DNA of 64,000 nt, taken from assembly GCA_003154195.1 (NCBI GenBank), contig PMCS01000005.1, positions 9,449-73,448 of the forward strand, given 5' to 3'. Source of the DNA: Candidatus Omnitrophota bacterium. Lineage in GTDB: Bacteria > Omnitrophota > Gorgyraeia > Duberdicusellales > 4484-171. Shown here piece after piece: positions 1 through 64,000 of this stretch. The position numbers were made by a program, and so were the translations under genes. Within the stretch, counting starts at the first letter, position 1. The number at the start of each line of letters is the position of its first letter. The notes beneath the pieces are model-generated. The model was not told where the DNA came from, did not search any database, and worked only from the letters and a program-made list of their open reading frames with translations.

Positions 1-3000
1 TGGCGCTAAACCAACGGGGGAACCGGCGGATTCAGGTTCAGCGGCGGTCACGGCCAGGGTGGAAAAAACATTACGGAAGGAAAGTTCTTGTGGCGACGCC
101 TTGGGGTCAGCAGAGGAATTCCATTCAACTTTTAAATCCTTGCCGTCTTTCGGCCGGGATAAAAAAACATCTACTATTATTGACTTAGCCTCGCCAACCC
201 CCGTTCTCAAGCGTAAGGCTATTTTTATTCTTTCTTTATCCTTTTTCGGCCGGCGAAATGAATTGAGCAGTTTTAACGGGTTGGTAAGGGCGCCGGAAGG
301 AACCCCAAAGATTTCGCTTAAACCCCGCTCAACGCCATCCACAACCCACTCGTCAACCGCCATGAGCGGCTGGCGCTCCTTGTCCCGGTAAAATACCCTT
401 ATCGATGATCCTTCGTCAATAAGTTCAATTTGATAATCTAGCGAAGTTCTCGCGTTAACCGCCGCGACAAAACTATCCCGCGCGGCTTGAATTTGATCCA
501 GGCTAAAATCCCGCCCCTGCAGGTCATTGATTTTTCTCCTGAAAAGTTCAAGAGTATAAGCTAGAGACGTCTTGGAGGAAAAACTTCTAAGAAGGCCGTA
601 GGTTTCCGGCCTTCCTCTTTGCCCTACTCTTTCTTTACTCAAAAAGCTTTGCAACGCTTCTTCCATCATCCCAACGCTGACCTCGGCCGGCGCCTTAACA
701 ACCGCCGGACTGGCAACAACACTTCTCCGATGAGTAACATCCGGCTCGCCTTCGGCCAGATAGAATCGCTTTGATCGACCAGGGCCTTCCGAGCCCAAAA
801 GTTCTGCCGTTATTGATAGCATGTATTTCGCTAGTCCAGTTTTTCTATTCATATACGTATCGGTGTCGAGAAAAATATTTACCCGATGACTGTCGCCGTT
901 TAAACGAAAACGCACATCCCATGAATGACGGCCAGGCCTTTCTATTTGCCCAAAAAAATTTCTGCCCACTGCAACTTCCATCCTATCGCCCAAATAAAAC
1001 GACTCGCCTTTAGCCGGGAAACGCGCTTCAGCTACCACGGCGCCGGTCTCTTTGTCATAGATTAACAACGCTTTTTCTCCTGATAGCAATTCCCGTGACG
1101 GCACAAAGGTAACCACCCCGCCGGATTGGCCTTGGCTTTGTTCCTGGATATCCGGAAGCCCGGGTATTCTTACCGGGCTGGCGCTTACCCCTAGGCCCTT
1201 TGCCCTCTGGCCTGAGTCTACTTCTCTTTTACTGCCATCGGTTGTTGCCGGGGTTGAGCCGGCCACGACATTCGGGCTGGAAGAAGAACTTTTGTTAACC
1301 TGGATACGTTGGTTGCCGGCATCATAAGTCAACCGCGCGGCGCGTGTTTCCAATCCGTTATACGCGTCAACCAGGGCCGCCGCTTCCTGGCCGGTCATTT
1401 GCTCAACTGGTTTATCAAGTAAAGCCGCGCCTTCAGCGCTGAGCCTTTCCCACGCCTCGGCCAAAGACAAAACGTTTTGGCCCGACGGTAAATCCCTGAT
1501 GACATTATCCAGCTCCTGCGCCGCGATAGGGATAACATCATAAGGCGGGATGGCGATGCGCGCCTTTTCTGCTTCGCCTTCACGAACAACAATAATGTCA
1601 TGGTCGCGCGCCACGATTAAAGTCCGCGTGATTGCCGCATCACCGCGGTCTTGTTCGGAATAAGTATAGGACGCTTGCGACATGCCGGCTAAGCCGTTAA
1701 GCATATCGAACAGTTTGCTTCCGTCGGTAGCAACCCCGGTTATTTTTATGGATTGCTTTTTCAACCGCTCAAGCAATTGGCCCTGGATAATTTGCAGCCG
1801 CGAGGCTTTAATATCCCGGAAAAGACGGCCGGTAATCTGGCGGCGCGCCTCAGGGCTAAAGCGCGGGCCGGCGCCGTCGTATTTTCGGCTTGTCCCCAGC
1901 CGGGCAATGACCTTTTGCGAAGTTTTAACCATATCGCTTTCCGGCATCGGCTTAGGCGACATTACCGTTTCTCGCTTAAGCATATTGAGATGGCCGATAA
2001 TCGCCGAACGCACGATTGTATCGATATCGCTGTTATCCAGCTCCCAGGCATGCGCGGTTTTCGAACGAAGAGTATAATCTTTAATCTTCCCCGGGCTAGC
2101 ATATAATTTAGCAGCATCGCCGGCGCGCGGGCCGACATCTTCCTCCCTATATTCTATCCCCGGCACTACTTCTTTTAGAACTCCGGCGATTTTTTTCGCC
2201 AACGGCGCTACTTCCAGCCCTTCTCCCGTAGCCAGGTTATAATGCTGGTTCATCGTGGACGTCTCGCCGGGCAAATTATCTTCGATTTCCAGGCCGGCAA
2301 TATGCGCCGTCGCCAAATCCAAAACCGAAATATAATCGCGGGAAGGAGTACCGCTATCGGTAGGATATCCTTTACCGTAAAGTTGGACCGGCTTGCCTTC
2401 CAAAAGCAAACGAATGAATCGGGGGATAGCGTGAGTTTCCGGGCTGTGCCATTCGCCCATAGACTCAAACGGCATCCCTGCCGCAGCATTAAAATAATGG
2501 ACGCAAAACGCGTCGAGATTAGAATCCTTCATCACTTCGCCCATCCAGTGCTTGGTAAAACCATAAACACTCAAGGGGTTTTTTATCGATGCTTCGGTGA
2601 GCGGCATGGGTTGGTCGCCGTCATAGACTGCCGCAGTCAGCGAAGGAATGATCCGCATCCGCTTACCGTTTATTTTTTTGTATTTTTCCGCGGCTTCGAC
2701 AAGGTTCAACGGATTGATCAGGTTATTTTCGAAATATTGCCACGGCGCCAAGGCGTCAGGGCCGATTTCGATATAAGCCGCAAAGTGGATAATATCGTCG
2801 ATTTCCGGATGCTCCCGAAACATCGTATCGATTGCCGGACGGTCGGCAAGGTCAAGTGGGACAAAGGTGAATTTACGCCCCACTTTTACCGCGAATTCCC
2901 TTAAGAAATCAACCATCTCCTCGCGGCCTTTAACGAAATTATCCACGGCCACGATATCATATCCTTGCAAAAGCGCTTCGTAAATCGTATGGCCGCCGAT

Positions 3001-4950
3001 ATAGCCGGCGCCGCCGGTAACCAGAATCGTTTTGCCTTTACCGGGTTTATCCCTATCTTCGATCGCTTTCCTGACCCGCGCTTCGTGAGCTGATCTTTTC
3101 GCCTCAAGCGGCCGGGAAAGTTCAGCGATTGCCCAGTCAATCACCTCATTATCGTTCGGCGGAAGGGTCAGGCTCAATACCTTCAGCATGTTGGCGCGTA
3201 ACGAAGCGACGACATGTTCTTTATACTGTCGGTCTTGCGCGCTCAAACCGCTTTCCACCGGGCTGGAAGTGATTGGCGCCTCTACTGTGATATAAAATGG
3301 TTTATCGCTTCCTTCTTTTCTATGGAAAGGGCGCACTCTAACCGATATTGTTCTTTCAAAAAAGTCATAGCCAATGTCTATCGCTCCTCCCCAGCCATCT
3401 TCTGTATAACCTGCTGCCAGCAGGTTAACAGCCGGTTTGTTTATCGGCGGAGGTAATGCCGCGCCCCTGATAAAACCCGGTCCCGCTATTAGATTACGCT
3501 TTCCTAAATGACTCTGCATTGTTGCTAAAGACCTGCTGGTGCCGCGGCGATAAATTTTCAATACGCTTTCTTTTCTTATCAGGCGTTCATTCAACCGCTG
3601 CGATATATTAAATCTAACCCATTTGCCATTTTTTTGATCCTCTTCTGTAACTGTACCAATCGTACCAAAGGGTGCCGGGCTCCCCGTCACCGCAAACGCG
3701 TTATCATTCGCCGCATCTCCCGATAAAATGTCCGTTGTTATTACGTTCAGCCCTTTAGATGAATCGTGGATTTGTTCGGCTCTGGACAACACCTGTGTTT
3801 GCACCACCCCCGATGAAACAAGCGGCATCACTCCCCCCGAGAAGTATCTCCTCCTCACCTGCTTATGCGTCGCTGGGTCGGATTCTTTCTTTATATAGTC
3901 ATAGATACCCTTCTTAAAGGCTTGCGTATATAGGTTATAGATCTTCTCTTTAGCTTGTGGGTCATTAGTATCAATACCTTTTATCTTCTTCTGGTTGATA
4001 TAGTGTTTATAGAAAGATTCTTTAAACTTCTCTTTAAACCATTTAGCCAGGATGAGAGAGTAGTATATCTGTCTTAAAGTAGCAAAGTTCTTACCGGAAT
4101 TGATATCGTCGGTTATTTTAGGTACTACGACTTCACGCATTACGTCCGAAGCCACCTTGTTGATTTGTCCTGCTTTTTCATCCTTCGTCCCTCGTCCCTC
4201 GTCCTTCATTGCCCCTTCGTCCCTCGCCCCTCGTCTTTCATCCTTCGTTCCTTTCTGCAATGCGAGAAAGTCTTGTTCGAGCATTGCCTTAAGAGTAGCC
4301 TGGTTGACTACCGCCGTATTCTTATATTCATAGACTTCGGCTTTATCGGGAGCGATCCATATCTTATTGAAGGTATCTATCGGTAAATTACCGGTTCCCG
4401 GTAATTTACCGATTTGAGAATAAACCGATTGCCAGTATCGATTGCCGATAGAATTTTCTGGGTGGGTAAGGCTTGAGACTAATTGCTTAAGGACATAGTC
4501 CTGGGCTAACATATCACGTCCTACGTCGGTTGAAGCCGCGGAATCATTGATTATGCGGTCTTTTTCATATACGGATAAGTTTACCCATAAGTCGTCTTCA
4601 GGGATAGTCAGGCCGGCTAAAAAATACCGGATTAATTTTTCTGATTCTTTTTTCAACGCCTCTTGGTAACGGACAGGGCTTAGCCCTGTCCCTACATATT
4701 GCGCGTCCCAATTGCCGCTATCGATGATGAATTCTATCTGCAGCGGGTTAGCCGGGTTAAGTTTTAATCCTTTTAATATCGGGAAGGAATAGGTTGCTGA
4801 TAGTCCCAGTAACTGGGTAGGTTCCGGCAGGGTCAGGGCGGCGTGGGCGTAGTTGACGCCCAGGCTGGTACCCAGAAAAGAGAATAATACCAGCACAAGA
4901 GTGATTTTCGAGAATAACTTTCGTCTGGGTTGGGAGAAAAAGAAAATCAT
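1..4950 (-). CDS. Giant secreted multidomain protein, partial (3' end lies beyond window start). It has a signal peptide, an N-terminal ~430-aa domain paralogous to the 35784-39425 protein, and an embedded GalE-like NAD-dependent epimerase domain.
   Basis: Manual reverse-complement translation in consecutive 60-nt blocks from 4950 down to 1 gives one frame with no stop codon. The ATG is at 4948-4950 and the N-terminus is MIFFFSQPRRKLFSKITLVLVLFSFLGTSLGVNYAHA. DNA is ~85% identical to 38200-39425 across the N-terminal domain. The epimerase motifs ILVTGGAGYIGG, YGFTK (YxxxK), HYFNAAAG and RDYISVLDLA are in frame around 2200-3060. It is absent from the ORF track, presumably because it has no in-window stop. 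Confidence 0.75.
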   Translation of the reverse strand, partial: MIFFFSQPRRKLFSKITLVLVLFSFLGTSLGVNYAHAALTLPEPTQLLGLSATYSFPILKGLKLNPANPLQIEFIIDSGNWDAQYVGTGLSPVRYQEALKKESEKLIRYFLAGLTIPEDDLWVNLSVYEKDRIINDSAASTDVGRDMLAQDYVLKQLVSSLTHPENSIGNRYWQSVYSQIGKLPGTGNLPIDTFNKIWIAPDKAEVYEYKNTAVVNQATLKAMLEQDFLALQKGTKDERRGARDEGAMKDEGRGTKDEKAGQINKVASDVMREVVVPKITDDINSGKNFATLRQIYYSLILAKWFKEKFKESFYKHYINQKKIKGIDTNDPQAKEKIYNLYTQAFKKGIYDYIKKESDPATHKQVRRRYFSGGVMPLVSSGVVQTQVLSRAEQIHDSSKGLNVITTDILSGDAANDNAFAVTGSPAPFGTIGTVTEEDQKNGKWVRFNISQRLNERLIRKESVLKIYRRGTSRSLATMQSHLGKRNLIAGPGFIRGAALPPPINKPAVNLLAAGYTEDGWGGAIDIGYDFFERTISVRVRPFHRKEGSDKPFYITVEAPITSSPVESGLSAQDRQYKEHVVASLRANMLKVLSLTLPPNDNEVIDWAIAELSRPLEAKRSAHEARVRKAIEDRDKPGKGKTILVTGGAGYIGGHTIYEALLQGYDIVAVDNFVKGREEMVDFLREFAVKVGRKFTFVPLDLADRPAIDTMFREHPEIDDIIHFAAYIEIGPDALAPWQYFENNLINPLNLVEAAEKYKKINGKRMRIIPSLTAAVYDGDQPMPLTEASIKNPLSVYGFTKHWMGEVMKDSNLDAFCVHYFNAAAGMPFESMGEWHSPETHAIPRFIRLLLEGKPVQLYGKGYPTDSGTPSRDYISVLDLATAHIAGLEIEDNLPGETSTMNQHYNLATGEGLEVAPLAKKIAGVLKEVVPGIEYREEDVGPRAGDAAKLYASPGKIKDYTLRSKTAHAWELDNSDIDTIVRSAIIGHLNMLKRETVMSPKPMPESDMVKTSQKVIARLGTSRKYDGAGPRFSPEARRQITGRLFRDIKASRLQIIQGQLLERLKKQSIKITGVATDGSKLFDMLNGLAGMSQASYTYSEQDRGDAAITRTLIVARDHDIIVVREGEAEKARIAIPPYDVIPIAAQELDNVIRDLPSGQNVLSLAEAWERLSAEGAALLDKPVEQMTGQEAAALVDAYNGLETRAARLTYDAGNQRIQVNKSSSSSPNVVAGSTPATTDGSKREVDSGQRAKGLGVSASPVRIPGLPDIQEQSQGQSGGVVTFVPSRELLSGEKALLIYDKETGAVVAEARFPAKGESFYLGDRMEVAVGRNFFGQIERPGRHSWDVRFRLNGDSHRVNIFLDTDTYMNRKTGLAKYMLSITAELLGSEGPGRSKRFYLAEGEPDVTHRRSVVASPAVVKAPAEVSVGMMEEALQSFLSKERVGQRGRPETYGLLRSFSSKTSLAYTLELFRRKINDLQGRDFSLDQIQAARDSFVAAVNARTSLDYQIELIDEGSSIRVFYRDKERQPLMAVDEWVVDGVERGLSEIFGVPSGALTNPLKLLNSFRRPKKDKERIKIALRLRTGVGEAKSIIVDVFLSRPKDGKDLKVEWNSSADPKASPQELSFRNVFSTLAVTAAEPESAGSPVGLAP

Positions 4951-5249
4951 TGGTTTATTTTTTATTATTTTTTTTACTCTTTCAAATACTTAATATTAAT
5001 CAACAAAATATGAGTATTAATATATAACATATTTTTTAGGGAAAAACAAGGAAACGGGATATTTCTTTTTTTTGCTGCGCAAAAAAATAAATATCGTCCA
5101 TATTTAACCCAAAAAATGCCTGCACCCCTTGGTAGGGATGACTACTTCATAACCCAAAGAAAACCAATGAGTTAGGTATAAAACATTACGCAACGAAATT
5201 TTTTGGGTTAACTGGAGGATTAAGGGTGTCGGGAAGGGCTAAATTAAAG

Positions 5250-5300
5250 AAAAAATGCCGTCACCTATTCTCTTTTTTAGAATAAGATAACGGCATTTTT
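5250..5300 (-). terminator. Putative rho-independent terminator downstream of the CsgG-like gene
   Basis: Hairpin aaatgccgt...acggcattt, followed on the minus strand by a T-run (5253-5300). Confidence 0.4.
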
Positions 5301-5334
5301 CTAGAATTGGTAAAATACGTCAGTATTTTCCCAA

Positions 5335-6072
5335 TTAGTACTTATAGTAATCCGCCGGAGTGGCCTGTGAAATATATTTCACGGCTTCAATAATGCAAAC
5401 CCGGATGGCTTTTTCCATCGGCGTGTTGGCATACATGGAAAGGCCGCCGCCTAATCCCCAACTGCCGGCGAAACCGGCCATAAACCCGGCACTGAAATCT
5501 TTAGCCTGGCCCTGAACGCGGGTCGCGGCCAAAACTTCGGAAGTCGAAGCGTCAACGATACGGATATCTAATGCCATATGCGATTTATTCATCGCACCGC
5601 TCAATAACCCACCCACTAATGCGCCGGCAATACCGCCGCCGCCGCCGATTCCCGCTCCACCGCCGCTGGCATTAGGCTCAAATTCGGTAACCGCCGCGGT
5701 AATGATTAAATCCGCGGTTTTAATCTTACCGCGCTGGGCTCCGGCGGTGCCTTGCGCTGCCGCGCCGGACGCGCCTAATTCCTGCTCCTGCATAATCGCG
5801 CTTAACACCTGGCGCTCCACCACCCGGTAACGGCTGGAATTCATCAACGCCGTTATCAACATCTCGCGCAGGCCCGTGCCGATCGCTCCTCCGGCCTTGG
5901 CGGCTTTAACTTCAAAATCCGCCACGGCGATACGCGCTTTTGGCCCGTTATACGGCGGCATCGCCTGCGTGCCGGCGTTATTATCGACCTGGGCCGTCGG
6001 CTCAAGCGTAGCGCAACCGGCTAAACCACTGATTATTAAAACGCTCATCGTCAATGCTAAAAATTTCTTCAT
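5335..6072 (-). CDS. CsgG-family lipoprotein (curli-type secretion channel homolog)
   Basis: MKKFLALTMSVLIISGLAGC lipobox. RIAVADFEVKAAKAG...GLREMLITALMNSSRYRVVERQVLSAIMQEQEL resembles the CsgG N-terminal region. Glycine-rich segment. The likely start is the internal MKKF rather than the TTG at 6099. Confidence 0.5.
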   Translation of the reverse strand: MKKFLALTMSVLIISGLAGCATLEPTAQVDNNAGTQAMPPYNGPKARIAVADFEVKAAKAGGAIGTGLREMLITALMNSSRYRVVERQVLSAIMQEQELGASGAAAQGTAGAQRGKIKTADLIITAAVTEFEPNASGGGAGIGGGGGIAGALVGGLLSGAMNKSHMALDIRIVDASTSEVLAATRVQGQAKDFSAGFMAGFAGSWGLGGGLSMYANTPMEKAIRVCIIEAVKYISQATPADYYKY

Positions 6073-6099
6073 CGTTACCCCTCCTTGAATACTGGGCAA

Positions 6100-6275
6100 A
6101 GGCTATGGCAAAGATGCCTGTATGGGTTAGGGCTTAGGTCATGGCTGTAAATTCGTATCAGCCTTAACCATTACCTTAACCCAAACCGGCTTTCCGCCTT
6201 CGCTAAAGCTTCGGCGAGACTTCTCCGAAGCTCGAAGAGCGAAGGAGAGCCTAGCCCTAACCTTAACCGATTTTA
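6100..6275. repeat. Palindromic intergenic repeat element, family 1 (GGGTTAGGG arms, central GTAAATTCGTATCAGCC), copy 1
   Basis: Shares atgcctgtatgggttagggc...ggctgtaaattcgtatcagcc...acccaaaccggctt with the copies at 23895, 26289, 27545, 29520 and 35620. Confidence 0.7.
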
Positions 6276-6866
6276 TTATTTCTGTTTATTCAACGCGTCG
6301 ATTATTTTCAATGCCAAGCTTTCCGCGGCGCGCGATAATGCTTCCCGGCCGCCGCTGATAAGGTCCGGATGGGCGGAATTTCCCGCGGCATCAAGGTAAG
6401 CGATAACCTTGCCGTCCTTAGCGCGAATAAGTTTGGCGGTAATATTTCCATAGCACGATTTCATATTCGACTGCGGAACATTGCCGCCGCTGGAAGCGAT
6501 TGCCTTGCCTAATATAACATAATCGGCGCCGGAGGAATTGCCTAATTGCGCCGATTCGCCCTGAGAAATATCCACCACGCGAAACGCCGGCTTCTGCTTG
6601 ATGACTTTCTCCGCGACAGAAGTATCGATAACATCATACCCCTCTTCAATCAGTTTTGTGGCGATTGCCGCCTCGGTCGTCGAAAGGTCAATCTCACTGG
6701 CCCACCACGCTTTCTGCGGGCCTTCGATATTCTGTTCGGCGATAAGTAAAATTACCTTAGGCTTTGCCGCAACAGGTTCCGCGCTGGTAACATTCTGGGA
6801 AAACACCGCGCCGCCGGTTAACGCAAACAAAAACAACAGTGTCCAAAAGAAAATATTTTTTTTCAT
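6276..6866 (-). CDS. Secreted hypothetical protein (signal peptide), encoded directly upstream of the CsgG-like gene
   Basis: Its position just upstream of the CsgG-like gene suggests a partner role, which is inference. N-terminal MKKNIFFWTLLFLFALTGGAVFS signal. No recognisable catalytic motif. Confidence 0.4.
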   Translation of the reverse strand: MKKNIFFWTLLFLFALTGGAVFSQNVTSAEPVAAKPKVILLIAEQNIEGPQKAWWASEIDLSTTEAAIATKLIEEGYDVIDTSVAEKVIKQKPAFRVVDISQGESAQLGNSSGADYVILGKAIASSGGNVPQSNMKSCYGNITAKLIRAKDGKVIAYLDAAGNSAHPDLISGGREALSRAAESLALKIIDALNKQK

Positions 6867-7148
6867 GGCTGCTCCTTTTGTAAAAAAATTCCTTACAGCG
6901 GCTATCCCCGCAGCAAGACTGCGGGGCGTTACGCCGCTCGTATGCCGCTTCGCGGCACCGGAATTTTTTTACATTCCATTCTCGTTCATCCCCAGGCCAG
7001 GTCAAAAACGGTTAGTTGTTTACAATGACCGTTGTCGCTTCACGCCGACCGCCAACTCATCCCTGCGACAAGACCTAAAGACGAGACATTGGCGGAAAAA
7101 CTTAAACCCCCTTCGCCGATATTTCAGGGTAATACACTAACGTCAACT

Positions 7149-7526
7149 TCAGCCGGCGACCATGATCAACTCTTTTATCTTATCCAGCAAAAGCTGAGGC
7201 TCAAACGGCTTAATAATATACGCGTCAGCCCCGACTTTTTGGCTGAATTTTATATCATCTTCCTGTGAACGCCCGGAAAAAATAATCACCGGAATGTTCT
7301 TAAAGCGCCGGTCTTTTTTAAGCAAGCCGCAAACCCAAAACCCGTCCATTTTGGGCAACATCAAATCCAAAAGAATTAAATCGGGCTTATCCTCCTTGGC
7401 TTTCCTGAGCGCGTCTTCCCCATCGTAAGCCGTCACAACCTCATACTGCTCCGCTTCCAAACGAAGCCGCACGATCCGAACCAACGACTCTTCATCGTCG
7501 ACCACTAATATTTTTTTCCTGTCCAT
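7149..7526 (-). CDS. Single-domain response regulator (CheY-like receiver)
   Basis: ILVVDDEESL...LLDLMLPKMDG...IIFSG...ADAYIIKPF matches receiver-domain signature residues. Confidence 0.8.
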   Translation of the reverse strand: MDRKKILVVDDEESLVRIVRLRLEAEQYEVVTAYDGEDALRKAKEDKPDLILLDLMLPKMDGFWVCGLLKKDRRFKNIPVIIFSGRSQEDDIKFSQKVGADAYIIKPFEPQLLLDKIKELIMVAG

Positions 7527-7529
7527 TCT

Positions 7530-7700
7530 GCGCCTTCGGCTCGCCTCTCGGCCCGTCTCGCTCGCCTCACGGCGAAGCCGTGGGCCGAAGGCTTGCCGAG
7601 GCGGACGCTCGCCTCTCGGCGAAGTGAGGGAAGCCGAGGGCTTGAAAATGAGTAAGTCTCAAACCCCTTCGCTAACGCTTCAGGGGTAATTCGCGCTATT
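7530..7700. repeat. GC-rich nested-palindrome repeat (ctcgcctctcggcgaag / gccgaggc units), related copy at 16925-16990
   Basis: Direct repetition of tcgctcgcctc(a/t)cggcgaag with paired gccgaggc segments. A similar block is at 16925-16990. Confidence 0.45.
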
Positions 7701-7741
7701 ATTTTTTCGTCATGAGTACACTAGAAAAAATAATGCGCTCA

Positions 7742-9172
7742 TTAAAAAAAACGGGCACCTTTTCGGTCACTTTCGTCTTCTTTAAGTACCTGCAAAAACG
7801 CGTCGACGACTTTTGGGTCAAACTGCTGGCCACTGCCTTTAACCAATTCCGCCATCGCCGCCTCCCGGCTCATTGCCGGCCGATAGGCGCGCGCGCTGGT
7901 CATCGCGTCATAAGCGTCGGCCACGGAAACAACCGCAGCAAAAATATGAATACCGGTACCACTTAACTTATCGGGGTAACCGGAGCCGTCGAAACGCTCG
8001 TGATGGCCCCGGATAATCGCCAGCACCTCTTCGGTAAGCTGAATCGGTTTTAAAATTTCTTCGCCGATAACCGGGTGCTCCCTGATTTTTTTCCACTCCT
8101 CATCGGTAAGCCGCCCGGTCTTATTCAGGATATTTTCGGCCACGGCGAGTTTACCGATATCATGCAAATACGCCGCGTCGCGCAATAACTCGATTTTTTC
8201 CAGAGGAAAACCCATGCGCGCGGCGATTTGAACGGCGTATTCGGCAACACGCTCCGAATGTCCGCAGGTATAAGAATCTTTGGCTTCTAAAATACGAATC
8301 AGCGATTTAATGGCATTATAGAAATAATTGTTGAGCTTGACGCGGGAACTATGAAGGCTCTCTGCCATGCGATTGAAAGAATCCGCCAGGAGGCTTAATT
8401 CGTCATCGCCGGAGATTTTAACCCGGTACTGTAAATTATCTTTAGCGATATTCTCGGTGCCTTTAACTAATTCTTCGATGGGCTTGGTGATACTGCGCGA
8501 TACCAATGTCCCCAGAAACAACGAGAAGATAACCCCGAAAAGTAACACCAGCGTAGCGCGCCCCTGAATTTCTTCCTGGGCCAAATAAACATCGCCGGCC
8601 ATAAGGTCGACTCCCAGAATAGCCGCGGCAGTTCCTTTTTTGTCGCGGATAGGAGCGTATCCGGAAACAAGCTTGCCCCACCGGTCTTCGCCTATTTTCT
8701 TATCCGCCGTCGGCCCGTTAAAAGCACGCATCATCTCGGGAAAATTCGACGGGTTATATTCATCTCCGGGGTATGAGGCCAAACCGTTATTGCCGGGTTC
8801 GCGGGATACCGGTTCAGAATCCACAATATAACATAACCGGCCGGGCCTGACGGCCCTGCTCATAATGTAGATACGGCGTATCGGCGGATTGGCGTTTTTG
8901 ATCGCGTTTATCTGTCCGGATATTTTTTTATATTCCGAAGAATTTACCGCCTCTTTATTCAGCTTGATCTGCGCCAGCATTTCGGCATCAATCGTCAAGG
9001 CCGCCGTTTGCGCGATAATCCGCAGATTATCCCGAAATTGCGCGAACTGAGAATTAAGCGAGTAGCGGTAAATGAGATAATCGCTTAAGGCCCCGGCGCA
9101 GAGCATCGCCACGATAAACACAAAGGCGATTTTCATGCGGAAAGTACTCAAGAATAATCCGGCTTTTTTCAT
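7742..9172 (-). CDS. HD-GYP domain c-di-GMP phosphodiesterase-type sensor protein with N-terminal TM, extracytoplasmic sensor region and HAMP
   Basis: HD...HDIGK...GYP motifs (CGHSERVAEYA...LHDIGKLAV...RFDGSGYPDKL). N-terminal TM MKIAFVFIVAMLCAGAL and a second TM before a HAMP-like linker. Confidence 0.8.
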   Translation of the reverse strand: MKKAGLFLSTFRMKIAFVFIVAMLCAGALSDYLIYRYSLNSQFAQFRDNLRIIAQTAALTIDAEMLAQIKLNKEAVNSSEYKKISGQINAIKNANPPIRRIYIMSRAVRPGRLCYIVDSEPVSREPGNNGLASYPGDEYNPSNFPEMMRAFNGPTADKKIGEDRWGKLVSGYAPIRDKKGTAAAILGVDLMAGDVYLAQEEIQGRATLVLLFGVIFSLFLGTLVSRSITKPIEELVKGTENIAKDNLQYRVKISGDDELSLLADSFNRMAESLHSSRVKLNNYFYNAIKSLIRILEAKDSYTCGHSERVAEYAVQIAARMGFPLEKIELLRDAAYLHDIGKLAVAENILNKTGRLTDEEWKKIREHPVIGEEILKPIQLTEEVLAIIRGHHERFDGSGYPDKLSGTGIHIFAAVVSVADAYDAMTSARAYRPAMSREAAMAELVKGSGQQFDPKVVDAFLQVLKEDESDRKGARFF

Positions 9173-9193
9173 GATTTTGCGGTTTACAAGGCG

Positions 9194-9754
9194 TCACTTC
9201 TGTTTCCAGACTTTGCCCTCTTTTTTTTGAACTTCAAACCAGCAGCCGGCCTTGGCTCTCTGATAATGGTCGATATAAAAAAATTGCTGCGCTCCCTCTA
9301 CCGCTATTTTATTATTTTCGGCGGTGGCTTTATAGATAATCTCGCGATCCCGGTTTTCCGCCTCAACCGCTTGCGTAACTTTTCCCTTGAAATCGTCGGG
9401 CACGCCATCCCTTACCTGCAAAAAAGCGTCAAGCTTTTCACCGACATAACCCTTGACGGAATAATCTTCTATCTCCGGCGCCCTGGCCTTGCGGTGCGCA
9501 ATCGCTTCGTCGACGGCGGCAACCGGCGTTTCCTGAGCATAAGCTTCCGGAACGATTACCTTCAATAAAGAGTTAAGCTGCTTTTCTTTTTTTCCGTAAA
9601 TCCGGTCTTCAATGGACGAGGCTTCTTTCTCCACATGCTGATAAATATCGATACGCATCGTCACATCTACCTTAATCGGCTTAGTCGCCTCGACGCTGAG
9701 TTTCGCGCAGCCTAATACCGCCGCTACCATTGCAATAATCACCAGCTTTTTCAT
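9194..9754 (-). CDS. YdbL-like periplasmic lipoprotein (DUF1318 family)
   Basis: MKKLVIIAMVAAVLGC lipobox. The C-terminal EAENRDREIIYKATAENNKIAVEGAQQF...AKAGCWFEVQKKEGKVWKQK resembles the DUF1318/YdbL signature. Confidence 0.5.
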   Translation of the reverse strand: MKKLVIIAMVAAVLGCAKLSVEATKPIKVDVTMRIDIYQHVEKEASSIEDRIYGKKEKQLNSLLKVIVPEAYAQETPVAAVDEAIAHRKARAPEIEDYSVKGYVGEKLDAFLQVRDGVPDDFKGKVTQAVEAENRDREIIYKATAENNKIAVEGAQQFFYIDHYQRAKAGCWFEVQKKEGKVWKQK

Positions 9755-9900
9755 AGTTAACCTCCCTATCTTACCGTAAAGCCGTAGGATGCCCGCAGCC
9801 TTCGGCTGCTTGGACGTAGGACGCAATAATGATCAAGAACGTTCCTCAAACCCCTCGTCCTTACATCCCAGCGAAGAGAACGTCCCACGTCCTACGGTAT

Positions 9901-11046
9901 TTAGTCACCGCCCGCCCGATGCACCGGAACGTCGATGTCCCGCCTTCCCTGCGCGAAAGAATCGAAAACAATCCGTGTTACCATCTCGTCATTAACCATA
10001 GTAATTTTTATGATTCCACTATTATATGCATAATTTTTAAAACCGTCAATCAGCGTATTGTATTGTGTCTCATTCAACCCGCGGCGTAAAAAACCCAGCG
10101 AATCATCTTTTTTTATATCGATAAACCCCCCGCCGATATTGCTGAAAACCGCTCCCAAGCTGCTGATTTTTCCGTCCGCAATGAATAGATTAAGGCCGGC
10201 GTCAAAAAGCCCATCAGCCCGAAAATCACCTTTGTCCACAAGAATGCCGACCACGCTGTCTAATGACATATCTTTAAGGTTAAGCCCAACCGCGATATCG
10301 CGATAACCGGAAAAAATAATCGCTCCAAAAATTTCCGCCCGGGGGCCGAAGAAGATATTCTGCGCGTCAACTAATATAATATTGCTTCCTTCGATTTTCA
10401 AAGGAACCGTTAACCCTTCGATGCTTCTTTTACCGATTTTTGCCCCGTCAATTTTTAAACTATACAGACCGCCGCCGCAAGGCAAAAGGCTCAAGCGGTT
10501 GATGATTAAATCACGGGAGGAAAAATTAAAATAATCAATCCGCGCGGCCGATATGCCGATTATCCTTTTATCGTCGACTAAACATTTCAAAAATAAAGCG
10601 GCGGCGAACTCCGCCTCGGTTCCGGTATATTTTATTTGTATATTTTTTAGTTCAAGGGGCAGAGGAAAAATATTGAAGCCGGTATTAACTTTAGCGGAAT
10701 TGGTAAATTTAGCGGCTAATCTGCGTTTAAGCCGCGCGGGATTTTTTACGGTAATTTTTGCGCCATCAATACCGACGGCGCTGATTGCCGGAGGAAAAAT
10801 ATTAAAATTTACGCTAAACCTTGATAAAATAACTTCGATATCTTCATCGATAAAACTTAAATTAACCAGGGCCGCGCCCGCCCCTGAAATCTTGGCGGCT
10901 TCGACACGACATTTTCCCCCAAACTCATTTTCGACGAAACCCGTGATATATTTTTTTAACGCCGTTTCTTTATAAAAAAATACAAATACCGCGGACAAGA
11001 CCGCAACCGCCAAAACGATATATCCAATTCTACGCACGCGTTTCAC
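9901..11046 (-). CDS. Membrane-anchored AsmA/YdbH-like protein (putative)
   Basis: N-terminal TM, beta-rich repetitive body, sited immediately upstream of the YdbL-like gene as in ydbH-ydbL arrangements. Weak assignment. Confidence 0.3.
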   Translation of the reverse strand: MKRVRRIGYIVLAVAVLSAVFVFFYKETALKKYITGFVENEFGGKCRVEAAKISGAGAALVNLSFIDEDIEVILSRFSVNFNIFPPAISAVGIDGAKITVKNPARLKRRLAAKFTNSAKVNTGFNIFPLPLELKNIQIKYTGTEAEFAAALFLKCLVDDKRIIGISAARIDYFNFSSRDLIINRLSLLPCGGGLYSLKIDGAKIGKRSIEGLTVPLKIEGSNIILVDAQNIFFGPRAEIFGAIIFSGYRDIAVGLNLKDMSLDSVVGILVDKGDFRADGLFDAGLNLFIADGKISSLGAVFSNIGGGFIDIKKDDSLGFLRRGLNETQYNTLIDGFKNYAYNSGIIKITMVNDEMVTRIVFDSFAQGRRDIDVPVHRAGGD

Positions 11047-11055
11047 GGGGTATGA

Positions 11056-11565
11056 TTAAAGTGAATTACCACCGACTGAAGCCGGATGATTTTCTTTGTT
11101 TTCGATATATTTCACGAAAACAACAAGGTCGTCGCCGTCTTCGTAAAAATCTTTTATCCTGCCCGCCTCCTTAAAATCCTGTTTGAGGTAAAAATTACGC
11201 GCGGCGGAATAGTCGACCCTCGACGACGTTTCAACCCGTAAAATTGCCTTGGGATATTTAGCGGACAAAAAATCCTGCACTTTCGTTATTAATCTTTTGC
11301 CCATGCTCCGGCGCTGGAAATGCCGGTCCACCACAAGCCAATAGATATCCCAGGCAAACTCGGTCATGGGAGTTCTGCCAAAAATGACAAACCCGACCAC
11401 GCGGTCGCCGTCTTTTTCTTCAAAAATGCGGTAAGTGGTACCGGGATTGCCGCGATAATCCTCGACGACTTCGTTTAAGGTATCGATTTCAACCGATTTG
11501 AAAACTTCAGAGTTTCTGGCGATAGTCAGATAGATATCGCCGACGGTCAATTCTTGTTCGTACAT
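11056..11565 (-). CDS. GNAT family N-acetyltransferase
   Basis: WLVVDRHFQRRSMGKRLI...LRVETSSRVDYSAARNFYLKQDF resembles the GNAT acetyl-CoA binding motif region. Confidence 0.75.
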   Translation of the reverse strand: MYEQELTVGDIYLTIARNSEVFKSVEIDTLNEVVEDYRGNPGTTYRIFEEKDGDRVVGFVIFGRTPMTEFAWDIYWLVVDRHFQRRSMGKRLITKVQDFLSAKYPKAILRVETSSRVDYSAARNFYLKQDFKEAGRIKDFYEDGDDLVVFVKYIENKENHPASVGGNSL

Positions 11566-11709
11566 AGCCCCTCCTGAATATCATTGCATTTCTTTACGCA
11601 GTAAACCCCGTTAGAGAACTCCGTTCTCTAACGGTCTGCGCTGACAGTGGCATTAGACCACCGTCAGCTTTATCGCTGGACAACCGCCGCCTAAAGTCGG
11701 CGGCTTTCT

Positions 11710-12702
11710 CTAACGGGGTAAAAATAAAGACCCGATTATTTTTCCGATCACCTGGTTATAGCCATACCCCTTAGAATAGGCTTGCTTCATAAAACCGCTG
11801 TCCCGATTGATATCGGGATTAGGGTTTACATCCAGAACAAAAAGTTCGTTATCTTTCTGGCGCAGATCTACCCGGAAATAGCTGCGGCAGTTTAAAGCTT
11901 TAGCGGCTTCCCGGGATAACGATATTATCCTATTTTTAATATTTTTATCAATATTTTCCTTAAGCGAAGGCATAATTTTTTTAAACTCCAGGGACTGCCG
12001 ATTCCACTTGGAATTATAAGTTAAAAAAGGCGGCAAGCCTTTATAACGGGAGTAATCAATAACGGAAATACCCAGCAATTCATACGGCCAATTGCCCAGA
12101 AACCCCACGCTATACTCTTTACCCCATAAGAATTCCTCTACGATAACACCGTCGGAGAATTGGCGCAGCTTGTCTTTAACGATAGCGGGCAAATGTTTTT
12201 TCGAAGCCACTAAAGAATTATCGTCAATACCGAGGCTGGCGTCTTCGCGCGCCGGCTTGACAAAAACAGGGTAACGCAAAAGCTCCGGTTTAAGATCGCC
12301 TAATGCCTTGATATGCAATCCCGCCGGCACGGCTATACCGCGGCGCGCCATAATCCGTTTAGCCGCGCTTTTATCCAGGCAAGCATTAAGCGTCCGGGAA
12401 CCGTTCCCGGAAAAAGGTATTTTTATTTCCTCTAAAATTTCGACAAAATCTACCTCTTTTTGCGCATCGCCGCTGAAACCCTCGAAAAGATTAAAAATAC
12501 AGCAGGGATTGAACACGGCGATTTTTTTCTTTATTAACCCGCGGGTTAAGAAATCTTTTTTCGTAATCCCCACGGTAACGGCGCTAAAACCATTTTTTAA
12601 AATAGCCCGGCGCACGCAGGTATAACAACGCACGATGTCCCGCATATCCTTGCGCAATAACCTTTCCCGCGGAATAATAATTACTACTTTATTACTATGC
12701 AT
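11710..12702 (-). CDS. ATP-grasp ligase, D-Ala-D-Ala ligase-like family
   Basis: LDKSAAKRIMARRGIAVPAG...YPVFVKPAREDASLGI...VIVEEFLWGKEYSVGFLGN...VDLR...LFVLDVNPNPD. The start is probably the internal ATG at 12702, which overlaps the upstream stop in a TAATG arrangement. Confidence 0.7.
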   Translation of the reverse strand: MHSNKVVIIIPRERLLRKDMRDIVRCYTCVRRAILKNGFSAVTVGITKKDFLTRGLIKKKIAVFNPCCIFNLFEGFSGDAQKEVDFVEILEEIKIPFSGNGSRTLNACLDKSAAKRIMARRGIAVPAGLHIKALGDLKPELLRYPVFVKPAREDASLGIDDNSLVASKKHLPAIVKDKLRQFSDGVIVEEFLWGKEYSVGFLGNWPYELLGISVIDYSRYKGLPPFLTYNSKWNRQSLEFKKIMPSLKENIDKNIKNRIISLSREAAKALNCRSYFRVDLRQKDNELFVLDVNPNPDINRDSGFMKQAYSKGYGYNQVIGKIIGSLFLPR

Positions 12703-14150
12703 TAAATTACCAAAAGCCTCCATGGCGCCACGTATACGGAAAAAACTTTGCCCATTAAAATTATCCGGCTGAAAATATATTCGGGATTGCCCAGGCTCCA
12801 AAGGGGAATCTTCAGAAACAATTCATTGCCCCGGGAAATCAATTCAGCCCCGGGAATACGAAATGCCTTGCGATTGGCGTAAGCGATAACCCTCTTGTTT
12901 TTCGCCCGCAAAAATAGTTTCGGCATTTCGCTGAAATTCCGGTCCTGCCGGTAACCTAAAAGATGGATATGCGCCCATATCTGCGGCGCGACATTTTTGT
13001 AAAAAGAAATCTTCAGATACAGGAAACCGGGATCGCGGCGCAAATAAATATCCGAGATAACTTTCGAGTACAATTCTCTCGGATAACGACGGTCATTTTT
13101 AGTCAAAACGAGCTGCGGCTGGGTATAAAACAGTTCGTTCTTACGCACGAAACTTAAAAGATAGGATTTTTTGAAAGATAGCTGGCTCGTATATGCGAAA
13201 AGGGCTTTATACTTATTTTTTATTTCGTTATCCGTTAAAACTAATTTAATCCAGTTTTTATCTCCTGATTCCAAATCGGGCGGTGTCTCAAGCTCTTCGC
13301 CGGGAAAATACTGCTGGCGGCTCGGCCAATTTATTTTATGAACAAGGTACAGATAAACCACGGGGTCTTTCAACGTACGCCGTAAATCGAGCAACGCGAC
13401 GTTAAGATAAACAAAAGCGCTGCGGTGATCGGGATTAGTATCCTGGGGACTGGAAACAAAAATTTTTGTCGGCTTAAACGCGCTGAGGATATTTTTAAAA
13501 TCATTCAGAATGCTCCCGCCGATGTAAGGCGCACCGTAAGATAACGCGCTTTCGTAAGGAACCTTGTTGAGATGCGTTAGGAGGCTATGGAACGGATTTT
13601 CTTTATTCCAAAAATTCAAGAGAATGGCTTCAGTAAACCGATCCGGATAACCTAAAAATATAATGTCTCCCCCCGTAATCCCCAGAGAAGCCGTGGCGCT
13701 GACAGCTTCTCTCTGCCTTATTTTTCCTATCGTCACAAATCCGCTCCGGAATAGCGCTAATTGTTTTTTGTAAAAAAGAAAAGAAATCTCATTATAATCG
13801 CCGTTGGTAAAATATGCCACCTTAACGGCGGCTTTAGCGTTCAATGCCTTCTGGATAACGCCGCCTGAAGCGATGATTTCGTCATCCGGATGAGGGGCGA
13901 TTATCAAAACCCTATCCTGCGCGGTAAAATTTAAATCAGACTGGGCAAAGCAAGCGCTAAAAATTCCAAATAACAAATTCCAAATAACAAATAAATACCA
14001 AATTCCAATTACCGAATGGCCAAAACAGCTTCTGCTCTGGATATTGGAACTTTGGTTATTGGAATTTTCCCGCCCCTTATTATTCTGGCTTAGCGGGATC
14101 CCGCAAGAGACGGGAATTTGGGATTTGGGATTTGGGATTTGGGATTTCAT
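12702..14150 (-). CDS. LmbE/PIG-L family N-acetylglucosaminyl deacetylase-like protein with N-terminal TM helix
   Basis: VLIIAPHPDDEIIASGG motif, N-terminal hydrophobic helix. The first codons are encoded by the caaatccc tandem repeat (MKSQIPNPKSQIP). Confidence 0.7.
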   Translation of the reverse strand: MKSQIPNPKSQIPVSCGIPLSQNNKGRENSNNQSSNIQSRSCFGHSVIGIWYLFVIWNLLFGIFSACFAQSDLNFTAQDRVLIIAPHPDDEIIASGGVIQKALNAKAAVKVAYFTNGDYNEISFLFYKKQLALFRSGFVTIGKIRQREAVSATASLGITGGDIIFLGYPDRFTEAILLNFWNKENPFHSLLTHLNKVPYESALSYGAPYIGGSILNDFKNILSAFKPTKIFVSSPQDTNPDHRSAFVYLNVALLDLRRTLKDPVVYLYLVHKINWPSRQQYFPGEELETPPDLESGDKNWIKLVLTDNEIKNKYKALFAYTSQLSFKKSYLLSFVRKNELFYTQPQLVLTKNDRRYPRELYSKVISDIYLRRDPGFLYLKISFYKNVAPQIWAHIHLLGYRQDRNFSEMPKLFLRAKNKRVIAYANRKAFRIPGAELISRGNELFLKIPLWSLGNPEYIFSRIILMGKVFSVYVAPWRLLVI

Positions 14151-14174
14151 AATGTTTCGATCAAATATAATTTT

Positions 14175-15194
14175 CTACTTTAACCGGACTCCATATCTCG
14201 CCAGCGCTTCTTTTAATATTATTCTCACCAGTTTTGAATAATTCCCGCCGTTAAGCCGGTAAAGAATCGGCAAATCACTGTAACACGGGCTAAGCCCGGC
14301 AAGAGGGTTGATATCGATGATACGGGGGATATTGTTTTGATCGAGCCGGAAATCAATGCGGGCTATATCGCGCAACTCCAGAGCGCGAAAAGCGCATAAA
14401 GCGTAGCGGGTGATTAATCCTCGCGCCGGAGAAGGAATAACCATCGGCGGCTCGTATTTTATTTTTTCCTTCCAGTCTCGCTTATTTTCGATGGAGTATA
14501 AAAAAAACCGCGGGGATTTTTCTTTGGGAGCAATACGCATCATCCCCAACAAACGGCTCTTGTTTGCGTTGCCGCATACTGCCGCCGTGATTTCATCTCC
14601 CGGCAAAAATTCTTCGATTACCGCCGGCTGCTTATATTTTTTTATAACAAATCCGACGCGTTTTTTCAGAGAACCGTAATCAACGGCCACGGAATTAAGA
14701 AATATCCCCTTGGAAGACCCTTCCCAGCGGGGTTTAACAATGAAATTTTTGCCTTCGTCAAAAATTTCATTGCCGAAGGGAAATAACCGGCTATCGTTTA
14801 CCAAATACATTTGAGGCACAGGAATAACATTAGCGCGTAAAATAACATTGGTGAGACATTTATCGAGAGTAATTCCCAGAGCAATCGGGTCGGAACCGGA
14901 ATAGGGCATCCTAAGACTTTCCAGAATACAAGGAACCTGAGATTCCCGGCCGCGGCCGGCTCCGATTCCTTCGGCAAGATTAAACACAAAATCAATTTTT
15001 TCACGCGCGAGTTTAGCGAAAAAATTACCGTCTTGTTCTAAGCGGACAGTCTTAAAACCATAACGCTTGATTTCGGTTTCCACCGCCCGGATGGTTTCTA
15101 TTTCGTCATACTCCTCGCAGGAATCATCCGAAGTATTTTTGCGTTTAAGATTGTAGGCAATACCGATAGTTTTGATAGATAATTTTTTAGGCAT
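14175..15194 (-). CDS. ATP-grasp ligase, D-Ala-D-Ala ligase-like family
   Basis: IDFVFNLAEGIGAGRGRESQVPCILESLRMPYSGS (Ddl-type N-domain), FIVKPRWEGSSKGI, VIEEFLPGDEITAAVCGN, IDINPLAGL. Confidence 0.7.
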   Translation of the reverse strand: MPKKLSIKTIGIAYNLKRKNTSDDSCEEYDEIETIRAVETEIKRYGFKTVRLEQDGNFFAKLAREKIDFVFNLAEGIGAGRGRESQVPCILESLRMPYSGSDPIALGITLDKCLTNVILRANVIPVPQMYLVNDSRLFPFGNEIFDEGKNFIVKPRWEGSSKGIFLNSVAVDYGSLKKRVGFVIKKYKQPAVIEEFLPGDEITAAVCGNANKSRLLGMMRIAPKEKSPRFFLYSIENKRDWKEKIKYEPPMVIPSPARGLITRYALCAFRALELRDIARIDFRLDQNNIPRIIDINPLAGLSPCYSDLPILYRLNGGNYSKLVRIILKEALARYGVRLK

Positions 15195-15437
15195 ACTATT
15201 TATAAAAAGTAGAGAGTCGACCTGCCGGCAGGGAGGGCAGAGTAAAGAGATAAATACTCGTTGATCGTTGAAAGGTTGCGTAACTCGTTACGGTATTCGG
15301 TAAAAAGACGGTAACCGTATAACGACAGCCGATTCCAGCTACGCAGCCGACAGCCGATTGACATATTTCTCTCTACTCTCTACTCTCTGACAAAGGCAGT
15401 ATTTTACCACGCCTTTTAAAAATATAAAGAGACATTT
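15195..15437 (-). promoter_or_regulatory. Structured leader or inverted-repeat region upstream of the ATP-grasp/LmbE/ATP-grasp/GNAT genes
   Basis: Inverted repeat gtagagagtcgac ... ctctctactctctactctctg ~150 bp apart. Internal palindromes cctgccggcagg and cgttacggt...accgtaacg. Direct repeats acagccgatt. Confidence 0.3.
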
Positions 15438-15484
15438 AATAAAAAAGCGCTGACTGTATCCTCGTCGGCACAATCAGCGCTTTG
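15438..15484 (-). terminator. Putative rho-independent terminator downstream of kamA-like gene
   Basis: Hairpin aaagcgctgactg...caatcagcgcttt, followed by TTTTTTATT on the minus strand. Further hairpins lie at 15545-15598. Confidence 0.45.
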
Positions 15485-15599
15485 CTTCCTAACGTATTTT
15501 ACTAACCTATGTTTTCCCGCTTCCTTCGTTCTCGCCATTTGCTACAAAACGGCAAATGGCGAAGTCTCGCCAATTTGATTAACAAATTGGCGGACTTCT

Positions 15600-16763
15600 T
15601 TACCCTTTCGGACTGTAGTAAAAAAATGTTTCGTTCTTGTAATTACGCAACGTAACCCCATCGGGAGACATAGAAACCAGATAATTAGGGCTTATGGGAA
15701 TTTTTCCTTTACCGTCAATACCATCAACGACATACGTCGGTATGCACAACCCGCCGGTATGGCCTCTCATTTTTTCTAAAATCTCGATACCGCGCCAGAC
15801 GCTGGTCCGAAAATGCCAGGCACCCACCACCGGATCGCATTGATACATATAATATGGCCTTACCCTTATCGCCTGTAACTTCCGGCACAATTCGATCATG
15901 ACCTGTGGATCGTCGTTAACGCCGCGCAACAATACCGACTGGTTACTTATCGGTATGCCGCACCTCTGAAGCTTACCGCAAGCGGCAATTGAATCGGGAT
16001 TTACCTCCCGGGGATGATTAAACTGCACATTAACCCAAAGATTATGATATTTCTCAAGGACTTTACATAGATTGTCGTCGATACGCTCAGGCATTACCAC
16101 CGGCGACCTTGTCCCGATGCGCACAACTTCCACGTTGGTACGCCGCACCACCGACGATAAAATATAATCCAGCCTTTCGGTCGGCAAGGTAAGCGGATCG
16201 CCGCCGGATATAATAACTTCCCGTATTTGCGGATTATCCTGAACATAAGTTAACGCCAAATCGATATCTTTCAATGTCGGTTCGGCAAGCTTAGTATGCC
16301 AAAGCCTCTTCCTTGTACAATGACGGCAATACATAAAGCATTTTCCCGTCACCAGAAGCAAAACTCTGTCGGGATAACGATGCACCAAGCACGGCACGGG
16401 AGAAGTTTTTTCTTCCGACAACGGGTCTATCCGTTCATGCTCTTCCTGCCTTATTTCTTCCGGCGAAGGCACACATTGCATTCGTATTGGGTCTTTAGTA
16501 TCGGCATAATCTTTGATCAGTGAAAAATAATGAGGGGTAATCCGCATATGGTATGTTTTAGCGACTTGCCTTAGGTTGGTTTTGTCTTCTTCGCTTAAAG
16601 ACAGGTAACGAGACAGGTCCTCGACACTCCTGAGGGAATTCTTATACGCGGTATGCCAATTTTGGCAAGAAGTAATCACTAAAACCGCATTGTCACTGCC
16701 GGATTCTTCGATGCTACCGCCAGGCTCCTCGTCAACCGAGCCGACATTTTTTTTATTTTCCAT
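15600..16763 (-). CDS. kamA: KamA-family radical SAM lysine 2,3-aminomutase
   Basis: CxxxCxxC cluster in LLLVTGKCFMYCRHCTRKRLW, ISGGDPLTL, and KamA-type C-terminal region. SD AAGGAGG precedes the ATG. Confidence 0.75.
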   Translation of the reverse strand: MENKKNVGSVDEEPGGSIEESGSDNAVLVITSCQNWHTAYKNSLRSVEDLSRYLSLSEEDKTNLRQVAKTYHMRITPHYFSLIKDYADTKDPIRMQCVPSPEEIRQEEHERIDPLSEEKTSPVPCLVHRYPDRVLLLVTGKCFMYCRHCTRKRLWHTKLAEPTLKDIDLALTYVQDNPQIREVIISGGDPLTLPTERLDYILSSVVRRTNVEVVRIGTRSPVVMPERIDDNLCKVLEKYHNLWVNVQFNHPREVNPDSIAACGKLQRCGIPISNQSVLLRGVNDDPQVMIELCRKLQAIRVRPYYMYQCDPVVGAWHFRTSVWRGIEILEKMRGHTGGLCIPTYVVDGIDGKGKIPISPNYLVSMSPDGVTLRNYKNETFFYYSPKG

Positions 16764-17082
16764 TTAGCTATCATCCTCCTTTATTTTTTACTTCATAAAC
16801 AATAAAACATTTTATCCGCTTCGCGGATAATAAAATGGCATGCCGATTAAAAAATATTTTTGAATAACCGATTGTTTTTTCTTTTCTCTTGATCATCCGC
16901 CTAACCGGAAAAATTGCTGCCTGCTCGCAGCGCTCAGTCCGTCTCGCTCGCCTCTCGGCGAAGCTGATGGCCTTCGCCTTGCCGAGGCTGACGCGAATCA
17001 AAACGAACCGTTAGCGCAGGCGTGACATATTTTTTCGGTTAGGGTGATTTTTATTTTTTGCTTCGCAAAAAATATAAAGCTA

Positions 17083-17613
17083 TTATTCTCCACCCAAATC
17101 AGTAGCATTCGAACCGGCATCAGCAACGTTCCCGCCTGCCGCGCCACCCGTTTTCTCGTCTACGCCGGCGCCTTCTTCCTCTTCAAAAACGTAATTATAA
17201 TTAGTCGCCTTTAACCCCGTAGCTGTTTTTTCCACGGTTATCTCGACTTTATCCCCTACTTCCAGATAGGAATCGTCTAAAAATTCCTTAGTCGCGGCGA
17301 TTTTTGTGTCATTGACCACGAGGTAACTGCCATCTTCGGCTATTTCCTTCACTGTTCCTTTTATAATATTATCCTTATTGGCCTCTTTACTCGCCGCAGG
17401 CGCCTCTTTGACCGCCACAGGAGCTTCCTTGGCCTCTTTAACTACGACAGGCGCTTCCTTCTTCGCGGGTTCCACTGCCGGAGCTGCCGCCGCGCCGCTA
17501 CCGGATGTTCCAGCGACCGGAGTTTCCGTACTAGTATTTTGCGCCGATACTAAACCACAAAAAAATGTCACCACGACTGTAAATAAAAAAAATGTCCGAA
17601 TTCTTCCTGCCAT
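17083..17613 (-). CDS. Secreted protein with KEAPV(A/V)VKEA repeats and a DUF5666-like small beta domain
   Basis: Signal peptide MAGRIRTFFLFTVVVTFFCGLVSA and tandem KEAKEAPVAVKEAP repeats. The C-terminal YLVVNDTKIAATKEFLDDSYLEVGDKVEITV motif is DUF5666-like. Confidence 0.45.
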   Translation of the reverse strand: MAGRIRTFFLFTVVVTFFCGLVSAQNTSTETPVAGTSGSGAAAAPAVEPAKKEAPVVVKEAKEAPVAVKEAPAASKEANKDNIIKGTVKEIAEDGSYLVVNDTKIAATKEFLDDSYLEVGDKVEITVEKTATGLKATNYNYVFEEEEGAGVDEKTGGAAGGNVADAGSNATDLGGE

Positions 17614-17633
17614 AACTCCTCCTTTTTTAAAAT

Positions 17634-17897
17634 CTATTCGCCGTCTTCCTCATCGGTGTCGTCCGCATCATCGTCGTCATCATCTTCTTCATCATCATAG
17701 TCTTCTTCTTCATTATCTTTTTCTTCAAGAGTCGCATCGTTGTCTTGCGAAACTTTTAATATCGGCGGATCGAGCTCAATAATCTTTAGCTCCGCGTAAC
17801 AATTAGGGCAAACGGTAGTATCGCCTATTTCCAAATCGCCCTCCAAGCCAAAACCTTCCTCACACCCGGGGCATTTGATTTTTTTCGCGCGCGCCAT
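17634..17897 (-). CDS. LysW-like amino-group carrier protein (zinc-ribbon with long polyacidic C-terminal tail ending EDGE)
   Basis: KCPGCEEGFGLEGDLEIGDTTVCPNCYAELKIIELDPPILK resembles T. thermophilus LysW (CPECGAELRLENPELGELVVCEDCGAELEVVGLDPLRLE, ending EDWGE). Here a ~40-aa D/E-rich tail ends ...DEEDGE. Confidence 0.6.
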   Translation of the reverse strand: MARAKKIKCPGCEEGFGLEGDLEIGDTTVCPNCYAELKIIELDPPILKVSQDNDATLEEKDNEEEDYDDEEDDDDDDADDTDEEDGE

Positions 17898-17909
17898 CCC
17901 ATCCTCCCT

Positions 17910-18107
17910 TTAGATGAGCCCTTCTGCTTTTAACTCCCTCTCTGCCTCGATCCAATCCTGAAACGCACTGTCGGCAGACCTCCCTTTTTGCTCCCAGATA
18001 TAATATGCCCTTTCCTTTATTTTCTCTAAATCATCGTAAGAATACAAAGACGCTATTTCCCGCGCGTTTTTGTTTTTTTCTTTTTTCTTCATCCTCGGCC
18101 CCTCCAA
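17910..18107 (-). CDS. DUF2934-family small protein
   Basis: IKERAYYIWEQKGRSADSAFQDWIEAEREL motif. Confidence 0.5.
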   Translation of the reverse strand: MEGPRMKKKEKNKNAREIASLYSYDDLEKIKERAYYIWEQKGRSADSAFQDWIEAERELKAEGLI

Positions 18108-18129
18108 ATTTGATTATATAAAAAATATA

Positions 18130-18245
18130 CCTCCTGTCAAATATTTTTTAATGAGACTTCGCCGAAATCAAGCCCAAAGGGCACAGATTGAGGCGGTAGT
18201 CGAATTACCCTGAGCGACCGAAGGGAGTCGAAGGGTAATGAGCTT
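18130..18245. repeat. Intergenic repeat element, family 2 (modules TAATTCGACTACCGCCTC and CGAAGTCTCATTA), reverse-orientation copy
   Basis: Contains aatgagacttcg and gaggcggtagtcgaatta, the reverse complements of modules seen at 41515-41671 and 62860-62990. Confidence 0.55.
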
Positions 18246-18303
18246 GGAACTTCACTGTAACGACAATCATACTCTATCACAAAAAAAATGAAAAATCCAC
18301 TTT

Positions 18304-19305
18304 TTAGAAAGAAAAAATCTTATTAAAATAACTTGTATAAAACATAACAATCCTATAGCCGATGTAAGCGGCGATGAATATATAAAGAAAAACCGGCACA
18401 ACCGTAACCATTACCGCTACGGCGACGGCATTTTCTTTTTCGCACAGGGACGCCATAGACCCAAGCATTTTATCGATACTGCCGCTCTTTTCTCCCGCCG
18501 TAATCATCCCGATCATATTCGCGCTAAACAGGCGGGTCGCGCTGAATGCTTCGCTTATGCCGCCTCCCCGCTCGATAACCGCTAACCCCCGGAGAATCGA
18601 TTTTTCCACAATACTATTGCCGCAAGCGCCGGCCGCAATCTTCCACCCCTCGATTATGGTTACCCCTGAAGCGCACAGGCATTCCAACGCGCGTACAAAA
18701 CGCGTGGCGACAAACCGGCGCGTTAACTTTCCCCATAACGGAACATTAACGCTAAACAAATCATAAATATTTTTAAACCGGGCCTGCTTAAAAACTTTGC
18801 GTATCCCGAATAACAAAAAAACTATACCATACAGCGGTAATAAAACTTTTAACAACTCGCGCAAATACCCGGCTAAGCCGCAAGTTACCAATGACGTTAT
18901 CGGCAAAACAAAAACGGCAATGTGCAGAAGCAGCACCGGATACGCCAAACCGAAAACAAGGGACTGAAACATCGAGTAGTCTTTTTCAAGATAATCGGCG
19001 ATACGGTTTAACCCATCAGCCAGCCTTCCGGCGGTTTCGCTGTAACGAACGATACTTATATGCCACGCGGGAGAAAAATCCGGCAAAGCGGAAAGCCCGT
19101 CCGCCAGAGTCCCGCCACGCGAGATATGGCGCTTAAGCCGCGCGGCAATATCCTTGATGCGTCCGTTTCCGTGGCCTTGTAAAATATCCATCGCGGCAAC
19201 GACATCAACGCCGGAAATCACCAGCGTCGCCAATTCGCGGTAAAAAACCATTAATATTTTTGTGCGGTTTAAAAACATCGCTTTTTGTTTTATCGTCAAG
19301 GGCAA
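18304..19305 (-). CDS. Type II secretion system F / PilC-family inner-membrane platform protein (two T2SSF repeats)
   Basis: Two halves each with GxTxxEG-type motif (SGVDVVAAMDIL...; ASGVTIIEGWKIAAGACGN...ERGGGISEAF) and TM segments. Confidence 0.65.
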   Translation of the reverse strand: MPLTIKQKAMFLNRTKILMVFYRELATLVISGVDVVAAMDILQGHGNGRIKDIAARLKRHISRGGTLADGLSALPDFSPAWHISIVRYSETAGRLADGLNRIADYLEKDYSMFQSLVFGLAYPVLLLHIAVFVLPITSLVTCGLAGYLRELLKVLLPLYGIVFLLFGIRKVFKQARFKNIYDLFSVNVPLWGKLTRRFVATRFVRALECLCASGVTIIEGWKIAAGACGNSIVEKSILRGLAVIERGGGISEAFSATRLFSANMIGMITAGEKSGSIDKMLGSMASLCEKENAVAVAVMVTVVPVFLYIFIAAYIGYRIVMFYTSYFNKIFSF

Positions 19306-19429
19306 GAAAATACTTATTTTCGGTATGAAATTTTTTACGCGGCAAAAAATAAATATCAGGTAAGATTCTGCGAGTTGGCGCTAAAAAAATAGTTATCCGA
19401 CAATTGGTTACACCCTGCCGCCAAACTTA

Positions 19430-20104
19430 TCAATTGCCGAGAGGGCCGAATGTTCCGCCGAAATCCGCGCCAAGGTCGTCGACGTGCGGCAAATTATTGT
19501 TCTGCAAGGACTCCCGGCAAAACTTTTGAACCAGATCCTTATCTCCCCGCGTAAGCAAAAATTCAATCCTCCCCGCGATCTTCTCCTGCTCTCTTTCGAA
19601 AACAGCATCGATAAGCAAAATAAATACCTTGCCGCAATTGCTAATCGACTTTAAGATTTCGTCTGATGAACCCACTGTTAAATCAGGAGGAGAAGGAACG
19701 ATTATCGTCCTCAAAAATACGCTTAACGCGGTTACGTAAGCGCTTAACACAATGTTGCCGATTTCCTTGAGCGCGGACATACCTAGCTCCGTAAGCGTCG
19801 TTCCTTCCGATAGATGGTAGCCGGGATAGCAGATACTCATAAACTTAGCGGCACTGTCGCTATCAAAGGTTAAAAGAAGTTTGCCGTTTAAACCGGAGAG
19901 GATATCGCACTGCACGCTTACAAAACTATCATGCTTGCCGCGATAAGCGCGTAAAAGATTATCGTCGTGAAAAGGTAAAATCGAAGGCATTAAAACCTTG
20001 ATTTCTTTATTAAGCATTTTCGTAAGCGCGTTTGTGCTGTAGTTAGCGGCAACGCTTCCTATTTCTTTCAGAATATCTAATTCCATCATGCCCCAATCTT
20101 CCAT
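19430..20104 (-). CDS. CheC-like CheY-P phosphatase family protein (CheC/CheX/FliY)
   Basis: ELDILKEIGSVAANYSTNALTKMLNKEI and second repeat LKEIGNIVLSAYVTALS. The likely start is the internal ATG at 20104, preceded by a GGGGGA SD. Confidence 0.6.
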   Translation of the reverse strand: MEDWGMMELDILKEIGSVAANYSTNALTKMLNKEIKVLMPSILPFHDDNLLRAYRGKHDSFVSVQCDILSGLNGKLLLTFDSDSAAKFMSICYPGYHLSEGTTLTELGMSALKEIGNIVLSAYVTALSVFLRTIIVPSPPDLTVGSSDEILKSISNCGKVFILLIDAVFEREQEKIAGRIEFLLTRGDKDLVQKFCRESLQNNNLPHVDDLGADFGGTFGPLGN

Positions 20105-20329
20105 CTTAATCCCCCTATATCTTGACAAAGGTTCTGTAAAAAACGAACCACAGAGTTCACAGAGAAATCGGCAAATTTACCGAATTAGAAAAACCGATTG
20201 TTTTTATTTTACCTCTATCCGGCGAAACAAACAAGCAGAAAATTTTTGCAGGAGAAAACGGTCATTAATAAAAAATGCCTCGACACAGCTGCGAGGCAAG
20301 ATTTTTTTACGATAGCTTGAAGCTAACCG

Positions 20330-20400
20330 AAAAAATGCCTGCCTGCTGCCGCACTCGACCCTGGCCAATAGCAGGCATAACGCATTTTTCCGGTTAGAAA
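20330..20400 (-). terminator. GC-rich hairpin flanked by A/T runs, probable terminator after GYD gene
   Basis: aaaaaatgcctgcctgctgccgcactcgaccctggccaatagcaggcataacgcattttt. The stems gcctgct/agcaggc and aatgc/gcatt are flanked by A and T runs. Confidence 0.4.
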
Positions 20401-20427
20401 ATATATTTTTGAACAAAAAGATTGGTT

Positions 20428-20706
20428 CTACCCGGCCATCCGGTCAAACTCTTCGATACTGATCGCCGGAGAAGTGGTAAAGCCGATACCGGTTAACCTG
20501 GTAACCGCTATTGACGCCTTCATCGCCTCTGCGGTTCCGGGAAAATCCACGATAAACGCCAGGTCATACTTTCCTAAAACAGCATACATCGCGCTGACCT
20601 TACCGCCCGCCTTTTCCATCGTCTCAACGGCCTTCTTGGTGCGGTCAGCGGCAATACCCTTAACTGCTTCTGCCGAGTATCTACCGAGCATAATAAATTT
20701 TGCCAT
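20428..20706 (-). CDS. GYD domain protein
   Basis: MAKFIMLGRYSAEAVKGI...GKYDLAFIVDFP typical GYD family. AGGAGG SD upstream. Confidence 0.7.
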   Translation of the reverse strand: MAKFIMLGRYSAEAVKGIAADRTKKAVETMEKAGGKVSAMYAVLGKYDLAFIVDFPGTAEAMKASIAVTRLTGIGFTTSPAISIEEFDRMAG

Positions 20707-20733
20707 ACCGGTTCACCTCCTTTAATGAGCAGA

Positions 20734-20765
20734 TGATTTATGAAATTTTACCAAATTTCATAAAT
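20734..20765. promoter_or_regulatory. Perfect 14-4-14 inverted repeat (GATTTATGAAATTT-TACC-AAATTTCATAAATC) in GYD gene 5' region; candidate operator
   Basis: Perfect palindrome 28-60 nt upstream of the ATG at 20706 on the coding strand. A second perfect palindrome GTTCCGCCTGCAGGCGGAAC lies at 20770-20790. Confidence 0.4.
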
Positions 20766-21026
20766 CATAGTTCCGCCTGCAGGCGGAACGTCTGCGAATT
20801 AAACCCCGCCTTTTTGGCGCTATCGGTAAATTAAACTTTTCTTTATAAGAATAACCGACCTACAATAACAGCAAACCGCTTTCCCACCTAAGCGCCCAGC
20901 CAAAAAGGCGGGGTATCTACCTCTTATGCCATTATTATAAAAATCATCCTATAATACTGCCCTTGCCACATTATTTCAAGATAAAAACCGCCGATCCCAC
21001 GCGTAAAATTTTCCGGATTTTTACGA

Positions 21027-21944
21027 TTAACGATTAATTGCCTTAAGCAGTTCAACGTTTGTCGGGTATTTCTGCAACAATTCAATCAGCCTCTGCATCG
21101 CTTCCACCGGGCTCAGTTCCGCCAGGCCGCGGCGCAAAAGCTCCAGTTTCTTAAATTCTTCCACGGAGAATAACAGCTCGGCTTTACGCGTATTACTTTT
21201 GGGTATATCAATCGCGGGAAATATCCGCCGCGCTCCCAGCTCTTTGGATAAAACAATTTCCATATTGCCCGTTCCCTTGAATTCTTCAAAGATAACTTCA
21301 TCCATGCGGCTGCCGGTATCGACCAGAATCGTCGCCAGGATGGCGATTGAACCTCCCCCCTGGATATTCCTTGCCGCGCCAAAGATCCGGCGCGGTATTT
21401 CCAACGCCCCGGCGTCCACCCCGCCGGAAAGCGTCCTGCCGCTGGCGCGGCTCTGGGAATTATGCACCCGCGCCAGGCGGGTAAGGGAATCGATTAAAAT
21501 CATCACGTCTTTTCCTTCCGCCGCTTCTTTGAAAGCTTCATTCATCGCTTTATCCGCGACCGCCACATGATTATCGTAAGCCTGGTCCATCGACGACCAA
21601 TATACTGTGGCATTAACCCCGCGCCGGAAATCAGTCACCTCTTCCGGACGTTCATCGATCAACAAACAATAAATCTTCATCTCCGGACAGCTTTTAGCCG
21701 TCGCGTGGCAGATATGCTTGAGAAAAGTCGTCTTGCCTAAGCCAGGAGAAGAAACAATCAGGCCGCGCTGGCCTTTACCAATAGGACAAATCAAATCCAT
21801 CGCGCGGACAGTTAATTCTTTGCTCCCGTTTTCAAGGATTATGCGCGGATAGGGGTCGATTGCCGTTCCGGAAAGAAATTGTTTCTCCTGGGGAGTAGCG
21901 GCGCGACGCGGCGCGTAGGAAAATAAAGGGTATTTGGAAATCAT
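21027..21944 (-). CDS. rho: Transcription termination factor Rho homolog lacking the N-terminal RNA-binding (OB/CSD) domain
   Basis: PIGKGQRGLIVSSPGLGKTT Walker A, LIDERPEEV, Q/R-loop region and DSLTRLARV. Only ~60 aa precede the P-loop, against ~180 in E. coli Rho. The upstream 320 bp are AT-rich with stops in all frames. Confidence 0.75.
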   Translation of the reverse strand: MISKYPLFSYAPRRAATPQEKQFLSGTAIDPYPRIILENGSKELTVRAMDLICPIGKGQRGLIVSSPGLGKTTFLKHICHATAKSCPEMKIYCLLIDERPEEVTDFRRGVNATVYWSSMDQAYDNHVAVADKAMNEAFKEAAEGKDVMILIDSLTRLARVHNSQSRASGRTLSGGVDAGALEIPRRIFGAARNIQGGGSIAILATILVDTGSRMDEVIFEEFKGTGNMEIVLSKELGARRIFPAIDIPKSNTRKAELLFSVEEFKKLELLRRGLAELSPVEAMQRLIELLQKYPTNVELLKAINR

Positions 21945-22265
21945 GGTTTTATTTTTGTAACGAGAGGGGAAACCGGTAAATTTCGCTATCTCGCGGCTTT
22001 TACTTTCTGCTTAAAACATTATAGCAAAATATAAGCGTCAAGGGAAAGGAAAACATAAAATATTTAAGCGCACTTTAAAAAACTATTTGCGGGGGCAAGT
22101 ATTTATGCTATAATTCTTTCGGTTTTCATATTTATTTTTGCTGCGCAGAAAATAAATATTGTCCGCTTCGCGGATAAAAAATAATAAGACTAACCCGGAA
22201 AATTTTCGCCTTTGCCTAAAAAAACCGGGACTATTAATTTAAATTGTTCTTAAAGTTGAAACTAT

Positions 22266-22342
22266 TCCCTGGTAGCTCAGTTGGTATGAGCAGCTGACTG
22301 TTAATCAGCGGGCCGCAGGTTCGAGCCCTGCCCAGGGAGCCA
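22266..22342 (+). tRNA. tRNA-Asn (anticodon GTT)
   Basis: 7-bp acceptor stem tccctgg/ccaggga, D-arm gctcagttggtatgagc, anticodon stem gctga/tcagc with loop ctGTTaa, T-arm gcaggttcgagccctgc, discriminator g, encoded CCA. Confidence 0.85.
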
Positions 22343-22349
22343 GTATTCA

Positions 22350-22385
22350 TAAAAAACCCACCATTTTATTGGTGGGTTTTTTGTT
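22350..22385 (+). terminator. Rho-independent terminator after tRNA-Asn
   Basis: aaaaacccaccattttattggtgggtttttt: a 9-bp stem followed by a T-run. Confidence 0.6.
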
Positions 22386-22427
22386 TTGGTTGATATAATT
22401 TATCGTAGATTGCCGGCGTAAAAATCG

Positions 22428-23009
22428 CTAAGCGAGAACAATCGCTTTACTTACCTTTTCCGCTTCTTTTTTCCCGCAAAGTTTTTCCACAATGCTCAGG
22501 GCGAATTCTATCGATGTCCCCGCGCCGCGGCTGGTAATAAGATTGCCGTCAACCACCACATTTCGCGCCTGGAATTTAGTTTCACTCCCGAACGCGTCCT
22601 CCATGCCGGGAAAACAAGTGGCCGTCTTTCCTTTTAATATACCGGTAGGCGCTAAAACAACTGCCGGCGAGGCGCAGATCGCCGCGATAACCTTGCCACT
22701 TTTGTTCATATCGACAATTACGGTTTTCAACGCGGATGAAGCGGCAAGATTTTTCGCGCCCGCCCCGCCTCCGGGAAGGACTAAGGCGTCAAAATTCAAA
22801 TCCGTCTCATTAAACTTCTTATCGGCAATGACATTGACGCCACGGCTGCTCTTTACTTTTATATCGGCCAATCCGGCAACCGTCACCTCAATTTGCGCCC
22901 GGCGCAGGATATCGATCGGCGCCATCGCCTCGATTTCTTCAAATCCGTCAGCAAGTATGACCAGTGCTTTTTTTGGCATAGTATTTTTAAAGTTACAAAA
23001 ATCAGTCAA
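22428..23009 (-). CDS. DJ-1/PfpI (ThiJ/YajL) family protein
   Basis: ALVLPGGGAGAKNL...VIAAICASPAVVLA (nucleophile-elbow Cys)...ITSRGAGTSIEFALSIV. Confidence 0.8.
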   Translation of the reverse strand: MTDFCNFKNTMPKKALVILADGFEEIEAMAPIDILRRAQIEVTVAGLADIKVKSSRGVNVIADKKFNETDLNFDALVLPGGGAGAKNLAASSALKTVIVDMNKSGKVIAAICASPAVVLAPTGILKGKTATCFPGMEDAFGSETKFQARNVVVDGNLITSRGAGTSIEFALSIVEKLCGKKEAEKVSKAIVLA

Positions 23010-23129
23010 TATTTCCTAAAGTTACTGGATTCTTTTGCACCATCAAAAAAAACGTTAATTAACCTCGAGCAATACCAAATAATATTAAATAAAAGCAACC
23101 CGCAAGGTGCGCTTGGAGCAGGCAAAGAG

Positions 23130-23145
23130 CGGCAAATATTTGCCG
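23130..23145. promoter_or_regulatory. Perfect 16-bp palindrome CGGCAAATATTTGCCG in intergenic region
   Basis: Seen directly. A related half-site ttgccgctatttgccgcg is at 23254-23272. Confidence 0.3.
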
Positions 23146-23294
23146 CTAAAATGATTGCAAAAAACGCAGGCATACTCAAAGAGTATGTCGAGGTTCACCT
23201 AAAGGCGAAATCTCGCCTACGGCGGACTTTTTGCAACATTTGCAGCGCAAAGAGTTGCCGCTATTTGCCGCGAGCAAGCGCATTTTGCGGGTTG

Positions 23295-23891
23295 TCACAC
23301 AAGCCTTCTCTCCACCAGCGCTTTGCCCAGAGTCACCGAATCGATATACTCGATCTGCGTGCCCAGGGGAATGCCGATGGCGATGCGATAAATTTTAACT
23401 TTATACGGCGAAATCTTCTCAATCAAGTACTGCGCGGTCAATTCGCCTTCATTATCGGGATCGGTAGAGATGATGACTTCGCTGACCTCGCCTTTTTCTA
23501 AACGGCTGATCAACTTCCCGAGATTAAGCTCTTCGCCGTAGACTCCCTCTAAAGGAGAGATGCGGCCAAGTAAAACATAATAAATACCGTTATAGGAAGA
23601 AGTTTTTTCGATTGCCATGATATCTTTCGGTTCTTCGACAATGCATACCACGTCTTTATCGCGCTTAACATCGGCGCAGATATGGCAGGCATCGCCGCTT
23701 GAAAAATTATTGCATATACGGCACGGCTTAATATGATTATGTAATTCTTCCATTTTTACCGCCAGATCCTTGACCTGCGACAGCGGCATCTTCAATAGAT
23801 AATAGGCCATCCTCTCGGCGCTGCGCCTGCCCACGCCGGGGAATTTCGTAAAGGCATTGACTAAATCGGTAAAAGCTTTGTTAAAACTCAT
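23295..23891 (-). CDS. recR: Recombination protein RecR
   Basis: Zinc finger CRICNNFSSGDACHIC, Toprim VVCIVEEPKD...STDPDNEGE, C-terminal Walker-B-like region. Confidence 0.9.
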   Translation of the reverse strand: MSFNKAFTDLVNAFTKFPGVGRRSAERMAYYLLKMPLSQVKDLAVKMEELHNHIKPCRICNNFSSGDACHICADVKRDKDVVCIVEEPKDIMAIEKTSSYNGIYYVLLGRISPLEGVYGEELNLGKLISRLEKGEVSEVIISTDPDNEGELTAQYLIEKISPYKVKIYRIAIGIPLGTQIEYIDSVTLGKALVERRLV

Positions 23892-23894
23892 GTT

Positions 23895-24025
23895 GTTAAA
23901 CTGGGTTAGGGTAAAGATGAGGAAGCCAGTATGGGTTATGGCTAAGGTTAAGGCTGAAAATTTGTATCAGCCATGGCCCTTGCCCTTACCCAAACCGGCC
24001 GCTTAACCCTGGCCATAGCCTAATC
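23895..24025. repeat. Palindromic intergenic repeat element family 1, copy 2
   Basis: ctgggttagggtaaagatgaggaagccagtatgggttatggctaaggttaaggctgaaaatttgtatcagcc...acccaaaccggccgcttaaccctggcc. Confidence 0.7.
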
Positions 24026-25780
24026 ATTTTCCACATCCAGTTTCCCGCCAAAAGTATCCAGAAGGTCGTTGATAAAATCATTACTTTTCTCATTATCGGC
24101 GCCGGAATCGGCAGATACCCCGCCGCCTTCCGAACCCTGGGTTTTATGCCCGGCGCCGGAAACCGGAATATTCGTGTTTGCCGTAGAAACCGCCAGAGCC
24201 TTATCGACCAGAATAAATTTAATCCCCGCCGGTTTATTCAAAATATGGGCGACTACCCCTTCGATAAATTTAAGATTTTTGCTGCTCTCCACGATTTCTT
24301 TATGAAAGTAATCATTCTTATGGAAAGCGATTCTTATTAAAGAACCTTGCGACGATACCGGCAGAGAATACGACAGATGCGAAGCAATCGCTGCCCTTAC
24401 TTTTTGTATATGTGAAAGAATCTCCTGCCATTTTGCCTTAACCTGACTGAACAACAAATCATCGCTTGCCCGGCTATCTTCATCTTTAGCCGGCGAAGAT
24501 GCGTCGCTTACGCCGGACGCATCATCTTCATCCGGGACAAGCGCATCAATCTCTTTGCTCAGTTGTTCTTCCGTATCCAAATTTACGGCAGCGGCCGCTT
24601 TCCCCTGGGGAACCGAAATTTTATTGGCCGGCGCCGGATTCTGCGGCTTAACCGGCGGCACGGCGGCCTGAACCGGCAAAGCATCTTTACTCTTATCGTA
24701 TAAAAATTTAATCACCGCCAACTCTAAAGGAATCCGGACGGTATTTAATTTCGCGGAATGCTCTTTTGCCTCGAGCAATAAATCAATTACCAGCAAAATC
24801 CGGCCGGCGGTAATGCCCGCGCTTATTTTGCCGAGCAATTCTTTGCTTTGCGGCGACACTTCAGCCAACTCCGTAAAAGTCCGGGGGCTTACTTTGCAAA
24901 GCAGGAGATTCCTTAAATGCTCTACGAGCGAAGATAAAAATATCGCCAGGTCTTTGCCGTCCCGGGACAATCGGTCGATAAGCGAAAGGAGCGGCGTCAA
25001 ATCTTTCTGAATGATAAAGTTAACTGCGTTATTTAAAATATCTTCATCAATGATCCCCAGAAAGGAAAAAATATCGCCCAGGGGCTTTTTTTCCATAACC
25101 AGCGGCATAAGCTGGTCCAGCAAAGACTCGGCGTCACGGATACTTCCGCCGCCGGCGCGGGCAATCGCGTAAAGCAGGTTTTCCTCGATTTTCACGTTTT
25201 CCGCTTCGGTTATTTTTTTAAGTTTAGCGGCAATCTTTTCCTGGGCAACGAGGTTGAATTGAAACTTCTGGCACCGCGACAGAATAGTCGGCAGAACTTT
25301 ATGCGGATGGGTAGTGGCAAAAATAAATTTAACGTGCGGCGGCGGCTCTTCCAGGGTTTTAAGCAGGGCGTTAAACGCCTCCTGGGTAAGCATATGGACT
25401 TCGTCAATGATGTAAATTTTGTAGCGCGAACGCGCCGGCGAAAGCTTGATGCTTTCGATTAAAACCCTTACTTCATCGATCCCGCGGTTGGAAGCGCCGT
25501 CAATCTCAATGATATCCAGCGACGACGCGCGAATAATTTCCGTACAACTCAAACACTGGCCGCAAGGCTTAACGGACGGGCCCTTCTCGCAATTTAATGA
25601 TTTCGCAAAGATCCGGGCGACGGAAGTCTTGCCGATTCCCCGCGGCCCGCTGAAAAGATAAGCATGATGCACGCGCTCTTTTAGAATAGCGTTTTTTAAC
25701 GCAGTAGTAACGTGCTCCTGGCCGACGACATCGTCGAAACATTGGGGGCGATACTTTAAGGCTAACGCTTTATATTCCAT
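24020..25780 (-). CDS. dnaX: DNA polymerase III subunit gamma/tau
   Basis: MEYKALALKYRPQCFDDVVGQEHV, GPRGIGKTS Walker A, zinc module CGQCLSC, and TLEEPP box. The start is the internal ATG at 25780, which sits immediately after the T7GC-N3-GCA8 palindrome with no SD. Confidence 0.9.
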   Translation of the reverse strand: MEYKALALKYRPQCFDDVVGQEHVTTALKNAILKERVHHAYLFSGPRGIGKTSVARIFAKSLNCEKGPSVKPCGQCLSCTEIIRASSLDIIEIDGASNRGIDEVRVLIESIKLSPARSRYKIYIIDEVHMLTQEAFNALLKTLEEPPPHVKFIFATTHPHKVLPTILSRCQKFQFNLVAQEKIAAKLKKITEAENVKIEENLLYAIARAGGGSIRDAESLLDQLMPLVMEKKPLGDIFSFLGIIDEDILNNAVNFIIQKDLTPLLSLIDRLSRDGKDLAIFLSSLVEHLRNLLLCKVSPRTFTELAEVSPQSKELLGKISAGITAGRILLVIDLLLEAKEHSAKLNTVRIPLELAVIKFLYDKSKDALPVQAAVPPVKPQNPAPANKISVPQGKAAAAVNLDTEEQLSKEIDALVPDEDDASGVSDASSPAKDEDSRASDDLLFSQVKAKWQEILSHIQKVRAAIASHLSYSLPVSSQGSLIRIAFHKNDYFHKEIVESSKNLKFIEGVVAHILNKPAGIKFILVDKALAVSTANTNIPVSGAGHKTQGSEGGGVSADSGADNEKSNDFINDLLDTFGGKLDVEND

Positions 25781-25979
25781 ATATTTTTTTGCTCCGCAAA
25801 AAAAATATCCGTTATCCGCTTCGCGGATGAAAAACAAAATTCCGGTATTTCTTGCGCAATATTTTGCTTAACCGGATAAACCAAAATTCTGGGGATAATC
25901 CAATTAAAAGTTTTTATTGTTTTATTGCTTCCCTCTCCCTTCATCATTCGGTCTTCGGTCATCGGTTATTCTAATGCGG

Positions 25980-26288
25980 CTACATCGACCGCAGCCTCAT
26001 CGCCCAATCAAATAAAGTCCGGATTAAAAAATCTTTTAAAAACCAAATCGCTAAAAACGCGATTATCGGCGATATGTCAATACCCATCTTAAGGCTAAAG
26101 GGCAGAATCCGCCTTATCGGTTCCAGAATCGGCTCCGTCACCTGGTATAAGAATTTTACGATTGGATTGTACGGATCAGGACTGACCCAGCTCAGCAGGG
26201 CGCGGATTAGAATAATCCAGTAGAATACCGTTAATACCGTGTTTAGTATACTCGCCAGCGCTGAGATGAAATTTGCCAAAATAAACAT
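25980..26288 (-). CDS. YggT family membrane protein
   Basis: ~100 aa with two TM segments. YWIILIRALLSWVSPDPYNPI matches YGGT-family signature. Confidence 0.65.
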   Translation of the reverse strand: MFILANFISALASILNTVLTVFYWIILIRALLSWVSPDPYNPIVKFLYQVTEPILEPIRRILPFSLKMGIDISPIIAFLAIWFLKDFLIRTLFDWAMRLRSM

Positions 26289-26425
26289 ATTATTAAACTG
26301 GGTCAGGGTAATGGCAAGGATGCCAGTATGGGTTATGGCTAAGGTTAAGGCTGTAAATTCGTATCAGCCCTAGCCTTTACCTTCACCCAAACCGGCTTCG
26401 TAACCTTAACCGTAACCATATATTT
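26289..26425. repeat. Palindromic intergenic repeat element family 1, copy 3
   Basis: ~85% identical to copy 2 over ~125 bp. Confidence 0.7.
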
Positions 26426-26427
26426 TA

Positions 26428-27333
26428 TCAGGAACTCTGCCGGTACAACTTATAAACCGCATAAGAAATATAAGCGATGAACTTTTTTGCTTTCCCATAG
26501 TTTCTTACGTCTTTGGTCAAAACGCAGATGATAAAATCTCCCCGGCCGGAAAAAATAATCCCGGCGTCATGGACAACCCCCCGCTCCAGGCCGGTTTTAT
26601 GCGCCACGATAACTCCGTAAGGCAGATAACGCGGGATGCGGTCTTTCATCGTTTGTCTTTTTAACAGCGCGAGCATAAACATGGAAGACTTCTTATCGAT
26701 AAGGTTAAAACTATAAATCTTTTCTAAAAGAGATGCTATCTCGTAAGTCGTGGTAAAATTATCGAACCCTTTTTTTCTTTGAGAAAAGTCCATCATCGGA
26801 CGGACAAGCGCCGTTTTATTTAACCCCAACCCCTTAAAGACGCCGTTGATGTAATCGTAGCCTAAAATATCGATGACTTTGTTAGCCGCGGTATTATCGC
26901 TCTCGGTAATCATCAAATATAGTAATTTCTTGAAGGTTATGCTGATGGGAAGGCGCAGGCGCTTAAGCAAACCGGAACCGCCGGCGATATCACCCCGGCG
27001 GATGACTATCACGTCATTCAGCTTTACCTTGCCTTCCCTGACTGCGTTCATGCTGACGGCCAGAATGGGAAGTTTTATTAAACTCGCCGCGGGAAATAAT
27101 TCATTATCGTTATGGACTACTTCCAAAGACGGCCGTCTCAAGTCCCGGATTACAATCGAATAATTGCCGCGGAAACGGCGGGAAAGATAAGACAATTGGA
27201 CCCTTAAGCGCTGGTATAGCTTCGCGCTCTGGCCATAAGAAGATGCTTCGGCGGCCTTAAAATAAATCCCGCCGGCAAGCGAAACAATCAAGAGCGAAAC
27301 AAGCGGAATAAAAATATATCGTCTTTTCATCAT
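26428..27333 (-). CDS. Class A beta-lactamase-like serine hydrolase (secreted)
   Basis: Signal peptide. SxxK (ASLIK), SDN (ITESDNTAAN) and KTG (HKTGLER) motifs in canonical order. Confidence 0.65.
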   Translation of the reverse strand: MMKRRYIFIPLVSLLIVSLAGGIYFKAAEASSYGQSAKLYQRLRVQLSYLSRRFRGNYSIVIRDLRRPSLEVVHNDNELFPAASLIKLPILAVSMNAVREGKVKLNDVIVIRRGDIAGGSGLLKRLRLPISITFKKLLYLMITESDNTAANKVIDILGYDYINGVFKGLGLNKTALVRPMMDFSQRKKGFDNFTTTYEIASLLEKIYSFNLIDKKSSMFMLALLKRQTMKDRIPRYLPYGVIVAHKTGLERGVVHDAGIIFSGRGDFIICVLTKDVRNYGKAKKFIAYISYAVYKLYRQSS

Positions 27334-27544
27334 TAGAGATCTTTATACGGCTCTTTCAATACCTTTATCACACAAAAAAGACAAAGGCCGACGATTAAAC
27401 CCCAGGAAAAAATTAAAAATATCCAACCAGAAATGGTCATATTATTAAAAACTAGTGCACTGTCAAATTAATTTTTACTGGTATCACTTCAGGAAAAATT
27501 AATTTCTACATGCACTTGTACCGCGCACCACTATTAAAAATTAA

Positions 27545-27712
27545 GTTGACGCGGTGCTAGGTTAGGGCAATGGTAAAGAAGCCTGTATAGACTATGGCCA
27601 AGTAAAGGCTAAAAAATTGTTTTAAGCCCTTACCTTTACTCATACCGGCTTCCTCACCCTAACCTTAACCGATTACTATTACCGGCTTCCTAACCCTGAC
27701 CTTAGCCTCTTA
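27545..27712. repeat. Palindromic intergenic repeat element family 1, divergent copy 4
   Basis: ggttagggcaatggtaaagaagcctgtatagactatggcc...accggcttcctcaccctaaccttaacc...accggcttcctaaccctgacc. Confidence 0.55.
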
Positions 27713-29228
27713 TCTTCGCACGGTGCGCCCGGCGCACCAATATCGCCACTAAAATAAAGATGCCGGCCATCGCCAGGCGCGTCCCCCAAACAAAAGGAAC
27801 GTTTTTTGCCTCTACCCCTTTTAGCATGAACGTCGGCACGGCCTGCTGAAAAAACCAAAATCCTAAGACAAAAATCAAAAACGCCGGAGTGATGTATTTA
27901 ATAACAAATCTATAAAAACGCGGAATCGCCAGTTCCGCGCCGTGATGCATCTCTTCCCAGGCGTTATTTATCCCAAAAATCCACACGAAAAGAATGCATT
28001 CAATCAAGGCGAAAATAATCAGAAAAAATGAGCCAGCCCAGAAATCTAATTCATCCATCACCCCGCGGCTTAAAAAAAATATGGGGAATTGGCAAAGGAT
28101 AAAACTGACAACGCCTAATATCCCGATACTTTTTTTACGCGAAATCGCCAGGTCGTCGCTTAAAAAAGCCACTGCCGGCTCTAATAAAGAAATACTGGAA
28201 GTTATACCGGCTAAAAACAGGAGAAAAAACCATAAAAACGCGAAAATCATGCCGCCGGCCATCTGAGAAAAAATCAAAGGCATCGTAACGAAACCGATAT
28301 TAAAACTTCCGCTCTTTGCCGCCGCTAAACTGCCCGCCCCGCCGAAAAACATAAAACTAAGAGGGATAACGATCGTCCCGCCTAAAATAACTTCGGCGAA
28401 TTCATTCAGGGAAGCCGCGGTCAACCCGGATAAAACAATATCATCACCCTTAGAAAGGTAACTGGCGTAAGTGATGATTACGCCGATACCCACGCTTAAA
28501 GTAAAAAGGATCTGCCCGCAAGCCGCGAGCCATACCTTGGCGTCCCCTAAGGCTCTAAAATCCGGGTTCCACATAAACCCCAGGCCGCCGAGGACATTCC
28601 AATCGGGATGTAATTTGTTCGGCGCGCCTAAAGTCAAGACCCGGACGACGATGATAAAAGCAGCGACAAATAAAAGCGGCATGGCAATTTTACAAAGCTT
28701 TTCGATACCGCCCTTCACTCCTTTGTAGATAACCAAAAAATTTAAGAAAAAAGTAATGACAAAAAATAAATACGATAAAGGAAAAATCTTCGATGAACCG
28801 ACCCCCTGATATTCCTGCAAAAAGGCAAGCGCCTGTTCTTTGGTCGTCATCCCCAGAAACGCGCCTTTCAGCGAATAATAGCAATAGCCCATCAGCCAGC
28901 TTTCGATATAGGTATAGTAGATAAAAATCATCAGCGGGCCGAATACGCCGATGGCGCCTAAATATTTAGCGGCGCGGTTACGCGACAGGCGGCTAAAAAT
29001 CAACGGCGCGGTCCCGTGGCCGAAGAGGCCGCCGTAACGGCCGATCGCCCACTCGATCCACATCAAGGGGATCCCTAAAAAAATAAAGGCGATGAAATAG
29101 GGGATTAAAAACGCGCCACTGCCGTTTTGCACCGCCTGAGAGGGAAAACGCAAAAAATTCCCCAGCCCGACGGCCGAACCGGCCACGGCTAAAATTATCC
29201 CGATTTTATTCGTCCACTTCTCTCTCAT
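27702..29228 (-). CDS. Sodium-dependent transporter, NSS/SNF family
   Basis: WTNKIGIILAVAGSAVGLGNFLRFP NSS signature, ~12 TM helices. The start is the internal ATG at 29228 (MREKW), which immediately follows a perfect TAAATATTTTTGC-TTT-GCAAAAATATTTA palindrome. Confidence 0.8.
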   Translation of the reverse strand: MREKWTNKIGIILAVAGSAVGLGNFLRFPSQAVQNGSGAFLIPYFIAFIFLGIPLMWIEWAIGRYGGLFGHGTAPLIFSRLSRNRAAKYLGAIGVFGPLMIFIYYTYIESWLMGYCYYSLKGAFLGMTTKEQALAFLQEYQGVGSSKIFPLSYLFFVITFFLNFLVIYKGVKGGIEKLCKIAMPLLFVAAFIIVVRVLTLGAPNKLHPDWNVLGGLGFMWNPDFRALGDAKVWLAACGQILFTLSVGIGVIITYASYLSKGDDIVLSGLTAASLNEFAEVILGGTIVIPLSFMFFGGAGSLAAAKSGSFNIGFVTMPLIFSQMAGGMIFAFLWFFLLFLAGITSSISLLEPAVAFLSDDLAISRKKSIGILGVVSFILCQFPIFFLSRGVMDELDFWAGSFFLIIFALIECILFVWIFGINNAWEEMHHGAELAIPRFYRFVIKYITPAFLIFVLGFWFFQQAVPTFMLKGVEAKNVPFVWGTRLAMAGIFILVAILVRRAHRAKIRG

Positions 29229-29519
29229 AATAAATATTTTTGCTTTGCAAAAATATTTATCTGGCAAAAAATGCTTTTCCCTAACGCATTTTTTGGGATA
29301 ATTTAGTATATCACCTATCGGTTTTTTATACAATATTTTTTGCGGTAGATTTAAGGAAGGGCTGAAAATATTTGGAAGAAAAATACTCTCATGACGCCGC
29401 CCCAGTTCGAAAAGAACGCTGAAAGCGCTCTTTTCGAACTCGCAGGGGAGGCAGTATCAATGAACCGCCATGGGAGAAATACAAAACTAAGGTTATGAAG
29501 ACGATATTGAAATCGGCTA

Positions 29520-29722
29520 AGGATAGGGTTAGGAAGCCGGTTTGATAAATACTGGGCTAAGGTAAGGGTTACGAGGCCGGTTTGGGCTAAGGTTATGGTT
29601 CGGGTTTAAATCAATATTTTTAGCCCTTGCCTTAACCCTAACCCATACTGGCATCATGGCCCTTGCCCTAACCGTTTTTTAATCCATACCGGCATCGTAA
29701 CCCTTACCTTAACCCGGTATTT
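29520..29722. repeat. Palindromic intergenic repeat element family 1, compound/inverted copy 5
   Basis: Contains arms in both orientations (gggttaggaagccggtttg and gcccttgccttaaccctaacccatactggcatcatggcccttgccctaacc). Confidence 0.6.
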
Positions 29723-29723
29723 A

Positions 29724-31640
29724 CTACTCGTTCTTTTTGCCGGTTTTTCGCACAACCGCGATTACCACAATCAACAACACGACGAACACAACCAATCCGA
29801 TGCCGGATAAAATTATCGCGGGTATGGCGTTGACCGCGCTGCCCAGCATATTGGCGAACATCTCGATCATTCGTTCTCTGGCCTTGTGCAGGTTTTCGCG
29901 CCACAACGCCTTCCATTCTGGGACATACAAATCGAGCGAGATACTGGCGCTGCCGGTAAGGTTCTTACCAGCCAAATCCAACGCCGGGTCTTTCGAATCA
30001 ACGCTGAACCCTTTCACACTGCCTATTTTTTTAAGCGCCGCAATAGCCTCCTCCGCTTTATTCAACGGCACGCGCAAAGCGACTTGCGCGTAATTGCTCG
30101 ACGCCGACTCCTGATTAAACCCACCGGAAATAATTCGGCCGGATTTTTCTTTCGCTAATCCGGCTACCGTGTCGTAAGCTTTTTGCAGGTCGTCGATTTC
30201 TATCTTCAGGTAAGCGCCGTATTTAGCCGCCGGCGCGAATAAATCGACGGTTACCGTGGACATGCTGATAAGGTTGTCCAGTTCCGCCATCCGCGCCTTG
30301 AACATTTCCATCCTGCGCTCATAAGGGGTGAGTTCATTTTCTACGCGGATCGCCTCATCGACGCTATTGGACTTATTTTCGTATTTCTTGCGCAGTTTGT
30401 CGTAAACAACTTTAGTAAGATTAAATTCGGAAAGCAAATTCTTGTACTCTTTAGAGACGTCGCTGCTCTGGAGGTCAAATCCTTTCACACTGCCTAATTT
30501 CTTGATCTCCTCAAGCGCTTCTTCGAGTTTGTTTTTAGGGATACGTAAAATTAATTTCGCCGCTATCTTCGCGGTCAAGCCTTCATCTGTTTTTTCTTCG
30601 CGAAAATTGGCCTGCGCCAGATAGCCGCCTTTAGCTTTAGAAATTTTAGCGGTTTCGCCATAGGCGCTTTGGACATCCGGAACCTCCACGCTGACATTGG
30701 CATTACGGATAACATATTCTTCCTGGCCGGTCGCCGGTAAAGTTATGTCCTGGATAATAATCGGGCCGGTTTCGCCTTCTGCTGCCTGTTCCGCCACAGC
30801 CATGGGGACGATTTTATCGGCAAGCATCCGCTGGGAAAGCTGCATCGCCGAAGCCTTACCGGCAGACTCCCCTATCCAGCCCAATGTTTCCGCTTCCACG
30901 GATGAAGCAGTGCCGGATGCATGATTAAAAAACTTCTCTTCGTGGTCGCCGTGGTACATAGTCTTGCCGTACTGCTGGTCATATATAGGTTTCGCGGAAC
31001 CGACTATTACATTAGCTTTCCCGCTTGCCGCCAGGGCATTGTGCCCGCCACGGGCAAAAAAACTCTTCATGCCCTCTGAAAAACCGGCATCTGAACTCAT
31101 ACCCGTGCTATTCCCAACGTGTGCCTCCCACAAAGCGGAAAGGGCTTTTACATTATTGGATAAAGTTCTCTCTAGGTCCGCGCGATACTCTTGATTGTTG
31201 AAATCGGAGTTGGGCACGGACGTAACCTTTTTGGCGGCTGACAGGCTAAATTCCTCTCCCATCCTGTCCGATGAATCCTTCAGCCGGCCTTGAAACCCGG
31301 CTTTAACAAACACCTGTCCCACCAAAACAAAAATTATAATAGTCGCTAATGCTCCTGAACCGATCCCTACGCCGATCAGTGTTTTCTTATTCATCTTCGA
31401 CACCCCCTTGTATTTTTCGCCCAAAAAATCCGTTCGGATTTTTTGTTCTAAGTCAGGAGTCAACTCCTGCTCTGGCCATTGTTTGAGAACGGACGATAAT
31501 TTTCCTAAATCTCCCAGGTATTTTTTACAACTCTCACAGGTTTGAAGATGTTTTTCAACAAACTCTCTTTCCCGGGGCGAGAGTTCATTGTCCATGTACG
31601 CGCTGATCAATCTTTTTATTCTAAAATGGATAAACATCAT
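29724..31640 (-). CDS. Anti-sigma factor (zf-HC2 type) with single TM, two extracytoplasmic DUF4349-like repeats, and a C-terminal TM anchor
   Basis: N-terminal ISAYMDNELSPREREFVEKHLQTCESCKK (HxxxCxxC) and TM LIGVGIGSGALATIIIFVLVG. Two repeats with KxGxVKGF...DVSKEY...L pattern, and a C-terminal hydrophobic helix. The start overlaps the sigma-factor stop. Confidence 0.6.
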   Translation of the reverse strand: MMFIHFRIKRLISAYMDNELSPREREFVEKHLQTCESCKKYLGDLGKLSSVLKQWPEQELTPDLEQKIRTDFLGEKYKGVSKMNKKTLIGVGIGSGALATIIIFVLVGQVFVKAGFQGRLKDSSDRMGEEFSLSAAKKVTSVPNSDFNNQEYRADLERTLSNNVKALSALWEAHVGNSTGMSSDAGFSEGMKSFFARGGHNALAASGKANVIVGSAKPIYDQQYGKTMYHGDHEEKFFNHASGTASSVEAETLGWIGESAGKASAMQLSQRMLADKIVPMAVAEQAAEGETGPIIIQDITLPATGQEEYVIRNANVSVEVPDVQSAYGETAKISKAKGGYLAQANFREEKTDEGLTAKIAAKLILRIPKNKLEEALEEIKKLGSVKGFDLQSSDVSKEYKNLLSEFNLTKVVYDKLRKKYENKSNSVDEAIRVENELTPYERRMEMFKARMAELDNLISMSTVTVDLFAPAAKYGAYLKIEIDDLQKAYDTVAGLAKEKSGRIISGGFNQESASSNYAQVALRVPLNKAEEAIAALKKIGSVKGFSVDSKDPALDLAGKNLTGSASISLDLYVPEWKALWRENLHKARERMIEMFANMLGSAVNAIPAIILSGIGLVVFVVLLIVVIAVVRKTGKKNE

Positions 31641-32272
31641 CTCAACTCTCCCATCACCAGCATCAGTTCTTTTCTTAATTTTTCGCGGCCGCGAAAAATT
31701 AATACTTTCACCTTTGCCAGCGAACAATTTAAAATACCGGCGATTTCTTCATAGTTCAACTGCTGGTATTCCCTTAAGATTACCGCCTCGCGATATTCAT
31801 AGGGGAGTTTTTCTATCGCCTTCTTGACGATCGCGGCGCGCTCGTTATCCTGCGCTTCCGCGTCAGGGGAATATTTAGTATCCGGTATCTCCAGCTCTTC
31901 ATATTCACTGTCTTCCGCTTCTTTTTTAAACCACAAAAAAACGATTTTCCGGCGTTTCCGTATCCGGTCGACGCAGGAATTATGAGCAATCGTATACAGC
32001 CAGGTAGAAAATTTCGCTCTTACTTCATATTTATCCTTTTGCGCCGTTACGGCGTAAAACGCCTCGCCCACCACGTCTTCGGCGTCGGCAAGATTGCCCA
32101 ACAGCCTTAACGCGTAGTTTAAGAGGCGCTTTTTATAGCGTTGGAAGAGTTCTTCCAAAGCGTCAATATTTCCCATCCGATAGTCGGTCATAAGTTCTTC
32201 GTCCGGTTTGGTCATATTGTTTGAGTTTTCGCGATTTCTTTCTTCCATAAGATTAAACGCGCGAAGCGCCAA
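31637..32272 (-). CDS. ECF-type RNA polymerase sigma-70 family factor
   Basis: Region 2 (YALRLLGNLADAEDVVGEAFYAV...FSTWLYTIAHNSCVDRIR) and region 4 (EAVILREYQQLNYEEIAGILNCSLAKVKVLIFRGREKLR). Confidence 0.8.
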   Translation of the reverse strand: MALRAFNLMEERNRENSNNMTKPDEELMTDYRMGNIDALEELFQRYKKRLLNYALRLLGNLADAEDVVGEAFYAVTAQKDKYEVRAKFSTWLYTIAHNSCVDRIRKRRKIVFLWFKKEAEDSEYEELEIPDTKYSPDAEAQDNERAAIVKKAIEKLPYEYREAVILREYQQLNYEEIAGILNCSLAKVKVLIFRGREKLRKELMLVMGELR

Positions 32273-32603
32273 AAAGTTACACTTTTTTTACTACAAAGAC
32301 GCTAAGATTATAAATACATACCTGCATTTTAAATTGCTCATTGAACATTGGTTATTTTAAATTTTTTAAAAAGAAAAACAAATTAATACAGGGAAAATGG
32401 AAGACCGAGAAGAAAAGCTTAAAACCCAAACCTTACCACAAAGGCACCAAGCGCACGAAAAGAAAGCACAAATTCATCAAAAATGTTAATCTTAGTGGAC
32501 TTAGTGTCTTGGTGGTAAGGTTTTACGGTTTTAATCTTTTTTGTGCCTTGGTGGTAAATCTTTTGGTTTTTCTTTAATAGAATTATCCGCCCAATGGGTA
32601 GTT

Positions 32604-33035
32604 CTATTTTTTAATCCCTTTAATCAAGGTGTCAATCTCGGATTGGGAAAGGATGCGGTCGCCGGAAAAACGGGCAAGCAGGTCTTTTACGGGAAATACC
32701 TTTATTTTTTCGCCGTTTTGTATCGTTTTAAGCTCCTGGGGCAAAGATAAGACCGCGCCCAGATAAATCATCGAGGAGGGAACCGGCCCGAACTCGAACG
32801 ATTCATAAAAGATATAAAATCGGTTATGGGTAAGCGAATAAGCCACATCGCCCGCGGCCACGCTGTGCATCGCCGGCCCGCCCAGGGATGTTTGCGCGGG
32901 GGCAGCGAAAAAAACCGAGCGATCCCCCTGATTCAATACCGTCTCAATCGGCAATAGCGCGGCGACTTTTGTCCCCACGGCGCCGGAAAACCGCGCCTGG
33001 AAACTGACATGCGGGGTTTCGAAAGTAATATCCAT
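32604..33035 (-). CDS. Hypothetical protein (likely start at internal MDITFETPHV)
   Basis: ORF only. The N-terminal extension in the track reads through the intergenic palindrome. No recognisable motif. Confidence 0.3.
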   Translation of the reverse strand: MDITFETPHVSFQARFSGAVGTKVAALLPIETVLNQGDRSVFFAAPAQTSLGGPAMHSVAAGDVAYSLTHNRFYIFYESFEFGPVPSSMIYLGAVLSLPQELKTIQNGEKIKVFPVKDLLARFSGDRILSQSEIDTLIKGIKK

Positions 33036-33039
33036 AGTG

Positions 33040-33185
33040 AAACGACCTAGGCTAATGGCTGAAAAAGGATATCGGGGCATCAGGAAACTAGGATTTGGGT
33101 ATTGGGGAAGCAGGGAATTAGGAAATATACCCAATATCCCAGTTTCCTGATATCCAAATCCCGATATCCCGGTATCCTAATGCCC
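33040..33185. repeat. GGATTTGGG-unit palindromic element
   Basis: aggaaactaggatttgggtattggg ... cccaatatcccagtttcct inverted repeat plus gatatccaaatcccgatatccc. The same ggatttggg units recur at 14040-14150. Confidence 0.5.
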
Positions 33186-33845
33186 TTATTTGTTACGGTC
33201 CTTAGCCCTGAACGTAAACTCCTCCATATCCCTAGGCAATCTGACCTTTAAATTAACTTCGTCATGGCTCACCGGATGGACAAATTGCAAGAAACAAGCA
33301 TGCAGGGCGAGCCGCCGGAATTTAACGGCAAAATCTTTGCCGAACGCGTATTGTCGTTCGCCCAAAATAGGATTGCCTAACCCCGCCAGCTGTATCCTTA
33401 ACTGGTTTGTCCTTCCCGTAAAAGGAATCAGCTCCACAATACTGTACTCCGGAAAATCACGCAATACCTTATAATAGGTTTTCGCTAATTTAGGTTTTTC
33501 GCCGAACCGGCTGCCTTCGTTATCGATAATTTTCCCCTCGATAAACCCGCGATACTTACGCATTCTTCCGCGGACAAAAGCGATATATTTTTTCTTGATT
33601 ATACCGTCGCGAAACTGGTTCATAATTTTTTCCTGGACCTCGGGGCTTTTAGCGTAGATGATTAAACCGGTAGTCTCACGGTCAAGGCGATGGCAGGGAT
33701 AGACCTTTTCCCTAAGCCGTTCCTGCAAAAGCGAGGTCAAGGTATTCCTTTCGCCTTTCGGTGACGGCTCGACCAGAAGTTTGGCGATCTTGTTTACCAC
33801 CACCACGTACTCGTCGTTAAAAACAATGTCGAAAGGATTGTCCAT
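33186..33845 (-). CDS. RluA-family pseudouridine synthase
   Basis: HRLDRETTGLIIYAK catalytic Asp motif, and VVVNKIAKLLVEPSPK N-terminal region. Confidence 0.8.
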   Translation of the reverse strand: MDNPFDIVFNDEYVVVVNKIAKLLVEPSPKGERNTLTSLLQERLREKVYPCHRLDRETTGLIIYAKSPEVQEKIMNQFRDGIIKKKYIAFVRGRMRKYRGFIEGKIIDNEGSRFGEKPKLAKTYYKVLRDFPEYSIVELIPFTGRTNQLRIQLAGLGNPILGERQYAFGKDFAVKFRRLALHACFLQFVHPVSHDEVNLKVRLPRDMEEFTFRAKDRNK

Positions 33846-33960
33846 AAAATAGATAGACAGATGTCAGATGGTCAGATATCAGATGGTCAGATATCAGATG
33901 GTCAGATGCCAGGCAAACAGACAGTAGAGCGCATCTTGTTTCTTATCTGTCTATCTGTTT
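33846..33960. repeat. Tandem CAGATGGTCAGATAT x3 plus inverted repeat atagatagacagat/atctgtctatct
   Basis: Seen directly. Reverse-complement related units (atctgatatctg) occur on the other side of the adjacent gene at 34340-34390. Confidence 0.6.
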
Positions 33961-34349
33961 ATCTGATTATGCCCTTCAAAAACTGAAACAATAAATTGAT
34001 AAAGCATTCTACTCAATTCGTCTATTGTATCCCTTAATTGCACATAAAGCAATTTGTCGCCTAACGATTTTGTTTCAAAAAGCAAATCCAAATGCTCCTT
34101 TGTCTCCTGGTTCGATGCATAAGAACGATGCAAATAATGCAAATATTCATTTTTATAATTCCTCAAAGCGAACCCTTCCACAATCTGTGCTGATACAGAT
34201 TTTGACGATCTTCTTATTTGAGAGCCTTCTTCATATAATTCGAATTGCGGTAGAGTTAAAGACATTTTGTGAATATCGACTGCCAACTTATGCGCTTTTC
34301 CATAGATCTTCAGATCTTCCAACTTCATGCATTTCACCTCCCATCCCAA
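33951..34349 (-). CDS. Four-helix-bundle protein (23S rRNA intervening-sequence protein family, TIGR02436-like)
   Basis: LKIYGKAHKLAVDIHKMSLTLPQFELYEEGSQIRRSSKSVSAQIVEGFA...EHLDLL matches the characteristic helix 1-2 pattern of this family. Confidence 0.65.
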   Translation of the reverse strand: MGWEVKCMKLEDLKIYGKAHKLAVDIHKMSLTLPQFELYEEGSQIRRSSKSVSAQIVEGFALRNYKNEYLHYLHRSYASNQETKEHLDLLFETKSLGDKLLYVQLRDTIDELSRMLYQFIVSVFEGHNQINR

Positions 34350-34390
34350 TCTGTCATCTGTTTATCTGATATCTGCCTATCTGATATCTG
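34340..34390. repeat. ATCTGATATCTG-unit repeat, inverted partner of 33846-33960 repeats
   Basis: catctgtttatctgatatctgcctatctgatatctg. Confidence 0.55.
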
Positions 34391-34774
34391 TTAATCCGCC
34401 GCCTTATTCTTTCTAATTATTATAAACAAACCGGCAAAGGCGCCGAAAGAATTAGCCGCCTGGTCGAGCAGTTCGAAACTCCGGTAAGGAAGAAAATACT
34501 GGATGCATTCGATCGCGAAACCGAAGAAAAAACAGTAAAAAAAGGTAAACCAACGGGGGTATTTTTTGTAACTTCTTAAACGGGTATTGACTAAAATAAA
34601 CGATAACAGAAAATACATCGCGAAATGGACGATTTTGTCGGCATTAGGAAAGGAAACGGCCTTAGGGGTATGGACGGGAATGACCGATACCGTAAAGATA
34701 AAACAACTGTAGATCGCTACGGTAATCCGGGAAAACAAATATGACATAAGCCAACCAAATTTTGCATTGAACAT
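34391..34774 (-). CDS. VanZ-like family membrane protein
   Basis: Four TM segments, KIVHFAMYFLLSFIL and FGFAIECIQYFLPYRSFELLD motifs. Confidence 0.6.
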   Translation of the reverse strand: MFNAKFGWLMSYLFSRITVAIYSCFIFTVSVIPVHTPKAVSFPNADKIVHFAMYFLLSFILVNTRLRSYKKYPRWFTFFYCFFFGFAIECIQYFLPYRSFELLDQAANSFGAFAGLFIIIRKNKAAD

Positions 34775-34863
34775 TTATCATTAGACAATGATCATTGGAA
34801 AATATTATTTTCCCTCATTTTAAAATGAAGATTGATCAATGTTAAATTTAAAATTGTTTCAAA

Positions 34864-35052
34864 TCAGGTCTTTTTATCGCCGCCAGCGCCGTAACGCGCC
34901 AGCGCTTTCCTTATCCGAGCAGGCACGCATAGACATCTAAGCTCATTTATCTCCTTAAGCCAGATAAGTTTATTTCTGGGAGAAATCAACATCCCCCGGC
35001 GAATTCTTTCCTCCCGGCTTTCCCAGCCAAAATCTATATTTTTTCCCTTCAT
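34864..35052 (-). CDS. Small hypothetical protein, translationally coupled to upstream nucleotidyltransferase-like gene
   Basis: 4-bp overlap with 35049-35549. Basic. No motif recognised. Confidence 0.3.
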   Translation of the reverse strand: MKGKNIDFGWESREERIRRGMLISPRNKLIWLKEINELRCLCVPARIRKALARYGAGGDKKT

Positions 35053-35549
35053 CTCTTACCTAACTTCTTAATTATTTTTAGTTCTTGCACATCAAGCAAA
35101 TCTTTCTCCCGGCCGGCAGCACGCTTCATCGCGATAAGCGCATCAATCGATGCCACCGGAATGCAACACTGCCCCGCTTCTATCTTCTTCGCGCCCCTTA
35201 ATACGGCGGTAAAACTTACCGGCGTATCCACGATAATATCAACTTCTTCATAACCGGCAGTATCTTTATAAAAATTAAACGCCTTCAAATTTTTCTCTTT
35301 TACCCAAGTATCCCTTATTTTTTTATCGGCAAAATCCAAAGGATTCACCGGCTGCTTAACATGATAACCTTTTTTTATTAATATTTTTATCGCTTTCTTC
35401 AGGTTATCCTCGTCCATCGCCAATAAAATATCTAAATCGCCGGTAGCCCGATAGCCGCCAAGCAGATTAAACGCCACGCCGCCGACCACGACAAACCTTA
35501 CCTTAGCCTTGTTGAACGCGCGCAGTATCGTTTGATAAATCATCGTCAA
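35049..35549 (-). CDS. Nucleotidyltransferase-fold protein (AbiEii/MNT-like)
   Basis: VVVGGVAFNLLGGYRATGDLDILL resembles the GG...S/T.D.D nucleotidyltransferase motif of DUF1814/AbiEii-like proteins. Confidence 0.4.
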   Translation of the reverse strand: MTMIYQTILRAFNKAKVRFVVVGGVAFNLLGGYRATGDLDILLAMDEDNLKKAIKILIKKGYHVKQPVNPLDFADKKIRDTWVKEKNLKAFNFYKDTAGYEEVDIIVDTPVSFTAVLRGAKKIEAGQCCIPVASIDALIAMKRAAGREKDLLDVQELKIIKKLGKR

Positions 35550-35619
35550 TCAGTATACCAAAAGCCGTTGCCTTGTCAAAATAAAAACCCCCGGCATTTA
35601 CGCCGGGGGATAATTAAAA

Positions 35620-35785
35620 CTTGGTTAGGGCAAGGGTAATGATGCCGGTATGGGCTAAAGACTTGGCTAGGCAAGGGCCATGATGCCAGTATGGGTTAGG
35701 GTTAGGGCTGTAAATTTGTATTAGCCCTGACCTTTGCCTTTACCCAAACGGGCTTCTTAACCCTGGCCTTTACCAATCTTTTTTC
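35620..35785. repeat. Palindromic intergenic repeat element family 1, copy 6 (with duplicated left arm)
   Basis: ggttagggcaagggtaatgatgccggtatgggctaaag + ggcaagggccatgatgccagtatgggttagggttagggctgtaaatttgtattagccctgacctttgcctttacccaaacgggcttcttaaccctggcc. Confidence 0.7.
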
Positions 35786-38700
35786 ACGGCAACGCCGCGA
35801 ACTCCGCCAGGGAGTCCATTTTCCGCAATGAAACAATATTGAAGGTTAAGTGATCAAAAAAATCCGGGCCGATTTTTCCCAGCTCGATTTTACTCGACGC
35901 CGGGCTGGAAGTAACCGGGATATTGGACATTTTGATACCGCCAGGGGAAGATGTGACACCGCCCCCCTGCAATACCCCTATCCGTTCACCAATCATACCT
36001 CTTAATTGTCCATATCTAGCCTCCATCATTGGCCTACTATGCTCACTCCAGCTTCCCTGTCTTGAAGCCATCAACATAGTACCAATCGCTGTAAGCGTAC
36101 CAACATCATTTGCGTTTGTGATCAGCCCTGCTAATACATCTAAAGATCTCTGCACCTGCCCAGCGCTTGCGTCAGGATTACCGTTTGGCTCAGGCAGAGC
36201 TTTCAGATTATTTTGAAGAAGCATGATCTGTTCCTTCGCTCTCGATATTTGACTGGAAGCCGCCGTGGGAGAAGAAACATCCGGCGCAAGGGTGATAGCT
36301 GCCGACTGCACTTGTCCTCCTGTATCCTGTACAAAACCTCTTACCAGCTCGCTCAACATCCTTTCCTCCTGCCGCTGCCGTTCCCCAGTCTCAACCTCTC
36401 TAACCAAATTAGCTAACATGAGCCTTTCCCTCTCGCCCCGCGCCGCCGTTGGCTGCACAGGCGCCCCCATCTGCTGCTCGATCATTCTGTCCGCCCACTG
36501 TGGCCTTACTGCTTCAGCTCTCTTGGCCATCTCCATAGCCTCTCTCGCCCGTTCCTCCATCATCTGGATATCTGACAACTCATTTTTTGCCGCCGCCACC
36601 AATGCCTGAGTAATCTGCTCCTCCAATCGCCCCTTCTCAGCTTCCAATTCTATCACTCTTTTCTGCAGACTCAGCTGTTCTATCGCTGAAAAATTTCTCG
36701 TAGAGAAATTTTCCTCTTGCCTCCGCGCTATTTCTGCCAATTCTGCCTGCAGCCGCGCTATTTCTGCCCGCTGCCGCGCTGTGTACGCTCTTGCAGTTCT
36801 TAACATCTGTGCCCGGCGTAAATCCCCCCATAGCCCCATGGTTTGTTCATCCAGCCTATTCTGCACCGCGCGCAATCTTCTTTGCTCACTTACCCGTTCG
36901 CGTTGTGAGATTTGCTTCGAGAGCTGATCCGTCCGCTGCTGTGTTATTTCCGCCTGCTGCCGCGCTTTTTCCGCCAGATCCCCCGCTATTCTCGCGGCCC
37001 GCTCCTCTCTAGCTACGAAAGCTGACCATACGGCCTCTACTTGTTGCTGCCGCGCTTCTTCTCTAGTCATCACATCGGTAACCCACCGGGCTAGCATTTT
37101 TTCTTCTCTTTCTATTTTATTATCCGCCCTCTGCCGGGCGCTAGTTGCTATTTGCCGGACTGGAAAAATTATCGCCCGGTTTAAACCTTCAATGTGACTT
37201 TCGAGTATTTGTGCGAACTCTGCATCATTAATATCTTGCCCCTCGGTTTGCCTCACCGTAACTTCAATATTTAATTCTGTATTTCCGTCGGCGAGACGTT
37301 GAAGATGAAATACATCCTGTAATTTTTCTTTGCCAATAAAATTAATAAGTGCGACATCCCTGCCGTTAACCCGGATGCTCTCGATATTAGCCATATCGGC
37401 GTAAGCCGCCAACGCTTGCAATAGGTCCCTCACCCGCTTCGATTCTACATTTGCCCAAGGGAATCGCATTGGCAGCAACGCGACAGATTGTCGTAGTTGA
37501 AGCCTCAAAAGCTCTTGCGCCCAATATCGCTGCGCATCAGGAATCTCCTCTTCATATGTTCTTATATTTGCTAAACTGTTCCGCGAATCCCTGTTTTCAA
37601 ACCATCTTAACACCATAGCGCGCGCCGCAAATGCCAGAGTAACAGCGGCCAACCCAAAATCGAACATTGCCATGCGCGAAATCGTAGCCTTTGGAGCATC
37701 GGGAGCCGATGGGCTGCCCGGAACGCTTTCGTAAGCCTTAGTCCCTTGACTTTCAGCTTCCCTATTTCTCGCTACTTTAGCTTTCGCCTCCGTTATCTTT
37801 GCCGTCAACTTGGCTGCTTCATCTTTCAGATAGTTATCTAAATAAGCTGTTCTGGTCTCTTTAACAGTCGCAGCGACTTTTTCGCTTGTTGTAAGGGGAG
37901 TCCCGTCCTTATGAATCAAAGCCCTATTACTCAAAGCCCTCTCGCCGGCATACTGTACCACAGTAGCAGCTCCTGATTCAGATAGCCATCCCTCAAGAGA
38001 AATCTCCTTCGGCGATCCCCCTTCGATAACGGATCGAACCATTTTTCTAATCGCCGCCATTGTTTCCGTTCTTTGCTCCTGTGCTTGAAGGTCGACCAAT
38101 CTCGCTGCATCTACCCAATCTTGCCTTGCCAACGCCTCCTCCAGATCTTTTGCCGGCGGGATGGGGTTTTCCGCAGATAAATACCTGACATTACTTACTG
38201 TCCACCCACCCACCACATTACCACGCACCATATTACCATCCACGATAATGGTATTCCCCTGCATCGGAGAAGAAGCGATAGCGGAAGAAGAAACTGGAGA
38301 AACCACATTGCTATTACCTAGCGTAACCATCGTAACCCCACCCGAAAAGTATCTTCTTCTTACCTGTTTATGGGTAGCTACGTCCGATTCTTTTTTGATG
38401 TAATCATAGATACCTTTTTTGAAAGCTTCGGTATAAAGGTTATAGATCTTCTCTTTCGCTTGCGGGTCATTGATATCGATGCCTTTGATTTTTTTCTGGT
38501 TGATGTAGTGCTTATAGAATGATTCCTTGAACTTCTCTTTAAACCATTTGGCTAAGATAAGAGAGTAATATATTTGCCGCAGGGTCGCGAAGTTCTTACC
38601 GTGATTGACATCGTCAGTAACCTTCGGTACAACCACCTCGCGCATGACGTCGGAAGCGACCTTGTTGACCGCCTGCGCGTTACGTTCGTTGAGCCCGTTA

Positions 38701-39425
38701 ATACCTTTGGAAGATTTTAACCCTGCAACCGGCCCAACCGGCTTAACCGACTCAACGCTTTTATTCAGCGCCAAGAAATCCTCTTCTAACATCGCCTTCA
38801 ACGTCGCCTGATTGACTACGGCGATATTGTTGTGCTCATAGACCTCGGCTTTATCCGGGGTAATCCATATCTTGTTAAAGGTATTGACCGGTATCCTGGT
38901 AGTGCCGAAGTTCTTCGCCGCGGCCTGATAAGTCTTCTGCCAATAGTTCCTACCGGTTTCATTCTCCGGATAGGTCAGGCTTGAGACTAATTGTTTCAGC
39001 ACGTAGTCCTGGGCCAGCATGTCCCGGCCCACGTCGGTCTGAATCGCGGCTTCGTTTACGATGCGGTCTTTTTCATAGACCGAGAGGTTTACCCATAAGT
39101 CATCTTCAGGGATGGTAAGGCCGGCTAAAAAGTAACGGATCAGCCTGGAGACTTCTACCCTATCCACGGTATCCTGGCTGGCGGTGTCAATGACAAATTG
39201 TATCTGCAGAGGATTGTCCGGGTTGATTTTTATCCCTTTTAATATAGGAAAGGAATAGTTGGCGGAAAGGTTTAATAACTGCGTCGGCGAAGGCAAAGCC
39301 AGCGAAGAAGCGCAATAACCCGGCGGGCAAAGGCTTGTGCCGGCAAAGAAAAATAAAACCAACAACGAAATCAATTTAATAAAGATCTTACGTTTAGGCG
39401 AGTTAAGAGAGGTTACCATAAGCAC
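35784..39425 (-). CDS. Giant secreted protein (1213 aa): conserved N-terminal domain shared with the 1-4950 ORF, hydrophobic mid-segment, long R/Q/E-rich coiled-coil region
   Basis: Signal-like N-terminus KIFIKLISLLVLFFFAGTSL. Paralogy to the 1-4950 ORF at protein and DNA level. ~400 aa of heptad-like ERAARIAGDLAEKARQQAEITQQRTDQLSKQ repeats. Confidence 0.7.
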   Translation of the reverse strand: MLMVTSLNSPKRKIFIKLISLLVLFFFAGTSLCPPGYCASSLALPSPTQLLNLSANYSFPILKGIKINPDNPLQIQFVIDTASQDTVDRVEVSRLIRYFLAGLTIPEDDLWVNLSVYEKDRIVNEAAIQTDVGRDMLAQDYVLKQLVSSLTYPENETGRNYWQKTYQAAAKNFGTTRIPVNTFNKIWITPDKAEVYEHNNIAVVNQATLKAMLEEDFLALNKSVESVKPVGPVAGLKSSKGINGLNERNAQAVNKVASDVMREVVVPKVTDDVNHGKNFATLRQIYYSLILAKWFKEKFKESFYKHYINQKKIKGIDINDPQAKEKIYNLYTEAFKKGIYDYIKKESDVATHKQVRRRYFSGGVTMVTLGNSNVVSPVSSSAIASSPMQGNTIIVDGNMVRGNVVGGWTVSNVRYLSAENPIPPAKDLEEALARQDWVDAARLVDLQAQEQRTETMAAIRKMVRSVIEGGSPKEISLEGWLSESGAATVVQYAGERALSNRALIHKDGTPLTTSEKVAATVKETRTAYLDNYLKDEAAKLTAKITEAKAKVARNREAESQGTKAYESVPGSPSAPDAPKATISRMAMFDFGLAAVTLAFAARAMVLRWFENRDSRNSLANIRTYEEEIPDAQRYWAQELLRLQLRQSVALLPMRFPWANVESKRVRDLLQALAAYADMANIESIRVNGRDVALINFIGKEKLQDVFHLQRLADGNTELNIEVTVRQTEGQDINDAEFAQILESHIEGLNRAIIFPVRQIATSARQRADNKIEREEKMLARWVTDVMTREEARQQQVEAVWSAFVAREERAARIAGDLAEKARQQAEITQQRTDQLSKQISQRERVSEQRRLRAVQNRLDEQTMGLWGDLRRAQMLRTARAYTARQRAEIARLQAELAEIARRQEENFSTRNFSAIEQLSLQKRVIELEAEKGRLEEQITQALVAAAKNELSDIQMMEERAREAMEMAKRAEAVRPQWADRMIEQQMGAPVQPTAARGERERLMLANLVREVETGERQRQEERMLSELVRGFVQDTGGQVQSAAITLAPDVSSPTAASSQISRAKEQIMLLQNNLKALPEPNGNPDASAGQVQRSLDVLAGLITNANDVGTLTAIGTMLMASRQGSWSEHSRPMMEARYGQLRGMIGERIGVLQGGGVTSSPGGIKMSNIPVTSSPASSKIELGKIGPDFFDHLTFNIVSLRKMDSLAEFAALP

Positions 39426-39620
39426 CTCCGTTTTAAGTTAAATTCTTGATTATAATAAGAACAGTTTTAATTGTCACCAAGGAAGTTATACCATATTTCC
39501 GCGAAAAATACCGCTCAAACCAGCCTGTTTTTCGCGTTTCCTGAAAGCGCTTACTCATCCTCAAATAAACAATATTTTTGTTCCCTATCTTATATTTTTA
39601 GTTAAAATATCGGTAACCAC

Positions 39621-40334
39621 ATGATACAGCGTTTGATAAAAATATATAAGAATGCCAGGAATATCCTCATCCCAGAGCTCTGCTTTTCCTGCGGACGGAA
39701 AATTGCGGGCGAAATGCTTTGCTCGGCCTGCCGGGAAAAAATAGAATTTCTCTATCCTCCCCGCTGTAGGTTCTGCGCTAAACCGGTAAACGATAACACC
39801 ACCGGGCTTTGCCGGAAATGCCGCGGCAAGCAATACCCTTACGACCGGCTGGTCTGCGCCGCCGCCTATAAAGAACCGCTGGCAGGCCTGATCCACCTGT
39901 TAAAATACAAAGATTACGATTACCTCGGCGATTTTCTCGGGGCCCTGCTGGCGGAACATCTTTCGCGGATTAATTTTTCCGGCGGCGGTTATGATTTTAT
40001 TATCGGCGTGCCCCTCCATCCCCTGAAATTAAAAGAACGCGGGTTTAACCAAACCTCTTTCCTGGCAAAAAAAATCGCAAATCATTTTAAAATAGAGTTC
40101 AAAGATGATATAATCTATGGGGTTAAAGATAAGCTTTCGCAAACAAAATTATCCGGGCAAGACCGCCTGGCCAATATCCATGGCACATTCGCCGTTCCCG
40201 GCGGCTTAACCGGCAAACAAATCATCCTGGTCGACGATATCTTTACCACCGGGGCGACGATTCGCGAATGCGCTTTCGCGTTAAAAGAAAAAGGCGCGAA
40301 AACCGTTACGGCGATAACCCTGGCGAAAACATAA
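39621..40334 (+). CDS. comF: ComF family protein (phosphoribosyltransferase domain, N-terminal zinc-finger)
   Basis: CxxC x4 at N-terminus, C-terminal PRTase motif IILVDDIFTTGATIRE. Confidence 0.75.
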   Translation: MIQRLIKIYKNARNILIPELCFSCGRKIAGEMLCSACREKIEFLYPPRCRFCAKPVNDNTTGLCRKCRGKQYPYDRLVCAAAYKEPLAGLIHLLKYKDYDYLGDFLGALLAEHLSRINFSGGGYDFIIGVPLHPLKLKERGFNQTSFLAKKIANHFKIEFKDDIIYGVKDKLSQTKLSGQDRLANIHGTFAVPGGLTGKQIILVDDIFTTGATIRECAFALKEKGAKTVTAITLAKT

Positions 40335-40396
40335 AAACTAAAACCATTGTCCACAGATTGCTCTGAACCGATTATTCCTTACACAGTAAAAATAAT

Positions 40397-41476
40397 ATGC
40401 GAATATTACGAAATTACATTCTGAAAGACTTCTCCGGCGCGTTTATTTTCGCGCTTTTATTCCTGGCAATGATCATGATGCTGGGAAACCTGATGAAATT
40501 AGGCGACATGATCATCAGAAAAGGCGTCAACCCCATCGACGCCCTAAAAATATTTTCCTTTGCCGTGCCCTATCTTCTGGGATTTATCCTGCCCCTGTCT
40601 TTTCTCCTGGGAATCCTGCTGGTCATGGGCCGGCTGATCAGCGATAACGAGATGACAGCAATATCCGCCACGGGAATATCGCCGCTGCGGATATTGAATA
40701 TTTTTTTAATCCTTGCCGCGATCCTTGCTTTATTTATTTTTCTGTTAAACAACCGGTTCATCCCGACCGCGCATTATAATTATCGCAACTACACCAGCGG
40801 CGTTTGCTCGCAAAGCATGGCCAACGTTATCGAGCCGGGGGTATTCCTGGAAAACTTCGCCGATTACGTCATCTATGTCTCCGACAAAGAAGACAACAAA
40901 TTAAAAAATGTCTTTATTTACGAAACCGACCGGGTTAAAGGGGTGAATAAAGTAACTTTTGCCAAGCGGGGAGAATTCGCGGTTGACGGCGACTGGATGA
41001 GGATAAAGCTTGAAGAAGGTTTCCGGGACGAACCAAACCCGAAAAATAAAAGGGAATTATACCGGTTGAATTTCAAAGTATCGTTTGTCGATATTCACAT
41101 CGAAAAGAAAAACTCGATTGTAAAAAAACCCAGCGATATGGTTTCGCAAGAACTGAAAGATGAGATAAAACGTTTAAAAAGAAAAGGCATAAAACCGGTA
41201 GAACTGGAAACGGAATTCCATAAACGGATAAGTTTCTCCTTTTCTCCGATTATTTTCGCGTTTCTCGCCTACGGCGCGTCATTTTCCATAAAACACCGGG
41301 AAAAATCAATCAATTTCGGCATCGCCTTTTTGACCGCCGGGATTTACTACATGCTGATGATGCTGGGCCAATCCCTGGCGGAATCATGTAAAATCACGCC
41401 GGCGCTGGGTATGTGGCTGCCCAATATAATCATCGGCGCCGTCGGCGCGTTTTTAATGCGGAAGAACATCGGGTAG
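40397..41476 (+). CDS. LptF/LptG family LPS export permease (YjgP/YjgQ)
   Basis: MRILRNYILKDFSGAFIFALLFL N-terminus typical of the family, periplasmic beta-jellyroll segment, and 6 TM topology. Confidence 0.75.
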   Translation: MRILRNYILKDFSGAFIFALLFLAMIMMLGNLMKLGDMIIRKGVNPIDALKIFSFAVPYLLGFILPLSFLLGILLVMGRLISDNEMTAISATGISPLRILNIFLILAAILALFIFLLNNRFIPTAHYNYRNYTSGVCSQSMANVIEPGVFLENFADYVIYVSDKEDNKLKNVFIYETDRVKGVNKVTFAKRGEFAVDGDWMRIKLEEGFRDEPNPKNKRELYRLNFKVSFVDIHIEKKNSIVKKPSDMVSQELKDEIKRLKRKGIKPVELETEFHKRISFSFSPIIFAFLAYGASFSIKHREKSINFGIAFLTAGIYYMLMMLGQSLAESCKITPALGMWLPNIIIGAVGAFLMRKNIG

Positions 41477-41514
41477 TCATTTTGCGCAGGAAAAGTGAAT
41501 TATAACCAATTGAG

Positions 41515-41671
41515 CTTTACGGTTTAGGTATATCCAGCACTAATTTTGCCGCGGCAAAATTAGTGCTGGATAATTCGACTACCGCCTCGCGCGGCGCCTT
41601 TCAGGCTTGCTAATTCAACTACGTCCCACCACAATACGGCGGGACAAGTTTCATTACGACGAAGTCTCATT
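41515..41671. repeat. Intergenic repeat element family 2 (17-bp-stem hairpin + TAATTCGACTACCGCCTC + CGAAGTCTCATTA), copy abutting lptG ATG
   Basis: ccagcactaattttgccgcggcaaaattagtgctgg hairpin, then ataattcgactaccgcctc ... cgaagtctcattATG. Confidence 0.6.
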
Positions 41672-42760
41672 ATGCGTATATTAGATAAATATATCCTGAA
41701 AAGCATCACCCGGGCATACCTGTTCGTGCTGGCAGTAACGATCGGGCTCTATTTTATTGCCGATGCCTTTTCCAATCTCTCCGATATCCTGCAGGCGAAA
41801 CCTCCCATCGGAGCAGTAGTTAAATACTACCTTTTTATGCTTCCCTTAATAATCATGCAGACAAGCCCCTACGCCCTGCTGATCGGCGTCTTATACTCCT
41901 TCGGCGAACTGAATAGAAATAACGAGGTTTTAACCATACGCGCTTCGGGGATAAGCCTGGTCAAACTTGCCTTACCCGTATTTTTCTTAGCGTTTACCGT
42001 CTCGGCGGCCGCCCTCTTCGCCCAGGAAACATTACTCGCCGGCTCGCAGAAAGGCGCGGAAGAGCTGAAAATGAAATTTATTAAAAGAGATATTTCCCAT
42101 TCGCGCGATGAAAACAAATTAGCCTTTCATTCCGGCGATACGATATTTTTCGTAGAGAGATTTTCGCCCAAGGACAAAACTCTTTACGAAAGTATAATTT
42201 TTAATGAAAACGATAAAAAAAATATCTCCCGGAGAATGATGTGCAAAAAAATAGTCTACCGGGGTAAAAAATGGGTAGGTGAAGATATCTATGAGTATAA
42301 GCTGGACAGCGACGGCAACATGCTGGGAGTCCCCTCGCAGTATAAAGAGAAAATCATCGAACTGGATGAAAAGCCCGACGAATTGATTTTTAAAAAAAGT
42401 ATCTACGCGCAGTTCTCTTCGTTAAGGAATCTTAAAAAAGAAATGCGCCGCCTGAAAAAAATGAAAGCAACCAACCTGTTTTCCGATATGCTCGTTGATT
42501 TCAACTATAAAATATCGCAGCCGTTCGCGCATTTATTTCTTATTATCGGGGCCATACCCCTGGCGCTGGAAATAAAAAAACGCAAAGCATCCCTCTCTTC
42601 ACTGGGGGTGGGATTTCTTTGCGGATTCTTATATTACTTCGTAAATACCGTCAGCGTCAACCTCGCCAAAACCGGAGTAATCCTGCCCATTCTCGGCGCG
42701 TGGACTGCGCCTTTATTTTTTACCGGCGCGGGAATCACCGCGTTGCTGCTTATTAAATAA
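41672..42760 (+). CDS. LptF/LptG family LPS export permease
   Basis: MRILDKYILKSITRAYLFVLAV, the same architecture as the 40397 gene, C-terminal TMs. Confidence 0.75.
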   Translation: MRILDKYILKSITRAYLFVLAVTIGLYFIADAFSNLSDILQAKPPIGAVVKYYLFMLPLIIMQTSPYALLIGVLYSFGELNRNNEVLTIRASGISLVKLALPVFFLAFTVSAAALFAQETLLAGSQKGAEELKMKFIKRDISHSRDENKLAFHSGDTIFFVERFSPKDKTLYESIIFNENDKKNISRRMMCKKIVYRGKKWVGEDIYEYKLDSDGNMLGVPSQYKEKIIELDEKPDELIFKKSIYAQFSSLRNLKKEMRRLKKMKATNLFSDMLVDFNYKISQPFAHLFLIIGAIPLALEIKKRKASLSSLGVGFLCGFLYYFVNTVSVNLAKTGVILPILGAWTAPLFFTGAGITALLLIK

Positions 42761-42764
42761 TTTT

Positions 42765-42835
42765 CGCTTCAGCGAAAATTATTTAATGCGATTTAACCGG
42801 AAAAATATCTTCAGATATTTTTCCGGTTAAGGCTG
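42765..42835. terminator. Bidirectional terminator hairpins between convergent lptG-like and smpB
   Basis: aattttcgcttcagcgaaaatt and perfect aaccggaaaaatatcttcagatatttttccggtt palindromes. Confidence 0.5.
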
Positions 42836-43263
42836 AATTTGATTTCCTTGCGGGTGATTTCCTCATGCAGTTTTTTGCGTTTGTCGTAAATTTTACGCCC
42901 CTTGGCTAAGGCTATTTCCATCTTGGCGAATCCCTTATCGTTAAAATAGGCCCGAAGCGGAATTATGGTTAAGCCCTTCTGCATCGTTAAACCATTGATA
43001 CGTTTTATTTCTTTTTTATTCAACAGAAGCTTACGTTTACGCGTAGGTTCGGCTTTAAAATAAGAGGCCTTTTCGAACTCAGGGATATGCATATTATAAA
43101 GGACAACTTCGCCGTTCTCCACGAGGGCAAAGCTTTCCTCAATCGAGCAATTCTTCGTCCTTAAAGATTTGACTTCGCTCCCTTTAAGGACCAGTCCCGC
43201 TTCGAAAATATCCAGGATCTCGTAATCATGCCGCGCCTTGCGGTTCGTAGCGACAAGCTTCAT
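42811..43263 (-). CDS. smpB: SsrA-binding protein SmpB
   Basis: ATNRKARHDYEILDIFEAGLVLKGSEVKSLR...NMHIPE...KRKLLLNKKEI canonical SmpB. Confidence 0.9.
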   Translation of the reverse strand: MKLVATNRKARHDYEILDIFEAGLVLKGSEVKSLRTKNCSIEESFALVENGEVVLYNMHIPEFEKASYFKAEPTRKRKLLLNKKEIKRINGLTMQKGLTIIPLRAYFNDKGFAKMEIALAKGRKIYDKRKKLHEEITRKEIKFSLNRKNI

Positions 43264-43290
43264 AATATCCCAGCCGGCTCTCCTATTCCG

Positions 43291-44016
43291 TCAGTTTCGC
43301 GGCTCAATCTTTTTAATCCGGAAAAACAGCTTAAGATAACTGAAAAGAGTATCGAGCTTTTTCATTTTGGAAAACCCGCGCTTTCGGTTAATAAAGGTAA
43401 TCGGCACCTCGCGCATGGCATACCCCAGCCAATGGGCGCGCGCCAGAAATTCGACATAAAAATCAAATTTTTTCGCGGCCAGTAAAGGCGTAATTTTCTC
43501 CACAACGCCGCGCCTGATCAATCGGTACCCGGAAGTTTTATCGCGGACCCGCAACGCCGCAAAAACAGTTAAGAAGTCGTTAACCCGCTTGCTCAAGAAA
43601 AGTTTCCACGCCGGCATGCCGTAAATCCTGGCGCCCTTTACATAGCGGGAGCCGATTACGATATCCGCCCCGGTGCCTTTCAATGCATCGAAAAAATATC
43701 CCAACTCCTCCGGCTGGTGGTTGAGGTCGGCGTCCATCATGAGAACGCAATCGCAATCTTTTGATATATTTTCCAAACCGGTCCGGCAAGCGCGGCCGGC
43801 GCCGGCCGGAACTTCTGAATAAATAATACGCAAATCCTTGATATCCTCCCGGCGGGCGGTTTCTTCGAGAACCTCAACCCCCCTATGATTTCCATCAACA
43901 ACAAACAAAAATTTCGCCGTAACGCCGAGTTTACGAAGCGCAGCGTTCAAGCGGCTAAACAATTCTCCCAAATTTTCTTCTTCATTATAAGCGGTGATAA
44001 CAGCTTCGACAATCAT
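43291..44016 (-). CDS. GT2 family polyprenyl-phosphate glycosyltransferase (DPM1/ArnC-like)
   Basis: VVDGNHRG...DADLNHQPEEL (DxD)...GADIVIGSRY. Confidence 0.75.
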   Translation of the reverse strand: MIVEAVITAYNEEENLGELFSRLNAALRKLGVTAKFLFVVDGNHRGVEVLEETARREDIKDLRIIYSEVPAGAGRACRTGLENISKDCDCVLMMDADLNHQPEELGYFFDALKGTGADIVIGSRYVKGARIYGMPAWKLFLSKRVNDFLTVFAALRVRDKTSGYRLIRRGVVEKITPLLAAKKFDFYVEFLARAHWLGYAMREVPITFINRKRGFSKMKKLDTLFSYLKLFFRIKKIEPRN

Positions 44017-44060
44017 CGTATATTTTTCCGTAGTGAATCACCGCCACCTTCGTTGGTGAT

Positions 44061-45707
44061 TTAGTCATCCCTGAACGCTTGATAAAGCACTCTTAAGTCA
44101 AAAGCGCGATACTCTTTCTCCAATACCGGAGACCTATCTTTAATAAAGGCCTGATAATCATACGCCCCACCTTTTTGCAAAATCAGCACTATCGGTTCAT
44201 CTTGCAGATTATAATATTTACTCCGGGAGTCTCTATACAGGATTATAAAACCTACATATACGACATGGTAATGGTCGTTTATATATTTTTTGATATCCTG
44301 AGGGGTATTTTCGTTATAATATGCCTTGGGATAAAACACCGCGAAGCGTATATTAAATAGTTTTTCTTTTTCTTTGAATTCTTCCAGAGTCTTTACCCAG
44401 CCGCACTTCCGATCGGCATAGGTAGAAATACCCACGTGCTGGCACCAGGTATTCAAAAAAAAGCGTTCTTCCGGCCGGGTATGATTACGGATAAAAGATC
44501 CGGCAGCGTCCATGCCGCTAAAAATGGTGCAATAATGCTCCCATAACGAAATATAAATCGCCGGTATGGCAGAAACAAAAAATAAGATTACCAGCGCGGT
44601 TCCCAGATGGGATATTAGACGATTAACGCCCCGGCCGAGATAATATAACGCGTAGGCGCTTGAAAATGCCGGAATAAACATAAACGGCATCTGGTAATAA
44701 CTATGCTGATTTATATAATCAGAAAGCCCCATGCAATAGACAACCAGCGCGGCCAACCAGCCAAAAAGAAAACGCCGCAATAAAACATTTTGACGGTTGC
44801 GTACGGCCATATAATAACCTAAAAGGCCGGCCATGGTAAAAAAAACCGTATAACTTTCTTTAACCGTATATAAAAAAATTTTCACGCCGTAATTATGCCA
44901 ATAGGAGGCGGAAAAGATTTCCAGCAGATTTATCCGGCCTTCCGATATCCGGAAACTCAACTCCTTGCCAAACCAAAAAATCGCCGCCACGGCGATCAAG
45001 GGAGTTAAGGTTAGAAAAATATTCCGCGCCAGCCCCAGCAAATGGTATTTATCCCAAAGCCGGCGATAGGGGATTATAAACAGCAGAGGGATAAAACAGA
45101 TGAGGAAAGATAACTTACAAACAAAAACAAAAACCGCGCAAAGAATCGAAAAAAACAGATATCGGAATTCAAGAACGGTCGCAAAGCGTAAATAAAAATA
45201 GACGCAGGCAAGCATTCCCGTAAAAGCCGGGCATTCCGGCTGTAAATTACGCGCGAAAAATATACTCAGCGGAAAAATACTCAAAACAAACGCGGTTAAT
45301 AACCCTAATGGTTTTGATTGGGTTAAAAGAACGGTGATCTTAAACGCCAGGACGATACCGACAAGAAAAAATAAGACGTTAATCGTCCGCGCGGCAGCCA
45401 GAAAGTTATTTTCGCCGAATAATTTAAGGCAAAGAGCAGTCTGCCACATCGTAATGTGGCCGCCGGGAAATAAATCGATTTTTTTGGGATTAACCTCCAG
45501 GCCGTAATGAAAATCCGCGTACCGCGAAAAAAAATCGCCGCGCTTGAGCATGTTTTTAGCAACGCTGATCATCTCATGCTCTTTGACATTATGATAACCG
45601 ATGGCGGGAAAAGTGATATTATAAAGCCGGATAAAAAACGCGAAAACGATTATCGCGGCTAAAATAAATGTATAATATTTGTCAGTGCTGGAATTGATAC
45701 GGCGCAT
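44061..45707 (-). CDS. GT-C family integral-membrane glycosyltransferase (ArnT/PMT-like)
   Basis: ~13 TM helices. The N-terminal loop EHEMISVAKNMLKRGDFF...GHITMWQTAL resembles the ArnT/PMT_2 first periplasmic loop. Paired with the ArnC-like GT2. Confidence 0.6.
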   Translation of the reverse strand: MRRINSSTDKYYTFILAAIIVFAFFIRLYNITFPAIGYHNVKEHEMISVAKNMLKRGDFFSRYADFHYGLEVNPKKIDLFPGGHITMWQTALCLKLFGENNFLAAARTINVLFFLVGIVLAFKITVLLTQSKPLGLLTAFVLSIFPLSIFFARNLQPECPAFTGMLACVYFYLRFATVLEFRYLFFSILCAVFVFVCKLSFLICFIPLLFIIPYRRLWDKYHLLGLARNIFLTLTPLIAVAAIFWFGKELSFRISEGRINLLEIFSASYWHNYGVKIFLYTVKESYTVFFTMAGLLGYYMAVRNRQNVLLRRFLFGWLAALVVYCMGLSDYINQHSYYQMPFMFIPAFSSAYALYYLGRGVNRLISHLGTALVILFFVSAIPAIYISLWEHYCTIFSGMDAAGSFIRNHTRPEERFFLNTWCQHVGISTYADRKCGWVKTLEEFKEKEKLFNIRFAVFYPKAYYNENTPQDIKKYINDHYHVVYVGFIILYRDSRSKYYNLQDEPIVLILQKGGAYDYQAFIKDRSPVLEKEYRAFDLRVLYQAFRDD

Positions 45708-45733
45708 TGATCGACCCGCCCATGGATATTTAT

Positions 45734-46723
45734 CTAAAACCCGCTTACCTTAAGATACTTGCCATACCATTCGATTGTTCTTTTCAAGCCGTCGTTTAAA
45801 CTATACCGCGGTTCCCACTTTAAAACGTTTCTCGCTTTCCCGGATGACAGGTACTGATGCTTTATTTCGTATCTTGCTTTACCCAGAATTTTATAAGCGG
45901 GAACCGTACCACAAGCGCGGTAAATGGTTTTTACCAAATCGATTACGGTAAGGGGATTCTCATCGCTGAAGTTAAACGCCTCGCCGGCCAACCTTTTTAT
46001 CCGCAACTGCTGCCCTAAAAGCAAATACCCTTCCACGATATCGTCGACGTAAATATAATCGCGGGTAAATTTACCGTCGCTGCGGATATTAAAAGTCTTG
46101 CCCAGGATAGCGCACCTCACCGCGTCCGGCACCACCCGGGAAAAATTAAAATCGCCCGGGCCGTAGATATTGCCGCACCGGGTAACCGCAGCCGGCACGC
46201 CATAGGTATTATAATACGCGCCGGCGATTAAATCCGCGCAGCTCTTAGACACATCATAAGGGTGATTGCCGGCCAAAGGAGCATTTTCTTTATAAGGAAG
46301 TTTTTTATGGCTTCCGTAAGCCTTATCGCTGGAAGCGACGACAAGCGCTTTTACTCCCGGCGTGCCCCTTGCCGCTTCAAGAATATTCCATGTCCCTTCG
46401 ATATTGGCGGAAAAACATTCCCGGGGGCTTTTAAGACAATCATTGACCAGCGCTTTAGCCGCGAGATGAAAAATAATCTCAATATTATCATTCGTCATAA
46501 CCTTTTTCATAAACGCGAAGTCGGCAACGCTCCCTTGATAAACCTTGATCATCCGTAAATCGCCGGCGGAAAGGATTGTTTCTTTGCGATGCGTTAAAAT
46601 ATCCACGCCGGCCACGCGCGCGCCGCCGGCGATAAGCGCTTTCGTCAGGTGAGAGCCCAAAAAACCTTCATAACCGGTTATTAAAACATTTTTATTGCGC
46701 CAAAATCTTTTATCCATTATCAT
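45734..46723 (-). CDS. rfbG: CDP-glucose 4,6-dehydratase-like extended SDR (RfbG-type)
   Basis: NVLITGYEGFLGSHL (RfbG-type Rossmann), YDVSK (YxxxK), C-terminal LKWEPRYSLNDGLKRTIEWY. Confidence 0.6.
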   Translation of the reverse strand: MIMDKRFWRNKNVLITGYEGFLGSHLTKALIAGGARVAGVDILTHRKETILSAGDLRMIKVYQGSVADFAFMKKVMTNDNIEIIFHLAAKALVNDCLKSPRECFSANIEGTWNILEAARGTPGVKALVVASSDKAYGSHKKLPYKENAPLAGNHPYDVSKSCADLIAGAYYNTYGVPAAVTRCGNIYGPGDFNFSRVVPDAVRCAILGKTFNIRSDGKFTRDYIYVDDIVEGYLLLGQQLRIKRLAGEAFNFSDENPLTVIDLVKTIYRACGTVPAYKILGKARYEIKHQYLSSGKARNVLKWEPRYSLNDGLKRTIEWYGKYLKVSGF

Positions 46724-46762
46724 TCACCTCAAATGATATTTTACTGCCCGTTGACACTCTGG

Positions 46763-48598
46763 CTACCGCCGCTCAAGAACAACATAATCATCAATAAGAT
46801 GAACAGCTTTGTAATTACTAAAAATATACCGGTCGATGCCGGAATACAATTTAAGCGTATCTCGTATCTTAGCATCGTAGAAAAAAGGGTAAAAAAACAA
46901 CTCCGCGATGGATTTTCCCGTCATCCCCCATGCCATATTGGCAACGCCGTCATCCCATACGCCACGGCTTATTAAAATAACATAATGAGACGCATCTTTC
47001 AACTGCTCGATTTTTCTATTTATCTCTGCTTTCGTGCCGACGCCGGTAAGGCCGCAAAAATATTCGGGTACATATTTATCGCGAAGATATAAATAATCGG
47101 ATAGCTCCTCCGAAACAGTAAAAGGCGTTGCGACTTTTTTATATTTCTTAAGCACCTTGTCAAAATCCCGATAGGTGTCCGCCAGTTCTTTCATCGAATA
47201 CGCCTTTGATCTTAAATAATAGAAAATCGCCGGACGGCTATAATTAAGGCCGCTTTCCAGCATGGCGACGCAAAAAATTATGCCGAATGATAACGCGTAA
47301 ATCTGGAACGCTTTTCGCGATATATGGTAAACCATGATAAGCGCCGTCAAAAATAGTCCGGAGCCGTAGAAAAAAATATGGCCGGGGTCGCACCGGCCTA
47401 ACGCGGCCGGCATCAAGGAAAAACTCAAAAAAACCAGGGCGCAAGAAAAAATGTTTTTCCGGTATTTTATGAAATTAGACAGCTGTACCGCCACAACATA
47501 AAAAAGACTCGCCAGATATATTAAAATCGACGGCGAAGGAATGATAGGGAAAGCGCCTATGCCAGCTGCATGCGCTATCATTCGAGAAAAATAATTTGTT
47601 TTCGCAAAGGCAAAAAACAACAATGCGCCGGATACAATCAAAACGATAAGCGGATAAAGAAATTTTCGATCGCGAAAAAACGACAAGAGAACAAAATAAA
47701 AAACGAGGGAAACAAAGAATGCCGCGCCGATCTCCGGCGAGATTAGAATATTCAATAATCCTAAGACAAAGGCGTAAACCGCGATTACAGTTGTTTTCAA
47801 TTTATTTTTGTCGCCGGCGGCAATAAAACGGTCCAGAAAAACCAAGCTTGCGTAAGAAAATAAAAATCTAACAAACGTATACTGTATCCCCAAAGATAAG
47901 GGAAGCGCCGCTAAGGAAAATAAATAAAAGATAAGAGTTTTCTCTTTTTTTCCGGCGGCAAGGGCATTAACTAAGAAAAACAAGAGGTATAAACCAAAAA
48001 AACAAAACAGCAAATAAGCCAGATAACATGTTGTTTTTAAATCAACGCCGAATATTTTTAAAGCATTGAATAAATACGCGGGCGCATATAAAAAAATTGC
48101 GCCGTGCTCATATGTAAAATCGCGATAGGGAATGTAGTTGGCCAGCGTTAATCTAACGCGATCGAAAAGATAAGCCATTTCTCCATAACCTATCCTCCCG
48201 CCGGTTAAATAGTAGAGCAGCGCTACGCAGAAAAAATATATCAAGCCTATATATACAAAATGCCGAAAAGAAATATTCTCGCCGTGTTCGCCCGGCGTTA
48301 AAAGAACGGGCCGGTCTTTTATCTCAAACAAAAGCCAAACCACCAGCGTTATCAACAAAATAAATATTGCCGTGGAAAAAACTGCCGCCTGATTGTTGAA
48401 CCCATAGTCAAGAGCGTCGGAAACAACAATAGCAGACGGCGGGATATAACGAGGCAAGTTAAAAATAGCGACACATGCTAAAGCAATATATACCTCTAAA
48501 AACGCTATTTTTTTATACATAAGATACTGATGGCGCTCAAACTGTTTCGCAAAAACCGCGAAACAGTTTGCCGGCAAAAAAAGCATCAAAAACATCAA
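46763..48598 (-). CDS. Large polytopic membrane protein (~15 TM) with ~190-aa C-terminal soluble domain; possible glycan polymerase/GT-C-like
   Basis: Hydrophobicity pattern only. Located inside the glycan locus. Confidence 0.35.
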   Translation of the reverse strand: MMFLMLFLPANCFAVFAKQFERHQYLMYKKIAFLEVYIALACVAIFNLPRYIPPSAIVVSDALDYGFNNQAAVFSTAIFILLITLVVWLLFEIKDRPVLLTPGEHGENISFRHFVYIGLIYFFCVALLYYLTGGRIGYGEMAYLFDRVRLTLANYIPYRDFTYEHGAIFLYAPAYLFNALKIFGVDLKTTCYLAYLLFCFFGLYLLFFLVNALAAGKKEKTLIFYLFSLAALPLSLGIQYTFVRFLFSYASLVFLDRFIAAGDKNKLKTTVIAVYAFVLGLLNILISPEIGAAFFVSLVFYFVLLSFFRDRKFLYPLIVLIVSGALLFFAFAKTNYFSRMIAHAAGIGAFPIIPSPSILIYLASLFYVVAVQLSNFIKYRKNIFSCALVFLSFSLMPAALGRCDPGHIFFYGSGLFLTALIMVYHISRKAFQIYALSFGIIFCVAMLESGLNYSRPAIFYYLRSKAYSMKELADTYRDFDKVLKKYKKVATPFTVSEELSDYLYLRDKYVPEYFCGLTGVGTKAEINRKIEQLKDASHYVILISRGVWDDGVANMAWGMTGKSIAELFFYPFFYDAKIRDTLKLYSGIDRYIFSNYKAVHLIDDYVVLERR

Positions 48599-49874
48599 CG
48601 ATATACTTCCTTTTCTCTCCCGTTATCCCGGGATAAACCCCGATCCAGAATAAATTATTCATTACTAAATCGGTATTATTTAATTTACCGGCGGCGCGGT
48701 ATTTTATATTTTGGTATGCCGGCTGCCGGAGCAAATTACCGCCAAAAAGCATGCGCGTGGCGATTTTATTGCTTTCTAAATAGCCGACGATATCGGCGCG
48801 GGAAAACGGCGCGGCCTCGCGCACCAGAATAGGAAAACCAAACCAGCTCGGCCCAGCTTCCTTAAGCCGGCGCGGTAAAATAAAATATTTTTCATACTTT
48901 TTTAAATGGATATATAAATAGGCGTAATTATTTTTTCGCGCGGCGATGAATTTTGGTAGTTTCTCAAGCTGGGCGCAGCCGATTGCCGCCTGCATATCGG
49001 TAACTTTTAAGTTATAGCCTATATGGGAATAAACATATTTATGGTCGTAGCCGTAAGGAAGACTGCCTAATTTTTGGGCGAAGCGCTTGCCGCAAGTATT
49101 GTCACAACCGGTTTCACACCAGCAATCCCTGCCCCAATCGCGAAAAGAAAGAATAATTTTACGCAATAGCGGATTGCTGGTTAATACCGCGCCGCCCTCT
49201 CCCATAGTTAAATGATGTGCCGGGAAAAAACTGCAGGTAGAAATATCCCCAAAAGCCCCCGTATATCTTCCCCGGTATTTTGAGCCGAGACTGTCGGAAT
49301 TATCCTCGATCAACCATATTTTATATTTCTTTGCGATTTTCTTAACCGCGGTTAAATCGAAAGGATTGCCTAATGTATGCGCTAAAAAAATAGCTCTTGT
49401 TTTCTTGCTTATTGCCGCCTCTATCTTTGCCGCATCGGTATTATACGTTCCCAGCTCAATATCAACAAAAACAGGAATCAGGTTATTTTGCAATATCGGA
49501 TTTAAAGTCGTGGGAAAACCGCAAGCGGTAGTAATGACCTCGTCCCCAGGTTTAAGCTGCCTGCTTTTTAACAACGGTGATGTTAAAGCCGAAACCGCCA
49601 ATAAATTAGCGGAGGAACCGGAATTACACAGCAAGCAATATTCGACACCCAGGAAATTGCTGAGCTTTTTTTCAAATTCCCGCGCGTATCTGCCGGCAGT
49701 AAGCCAGAAGTCCAGAGACGAATCTACCAGGGCGGTTAACTCTTTTTTGTCGTAAACCCTGCCGGCGTAGTTGATGTAAGTTTTGCCGGGAATAAATTTT
49801 TCTTCGGGCTTGGCTGAATAATATTTTTTTACCAATTTTAGTATCTTCTCGCGAAAAATATTTTCTTGGTTCAT
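48537..49874 (-). CDS. rfbH: CDP-6-deoxy-D-xylo-4-hexulose-3-dehydrase-like (RfbH/DdhC, DegT family PMP enzyme)
   Basis: LDFWLTAGRYAREFEKKLSNFLGV, PGDEVITTACGFPTTLNPILQNNLIPVFVDIE and LAHTLGNPFDL closely match the RfbH family. The likely start is the internal MNQEN. Confidence 0.7.
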   Translation of the reverse strand: MNQENIFREKILKLVKKYYSAKPEEKFIPGKTYINYAGRVYDKKELTALVDSSLDFWLTAGRYAREFEKKLSNFLGVEYCLLCNSGSSANLLAVSALTSPLLKSRQLKPGDEVITTACGFPTTLNPILQNNLIPVFVDIELGTYNTDAAKIEAAISKKTRAIFLAHTLGNPFDLTAVKKIAKKYKIWLIEDNSDSLGSKYRGRYTGAFGDISTCSFFPAHHLTMGEGGAVLTSNPLLRKIILSFRDWGRDCWCETGCDNTCGKRFAQKLGSLPYGYDHKYVYSHIGYNLKVTDMQAAIGCAQLEKLPKFIAARKNNYAYLYIHLKKYEKYFILPRRLKEAGPSWFGFPILVREAAPFSRADIVGYLESNKIATRMLFGGNLLRQPAYQNIKYRAAGKLNNTDLVMNNLFWIGVYPGITGEKRKYIVDVFDAFFAGKLFRGFCETV

Positions 49875-49893
49875 AGAATTAATAAGGTAATAT

Positions 49894-50961
49894 TTACTCA
49901 AAAACAAAATCTGCCAAGGCTGCGCTAACTTCATCAAACCCTGCATCATTAACCTTGACAAGCTTATAGCCGTCTCGCAGCATAACGACCGATAGTTTAT
50001 CCCCCACTCGTTTTTTATCGTTCCTCATGGCACCGATAATCGCGTCCGCTTGAAGATATCCTGCCTTAACCTTAACAACTAACGCGGGACGCAACAACTC
50101 ATCCATTACAAACGTGTGAAATTTTTGAGACATAATTCCTCTTCGATAGGAGATAATGTTCGCCAGCATCATGCCGGCGACGACTGCTTGCCCATGCGGA
50201 ATTTCAAATCTTGAAACACTTTCAATCGCATGGCCAAAACAATGTCCATAATTTAAAAGGTTCCGTAAACCTGAATCGAATTCATCTCTTTCGATATAAC
50301 TTTTCTTGATTGCTAACGTTTTCTTAATCATAACCGCCATAACTTTATTGTCGCGTTTTATCATCTCAGGCAAACATTCTATCAAACCCCTAGTCGCCTT
50401 CTCGCCGCCCATAATATCAAGTTTAACCACTTCGCCTAACCCGCTGAAATAATCAATCTTTTTTTGCGTTGTCAAAAAGGAGATATCGATAAAAACTTCA
50501 ATCGGCGGATAAAATGTACCGACAATATTCTTAAAGCGCTTATAATTAAGGGAAGTTTTACCGCCGATGCAACTATCACACTGAGCCAAAAGAGTTGTCG
50601 GCAAAAATATCCATTCAATACCCCGGTATAGCGTCGAAGCGGCGAATCCGCTTATATCCTGCGCAATCCCACCGCCTATCGTAACCATGGTCATATTCCG
50701 CTTTGCCGACCGAGCGATCAAGGCATCATAAATACGCAAAACACTATCCAGGATTTTCTTATCCTCGCCAATCGACAGGACCATAACATCGCACCGCGGT
50801 AAACATTTTAAAACTGAATCCTTGTATAGCTTCCAAACAGCATTATCAACAATAAAAAAACTAGGCTGACGATTCCTAATAGTTTTTGATAAATACCCGG
50901 CCGCGCTGCCAAAATCAACTCTGTAATCACGAATATTCGAATGAATCGTAATCACAGACAT
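49894..50961 (-). CDS. 3-dehydroquinate synthase-like sugar-phosphate cyclase superfamily protein
   Basis: TIGGGIAQDISGFAAS (GGG nucleotide loop) and metal-binding His pair NYGHCFGHAIE...HGQAVVAGM. Confidence 0.55.
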   Translation of the reverse strand: MSVITIHSNIRDYRVDFGSAAGYLSKTIRNRQPSFFIVDNAVWKLYKDSVLKCLPRCDVMVLSIGEDKKILDSVLRIYDALIARSAKRNMTMVTIGGGIAQDISGFAASTLYRGIEWIFLPTTLLAQCDSCIGGKTSLNYKRFKNIVGTFYPPIEVFIDISFLTTQKKIDYFSGLGEVVKLDIMGGEKATRGLIECLPEMIKRDNKVMAVMIKKTLAIKKSYIERDEFDSGLRNLLNYGHCFGHAIESVSRFEIPHGQAVVAGMMLANIISYRRGIMSQKFHTFVMDELLRPALVVKVKAGYLQADAIIGAMRNDKKRVGDKLSVVMLRDGYKLVKVNDAGFDEVSAALADFVFE

Positions 50962-51629
50962 ACAAATCCTCCATCGACCATGATGACTTGCCCTGTAATA
51001 TAGGTATTTTTTTCTGAAACTAAAAACCCGGCAACCTCAGCTATCTCAGCCGGCTCAGCCAAACGGCCGACCGGAATGGTCTTCCTGATCGCCTCTATCT
51101 CTTGTGATGAATTATTCTGCCTGGTCAATTCAGTATTCACATATCCCGGAGCCAAAGCATTGACTAAAACATTTTTTGCCGCTAACTCCACTGCCAATGT
51201 GCGCGTCAGCCCATTGATACCGGATTTAGTCATTGAATACGTGACACGGCGGGGCTTGGTGACCATACTCCAAATCGAACTAATATTTAAAATCCGCCCA
51301 TATCCGCGCCTAGCCATCGCCGGCGCCAGGCCACGGATTAATTCAAGCGGCGCCAGCAAATTGACTTGCATCATCCGGCTTATAGCTTTATCGCTTAATT
51401 CTTCGATGCCGCCAAGCACATTAATACCGGCATTATTGACTAAAATATCCACCGGCTTCTTTAAACCCGTCAAAAACTTCCTAATCGCACGCGTACTGGA
51501 AATATCGAGTTGTTGGTGGGTAGGCGCGAGAACGCAAATACCGTTTCGCGACAATCGTTGGGCAATAGCCGCGCCGATTCCGCGTGAAGCCCCTGTAATC
51601 AAAGCGACTCGTTTTATTTTTTTTTGCAT
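50952..51629 (-). CDS. SDR family oxidoreductase (FabG-like)
   Basis: ALITGASRGIGAAIA (TGxxxGxG), NNAG, S...YSMTK (YxxxK). Confidence 0.75.
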   Translation of the reverse strand: MQKKIKRVALITGASRGIGAAIAQRLSRNGICVLAPTHQQLDISSTRAIRKFLTGLKKPVDILVNNAGINVLGGIEELSDKAISRMMQVNLLAPLELIRGLAPAMARRGYGRILNISSIWSMVTKPRRVTYSMTKSGINGLTRTLAVELAAKNVLVNALAPGYVNTELTRQNNSSQEIEAIRKTIPVGRLAEPAEIAEVAGFLVSEKNTYITGQVIMVDGGFVCL

Positions 51630-51657
51630 TCTCGCCTCCGCTCTATTTTGTAGGCCC

Positions 51658-52443
51658 CTATACATGGCTGAAGCGTTCTTCCAGCATTGCAATACGCTTC
51701 TCGTCTTCTTCCGCAATAGTCTTATAATAACTGCGTTTGTTCTTTAGCCATAACAATTCAAACCACACTGCTTTTAAAATACCCTTATCCGCGTCGGGAC
51801 CAAGCGCGCCGGGACAGTTAAAGCAGACTTTGCGCGTCTCATAGCGATCGGCCAATACGCCAAGATCGCGTAAAAACGGCAAAGAATCGACCGCAATCGC
51901 ACCGCCGACCACGCAAGTCAATCCTTTCGATTTTGCTTTTGTCAAAAGGGCTTTAGTATCGTTAAAAACACGCTCGCTATCGACAGCCTTACGGTCAAGA
52001 TTCATCGAACCGGTATAATCGACACGCCCCATGACTACCCCGCCAAGCATGGAAAACTCAGGGATATTCATCATCTCATCAAAATTTTTAGCCGCAGTCT
52101 CAGTCTCGATATTCACCAAAAAATCTACCCGCGCCTGCTCGTCTTCGGGAAAAACATTCGCTACTGCCCGCAAGTATTTACGCAATGAGAACGCCGTTTC
52201 TACCATAGGCGCCACCAAAACGTCCACGCCGATCGAACGCGCATCATACATATCCCGCAAAGCTTCGCAACCGCCGATTTTAAGCGTCACCTTAGCTCCC
52301 GCCGCCAGACAAATCTCCTTCAACCGCATCATTTCTTCAATGCGGGTACCTTCTGCTTCAAACTCAGCCTTTACGCCTTCTACGTGATACGTTGCGATCA
52401 ACTCCCGTAATGCAAGCACCATATCTTTTTCTGTCGCGTTCAT
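51658..52443 (-). CDS. HpcH/HpaI aldolase / citrate-lyase family protein (paralog 1)
   Basis: VDVLVAPMVETA and VNIETETAAKN motifs. Tandem with a paralog. Confidence 0.5.
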   Translation of the reverse strand: MNATEKDMVLALRELIATYHVEGVKAEFEAEGTRIEEMMRLKEICLAAGAKVTLKIGGCEALRDMYDARSIGVDVLVAPMVETAFSLRKYLRAVANVFPEDEQARVDFLVNIETETAAKNFDEMMNIPEFSMLGGVVMGRVDYTGSMNLDRKAVDSERVFNDTKALLTKAKSKGLTCVVGGAIAVDSLPFLRDLGVLADRYETRKVCFNCPGALGPDADKGILKAVWFELLWLKNKRSYYKTIAEEDEKRIAMLEERFSHV

Positions 52444-52461
52444 AGTATCCTCCGGGCTACA

Positions 52462-53259
52462 TCAAATCAGCTCATCGATAGCCTTGCGATAACTTTGTTC
52501 AAGAGTATTCATTCTCGCCACATCGGTAGCTTGAATGCCATTATTAAAATTTAATTTATTTTTTATCCAAAGAAGTTCAAAACCAAGCGCCTTTAAAATG
52601 CCCTTTTCCGCATCGGTTTTAAAAGCTGCTCTAGCATCAAAACAAACCTTGCGGGTTTCATAAAAATCCAGGCACTCTATCGTTTTAAATAAAGAGATAT
52701 GCTGAGCCGAGACGCCGCCGCCGACATAGCACGCTAAATTCATTTTTTTGGCTAACGAACAAACACTGCCGACGATTTCATTCAATTCTTTGCTATCAAG
52801 ATAATCCTCCCCCCTACCCATTGAACTAAAAAGATCGTACCGTTCGATCACTATGCCCTTAAGCAGATGAATTTCGGGTATTGCCAGCATCGCTTTGAAA
52901 TTTTCAATCGCCGTAGCAGTTTCTATGTTGGTAAGTATGGCTAGATCTTTAATCTCTTCGGCTGAAAAAACTTTCGCCACAGCCTGCAAATATTTACGTA
53001 AAGCATACGCGGTTTCCACCATAGGCGCCACCAAGACATCCACGCCTACCACCTTTGATTCCAGTATATCCCGCAATGATTCGCAACCGCCGATTTTTAA
53101 GGCCACCTTCACCCCGGCGCTCATGCAGATCTCCTTTAAACGCAACAATTCTTCTAACCGGGTACCCTCAGCTTCAAATTCTGCCTTGACGCTGACTGCC
53201 CCATATTTGCCCTTCAATTCCTTTAACGACTCAACCATTTGAATTTCTAAATTATTCAT
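52462..53259 (-). CDS. HpcH/HpaI aldolase / citrate-lyase family protein (paralog 2)
   Basis: VDVLVAPMVETA, TNIETATAIEN. ~45% identical to paralog 1 by eye. Confidence 0.5.
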   Translation of the reverse strand: MNNLEIQMVESLKELKGKYGAVSVKAEFEAEGTRLEELLRLKEICMSAGVKVALKIGGCESLRDILESKVVGVDVLVAPMVETAYALRKYLQAVAKVFSAEEIKDLAILTNIETATAIENFKAMLAIPEIHLLKGIVIERYDLFSSMGRGEDYLDSKELNEIVGSVCSLAKKMNLACYVGGGVSAQHISLFKTIECLDFYETRKVCFDARAAFKTDAEKGILKALGFELLWIKNKLNFNNGIQATDVARMNTLEQSYRKAIDELI

Positions 53260-53308
53260 GACGATCTCCCTTTATCGGGCATCCCCGCACCATTGATTGC
53301 AACATTTT

Positions 53309-55111
53309 TTATCCTATGTTTCCCTGTATCTTATTCGACAAAAATTCTTTTCGTTCAAGAAACGGATACATATCATCCAAAGAACTCGACACTATCCTGC
53401 CATCGGAAAGCTTTTTAGAAGAAGTTTTTGGGCTAAAGATATATCCTGGAGTCAATACTATCTCACAAACCCCCGGCCCCTTTTCCGCTAAAAACATTGT
53501 GATAGTACGTTCCAGACCCTTATGAGAATGCAGCCGTAACGCACGAAGGCCATAGGCCTTTGCCACAGCAACAATATCCGGAAAACTGACGCCGGTCTTA
53601 GGGCAACAGGCTACGCGATTACCGTCAAAAAACGCGTCCTGAGTCTGTTGTATAGAGACATACCCCTGGTTGTTTAAAACAAATAATTTCAAGGGCAGTT
53701 TATGATGGACGATAGTCTGAAATTCCTGGATATTCATCTGTAGACTGCCGTCTCCGGCAAGGCAGATCACCCGCTTGCCTTTGCCGGAAAAACAGGCTCC
53801 TATAGCCGCAGGTAAATCATACCCCATAGAAGCGCAGCCTGAATTCCAAAATATTTTCTGCCCTTTTTTTACGATGCCGGCTTGAAAAAGAGTTATACAA
53901 GCGGTGCCGTTTCCGGCAACAACCACATCGTCGCGATCCAAGATACGAGTCAGCGTACGGGCAAAATAATACGGTTGTATAAATTTTTTTACCTTGGCAT
54001 AATCCGGCAAAACAACATCATAGTTGAGCTTACGTTTTATACACCAGCGTAACCATTTTTGACGGTCAATGACAGCCAGCGCGTTAAAGCCACGCTGAAG
54101 TTCATGTATAAACACCGCAGCATCACAATTAACAGCCATATCCGGTTTAACTGTGGGTTTTTGCAGTTCCGCCGCATCGACATCCACAATGACCTTAAAG
54201 GCTTCCTTAGCAAAAGAATCCCAGTTATAACTTATCTGCCGTATATTATTTCGTGTACCGATTTCTAAAACCACATCCGCGTTTTGCAGAGCAAAATTAC
54301 CGGCCCGGGTTCCCAGCGTGCCTATTCGTCCAATAAACAAAGGATCGTCGGAAGCCATAATATCAAAACCGTTAAACGTCGTCACAACCGGAACCTTTAA
54401 CTTTTTTATTAATTTATTAAAGGCATATACCGCACCGGCAAGCTTTATTCCATGCCCCGCTACGATCAAAGGCCGTTGAGCAAAGTTTAATTTTTTAACC
54501 ACAAAAGATATATCTTTTTCGCTTACGGTTAACTTCGTACTGTTTACCGCATCCACATATCCTTCGAGTTCTCGTTCATGAACCATCGCTGATTGAATAT
54601 TAAGCGGTACCTCAAGCCATACCGGCCCGGGCCGCCCGCTCATAGCCATAAAAAAAGCTTTTTCCAGATGAAACCTCACATCGCCGGGCTTTGAAATTAT
54701 TGCCGCGTACTTGATGACCGGGCGTACAATATCGACAATATTTATTTCCTGATCCCCTAACTGGCGCAAACCAAGCTCCCGACAAGATTCTATAGTAGTT
54801 TCCTGCTTAACCTGGCCGCTAATATATATTACCGGGATAGAATCAAGCCACTGGCCGATCACCCCGGTTAAACAATTTGTGCCGCCCGGGCCGCTGGTAA
54901 CAACTACCGCAGCCATTTTGTTACTGGCTCTAAAATATCCTTCAGCGGCAATCGCACAGGCCTGCTCATGATGGTTGCAAATATAACGCAGGCCCTTTTG
55001 CCTGCCAATAGAATCAACCAGATGCATAGCGCCGCCGCCGGATATCATAAAAACATCTTTTATCCCAAACTCGACCAACCGTTTTGTTATATAATCGGAA
55101 AGTTTAATCAT
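53309..55111 (-). CDS. Thiamine-diphosphate-dependent enzyme, acetolactate-synthase-like (YerE-like candidate)
   Basis: N-terminal PYR domain FMISGGGAMHLVD...VTSGPGGTNCLTGV and C-terminal PP domain LAGDGSLQMNIQE (GDG...N). Confidence 0.75.
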   Translation of the reverse strand: MIKLSDYITKRLVEFGIKDVFMISGGGAMHLVDSIGRQKGLRYICNHHEQACAIAAEGYFRASNKMAAVVVTSGPGGTNCLTGVIGQWLDSIPVIYISGQVKQETTIESCRELGLRQLGDQEINIVDIVRPVIKYAAIISKPGDVRFHLEKAFFMAMSGRPGPVWLEVPLNIQSAMVHERELEGYVDAVNSTKLTVSEKDISFVVKKLNFAQRPLIVAGHGIKLAGAVYAFNKLIKKLKVPVVTTFNGFDIMASDDPLFIGRIGTLGTRAGNFALQNADVVLEIGTRNNIRQISYNWDSFAKEAFKVIVDVDAAELQKPTVKPDMAVNCDAAVFIHELQRGFNALAVIDRQKWLRWCIKRKLNYDVVLPDYAKVKKFIQPYYFARTLTRILDRDDVVVAGNGTACITLFQAGIVKKGQKIFWNSGCASMGYDLPAAIGACFSGKGKRVICLAGDGSLQMNIQEFQTIVHHKLPLKLFVLNNQGYVSIQQTQDAFFDGNRVACCPKTGVSFPDIVAVAKAYGLRALRLHSHKGLERTITMFLAEKGPGVCEIVLTPGYIFSPKTSSKKLSDGRIVSSSLDDMYPFLERKEFLSNKIQGNIG

Positions 55112-55159
55112 CGATTATTTATTTTCCATTAATTTTTCTATATAATAAAGCAAATGGTT

Positions 55160-56263
55160 TCATTTCAAAAGCGCACAAAATGTACGACAGACAAAATCAA
55201 CATCTTTTTCAGTGATATCCGCAGCTGAAGCCAGCGAAATACCTCTTTTCTCAACCTTTTCCGCCACGGGATTAGGGAAGCGCCGCGTATACATGGGGAA
55301 TGAACTCATCCGGGGAAAAGCAGGACGGCAATGTATATTATGCTCCCTGAAATGTTTTAATATTTCGTCACGTTGCACTGAAATACCATCCTCCAAAAGA
55401 ATCGAAGGATAGCAGTAATTACTTTTACAATCCTTTTTTTCTTTGATGATCTTTATCCCCGGCACATCCTTAAGCCGCGCGTAATACCACGAGAATATCT
55501 CTCGTTTCTTAGCGACTAATTCCTCGATACGCTCCACCTGCGCAAGAGCAAGCGCCGCAGTCAGGTTAGCAATCGTATATTGATACCCCAGCATATCCGA
55601 CCAAAAAACAGCTTTTGAATCTGTGCGGCCCATATTACTAAGCAGGACTGCTTTCTGATATAACTCTTTATTATTGGTGACGAAAATTCCGCCCTCGCCG
55701 CTGACCGCTATTTTTGCGCCCTGAAAGCTAAAACACCCGATATCGCCGAATGTCCCCGTCTTTTGCCCCTTAAACTCGGAACCCAAAGAAGGGGCCGCGT
55801 CCTCAATGACACGCAGATTATATTTTTTTGCTATATTCATAATTTCATCCATCTGTGCCGGATGGCCAAAACAATGCACCAGCATAATAGCCTTCGTCTT
55901 ATCTGTTATGGCTTTTTCTATCGCGCGCGGTTCTATGCACCATGAATCCGGATCGATATCGACAAACACCGGAACTGCGCCGGTATAAAGAATTGCATGA
56001 GCGGTAGCAACCCAGCTAAAATCAGTGCAGATAACCTCATCGCCCGGCTTTAACCCTATAGAGGCTGTAGCCAAATGAAGCGCCACCGTACAGCAATGTG
56101 TCGCGAGAGTGTACTGAACGCCCAAATACTCAGCAACCGCGCGCTCCAGTTTCTTTATATGCATATCAAATGTTTGATACCACCCGTTTTTAACTGCCTC
56201 GAGCACATAGTCAATTTCTTTTTGCGTTATCCATGGGCCCGCAAAACTTATTTTCTTGTTCAT
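55160..56263 (-). CDS. DegT/DnrJ/EryC1/StrS family sugar aminotransferase
   Basis: GDEVICTDFSWVATA, FHPAQM-type region, FSFQGAKIAVSGEGG (the PLP Lys in this motif). The start is the internal MNKKISF, preceded by an AAGGGGGA SD. Confidence 0.8.
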   Translation of the reverse strand: MNKKISFAGPWITQKEIDYVLEAVKNGWYQTFDMHIKKLERAVAEYLGVQYTLATHCCTVALHLATASIGLKPGDEVICTDFSWVATAHAILYTGAVPVFVDIDPDSWCIEPRAIEKAITDKTKAIMLVHCFGHPAQMDEIMNIAKKYNLRVIEDAAPSLGSEFKGQKTGTFGDIGCFSFQGAKIAVSGEGGIFVTNNKELYQKAVLLSNMGRTDSKAVFWSDMLGYQYTIANLTAALALAQVERIEELVAKKREIFSWYYARLKDVPGIKIIKEKKDCKSNYCYPSILLEDGISVQRDEILKHFREHNIHCRPAFPRMSSFPMYTRRFPNPVAEKVEKRGISLASAADITEKDVDFVCRTFCALLK

Positions 56264-56279
56264 ATACAATCCCCCTTTG

Positions 56280-57434
56280 TTATAGCCTAAGCTTCTGCAG
56301 TCTCCGACATGCCTCATCAAGCTGCGCATCTTTTTTGGCAAAAACAAATCGCACCAGATCATCGCCGGCACAATCATGATAAAATGCAGAACCGGGTACC
56401 GACGCAACCCCTACGGTGTTAAGTATATACCTTGCCTTCTCTTTACTGGTTTTCCCCGGAACAGCGCCGACATCGGCAAGCACATAATACGCTCCCCGAG
56501 GAATAAACGGCGTAAGGTTTATTTTATGCAACACATCACATATTTTATTTCGTTTACGCGCATACTCAACGCATAAATTCGCATAAAAATCATCCGATAG
56601 CCCCTCTATACCCCTGGCAACGCCCATTTGAAGAGGGGCAGGGCTGCAGACATACACCAAATCATTTATATACCCTATAGACTGAGCCCATTTCTCATGG
56701 CATACACAATACCCGATACGCCACCCCGTGATACTAAACACTTTTGAATAACCCGAGATGGTTATCACTCTATCCTGGATACCGGACAGCGAACCCGGAC
56801 TTATATGAGAAAAACCATCATACACAAAATACTCATATATTTCATCAGTAAAAATAAACATGTCGCGTGCAACGGCAAACTGCACAAGCGCCTGCAATTC
56901 ATTTTGCGAAAATATCTTGCCGGAAGGATTTCCTGGAGTATTGATCATGATCCCTTTTGTCCTTGGCGTAACCAGCTTTTCCAACGAACTCATATCGAAT
57001 GTCCAATCCGGCGGCATAGTGCGGACATACACCGGCTTTGCGCCGACCGCCAAAAGCGTGTTGACGTGATATCCATAGTAAGGCTCAAAAATAATCACTT
57101 CATCGCCGGGGTTAAGAAGCGCAAGACAGGCAGAATAAAAAGCACCGGTCGCACCGCATGAAACAACGATATTCTTTTCCGGATCGGCATTAATCTTATT
57201 ATATTTTTTCAATTTTACCGCGATAGCTTTTCGTAATTCAAAAATACCATCATAGCGCGTATATTGATTAATCCCCGCGTCGATAGCGTCTTTAGCACCC
57301 TCCCGCACAAGCCGCGGCAACGCTAAATCGCAAATGCCCTGTGATAAATTGATACCACCCACTTTATCACATTCAATGGACATCGCCCGTATCTCTGATT
57401 GAACAATCTCGTCTATACGTGCATTAACCTGCAT
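56280..57434 (-). CDS. Class I/II PLP-dependent aminotransferase
   Basis: INLSQGICDL..., NPGNPSGK, SGYSKVFSITGWRIGY (Lys motif), and TRYDG. Confidence 0.75.
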   Translation of the reverse strand: MQVNARIDEIVQSEIRAMSIECDKVGGINLSQGICDLALPRLVREGAKDAIDAGINQYTRYDGIFELRKAIAVKLKKYNKINADPEKNIVVSCGATGAFYSACLALLNPGDEVIIFEPYYGYHVNTLLAVGAKPVYVRTMPPDWTFDMSSLEKLVTPRTKGIMINTPGNPSGKIFSQNELQALVQFAVARDMFIFTDEIYEYFVYDGFSHISPGSLSGIQDRVITISGYSKVFSITGWRIGYCVCHEKWAQSIGYINDLVYVCSPAPLQMGVARGIEGLSDDFYANLCVEYARKRNKICDVLHKINLTPFIPRGAYYVLADVGAVPGKTSKEKARYILNTVGVASVPGSAFYHDCAGDDLVRFVFAKKDAQLDEACRRLQKLRL

Positions 57435-57462
57435 ATATCCTCTCTTGATATCCTACCCGCGG

Positions 57463-58167
57463 TTACCGGCTGCTTCGTTTCATATGCATATCATACCGCT
57501 TGATTTTTTTAGTATATCCCTTCGGCGCGTCTACCCATTCCAAACCATCTTTGCCCGCTATTTGAATTAAAGGAATACGCTTATACTCAACAAAACCCAA
57601 CCGCCCATAAAGACGGCATGCCCGTTTATTATCAGAAGCAACACGAAGAGTATAAGCAACCAGGCCCAACTGTTTTTTACCCCAATCAATCATATGCAGA
57701 ATAGCGTTACCCATAATACCGGGGTATCCCGGTTTACCACGTAATATATTGTCGATTTGGCACATTTTTTGACGAAAATCAAACCTGAAAAGCCCTACGT
57801 GGCCGATATACCGATTACGAACTTTGATTAGAAACAAAAGCCGGTCAGGCGCTCCGATGACTTTTTCTTTAAACCATTTGGTAGTCCTTAGTGTAGTAAT
57901 CTTAAACTTAGCAGGAAACCACTCTTCGTTCTCTTTACGCCATCGCCCTAGCTCATGCATTAAATTTTTCCGATGCCTGCACTCCGCAGTAAGAAGAATA
58001 AGTTTATACCGCAGGCCATCAAAAACACATGGTACAACAATCTTTCCAAACGGCTCATGCTTGAGCGTTCGCAATGCACGCAATACTTTGGTCTCATACA
58101 AATGAGTTTTATATTTAGTGTTTGGCATATGATTACCTCCATGATCAAACACGAGCTTGACGATCAT
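57463..58167 (-). CDS. GNAT-type acetyltransferase, probable sugar N-acetyltransferase
   Basis: C-terminal GNAT core IGHVGLFR...GYPGIMGNAIL...RACRLYGRLGFVEY. Sits inside the sugar locus. Confidence 0.5.
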   Translation of the reverse strand: MIVKLVFDHGGNHMPNTKYKTHLYETKVLRALRTLKHEPFGKIVVPCVFDGLRYKLILLTAECRHRKNLMHELGRWRKENEEWFPAKFKITTLRTTKWFKEKVIGAPDRLLFLIKVRNRYIGHVGLFRFDFRQKMCQIDNILRGKPGYPGIMGNAILHMIDWGKKQLGLVAYTLRVASDNKRACRLYGRLGFVEYKRIPLIQIAGKDGLEWVDAPKGYTKKIKRYDMHMKRSSR

Positions 58168-58219
58168 ACTTTTAAAAAAATTTTCATTATCTAAAAACGG
58201 ATAGATTCCTTCCCCAAAC

Positions 58220-58456
58220 TTAGATATGCTCCCGATAACACTGTATCGTTTTATCTAAGCCTTGCCGCAAGGTATACTTTGGTTTCCAACCCAGTATGGT
58301 CCGGGTTTTAGCGGTAATCCGCGATTTGCTAATAGCCTTATCAATACCGGCAGCATCAGCCTCTCGGTCAATCAAAGCTTTTGTCGACCAAGACCCTAAA
58401 AACCCGTCATAGCCGGTTATTAAAATACGTTTATTAGTCCAAAAATGTTTATCCAT
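58220..58456 (-). pseudogene. Internally deleted remnant of a CDP-glucose 4,6-dehydratase (rfbG) gene
   Basis: The 78-aa product joins an RfbG N-terminus (MDKHFWTNKRILITGYDGFLGSW) directly to an RfbG C-terminus (ILGWKPKYTLRQGLDKTIQCYRE). Compare the intact paralog at 45734-46723. Confidence 0.6.
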
Positions 58457-58465
58457 GCGTATCGA

Positions 58466-59251
58466 TTATTTCCACACCTTCCATGGCGGATTGCCGCTCT
58501 GCCATAATTTCTCAAGCTCATTTTTGTCTCTTAACGTATCCATGGGTTTCCAAAAACCATGATGGCGGTACGCAGTTAACTGGCCGTCTGCCGCTATATG
58601 TTCGATCGGCCCTTTTTCCCATAGGATGTTATCATCGCCTAAATATCGGAATATTTCCGGCTCCAGCACAAAAAAACCGCCGTTTATCCAGCTGCCGTCG
58701 CTTTTCGGTTTTTCCTGAAAAGAAGAAACAGCGTCATCCTTGCGTAACGCCAATGTTCCAAACCTTCCGGGAAGCTGGACTGCGGTTACGGTCGCATATT
58801 TTCCGCTTTTTTTATGAAACCGCAGTAATTGCCGTACATCGATGTCACCCACGCCGTCGCCATAAGTAAGCATAAACGTTTTATCGCCGACATACTCTTT
58901 GACTTTTTTAATTCTTAAAGCGGTAAACGTATCGATACCGGTATCAATCAGGGTAACCTTCCACGGCTCAAGCTTACGGCGATGGACCTCAATCTTATTA
59001 TTCTCTATATCAACCGTAATATCCGACTGATGGGTGAAATAATTAACAAAATATTCCTTAATAATATACCCCTTGTAACCCAGGCAAAGCACAAAATCGT
59101 TAAACCCGTAAGCCGAATAGATCTTCATGATGTGCCAGAGAATCGGCTTCTCTCCTATCTCTACCATAGGCTTAGGCTTTAATTCGGTCTCTTCGCTTAA
59201 CCGCGTGCCAAAACCGCCGCATAAAATAACAATCTTGCATTTTTCTTCCAT
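58466..59251 (-). CDS. rfbF: Glucose-1-phosphate cytidylyltransferase
   Basis: IVILCGGFGTRLSEETELKPKPMVEIGEKPILWHIMKIYSAYGFNDFVLCLGYKGYIIKEYFVNYF is near-canonical RfbF. Confidence 0.85.
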   Translation of the reverse strand: MEEKCKIVILCGGFGTRLSEETELKPKPMVEIGEKPILWHIMKIYSAYGFNDFVLCLGYKGYIIKEYFVNYFTHQSDITVDIENNKIEVHRRKLEPWKVTLIDTGIDTFTALRIKKVKEYVGDKTFMLTYGDGVGDIDVRQLLRFHKKSGKYATVTAVQLPGRFGTLALRKDDAVSSFQEKPKSDGSWINGGFFVLEPEIFRYLGDDNILWEKGPIEHIAADGQLTAYRHHGFWKPMDTLRDKNELEKLWQSGNPPWKVWK

Positions 59252-59263
59252 AATCCACCTCGC

Positions 59264-60331
59264 TTATTCCACTATCGGCAATAATTTAAAAATATTGACA
59301 ACCTTAGCCTGCAATCCCACGAGAAATGAACAACGCATCAATGCATACAATACTAATTTACCAAAATTTCTTAAATTAGCAAACCCCGTAAAAAATATTC
59401 TCCAGGAAAATATCCGCCGCAAAAGGCCGCGCCCTTCTTTATCGCGGTTTTGCCGAATCATATTTTTTACGATTTTTACATCATCCCAAAATATATTATA
59501 TTCATATTGAAGGATAAGTTTTTTTTCTATCGGCCGCGTAAGCGCCGAAGATTTCATAAAATCCGCAAGAACTGTATAAAAATATGACCGCGTAACGCGA
59601 TTATTTTCGTATGAAGTCGAACCCTGGCCGCTGCTGATACGCCTTCTTAAAAGACGTTCCTTTAAAATAGCAACTGAAAAATGTTTTGCGGTTTGTAAAA
59701 TAAACGCGACATCGCCCGCGCCGCCCAAGCCGCCAACAGTATATTCATCATTAAATTCACCGGCAACATCAAAAACCTGCTTGCGCGCCATAAGTGCCGG
59801 CCACACAAAAAAACTCCCGCAACGTTCAAGCAACCCCTTTAACACATCGGCGAAAGTGAATACCTCTCTATTACGCAAACATCTTGGTAAACTCACTCCC
59901 AGCGAAATAACACGATCGCGTTCATCAATAAGTATATCGCGCGCGAATACTACGCCAACCTCCGGACGATTAAGCAAAAATGATAGCTCAGATTCAACGA
60001 TGCGCGGATCATAGATATCGTCGGAATGATAAAAAGCAATATATTCATAACGCGCAAACATACGCGCTTTAATGGAGTTTTTTGCCGGCCCAAGATTAGT
60101 TTGATTACGGTAATATTTTATCCGCGAATCGGAAAAAGACTCAACCACTTCCCGGGTATTATCCGTAGAAGCGTTATCGCAAACAATAATCTCGATATTC
60201 TTATAGGTCTGGTTTACAATCGATTGTAACGTTTTTCCGATATACCGCCCATGGTTGTAAGTCGGGATACAAACACTGACAAAAGGAAACGATTGAACTC
60301 CCGACGTAGCTTTAAAGCCGCTATTGGACAT
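59264..60331 (-). CDS. GT2 family glycosyltransferase
   Basis: VSVCIPTYNHGRYIGKTLQSIVNQTYKNIEIIVCDNASTD GT2 N-terminal signature. Confidence 0.75.
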   Translation of the reverse strand: MSNSGFKATSGVQSFPFVSVCIPTYNHGRYIGKTLQSIVNQTYKNIEIIVCDNASTDNTREVVESFSDSRIKYYRNQTNLGPAKNSIKARMFARYEYIAFYHSDDIYDPRIVESELSFLLNRPEVGVVFARDILIDERDRVISLGVSLPRCLRNREVFTFADVLKGLLERCGSFFVWPALMARKQVFDVAGEFNDEYTVGGLGGAGDVAFILQTAKHFSVAILKERLLRRRISSGQGSTSYENNRVTRSYFYTVLADFMKSSALTRPIEKKLILQYEYNIFWDDVKIVKNMIRQNRDKEGRGLLRRIFSWRIFFTGFANLRNFGKLVLYALMRCSFLVGLQAKVVNIFKLLPIVE

Positions 60332-61622
60332 GGCTTAGCATCACCTTTTTGCTATTAATAAAAATAATGCTTAGATAAATAACGTAAGAGATGATCGCCG
60401 AACCGACGGCGCCCGGCATCCCTGCGGCCGGTATCAGCAGAATGTTAAAAAAAATGTTCAGCAAAACCGCGATTATGTTAGCGAAGGCGGTAAGTTTTAC
60501 CCCTTCCTTGCCGCAAGACATCGCAAGCGCGCCGTACCCGCTGTTGACAAACAGCATAATCGAAGCAACGGCAAACATCAGCGCTAATTTTATATCAAAA
60601 TGATAAGCGCTGCCGTAACATTTAAAAATTACAAACTCGATCGCCGCCAGGCAGGGAATCCCCCCAAGAAACGCGTACGGCACGATATGGTTGATTTTTG
60701 TAAATAAAAATGACTTATCCTTTAAGCGCGATGCCATGGGGAAAAAAACGCTGTTAAACACCAGAAACGCCATGACTACCATTATATTTACCGAACCCAC
60801 GTAATATACGCTATAGGTGCCCACGTCGCTGATGGTAAGATATTTATTGATCAGCACCTTATCTAAATTTGTACAAACGCTGAAAGAAATAGTACCAACC
60901 GCCGCGTACGCGCTATATTGAAATAATTGTTTAAGCCGGGAACGGTCGAGCGTAAAGCCAAGGTAATTACGGGTTAAAAATATAATTATACAAATAACTG
61001 TAATATACGCAAGGCATATTGATGCAATCGCGGAAACGGCGGATACGCGGCCGGCAGCGATAAATACCAAAAAAATCATTAAAGCCATTATAGCGCATAA
61101 AGGCTGTATAACGGCATAGGCCTTCATTTTGAACAAACTACGCAGAGCATCCATCATCAGAGTATACAAGCTGAACAAAAAAGCAAAGATAATGGCCATC
61201 CCCAGGATACCCCGGCCTGCATGGATCAAACGCGTTAAATACCCGAAAAACCATAAATAAAGGCATATTGAAACAATACAAAAAAAGACGGTCAGCAAGA
61301 ACGCGCTGGAGATGATCACTCTTTGACACGCCGGGTCGTCTTTCTCCGCGGCATATTTTACCATTGCCACATTAAATCCCTGAAGCATGGGAATATATAA
61401 AAACATGGCGATCGACTGGGTAAGCATAAAACTTCCGTACGCCGACGGCCCAAGCGCTCTTCCCGCCGCTACGTTGAAGATATACAAAAAAACCGTCGCC
61501 AACAACATGCCTCCGCCGATCCGGTAGAGACTGTCAAAAAAATTTTCTTCCCCGGCGCTCATTTTGCTACCGAATGTATATTCGTAACCACGACGGATAA
61601 GGTATTTAAAAAGCTTTTGCAA
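60321..61622 (-). CDS. Wzx-type polysaccharide flippase (MOP superfamily)
   Basis: 12-14 TM helices, 433 aa, position in the glycan locus. Confidence 0.6.
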   Translation of the reverse strand: MQKLFKYLIRRGYEYTFGSKMSAGEENFFDSLYRIGGGMLLATVFLYIFNVAAGRALGPSAYGSFMLTQSIAMFLYIPMLQGFNVAMVKYAAEKDDPACQRVIISSAFLLTVFFCIVSICLYLWFFGYLTRLIHAGRGILGMAIIFAFLFSLYTLMMDALRSLFKMKAYAVIQPLCAIMALMIFLVFIAAGRVSAVSAIASICLAYITVICIIIFLTRNYLGFTLDRSRLKQLFQYSAYAAVGTISFSVCTNLDKVLINKYLTISDVGTYSVYYVGSVNIMVVMAFLVFNSVFFPMASRLKDKSFLFTKINHIVPYAFLGGIPCLAAIEFVIFKCYGSAYHFDIKLALMFAVASIMLFVNSGYGALAMSCGKEGVKLTAFANIIAVLLNIFFNILLIPAAGMPGAVGSAIISYVIYLSIIFINSKKVMLSHVQ

Positions 61623-61667
61623 GTTTTCTACCCTAGAACTCGAAAAATGCTACCTTCCTAACGGCAG

Positions 61668-62807
61668 TCAGGCATTTTCCGGGTTAAGCAAAGTAATATA
61701 TTTCAACTCTAATTGTTTGGCAACAGCAGGCCAGCTATAGCGTTCGGCAGCCAATTTTCTTCCTGAAACGCCGAGATTTTCGCGTAAAACGCTGTTTTCC
61801 GCTGCCTGCGCCATCGCCTTAGCCAACGCCCCTTCGTCTCGAAAGGGAACAAACATGATGTTATCACCGTCTTTTCCTATATGGGAAAGCATGCCGATCC
61901 TGGTAGAAATAACCGCCAATCCCGCGGCCCAGGCCTCCAGGACGGTCAACGGCAGACCTTCCAAAAGCGACGGCAGCACAAATACGTCAGCCAGACAATA
62001 CGTTTGTATTAATTTGCCGCGCTCATCGACGGCGCCAAAAAACTTCACGTATCCTTCCAGGCCGAGGCGACACGACAACTCTTCCAAATCTTTTCTCGAG
62101 GGCCCGTCCCCCACTATCCATAATTCAAATTTTAAATTGCGCTCTTTTAATACCGTAACCGCTCTAAGTAAATAATCCAGCCCCTTCAGAGGTTCGATTC
62201 TTCCCACATAGATAAATTTTACGCCCCCGTTTTTACTTAAGCAAAGATTATTTTTTGCCTCTCCGAACTGTTCATAATCAACCCCCGCGATGTTAAAATA
62301 TTCGAAATTGCGCAGTTTATATTTTTTAAATAAAGGCAGAAGATTATAATCAATGGTGATGATTTTATCAAATAACCCAAACCTTAAAAAAAACCATTCC
62401 GAATAACGTTTAACAACCGCCAAGTGGGGATGAGGAAAAGTGATGCTGTGACATGTCTGGATTACAGGGATGCGCCAAATCTTCGCCCACAAAGCAATAA
62501 AAAAACCCAGGTCGCAGGCGTGGCTGTGTATGATATCGGGCTTCAGTTTTTTTAAAATAAAAAAAGACTTGAAAAAAAATAAGGCCAGCGACAATACTCT
62601 TTTCAGGTTAACCCCATCCCAATCGAAAGATGAGGTCAACAACCCGAATTTATAAATATTTTCCTTAGATATTGCTTCTCTGCTGTTAGCGGTAAGCACA
62701 AACACATCATGGCCGGCCGCTGCCTGCTGGATCTGAAGATTATAAACACAAACCGCGTCGCCGCCGATAGCGTTGGGATATTTTTTCGTAACATGCAATA
62801 TGCGCAT
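61668..62807 (-). CDS. GT4 (GT-B fold) glycosyltransferase
   Basis: The C-terminal PSLLEGLPLTVLEAWAAGLAVISTRIG contains the EX7E-type motif. Confidence 0.75.
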   Translation of the reverse strand: MRILHVTKKYPNAIGGDAVCVYNLQIQQAAAGHDVFVLTANSREAISKENIYKFGLLTSSFDWDGVNLKRVLSLALFFFKSFFILKKLKPDIIHSHACDLGFFIALWAKIWRIPVIQTCHSITFPHPHLAVVKRYSEWFFLRFGLFDKIITIDYNLLPLFKKYKLRNFEYFNIAGVDYEQFGEAKNNLCLSKNGGVKFIYVGRIEPLKGLDYLLRAVTVLKERNLKFELWIVGDGPSRKDLEELSCRLGLEGYVKFFGAVDERGKLIQTYCLADVFVLPSLLEGLPLTVLEAWAAGLAVISTRIGMLSHIGKDGDNIMFVPFRDEGALAKAMAQAAENSVLRENLGVSGRKLAAERYSWPAVAKQLELKYITLLNPENA

Positions 62808-62859
62808 AAGCTTCTGAAAATATTAACCAGCCGGAAAAAGTTGGCTTGCCACCGGCTGA

Positions 62860-62990
62860 AGTCAGTGGATTTGGTATAGCCAGCGCTAATTTTGACGCAG
62901 CAAAATTAGCGCTGGCTAATTCGACTGCTGCCTCACTGAGCGCGCGTAGCGCGCTCGTTCGGCGAAGTCTCATTATTAAAAATCAGCCGT
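62860..62990. repeat. Intergenic repeat element family 2, copy with covarying hairpin
   Basis: ccagcgctaattttgacgcagcaaaattagcgctgg + ctaattcgactgctgcctc + ggcgaagtctcattatt. Confidence 0.6.
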
Positions 62991-63752
62991 TTGAATAAAC
63001 TCCCTGAATTCCCGCACCCGAAGCGCATCGCGGCGGGAAAATAAAAACGGCTCGACATCTTTTGCTAAAAGTTCAAAGCTATAGCCGGCGCACTGCGCAA
63101 TAAGCCGTTCCTTAAGCGCACCCGCGTCCGCGATGCCTAATTTTTCCGAAAGATACCGCATGTCAGGCCTGGTTTTTCCCATAAGAAACACGATATCAAA
63201 ATAGTCGCGTCCCATTTGCCGTTTTCGCGTAAATACACAGGAAATTTTCTGCGCGAGCATAACCGGCGCCGGAACCACGCCGATTTTCATAAACACATCG
63301 AATTTATTTAACAGTATAATATCCGGGTTATAATCAAACTGCTGCGGTTCGGCATCGATACGAATAACCATTTTTTCCTGCGCCTGCGCCGATAATCCCT
63401 GCTTATAAAGCATCCCGGGAAAAGTTAAATATATGTGGCACGCGCCGCGGCAGGCCGTTTTAACTTCAACCGATATCCCTTCACGCTCAAGCGCCTGCTT
63501 AAGATGCCCCGCTACGGACGGAAAATCTTTTTGCGGGATACCTCGGTTATCAAAATCAAGGTCTTCGGAAAAACGAGTATTGCCGTGCACCATGTGCACA
63601 GCCGTACCGCCCATAAAACACAATTGCCCTCCCCACGGCGAATCAAAAATATTTTGCAGTATTTTATACTGCAGATATTCCCGCAGGATATGCCGGCCGA
63701 ATACCGCTATGGGCGCCGGAAAAAATGACGCGATCTGCGCTAGATCAATCAT
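62976..63752 (-). CDS. AbiEii-like nucleotidyltransferase (DUF1814; type IV TA toxin family)
   Basis: LCFMGGTAVHMVHGNTRFSEDLDFD matches the AbiEii GG-T-A-xxx-G-x-R-x-S-E-D-L-D-F motif. Confidence 0.6.
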   Translation of the reverse strand: MIDLAQIASFFPAPIAVFGRHILREYLQYKILQNIFDSPWGGQLCFMGGTAVHMVHGNTRFSEDLDFDNRGIPQKDFPSVAGHLKQALEREGISVEVKTACRGACHIYLTFPGMLYKQGLSAQAQEKMVIRIDAEPQQFDYNPDIILLNKFDVFMKIGVVPAPVMLAQKISCVFTRKRQMGRDYFDIVFLMGKTRPDMRYLSEKLGIADAGALKERLIAQCAGYSFELLAKDVEPFLFSRRDALRVREFREFIQTADF

Positions 63753-64000
63753 ATCCCATCACCTTCATAAACAGGCGCGCGCGGCGCGCAAGCGCCGCGC
63801 AGGCAAACCGCTCAATAAAATTTTCAAACGTACTACGCTTTACTGCCGCCGTAAACGCCGCCGTATTCAAACGCACACTCTCAATATCCGCAGGCGTATT
63901 AAGATACGGATTCAAATACAAATAATCGAGTACGGCTTTTTCCGGCGCTGCCATCCTCACCGGGCGGCCATATAAATAAATAACCGTATAGCCAAAAAAA
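63745..64000 (-). CDS. AbiEi-like antitoxin, C-terminal part (5' end beyond window)
   Basis: APEKAVLDYLYLNPYL resembles the AbiEi C-terminal region. The reading frame continues without a stop to position 64000. Overlaps the AbiEii-like start. Confidence 0.4.
   Translation of the reverse strand, partial: FFGYTVIYLYGRPVRMAAPEKAVLDYLYLNPYLNTPADIESVRLNTAAFTAAVKRSTFENFIERFACAALARRARLFMKVMGYD

Follow-up and report, generated by a model that had tools for sequence, protein, structure and literature searches.

The locus described here is best explained as a promoter-less intercistronic cassette of about 545 bp resembling the intervening sequences (IVSs) of rRNA, whose two repeat arms would pair into a stem and would be kept matched by slippage and DNA-level correction. 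We hold this reading, in which the function at the RNA level is inferred, with moderate confidence. [quoted passage not shown]

Read in the sense of the gene, the 5' arm (34349-34396, minus strand) comprises six to seven units CAGATnn(n), and the 3' arm (33846-33910, minus strand) eight units ATCTGnnn; on the plus strand, this corresponds to eight CAGATnn(n) units at 33851-33910 and to six to seven units of the complement at 34349-34396. TRF reported CAGATATCAGATGGT in 3.3 copies at 33858-33907 (97% matches, score 93) and ATCTGTTTATCTGAT in 2.7 copies at 34356-34396, arrays being detected with TRF plus alignment, a combination suited to arrays that alternate between 7 and 8 nt. The repeat period of 7/8 nt, with the unit yCAGATnn, is an addition to the initial annotation, which had described the two flanking sets as reverse complements of each other. 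That description is confirmed: an inverted-repeat search paired 33852-33899 with 34349-34396 (48 nt, 79% complementary) and 33873-33912 with 34351-34390 (40 nt, 85% complementary), and the alignment of one flank against the other scored 47, against 28 at most in shuffles. The same repeat recurs inside the cassette as a short block (33943-33970, minus strand, sense CAGATAAACAGATAGACAGATAAG) which extends over the final codons and the stop codon of the gene and pairs with a partner at 33910-33924 (minus strand), giving a predicted local hairpin directly 3' of the ORF. In the 64 kb, clusters of CAGAT/ATCTG (at least four per 60 nt) occur solely at the cassette repeats. Markov resamples of the window contained on average 0.075 chains of at least four phased GAT/ATC (7-8 nt apart), and the two arms hold 8 and 7 of these triplets. 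The repeats are thus not attributable to chance.

The enclosed gene had been assigned to the TIGR02436-like proteins, and both the HMM thresholds and a fold test uphold this assignment. In HMM searches, the ORF at 33951-34349 (minus strand) scored 85.4 bits against PF05635 (curated cut-off 33.8), its sole Pfam match, and 80.8 bits against TIGR02436 (cut-off 24). We know of no function for the stand-alone members of PF05635/TIGR02436, a very large family for which two crystal structures exist and which has a homologue in DGRs. An AF2 monomer model built from 26 homologues (pLDDT 94.5) is a four-helix bundle, which Foldseek placed closest to Xcc0516 (2GSC; TM 0.85-0.92, rmsd 1.1 A), next to BT_0352 (2RLD) and, more remotely, to Avd of a Bordetella phage DGR (4DWL, 8UBE; TM ~0.73-0.84). 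A sequence profile search of PDB sequences matched 2RLD and 2GSC, and a single-sequence search of the same set with the cassette protein returned no match, so that a profile or fold search is required. The R-x3-S-x3-N-x2-E motif (PMC3936711) is present as R40-SSK-S44-VSA-Q48-IV-E51, with Q replacing N, and the SQIRRSSKS block is invariant in the homologue alignment.

Even though the presence of the gene is well founded, its earlier length of 132 aa is not. A start at the ATG at 34328, which yields 125 aa plus a stop (33951-34328, minus strand), is more likely than the TTG start of the 132-aa version, because a GGGAGG Shine-Dalgarno sequence lies at 34337-34342 (minus strand), 8 nt 5' of this ATG, and public gene calls are of 125 aa. 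The TTG start falls within the repeat array, and the 132-aa call is an example of the caution needed in annotation, as ORF starts and stops beside the cassette run into repeats.

The cassette is preceded by a VanZ-like gene (34391-34774, minus strand) and followed by the gene of an RluA-type pseudouridine synthase (33186-33845, minus strand), the other neighbouring ORFs encoding an AbiEii-like nucleotidyltransferase and a cyclophilin-like protein. The first GAT of the 5' arm together with TAA (34391-34396) forms the last codon and the stop of the VanZ-like gene, in phase with the array, and the end of the 3' arm is separated from the ATG of the RluA-like gene by about 5 nt that contain no Shine-Dalgarno sequence. 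In L087, a metagenome contig from a relative whose RluA and VanZ proteins are 64% and 38% identical to those of the window, the same two genes overlap by 23 nt, both the four-helix-bundle gene and the repeats are absent from the junction, and the TTTTATG at the RluA start is the same as in the window. Because the genes of L087 overlap with neither gene nor repeats between them, the unit of about 545 bp, formed by the gene and both arrays, is read from this comparison as an insertion made as a whole at the VanZ-like/RluA-like junction, on the strength of a single empty site in a fairly distant relative. The unit of about 540 bp proposed in the initial annotation is therefore sustained, and the arms of its relatives in at least five operons (see below) bear it out as well. 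No promoter-like sites were predicted inside the cassette, the nearest ones being upstream of the VanZ-like gene and of the nucleotidyltransferase gene.

Over 590 nt of this locus, sixteen contigs from the species show a single difference, an indel: the 15-nt unit at 33893-33907 of the 3' arm is missing from 5 of the 16. A whole-unit indel with no point differences among the contigs indicates that slippage outpaces point mutation. The cassette is present in every contig encoding the exact RluA protein, no presence/absence polymorphism was seen among the contigs of the species, and thus no recent movement is seen. Target duplications and additional copies of the gene or of the repeat units had been envisaged earlier. 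There is no target-site duplication at the junctions, the longest direct word common to the 34-nt flanks being TTGTTT, away from the junctions, and no second copy of the gene or of the repeat was found within the 64-kb window. The terminal inverted repeats that the cassette had been credited with hold good as inverted arms but not as transposon-like ends, since their sequence is not fixed and a target duplication is lacking. By their sequences, the arms are to be regarded as fast-evolving heptamer arrays, lineage-specific and varying by whole units, and not as transposon-like terminal inverted repeats.

To place the locus among its homologues, 80 genomic loci (48-75% identity) were gathered from Omnitrophota, WOR-3, TA06, Bacteroidota, Ignavibacteriota, Planctomycetota, Verrucomicrobiota, Cloacimonadota and others, including one Thermoplasmata MAG. 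By eye, nearly all of them have a G-richer tandem array upstream of the gene and its complement downstream. When each upstream flank was compared with the reverse complement of the downstream one (score of at least 24, with the last 100 nt of the ORF allowed in the 3' arm), complementary flanks were found in 65/82 cassettes and in 6/266 displaced controls. As far as these comparisons reach, the arms-plus-gene architecture is the normal one in this subfamily of proteins, across about ten phyla, and is not special to the window locus. We could not find an earlier description of this widespread and statistically robust architecture: full-text searches of the literature outside subscription journals turned up no paper tying the PF05635 family to flanking inverted arrays. 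An Rfam search gave no match for the 290-nt array-bounded region of one of the loci (L026).

The homologous arms are about 31 nt long, with a period of 7 in 75 of 94 arrays and of 14 in 14 more, and with a median of 4.1 units. A rotation-free logo of 81 arrays reads y-n-n-G(0.98)-A(0.77)-T(0.96)-n, where G and T are nearly invariant and the spacers are free. The 3' arm begins within the ORF in 27 of the 65 cassettes with complementary flanks, which explains the variable C-terminal tails of the annotated proteins as translated repeat. The neighbours are nearly always co-directional with the cassette, both upstream (42/43) and downstream (41/46), and the median distances are 2 nt from the upstream stop to the 5' arm, 27 nt from the end of this arm to the ATG of the cassette, and 28 nt from the end of the 3' arm to the ATG that follows. 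The 27-nt gap leaves the ribosome-binding site of the gene free, outside the stem, and the co-orientation and arm geometry point to a promoter-less module that depends on the transcript of its host operon.

The two arms of a cassette also belong together: the repeat spacers are particular to each locus, yet the arms within a locus match. In 16 of 46 loci, the 5' arm finds its best match in the 3' arm of the same locus, about one being expected by chance, and the exceptions are mostly from Ignavibacteria, all with GGATnCT units. The Ignavibacterial cassettes, which occur in at least four contexts, all have GGATnCT; a Bacteroidota clade found at preT, acrB and other sites has GGTTCAG units; and in one genome (L056), GAGTTTTG and GGTTCAAG cassettes lie 1.4 kb apart, the repeat type differing by clade within the same genome. 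These arrays show that the type of repeat goes with the clade of the protein, even where the insertion sites differ. The closest relatives of the window protein (70-76% identical) are found in at least five different operons, including sites at tadC-like/Tad genes, at corA/tRNA-Glu and in another pilus operon, all with nAGATnn arms, which indicates that the gene and its arms are a unit that is inherited and re-inserted. Moreover, the cassette protein is 60-65% identical across phyla, an archaeal MAG included, whereas its RluA neighbour had three confirmed relatives in a metagenome scan, two of them partial (L088, L089), a disparity that suggests horizontal transfer.

Insertion as a whole unit, a repeat type that accompanies the protein clade to different sites, and the wide spread of the protein against the few RluA relatives would also suit a mobile element acting at the DNA level. 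The arrays would then be the ends of a non-autonomous or self-mobilising cassette, serving as ssDNA hairpins or as sites for a recombinase supplied in trans, and their pairing in the transcript would be incidental. We regard this as possible but fairly unlikely, as the target-site duplication is absent, the cassette encodes no transposase or recombinase, and its ends are unconserved in sequence and length and even vary by unit within the species. Neither a second copy in the 64 kb nor polymorphism in the species was seen, and no relatives of the subfamily were found on viral contigs. The co-orientation with host transcription would be unneeded by such an element, though selection for expression could yield it.

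The folding of the transcript bears on both readings. For the sense transcript between the stop codon of VanZ and the start codon of RluA, the MFE and the centroid structure both contain a long-range stem that encloses the Shine-Dalgarno sequence and the ORF (z = -3.6), with the Shine-Dalgarno sequence just inside the stem, on the loop side of the computed fold; the antisense strand folds slightly better (z = -4.8 vs -3.6). Selection on the sense RNA would tolerate G:U and reject A:C, but a wobble bias is absent: in an alignment that treated mismatches alike, the sense strand had 80 G:U-type and 97 A:C-type mismatches (p = 0.23), a first set gave 60 vs 68, and the arms of the window contain 0 and 5, respectively. 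We therefore make no claim of covariation at the RNA level and, since the antisense strand folds at least as well, we speak of pairing in the sense RNA without demonstrable selection. Such indifference to the strand, in mismatches as in folding, counts in favour of the DNA-level mobile element as well. For the IVS-like cassette, it suggests that complementarity is upheld mainly by a process at the DNA level, and not by selection on single RNA base pairs; slippage together with template switching between the arms (quasipalindrome correction) would keep them matched.

According to the IVS-like reading, which we prefer, the cassette would be transcribed by read-through from the host operon, and its arms would pair in the transcript into a stem of about 45 bp, with the Shine-Dalgarno sequence and the ORF looped out. 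This stem design would be analogous to that of the rRNA intervening sequences that carry PF05635 genes and are cut by RNase III. The stem would join the upstream stop and the downstream start in space, and processing by RNase III at the stem could release the module and keep the interrupted operon working. Alternatively, the terminating ribosome might melt the base of the stem and make the start of the following gene accessible. By either route, an operon whose genes had been translationally coupled until the insertion, like those of L087, could remain functional. In addition, a sequence-specific reader may recognise G-A-T every 7 nt, the encoded and putatively ring-forming protein being the obvious candidate. 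Such a reader is suggested because a plain stem does not need G-A-T at a fixed phase between drifting spacers.

The fixed phase of G and T in 81 arrays, with four spacer positions free, may be given a larger weight, so that each arm would primarily consist of 4-8 G-A-T sites spaced 7 nt apart, which the encoded protein would recognise in autoregulation or in assembling an RNP, and the complementarity would be secondary. TRAP reads GAG repeats and, by analogy, the four to five heptads of an arm would fit one ring of the encoded protein. The ~4-5 units per arm indeed come near the number of subunits in the homologous pentamers (PMC4990558), and Avd belongs to an RNA-protein complex (8UBE). Position 120 of the protein would agree as well, being H in 53 of 54 G-A-T cassettes and F or Y in G-[G/T]-T cassettes; however, this split of residue and heptad follows phylogeny and is confounded by it, which makes it only a lead. 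This account of the arms also leaves unexplained why the second arm is the reverse complement of the first and matched to it by locus, and gene-less arrays of other unit types are present in the same genome. We consider it unlikely.

Gene-less arrays are found both in the window and beyond. A hairpin of the same class (33083-33177, no strand assigned), made of GGGATAT/GGATTTG units followed by their complement, lies outside the cassette, between the RluA-like and cyclophilin-like genes, and more of them are formed in the window by 13961-14017 with 14038-14068 and 14107-14147. Others are found at syntenic sites in WOR-3 loci, and in one locus (L010) complementary arrays flank two nuo genes. The gene-less hairpins and the nuo arrays show that the arrays are not exclusive to the four-helix-bundle gene. 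Taken with the ~70 convergent heptamer pairs reported between operon genes by Rehm et al. (PMC4692102), the hairpins at 33083-33177, at 14107-14147 with 13961-14017 and at the WOR-3 sites might mean that heptamer-array hairpins are ordinary intercistronic features, inside one of which the gene landed or survived. This we find very unlikely, given that the empty site of L087 lacks any hairpin and that the type of repeat varies with the clade of the protein and not with site or genome. Furthermore, 129 arrays were counted in the ~24 kb near the gene and 187 in the ~340 kb elsewhere, a more than 10-fold enrichment per base beside the gene, and the cassette unit is mostly unshared by the other arrays of the loci, 11 of 58 being in the top decile. 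With sharing this weak, a genome-wide picture of the REP/RAYT kind is not supported.

The PF05635/TIGR02436 family gains a reproducible genomic signature, namely a promoter-less, co-oriented cassette at stop/start junctions, bounded by complementary heptad arrays in which G-A-T is invariant. This signature connects three observations so far considered apart, namely the ORF-bearing rRNA IVSs, the mid-operon insertions such as those of cas loci, and the heptamer arrays of Xanthomonas and cyanobacteria. A wider and doubtful proposal would make stand-alone PF05635 proteins and heptamer arrays a single system, in which the ring protein reads, and perhaps spreads or maintains, arrays of the G-A-T type, and the cassette is an autonomous selfish element that inserts at stop/start junctions of operons and into rRNA helices. 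If this were true, the mobile form of the rRNA IVS, long sought, would have been found in the cassette, gene-less heptamer hairpins could be its relics or trans-targets, and the excess of heptameric repeats in many bacterial genomes would be explained.

Among the known systems, the DGRs share with the cassette the fold of Avd (TM ~0.73-0.84), a pentameric barrel which acts in a nucleic-acid-protein complex (PMC10053308). In contrast, the identity to Avd is 11-14%, and neither a reverse transcriptase nor a TR/VR pair adjoins the cassette gene. We rejected the possibility that it is a DGR accessory gene (avd), as the five neighbouring ORFs include no reverse transcriptase and no long direct repeat (TR/VR) was found in 33700-34550.

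RAYTs are Y1 transposases, and REPs are conserved in sequence within a genome. As in REP/REPIN-RAYT systems, the gene lies between inverted copies of short repeats, and similar repeats also occur as gene-less intergenic hairpins. However, the cassette protein is a four-helix bundle without a known catalytic site, and its repeats vary by site. A REP/RAYT system was discarded, because the enclosed ORF matches PF05635 and not a Y1 (IS200/IS605-like) transposase.

Cyanobacterial STRR repeats are heptameric arrays akin to those of Xanthomonas and Nostoc. For the latter two, Rehm et al. described in 2015 arrays of GGGAATC (Xanthomonas) and GGGGA[C/T]T (Nostoc), with four units preferred, located between co-directional ORFs and starting 3-30 nt past the upstream stop, with ~70 convergent pairs per genome in which the G-rich array comes first (PMC4692102). 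Their table includes pairs between groES-groEL, atpA-atpG, atpD-atpC and gltB-gltD, as well as a Xanthomonas array that begins 6 nt after bccP and overlaps the annotated start of XCC0516 (PMC4692102), the crystallised member of the PF05635 family. The cassette arrays resemble them in having about four units, in lying between co-directional ORFs and near the upstream stop, and in often forming convergent inverted pairs with the G-rich array first. They differ in that the published arrays are mostly gene-less and share one unit genome-wide, whereas the cassette pair encloses a gene and has the unit y-n-n-G-A-T-n with free spacers. Rehm et al. read their arrays as G-quadruplex formers and made no link to the protein family (PMC4692102). 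A G-quadruplex was ruled out here, as 1 of 49 5' arms has at least four GGG runs, and is thus capable of a three-tetrad quadruplex, and the window arms contain no GGG inside the array.

Another close counterpart is the IVS of 23S rRNA. In Coxiella burnetii, an ORF of the family lies in the loop of a 28-bp stem of terminal inverted repeats, which RNase III cuts mid-stem (PMC4990558); Xcc0516, of the same family, forms a pentameric ring (cited in PMC4990558). Family proteins are likewise encoded by rRNA insertions of CPR bacteria (bioRxiv 10.1101/2024.02.27.582315), and Zhang and Ye found PF05635 family genes wedged between cas genes (PMC3936711). An insertion into a 23S rRNA helix (9, 25 or 45) was dismissed for the window, where an Rfam scan of the 64 kb returned tRNA-Asn alone and no rRNA, and where the flanks are the VanZ-like and RluA-like protein genes. 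Unlike the 23S rRNA IVS, the window element lies between two protein-coding genes; its arms are tandem G-A-T heptamers, whereas those of Coxiella are described just as complementary terminal sequences; and its ORF appears intact and conserved, in contrast to the decaying and apparently untranslated ORF of Coxiella. Nevertheless, as in the IVSs of C. burnetii and Leptospira (PMC4990558), the same protein family is encoded by an ORF in the loop of a long stem of terminal inverted repeats, within an element that is part of the host transcript, has no promoter of its own and is thought to spread horizontally. A mobile precursor of such IVSs was hypothesised long ago (Ralph and McClelland, as cited in PMC4990558), and the proposal, made anew in the initial annotation, that the cassette represents it is a plausible hypothesis.

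Complementary arrays were found on either side of genes other than the four-helix-bundle gene (PF05635/TIGR02436). In L010, one of the loci of homologues, the octamer arrays ACTTATAA (384-464) and TTGATAAG (1851-1967) are complementary to each other, with a score of 46, and bracket two genes which, judging from their sequences, we take to be nuoH-like and nuoB-like. Therefore, paired arrays are not limited to the four-helix-bundle gene.

Array hairpins without any gene also occur. The one at 33083-33177 of the window, located between the RluA-like and the cyclophilin-like genes, consists of octamer-like units of the GGGATAT/GGATTTG type followed directly by their complement, and overlaps the over-long ORF call (176 aa) of the cyclophilin-like gene. 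In the syntenic loci from WOR-3/TA06, a gene-less array hairpin lies about 1.6 kb downstream of the cassette, always in the same intergenic position (L022, 4526-4563; L052, 3145-3226; L065, 4539-4651), and its units (AACGGAT, ACAGATA) are similar to those of the locus's own cassette. The arrays can also appear in the opposite order, as in the element at 13961-14147 of the window, where the C-rich AAATTCCAAATAAC array comes first, followed by the GGATATTGGAACTT and GGGATTT arrays. An almost identical array, AAATTCCAAATGAC, is found in the Bacteroidota locus L026 (4269-4700), where, together with a G-rich partner, it surrounds a non-coding region of 290 nt closed by a stem of its own. Neither of these two elements had a match in Rfam.

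Regarding the cassettes themselves, the alignment of 82 cassette proteins showed a histidine at position 120 (H120, numbered as in the window protein) in 53 of the 54 with G-A-T heptads; most of the 22 whose heptads are G-[G/T]-T carry F or Y there. The residue at this position and the type of heptad may represent a protein/repeat covariation, but this is confounded by phylogeny. In six Planctomycetota loci (L033, L035, L037, L038, L044, and L049), the 3' array is contained entirely within the C-terminal coding region, and the four-helix-bundle gene ends in an ATGA, its stop codon sharing bases with the start codon of the following gene, which presumably encodes an acetolactate synthase small subunit-like protein, judging from its N-terminal sequence. 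The cassette site of L093 is flanked by corA on one side and, on the other, by a tRNA-Glu (CTC) gene (2424-2500) placed directly after the 3' array, 30 nt past the cassette stop codon.

Further repeats of the window include a C-rich heptamer array at 4173-4250 (TCCCTCG x7) that showed no complementary partner up to 1.5 kb away; an inverted repeat downstream of the tRNA-Asn region, with 67-nt arms (23096-23162 and 23228-23294), 72% complementary and separated by 65 nt; and a perfect palindrome of 21+21 nt (TATCCAGCACTAATTTTGCCG / CGGCAAAATTAGTGCTGGATA) at 41531-41572, between two plus-strand genes. Next to the VanZ-like gene, on its upstream side, a gene with weak Pfam hits as an AbiEii/DUF6036-like nucleotidyltransferase shares 4 nt with a 62-aa ORF (34864-35549), and the two would possibly constitute a toxin-antitoxin pair.

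Finally, a palindromic intergenic element is dispersed in three copies along the window (23905-24015, 29515-29720, and 35610-35780), with a 5' arm of GGnTAAGG / GCCGGTaTGGG-type units, a 3' arm complementary to it, and a conserved loop, GGCTGAAAATtTGTATCAGCC. After it, at 35588-35609, come a strong intrinsic terminator and a promoter-like site. The element resembles a REP/MITE-like family belonging to this genome.

Follow-up and report, generated by a model that had tools for sequence, protein, structure and literature searches.

A putative surface-sugar operon of an Omnitrophota bacterium, most likely for a CDP-3,6-dideoxyhexose with a long carbon side chain

A common scheme explains the branched sugars erwiniose, caryophyllose and gastriose: a hydroxy-2-oxo acid produced by an aldolase is added to a keto sugar by a ThDP-dependent enzyme, with a reductase also taking part (PMC9306805). 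ErwE, which has an aldolase encoded in its cluster as well, rejects pyruvate (PMC9306805). JanthE takes long and 4-hydroxy 2-oxo acids, pyruvate and cyclic ketones (PMC12188165). Caryophyllose itself is 3,6-dideoxy-4-C-(1,3,4,5-tetrahydroxyhexyl)hexose (PMC5706390).

The stretch of DNA analysed here, referred to as the window, comprises 64,000 nt from Candidatus Omnitrophota bacterium (GTDB lineage Bacteria; Omnitrophota; Gorgyraeia; Duberdicusellales; 4484-171), assembly GCA_003154195.1, contig PMCS01000005.1, positions 9,449 to 73,448 of the forward strand. Between positions 43291 and 62807 it contains a glycan locus with all genes close-packed on the minus strand, bordered by SmpB (42811-43263) on one side and an AbiEii toxin gene (62976-63752) on the other (Table 1). 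Every gene that an earlier note on this DNA had listed for the locus was found again, with a reservation about one glycosyltransferase that is given below. The locus is most likely a cell-surface sugar operon whose product is a CDP-3,6-dideoxyhexose bearing a long carbon side chain.

Table 1. Genes and gene remnant of the glycan locus, in the direction of reading; positions are those of the window
Feature	Positions	Strand	Evidence
GT4 glycosyltransferase, first gene of the locus	61668..62807	-	Glycos_transf_1 120 bits, Glyco_transf_4 63 bits
Wzx-like polysaccharide flippase	60321..61622	-	Polysacc_synt 45 bits, Polysacc_synt_3 45 bits; about 11 hydrophobic segments
GT2 glycosyltransferase, 355 aa	59264..60331	-	Glycos_transf_2 104 bits
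RfbF, glucose-1-phosphate cytidylyltransferase	58466..59251	-	TIGR02623 419 bits (cut-off 300)
Dehydratase remnant, 78-aa ORF, internally deleted	58220..58456	-	Beside rfbF; N-terminal ~39 and C-terminal ~35 residues fused
GNAT acetyltransferase (Acetyltransf_3), trio gene 1	57463..58167	-	Pfam 36 and 32 bits; weak PseH-like match
Class I aminotransferase (AT_I), trio gene 2	56280..57434	-	Aminotran_1_2 205 bits
DegT-family sugar aminotransferase (DegT_AT), trio gene 3	55160..56263	-	DegT_DnrJ_EryC1 358 bits
Predicted YerE/JanthE-type ThDP-dependent carboligase, 600 aa	53309..55111	-	GDG motif; all three TPP domains
AldA, HpcH/HpaI-superfamily aldolase-like, paralog A	52462..53259	-	HpcH_HpaI 35 bits (gathering score 25)
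AldB, HpcH/HpaI-superfamily aldolase-like, paralog B	51658..52443	-	HpcH_HpaI 39 bits (gathering score 25)
Classical SDR, 225 aa, FabG-like	50952..51629	-	adh_short_C2 159 bits
DHQS-like, "AroB-related putative sugar phosphate phospholyase"	49894..50961	-	TIGR04425 405 bits (cut-off 400)
RfbH / E1, CDP-4-keto-6-deoxyglucose 3-dehydrase (PMP, [2Fe-2S])	48537..49874	-	NF011936 714 bits (cut-off 423)
Polytopic membrane protein, 611 aa, C-terminal soluble domain	46763..48598	-	About 11-13 hydrophobic segments
RfbG-like divergent CDP-glucose 4,6-dehydratase-like extended SDR	45734..46723	-	TIGR02622 212 bits (cut-off 278)
Polytopic membrane protein, possible GT-C (PMT_2-like)	44061..45707	-	About 9 hydrophobic segments
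Small GT2	43291..44016	-	Glycos_transf_2 64 bits; resembles polyprenyl-phosphate hexose transferases

For the first three steps of the proposed pathway the sequence evidence is strong: RfbF would supply CDP-glucose, the RfbG-like SDR would dehydrate it to CDP-4-keto-6-deoxyglucose, and RfbH would remove the C-3 hydroxyl. RfbH resembles Yersinia E1 (3bcx) over its full length with a score of 566 bits, has histidine in place of the PLP lysine (SFFPAHH) and keeps the cysteine motif CWCx3Cx3C. These features mark it as a true E1 dehydrase and not one of the non-dehydrase DegT enzymes, a grouping that the earlier note had named as a possible objection. The call of RfbG stands in part. The best PDB matches of the protein are CDP-glucose 4,6-dehydratases (1rkx and 1wvg, 147 bits) and its motifs agree, with SSDK supplying the Asp-Lys pair and YDVSK the YxxxK, but it is divergent and falls under the equivalog cut-off of TIGR02622. 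Orthologs with 56-62% identity directly follow rfbF in four related loci (L013, L018, L047 and L058). In tblastn the remnant beside rfbF in the window matches two parts of the intact protein, residues 3-41 at 67% identity and residues 294-328 at 40%; L013 and L018 have an intact dehydratase gene at its position, and in L005 the remnant is annotated as a gene and has a faint GDP_Man_Dehyd match. The CDP-4-keto-3,6-dideoxyhexose core proposed earlier is thus in place. The lack of an E3 reductase that had been remarked on extends to the whole 64-kb window, where tblastn and Pfam scans found no E3 or FNR-like reductase; the electrons for RfbH must come from a reductase encoded elsewhere.

Related loci number 82 and are spread over many phyla, and the counts that follow come from the 49 whose flanks extend 5 kb or more on each side. 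The recurring cassette consists of rfbF-G-H (present in 37, 33 and 36 loci respectively), a 292-aa reductase (34), a ThDP enzyme, an HpcH-like aldolase (39) and a polyprenyl-phosphate glycosyltransferase, often joined by a classical SDR and a DHQS-like enzyme. The last two occur in 26 loci each and coincide in 26 of 26, the SDR being absent wherever the DHQS-like enzyme is absent. HAD phosphatases are found in 15 loci and never overlap with the DHQS-like enzyme and SDR (Fisher p = 3e-7, a value that overstates independence given kinship and transfer among loci), and near-identical aldolases are partnered by HAD in L048 and by the DHQS-like enzyme and SDR in L045 and L051. In 8 loci the aldolase gives way to a NeuB-like synthase, and HMGL-type synthases substitute for it too. 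Compared with these loci the window holds an unusual variant of the cassette, with paired aldolase paralogs, a trio of GNAT, AT_I and DegT genes, and no 292-aa reductase. The gene order in L013 is rfbF-rfbGl-MBL-Epi292-ThDP-AldA-AldB-SDR-DHQSl-rfbH, and in place of rfbGl-MBL-Epi292 the window has the dehydratase remnant and the trio.

The ThDP enzyme scores 404 bits against JanthE (8rph), 247 against PpYerE (5ahk) and 225 against plant acetolactate synthase (ALS), and every ALS model stays under its cut-off (TIGR00118, 339 bits against 538). The earlier note had asked whether it would group with true acetolactate synthases; a neighbour-joining tree instead places it with JanthE and YerE, apart from E. 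coli IlvB and IlvI, with 100% bootstrap. Neither ilvN nor ilvC lies near the gene. Judged from its sequence, it is a YerE-type sugar-branching carboligase and not an acetolactate synthase. The tandem aldolases described before both exceed the Pfam gathering score; they share 49% identity and keep all family-invariant residues. AldB is of the type common in related cassettes, and the AldA clade has further members in L013, L016 and L018. The two are sister clades inherited together in four lineages, and the pair are ancient paralogs. An AF2 model of AldB (pLDDT 95.8) has the class II pyruvate aldolases HpaI, HpcH and YfaU as its nearest folds, with a TM of about 0.6.

Our preferred reading, to which we assign a probability of roughly 0.6, is that the locus makes a nucleotide-activated 3,6-dideoxyhexose with a long-chain branch at C-4 and installs it on a surface glycan. 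AldA and AldB, possibly as a heteromer, would join pyruvate to a phosphorylated aldehyde, e.g. erythrose 4-phosphate, to give a DAHP-like 3-deoxy-2-ulosonate phosphate. The DHQS-like enzyme may then eliminate the phosphate through NAD+/metal chemistry, and the SDR would reduce the resulting ketone to yield a 4,5,6-trihydroxy-2-oxoheptanoate-type donor with a terminal methyl. This donor would be decarboxylated by the JanthE/YerE-type ThDP enzyme, and the six-carbon acyl unit transferred to C-4 of the CDP-keto sugar, giving a caryophyllose-like skeleton. From sequence comparisons we infer the donor, the aldehyde that goes into it and the placing of the aldolase ahead of the DHQS-like enzyme; the mutual exclusion of HAD and DHQS-like genes would also be expected if both worked on the precursor aldehyde, prior to the aldol reaction.

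The branch carbonyl would in most relatives be reduced by the 292-aa reductase, the gene whose place is taken by the trio in the window. The DegT enzyme and GNAT might put an acetamido group at this carbonyl, or at C-4 of part of the E1 product, and the class I aminotransferase may use the 2-oxo-acid donor as substrate. All three genes had been noted before; rather than scattered tailoring functions, they are a portable unit that recurs elsewhere (62-78% identity) beside RfbH and ThDP enzymes of the YerE-like, transketolase or PDH-E1 type. Homologs of the GNAT (47-59% identity) adjoin AT_I in L089, L090, L093 and L095. AT_I, with homologs of 62-73% identity from bacteria and one archaeon, has as top PDB matches Pyrococcus aromatic aminotransferase, DapC, KAT and YbdL, and conserves Lys231 and the C-terminal Arg362 that binds the alpha-carboxylate. 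DegT_AT reaches 318 bits on the LegC-family model, under the cut-off of 420; its best PDB matches are 7b0m at 256 bits and, at 251 bits, the C-4 aminotransferase GDP-perosamine synthase (3bn1).

Since the nearest solved relatives of DegT_AT are C-4 aminotransferases, and the trio stands alongside candidate branch reductases in L091, L095 and L101, the idea that the trio replaces the reductase is weakened. The same facts favour a reading with two sugars, in which one E1 product feeds both the trio and the ThDP module in parallel. DegT_AT would aminate C-4 of CDP-4-keto-3,6-dideoxyglucose (cf. SpnR after SpnQ) and the GNAT acetylate it, giving a 4-acetamido-3,4,6-trideoxyhexose; the ThDP branch would give a branched sugar whose side-chain carbonyl either persists or is reduced by an enzyme encoded elsewhere. 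In seven loci (L089-L092, L094, L095 and L101) the trio sits immediately upstream of RfbH, and in M. marinum caryophyllose and an N-acylated 4-amino-dideoxyhexose are both encoded by the LOS cluster (PMC5706390). We regard this reading as a tentative alternative. It assigns no role to the class I aminotransferase, even though this is the most conserved gene of the trio and has the Arg that binds 2-oxo acids; the trio, or AT_I with the DegT enzyme, accompanies ThDP enzymes of three superfamilies, including that of L102, which has no RfbH; and there is no branch reductase in the window or in L093.

The DHQS-like enzyme, already recognised in the earlier note and upheld by its TIGR04425 match, probably processes a DAHP-like phosphorylated 2-oxo acid. 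The equivalents of all DHQS catalytic and binding residues are present (R130, D146, K152, N162, E194, K197, K250, R264, N268, H271, H275, H287 and K356), and across 37 cassette homologs every one of these positions is invariant except K197 (Lys in 36, Arg in 1). The enol product of phosphate elimination by DHQS cyclises readily and spontaneously, and a non-cyclising outcome is not the default expectation. Such chemistry, together with the retained residues, a score of 280 bits on the aroB model TIGR01357 (cut-off 305) and a closer match to DHQS (150-167 bits) than to DOIS or EEVS (103-107 bits), speaks for a carbocycle: the enzyme would complete the DHQS reaction on the aldolase-made substrate and the SDR reduce the ring ketone, with either a quinate-like cyclitol or a caryose-like carbocyclic sugar as the product. 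In that case the ThDP enzyme would add a simpler donor such as pyruvate to the CDP-keto sugar, or take the ring ketone as acceptor, in keeping with the use of pyruvate and cyclic ketones by JanthE (PMC12188165). Both the carbocycle and this role of the ThDP enzyme seem unlikely to us. A cyclitol carboxylate provides no ThDP donor and has no apparent gene for its attachment, and it would be left unexplained why HAD is the exclusive alternative to the DHQS-like enzyme and SDR in otherwise identical cassettes, and why synthases of open-chain 2-oxo acids (NeuB-like and HMGL-type) substitute for the aldolase.

The reading of the earlier note, a yersiniose-type pathway in which pyruvate supplies a two-carbon branch through the ThDP enzyme and the SDR is YerF, which would leave the aldolases, DHQS-like enzyme and aminotransferases as unrelated tailoring enzymes, is quite improbable. 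It agrees with the YerE/JanthE clade of the enzyme and with the acceptance of pyruvate by JanthE (PMC12188165), but the two aldolases separate the SDR from the ThDP gene, which had been described as its neighbour, and the SDR is tied to the DHQS-like gene rather than to the ThDP gene. The reductase that accompanies the ThDP gene in all cassette types is the 292-aa extended SDR, which is missing here. That the ThDP gene is linked to an aldolase in 39 of the 49 loci agrees with the published scheme for long chains, and ErwE does not use pyruvate (PMC9306805). The housekeeping reading, a biosynthetic acetolactate synthase and an aroB in a glycan locus by chance, matches the public annotation ("acetolactate synthase large subunit" and "3-dehydroquinate synthase") and the TIGR00118 and TIGR01357 scores, but is contradicted by the curated cut-offs that both scores miss, by the tree, by the missing ilvN and ilvC, and by a linkage of ThDP and DHQS-like genes with rfbFGH that recurs over many phyla, and can be dismissed.

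The assembly genes described earlier (GT4, two GT2s, Wzx-like and polytopic proteins) are present, except that the GT-C call is weak, with PMT_2 at 25.1 bits falling slightly short of the gathering score (26.1); neither Pfam nor NCBIfam has a family match for the 611-aa protein. The small GT2 weakly matches dolichyl-phosphate hexose transferase, AglJ, PgfS and ArnC, and this resemblance, with the ArnC/PgfS-like GT2 and GtrA genes of related loci, suggests a polyprenyl-phosphate-sugar route, a refinement of the plausible earlier proposal of assembly on a lipid carrier. Neither an initiating phosphoglycosyltransferase nor GtrA is encoded in the window. With the help of the small GT2 and PMT_2-like protein, the sugar would reach its acceptor by way of a polyprenyl-phosphate intermediate; the acceptor would be built by the GT4, GT2 and Wzx-like protein.

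Our preferred route would give the skeleton of caryophyllose (PMC5706390), and the cassette fits the aldolase and ThDP scheme for long acyl-branched sugars such as erwiniose and caryophyllose, not the two-carbon branch of yersiniose. The add-on modules, that is the DHQS-like enzyme with its reductase and the transaminase/acetyltransferase trio, have roles without prior description. It counts against our preferred route that the published descriptions of the caryophyllose and R. palustris clusters name no genes for the side chain beyond those for the aldolase, the ThDP enzyme and a reductase.

Seventeen tightly spaced minus-strand genes and one gene remnant make up the glycan locus, which is bounded by the genes for SmpB and an AbiEii toxin. 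The earlier note had listed the genes correctly, every one of them being found in the locus, but it had placed the SDR next to the ThDP gene, and the two are not neighbours. It had also called a GT-C glycosyltransferase; the protein is indeed polytopic, while the family assignment is weak, as PMT_2 reaches 25.1 bits where the gathering score is 26.1. The 611-aa polytopic protein gave no family match. The bacterium carries LptF/LptG and is therefore diderm. An Rfam scan of the window returned a single tRNA and no riboswitches, and promoter and terminator scans gave counts not above those in shuffled sequence. A separate cluster of ATP-grasp, deacetylase and radical SAM genes in the same window looks like a small-molecule or peptide pathway.

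Coordinates of the features discussed. Genes of the glycan locus, from GT4 to the small GT2, are listed in order of transcription; L-handles denote loci from genomes or metagenomes.
Location	Coordinates	Strand	Feature
Window	11056-16763	-	Separate cluster: GNAT, two D-Ala-D-Ala-ligase-like ATP-grasp proteins, PIG-L deacetylase, lysine-2,3-aminomutase-like radical SAM enzyme
Window	22266-22339		tRNA
Window	35784-39425	-	1213-aa ORF without Pfam match
Window	62976-63752	-	AbiEii-family toxin gene, directly upstream of the glycan locus
Window		-	GT4
Window		-	Wzx-like (Polysacc_synt)
Window		-	355-aa GT2
Window		-	RfbF
Window	58220-58456	-	78-aa dehydratase remnant
Window	57463-58167	-	GNAT
Window	56280-57434	-	AT_I, class I aminotransferase
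Window	55160-56263	-	DegT_AT, DegT-family aminotransferase
Window	53309-55111	-	600-aa ThDP enzyme
Window	52462-53259	-	AldA, HpcH/HpaI-like
Window	51658-52443	-	AldB, HpcH/HpaI-like
Window	50952-51629	-	Classical SDR
Window	49894-50961	-	DHQS-like
Window	48537-49874	-	RfbH (E1 dehydrase)
Window		-	611-aa polytopic protein
Window	45734-46723	-	RfbG-like extended SDR
Window		-	PMT_2-like polytopic protein
Window	43291-44016	-	Small GT2
Window	42811-43263		SmpB
L001	750-2136		AbiEii-family toxin gene, preceded by 205-aa unannotated ORF (possible antitoxin) and B12-binding radical SAM gene
L008	9252-10004		Lactamase_B_2 gene
L013	7303-8079		Lactamase_B_2 gene
L018	9998-14791		AldA/AldB pair (Omnitrophota)
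L033	8231-9998		NeuB-like synthase in the aldolase place
L034	3952-4671		FNR-like flavin reductase
L089	3883-7030		Trio with split transketolase and FSA aldolase
L102	6811-8826		AT_I and DegT with PDH-E1 alpha/beta

The CDP-sugar core is encoded by RfbF, an RfbG-like dehydratase and RfbH. RfbF passes the equivalog cut-off of TIGR02623 (419 bits, cut-off 300) and RfbH the cut-off of NF011936 (714 bits, cut-off 423). RfbH aligns end to end with the Yersinia E1 structure 3bcx (566 bits), its motifs SFFPAHHLTMGEGG and DCWCETGCDNTC line up with the Yersinia E1 motifs, and it keeps the CxCx3Cx3C cysteines of the [2Fe-2S] cluster as well as a histidine in the place of the PLP lysine. By its sequence RfbH is thus a true PMP/[2Fe-2S] 3-dehydrase and not an aminotransferase; the assignment in the earlier note stands against the refuting outcome named there, a grouping with non-dehydrase DegT aminotransferases. 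The RfbG-like protein scores 212 bits against TIGR02622, below the cut-off of 278. Its best PDB matches are the CDP-glucose 4,6-dehydratases 1rkx and 1wvg, and its translation carries ASSDKAYG and YDVSK, which hold the SSDK and YxxxK motifs; Tyr-x3-Lys is catalytic, and the Asp-Lys pair is typical of CDP-specific 4,6-dehydratases. We accept it as the dehydratase of this sub-lineage because orthologs with 56–62% identity lie directly after rfbF in four related loci. The ancestral dehydratase position in the window holds a 78-aa ORF, annotated as a gene in metagenome locus L005, that consists of the first ~39 and last ~35 residues of the RfbG-like dehydratase. The related locus L013 has the order rfbF-rfbGl-MBL-reductase-ThDP-AldA-AldB-SDR-DHQSl-rfbH (rfbGl, RfbG-like dehydratase; MBL, metallo-beta-lactamase fold; DHQSl, DHQS-like), and in the window the remnant and the trio of GNAT, AT_I and DegT_AT occupy the rfbGl-MBL-reductase place. 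The remnant is the scar of the rearrangement that introduced the trio.

An E3-type (FNR-like; DdhD/AscD) reductase was not found in the 64 kb by tblastn with the FNR-like partner of the relatives or by Pfam scans, so the absence remarked on in the earlier note is borne out across the window. Immediately beside rfbH, 8 of 49 related loci have an FNR-like flavin reductase without a ferredoxin domain (for example L034, and also L022, L033, L045, L046, L051 and L068) that is likely to be an E3 substitute. As it occurs there in only these 8 loci, the E3 partner is optional in the cassette, the ThDP-gene neighbourhood that recurs among the relatives, and in the window its function is presumably supplied in trans.

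Scanning species-representative genomes with the ThDP enzyme confirmed 302 relatives, and the best 80 of these (48–62% identity) together with two further loci were studied after clustering all ORFs. The hosts of the best 80 of 302 include Nitrospirota, Omnitrophota, Elusimicrobiota, Bacteroidota, Desulfobacterota, Spirochaetota, Melainabacteria, Firmicutes, Patescibacteria, Campylobacter concisus and others, and most of these 80 loci that have enough flank share the same enzyme logic. Partner counts, for which the gene labels were checked, were limited to 49 loci flanked by 5 kb or more on each side. Among these, rfbF was found in 37, rfbG in 33, rfbH in 36 and a 292-aa extended-SDR reductase in 34, while 39 have an HpcH-like aldolase and 26 each have the classical SDR and the DHQS-like gene. 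The remaining partners are a HAD-IIA phosphatase (10/49), a NeuB-like synthase (8/49), a second HAD type (5/49), a PgfS/ArnC-like GT2 (35/49) and GtrA (about 21/49). In 7 of the 49 cassettes, L008 and L013 being examples, the reductase and the rfb genes are separated by a Lactamase_B_2 gene of the MBL fold, which the window lacks.

The donor side combines these partners in several ways: aldolase with SDR and DHQS-like protein (24 loci), aldolase with HAD (9), aldolase alone (6), NeuB-like synthase with HAD (4), NeuB-like synthase with SDR and DHQS-like protein (2) and NeuB-like synthase alone (2). SDR and DHQS-like genes are invariably paired and neither ever occurs with HAD (Fisher p = 3e-7, for loci that are not independent of each other). 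Near-identical aldolases are accompanied by HAD in L048 and by the DHQS-like protein and SDR in L045 and L051. Among cultured carriers, Campylobacter concisus Lasto28.99 (L084) has the aldolase with HAD, and Clostridium sp. LP20 (L088) and Effusibacillus consociatus (L007) have the aldolase with SDR and DHQS-like protein. In some relatives, such as L033, L009 and L057, the HpcH-like aldolase next to the ThDP gene has given way to a NeuB-like synthase, in many cases accompanied by a HAD phosphatase, which suggests PEP-derived ulosonic acids as branch donors; in L093 an HMGL-type aldolase occupies the aldolase position. The supply of the 2-oxo-acid donor appears modular, with an aldolase, NeuB-like or HMGL-like synthase joined by either HAD or the DHQS-like protein and SDR.

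The two aldolases of the window are 49% identical. AldA and AldB match HpcH/HpaI PF03328 at 35 and 39 bits (gathering score 25) over only ~110 residues, and phmmer found no PDB or NCBIfam relative of either. The AF2 model of AldB (pLDDT 95.8) has its best fold matches in the class II pyruvate aldolases HpaI, HpcH and YfaU, with TM ~0.6 and 13–19% identity. Both proteins keep all family-invariant residues; the acidic and basic ones, E82 in PMVE, E113, R140, D142 and others, may include equivalents of the catalytic Arg and the metal-binding Glu and Asp of the class II aldolases. In a tree of cassette aldolases they form sister clades, each with members from the window, L013, L016 and L018, and this branching identifies an old duplication that has been inherited as a pair. 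Either a hetero-oligomer or two successive specificities would be in keeping with this. We rejected a recent tandem duplication and a pair with one pseudoenzyme, as the sister orthogroups are common to four lineages and both proteins retain all invariant residues. The L018 locus has the AldA/AldB pair without an SDR, DHQS-like or HAD gene, so paired aldolases are not strictly tied to the DHQS-like module.

The DHQS-like protein passes the cut-off of TIGR04425 (405.4 bits, cut-off 400) and misses that of the aroB model TIGR01357 (280.5 bits, cut-off 305). With AroB and the sugar phosphate cyclases it shares the two-domain architecture and all DHQS active-site residues, retaining equivalents of those that bind metal, NAD, phosphate and carboxylate, roles that we take to be as in the A. 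nidulans structure. These positions are invariant in 37 of 37 cassette homologs, except that the K197 position is Arg in one. Unlike AroB, the protein is encoded within a glycan cassette and is invariably accompanied by an SDR. It is nearer to DHQS than to DOIS or EEVS, which argues for a DAHP-like substrate, probably a 3-deoxy-2-ulosonate with a terminal phosphate.

From this we infer a donor route that would begin with a DAHP-like compound, made on a phosphorylated aldose by an aldolase using pyruvate or a NeuB-like enzyme using PEP. With HAD, loss of the phosphate would expose a hydroxyl; with DHQS chemistry, the phosphate would be eliminated and the resulting methyl ketone reduced by the SDR. 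Starting from DAHP, the product would be 4,5,6-trihydroxy-2-oxoheptanoate, and ThDP-dependent ligation with reduction of the branch carbonyl would give a 1,3,4,5-tetrahydroxyhexyl side chain, which is the side chain of caryophyllose (PMC5706390). The joint reading, to which we give a probability of roughly one in three (0.35), is that TIGR04425 proteins are DHQS paralogs recruited to sugar side chains, where they would act with a dedicated SDR on a DAHP-like 2-oxo acid made by the aldolase. This would produce either a caryophyllose-type branch with a 6′-deoxy end, a terminal methyl, or ring closure onto the sugar. Module and trio together would then mark a group of branched, partly aminated 12-carbon sugars, as yet undescribed and common across uncultivated bacterial phyla. 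The alternative that the DHQS-like enzyme closes a ring, giving a carbocycle, may apply, and is kept alive by the tendency of the DHQS enol intermediate to cyclise.

In the reading of a long open branch, ligation is assigned to the 600-aa ThDP enzyme, in which TPP_enzyme_N, _M and _C all match and the HHEQ and GDGSLQMN motifs are present. JanthE (8rph, 404 bits) ranks above PpYerE (5ahk, 247 bits) and plant ALS (225 bits) among PDB matches; the match to JanthE is full length, including the C-terminal extension, at about 37–42% identity. The score against TIGR00118 is 338.6 bits, compared with a cut-off of 538.35, and the remaining ALS models also fall below their cut-offs. Placement relative to YerE and true ALS, as the earlier note had proposed, used a neighbour-joining tree of the window enzyme, its relatives, JanthE, PpYerE, E. 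coli IlvB and IlvI as the only two ALS sequences, and Gcl as sole outgroup. In 100% of 200 bootstraps the window enzyme falls, together with its relatives, in a JanthE/YerE group that excludes IlvB/IlvI. No ilvN-type small subunit or ilvC was present in the locus or in the scanned window ORFs of at least 150 aa, and the ThDP gene is linked to genes for CDP-4-keto-3,6-dideoxyglucose in the window and in 33–37 of the 49 full-flank relatives. These sequence relationships suggest a YerE-like sugar-branching carboligase that would add a 2-oxo acid to a ketone acceptor.

It had been proposed that the branch is the two-carbon unit of yersiniose, with the nearby SDR as YerF. The cassette instead follows the aldolase and ThDP logic set out in PMC9306805, and we therefore favour a long-branch over a two-carbon pathway; the strict co-occurrence of the SDR with the DHQS-like gene removes it as a YerF candidate. 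We rejected an acetolactate synthase and a housekeeping aroB as readings, since the curated cut-offs, the tree and the conservation of the gene context speak against them. A phosphonate pathway (PEP-mutase-like barrel with ThDP decarboxylase), considered owing to the weak HpcH matches, was dropped because the AldB model best fits HpaI/HpcH/YfaU and the ThDP enzyme is a full-length relative of JanthE/YerE.

No close homologs of the trio occur in the 82 ThDP loci, whose only matches are a DegT gene of L024 (44%), well away from the cassette, and, in L075, a distant AT_I-like gene (32%). Homologs of AT_I at 62–73% identity occur in organisms that are only remotely related, Patescibacteria and an Altiarchaeia archaeon among them, and a metagenome scan with AT_I gave 8 loci. 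The three trio genes adjoin each other in the organisms with AT_I homologs, usually directly upstream of an RfbH homolog. Their neighbours are a ThDP enzyme and NeuB-cupin protein in L090; ThDP, HMGL aldolase, SDR and DHQS-like genes in L093; ThDP, acetaldehyde dehydrogenase and DmpG aldolase genes, the erwiniose layout, in L101; a split transketolase and FSA aldolase in L089, L092 and L094; and a DmpG aldolase with LuxC/LuxE in L091. In L102, AT_I and DegT without GNAT accompany PDH-E1 alpha/beta. The transketolase- and PDH-E1-type ThDP superfamilies have also been proposed as sugar-branching. The nearest relatives of DegT_AT are perosamine synthase and other C-4 aminotransferases. In AT_I the PLP lysine is retained, as is the C-terminal arginine through which class I aminotransferases bind the alpha-carboxylate, so that a 2-oxo or 2-amino acid from the ThDP donor pool is its probable substrate. 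The amino group could be placed on the side-chain carbonyl or, by analogy with SpnQ/SpnR, at C-4 in a fraction of the E1 product. In L091, L095 and L101 the trio coexists with candidate reductases, and this speaks against its simply replacing the reductase.

For installation on the glycan, the small GT2 has weak matches to dolichyl- and undecaprenyl-phosphate hexose transferases and lacks predicted membrane segments. This small polyprenyl-phosphate-type GT2 and the sub-threshold PMT_2-like polytopic protein resemble the ArnC/ArnT and GtrA/GtrB/GtrC systems, and the relatives resemble Arn/Gtr systems in having a PgfS/ArnC-like GT2 and GtrA next to the cassette. No GtrA homolog was found in the window and no initiating phosphoglycosyltransferase in the locus. 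Together with these relatives, the GT2 and the PMT_2-like protein suggest a possible transfer through a polyprenyl-phosphate sugar on the outer side of the membrane, and the GT4, 355-aa GT2 and Wzx-like protein may build the acceptor.

Branched deoxysugars of bacterial surfaces are hard to detect chemically, yet they influence how the immune system recognises bacteria and how these interact with phages and hosts. The published aldolase, ThDP and reductase scheme is based on a handful of cultured bacteria, and the survey extends its logic to many phyla. TIGR04425, named ‘putative sugar phosphate phospholyase’ by NCBI, gains a testable function, as does the very conserved aminotransferase/acetyltransferase trio. 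Donor-flexible ThDP carboligases with matching aldolases could help to make chiral tertiary alcohols.

Published long-branch systems, as described by Steitz et al. (PMC9306805), are ErwE/ErwI/ErwJ/ErwF for erwiniose, MMAR_2331/MMAR_2332 for caryophyllose and MyGE/MygI for gastriose. There ErwE, MMAR_2332 and MyGE use aldolase-derived hydroxy-2-oxo acids, proposed to be added to CDP-4-keto-3,6-dideoxyglucose and then reduced to give the three sugars. As described, in these systems as in the window the genes for CDP-4-keto-3,6-dideoxyglucose adjoin those of a YerE-like ThDP enzyme and of a pyruvate aldolase that would provide a hydroxy-2-oxo-acid donor, and the description of MMAR_2331 as an aldolase/citrate-lyase-family protein (PMC9306805) resembles AldA/AldB. 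The window differs in having the DHQS-like protein with a classical SDR, two co-inherited aldolase paralogs and the trio, and in lacking a reductase dedicated to the branch, features not mentioned in the published descriptions consulted. JanthE from Janthinobacterium sp. HH01 (8rph), the closest solved protein to the window ThDP enzyme at 404 bits, works with a wide range of 2-oxo-acid donors and with ketones as acceptors (PMC12188165); its ThDP motif is CDG (PMC12247030), whereas the window enzyme has the canonical GDG. The YerE/YerF pathway to yersiniose A shares the acceptor route of RfbF, RfbG and E1 and the same enzyme clade, but it uses pyruvate as donor for a two-carbon branch, whereas the window adds the aldolase and DHQS-like module, and no YerF-type partner was identified at the window locus.

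In forosamine biosynthesis SpnQ is an E1-type 3-dehydrase that is not known to need a dedicated E3 and is followed by the C-4 aminotransferase SpnR. By analogy this offers a precedent for the missing E3 of the window and for a possible C-4 amination by DegT_AT. The SpnQ/SpnR substrate is a TDP-linked 2,6-dideoxy sugar of an antibiotic pathway, which is not known to have a class I aminotransferase, GNAT or ThDP enzyme. In the literature covered, which was incomplete, no account was found of the trio, of the paired aldolases, or of the DHQS-like and SDR module and the way it and HAD exclude each other. The type of pathway is already published, and the skeleton predicted for the sugar of the window equals that of caryophyllose.
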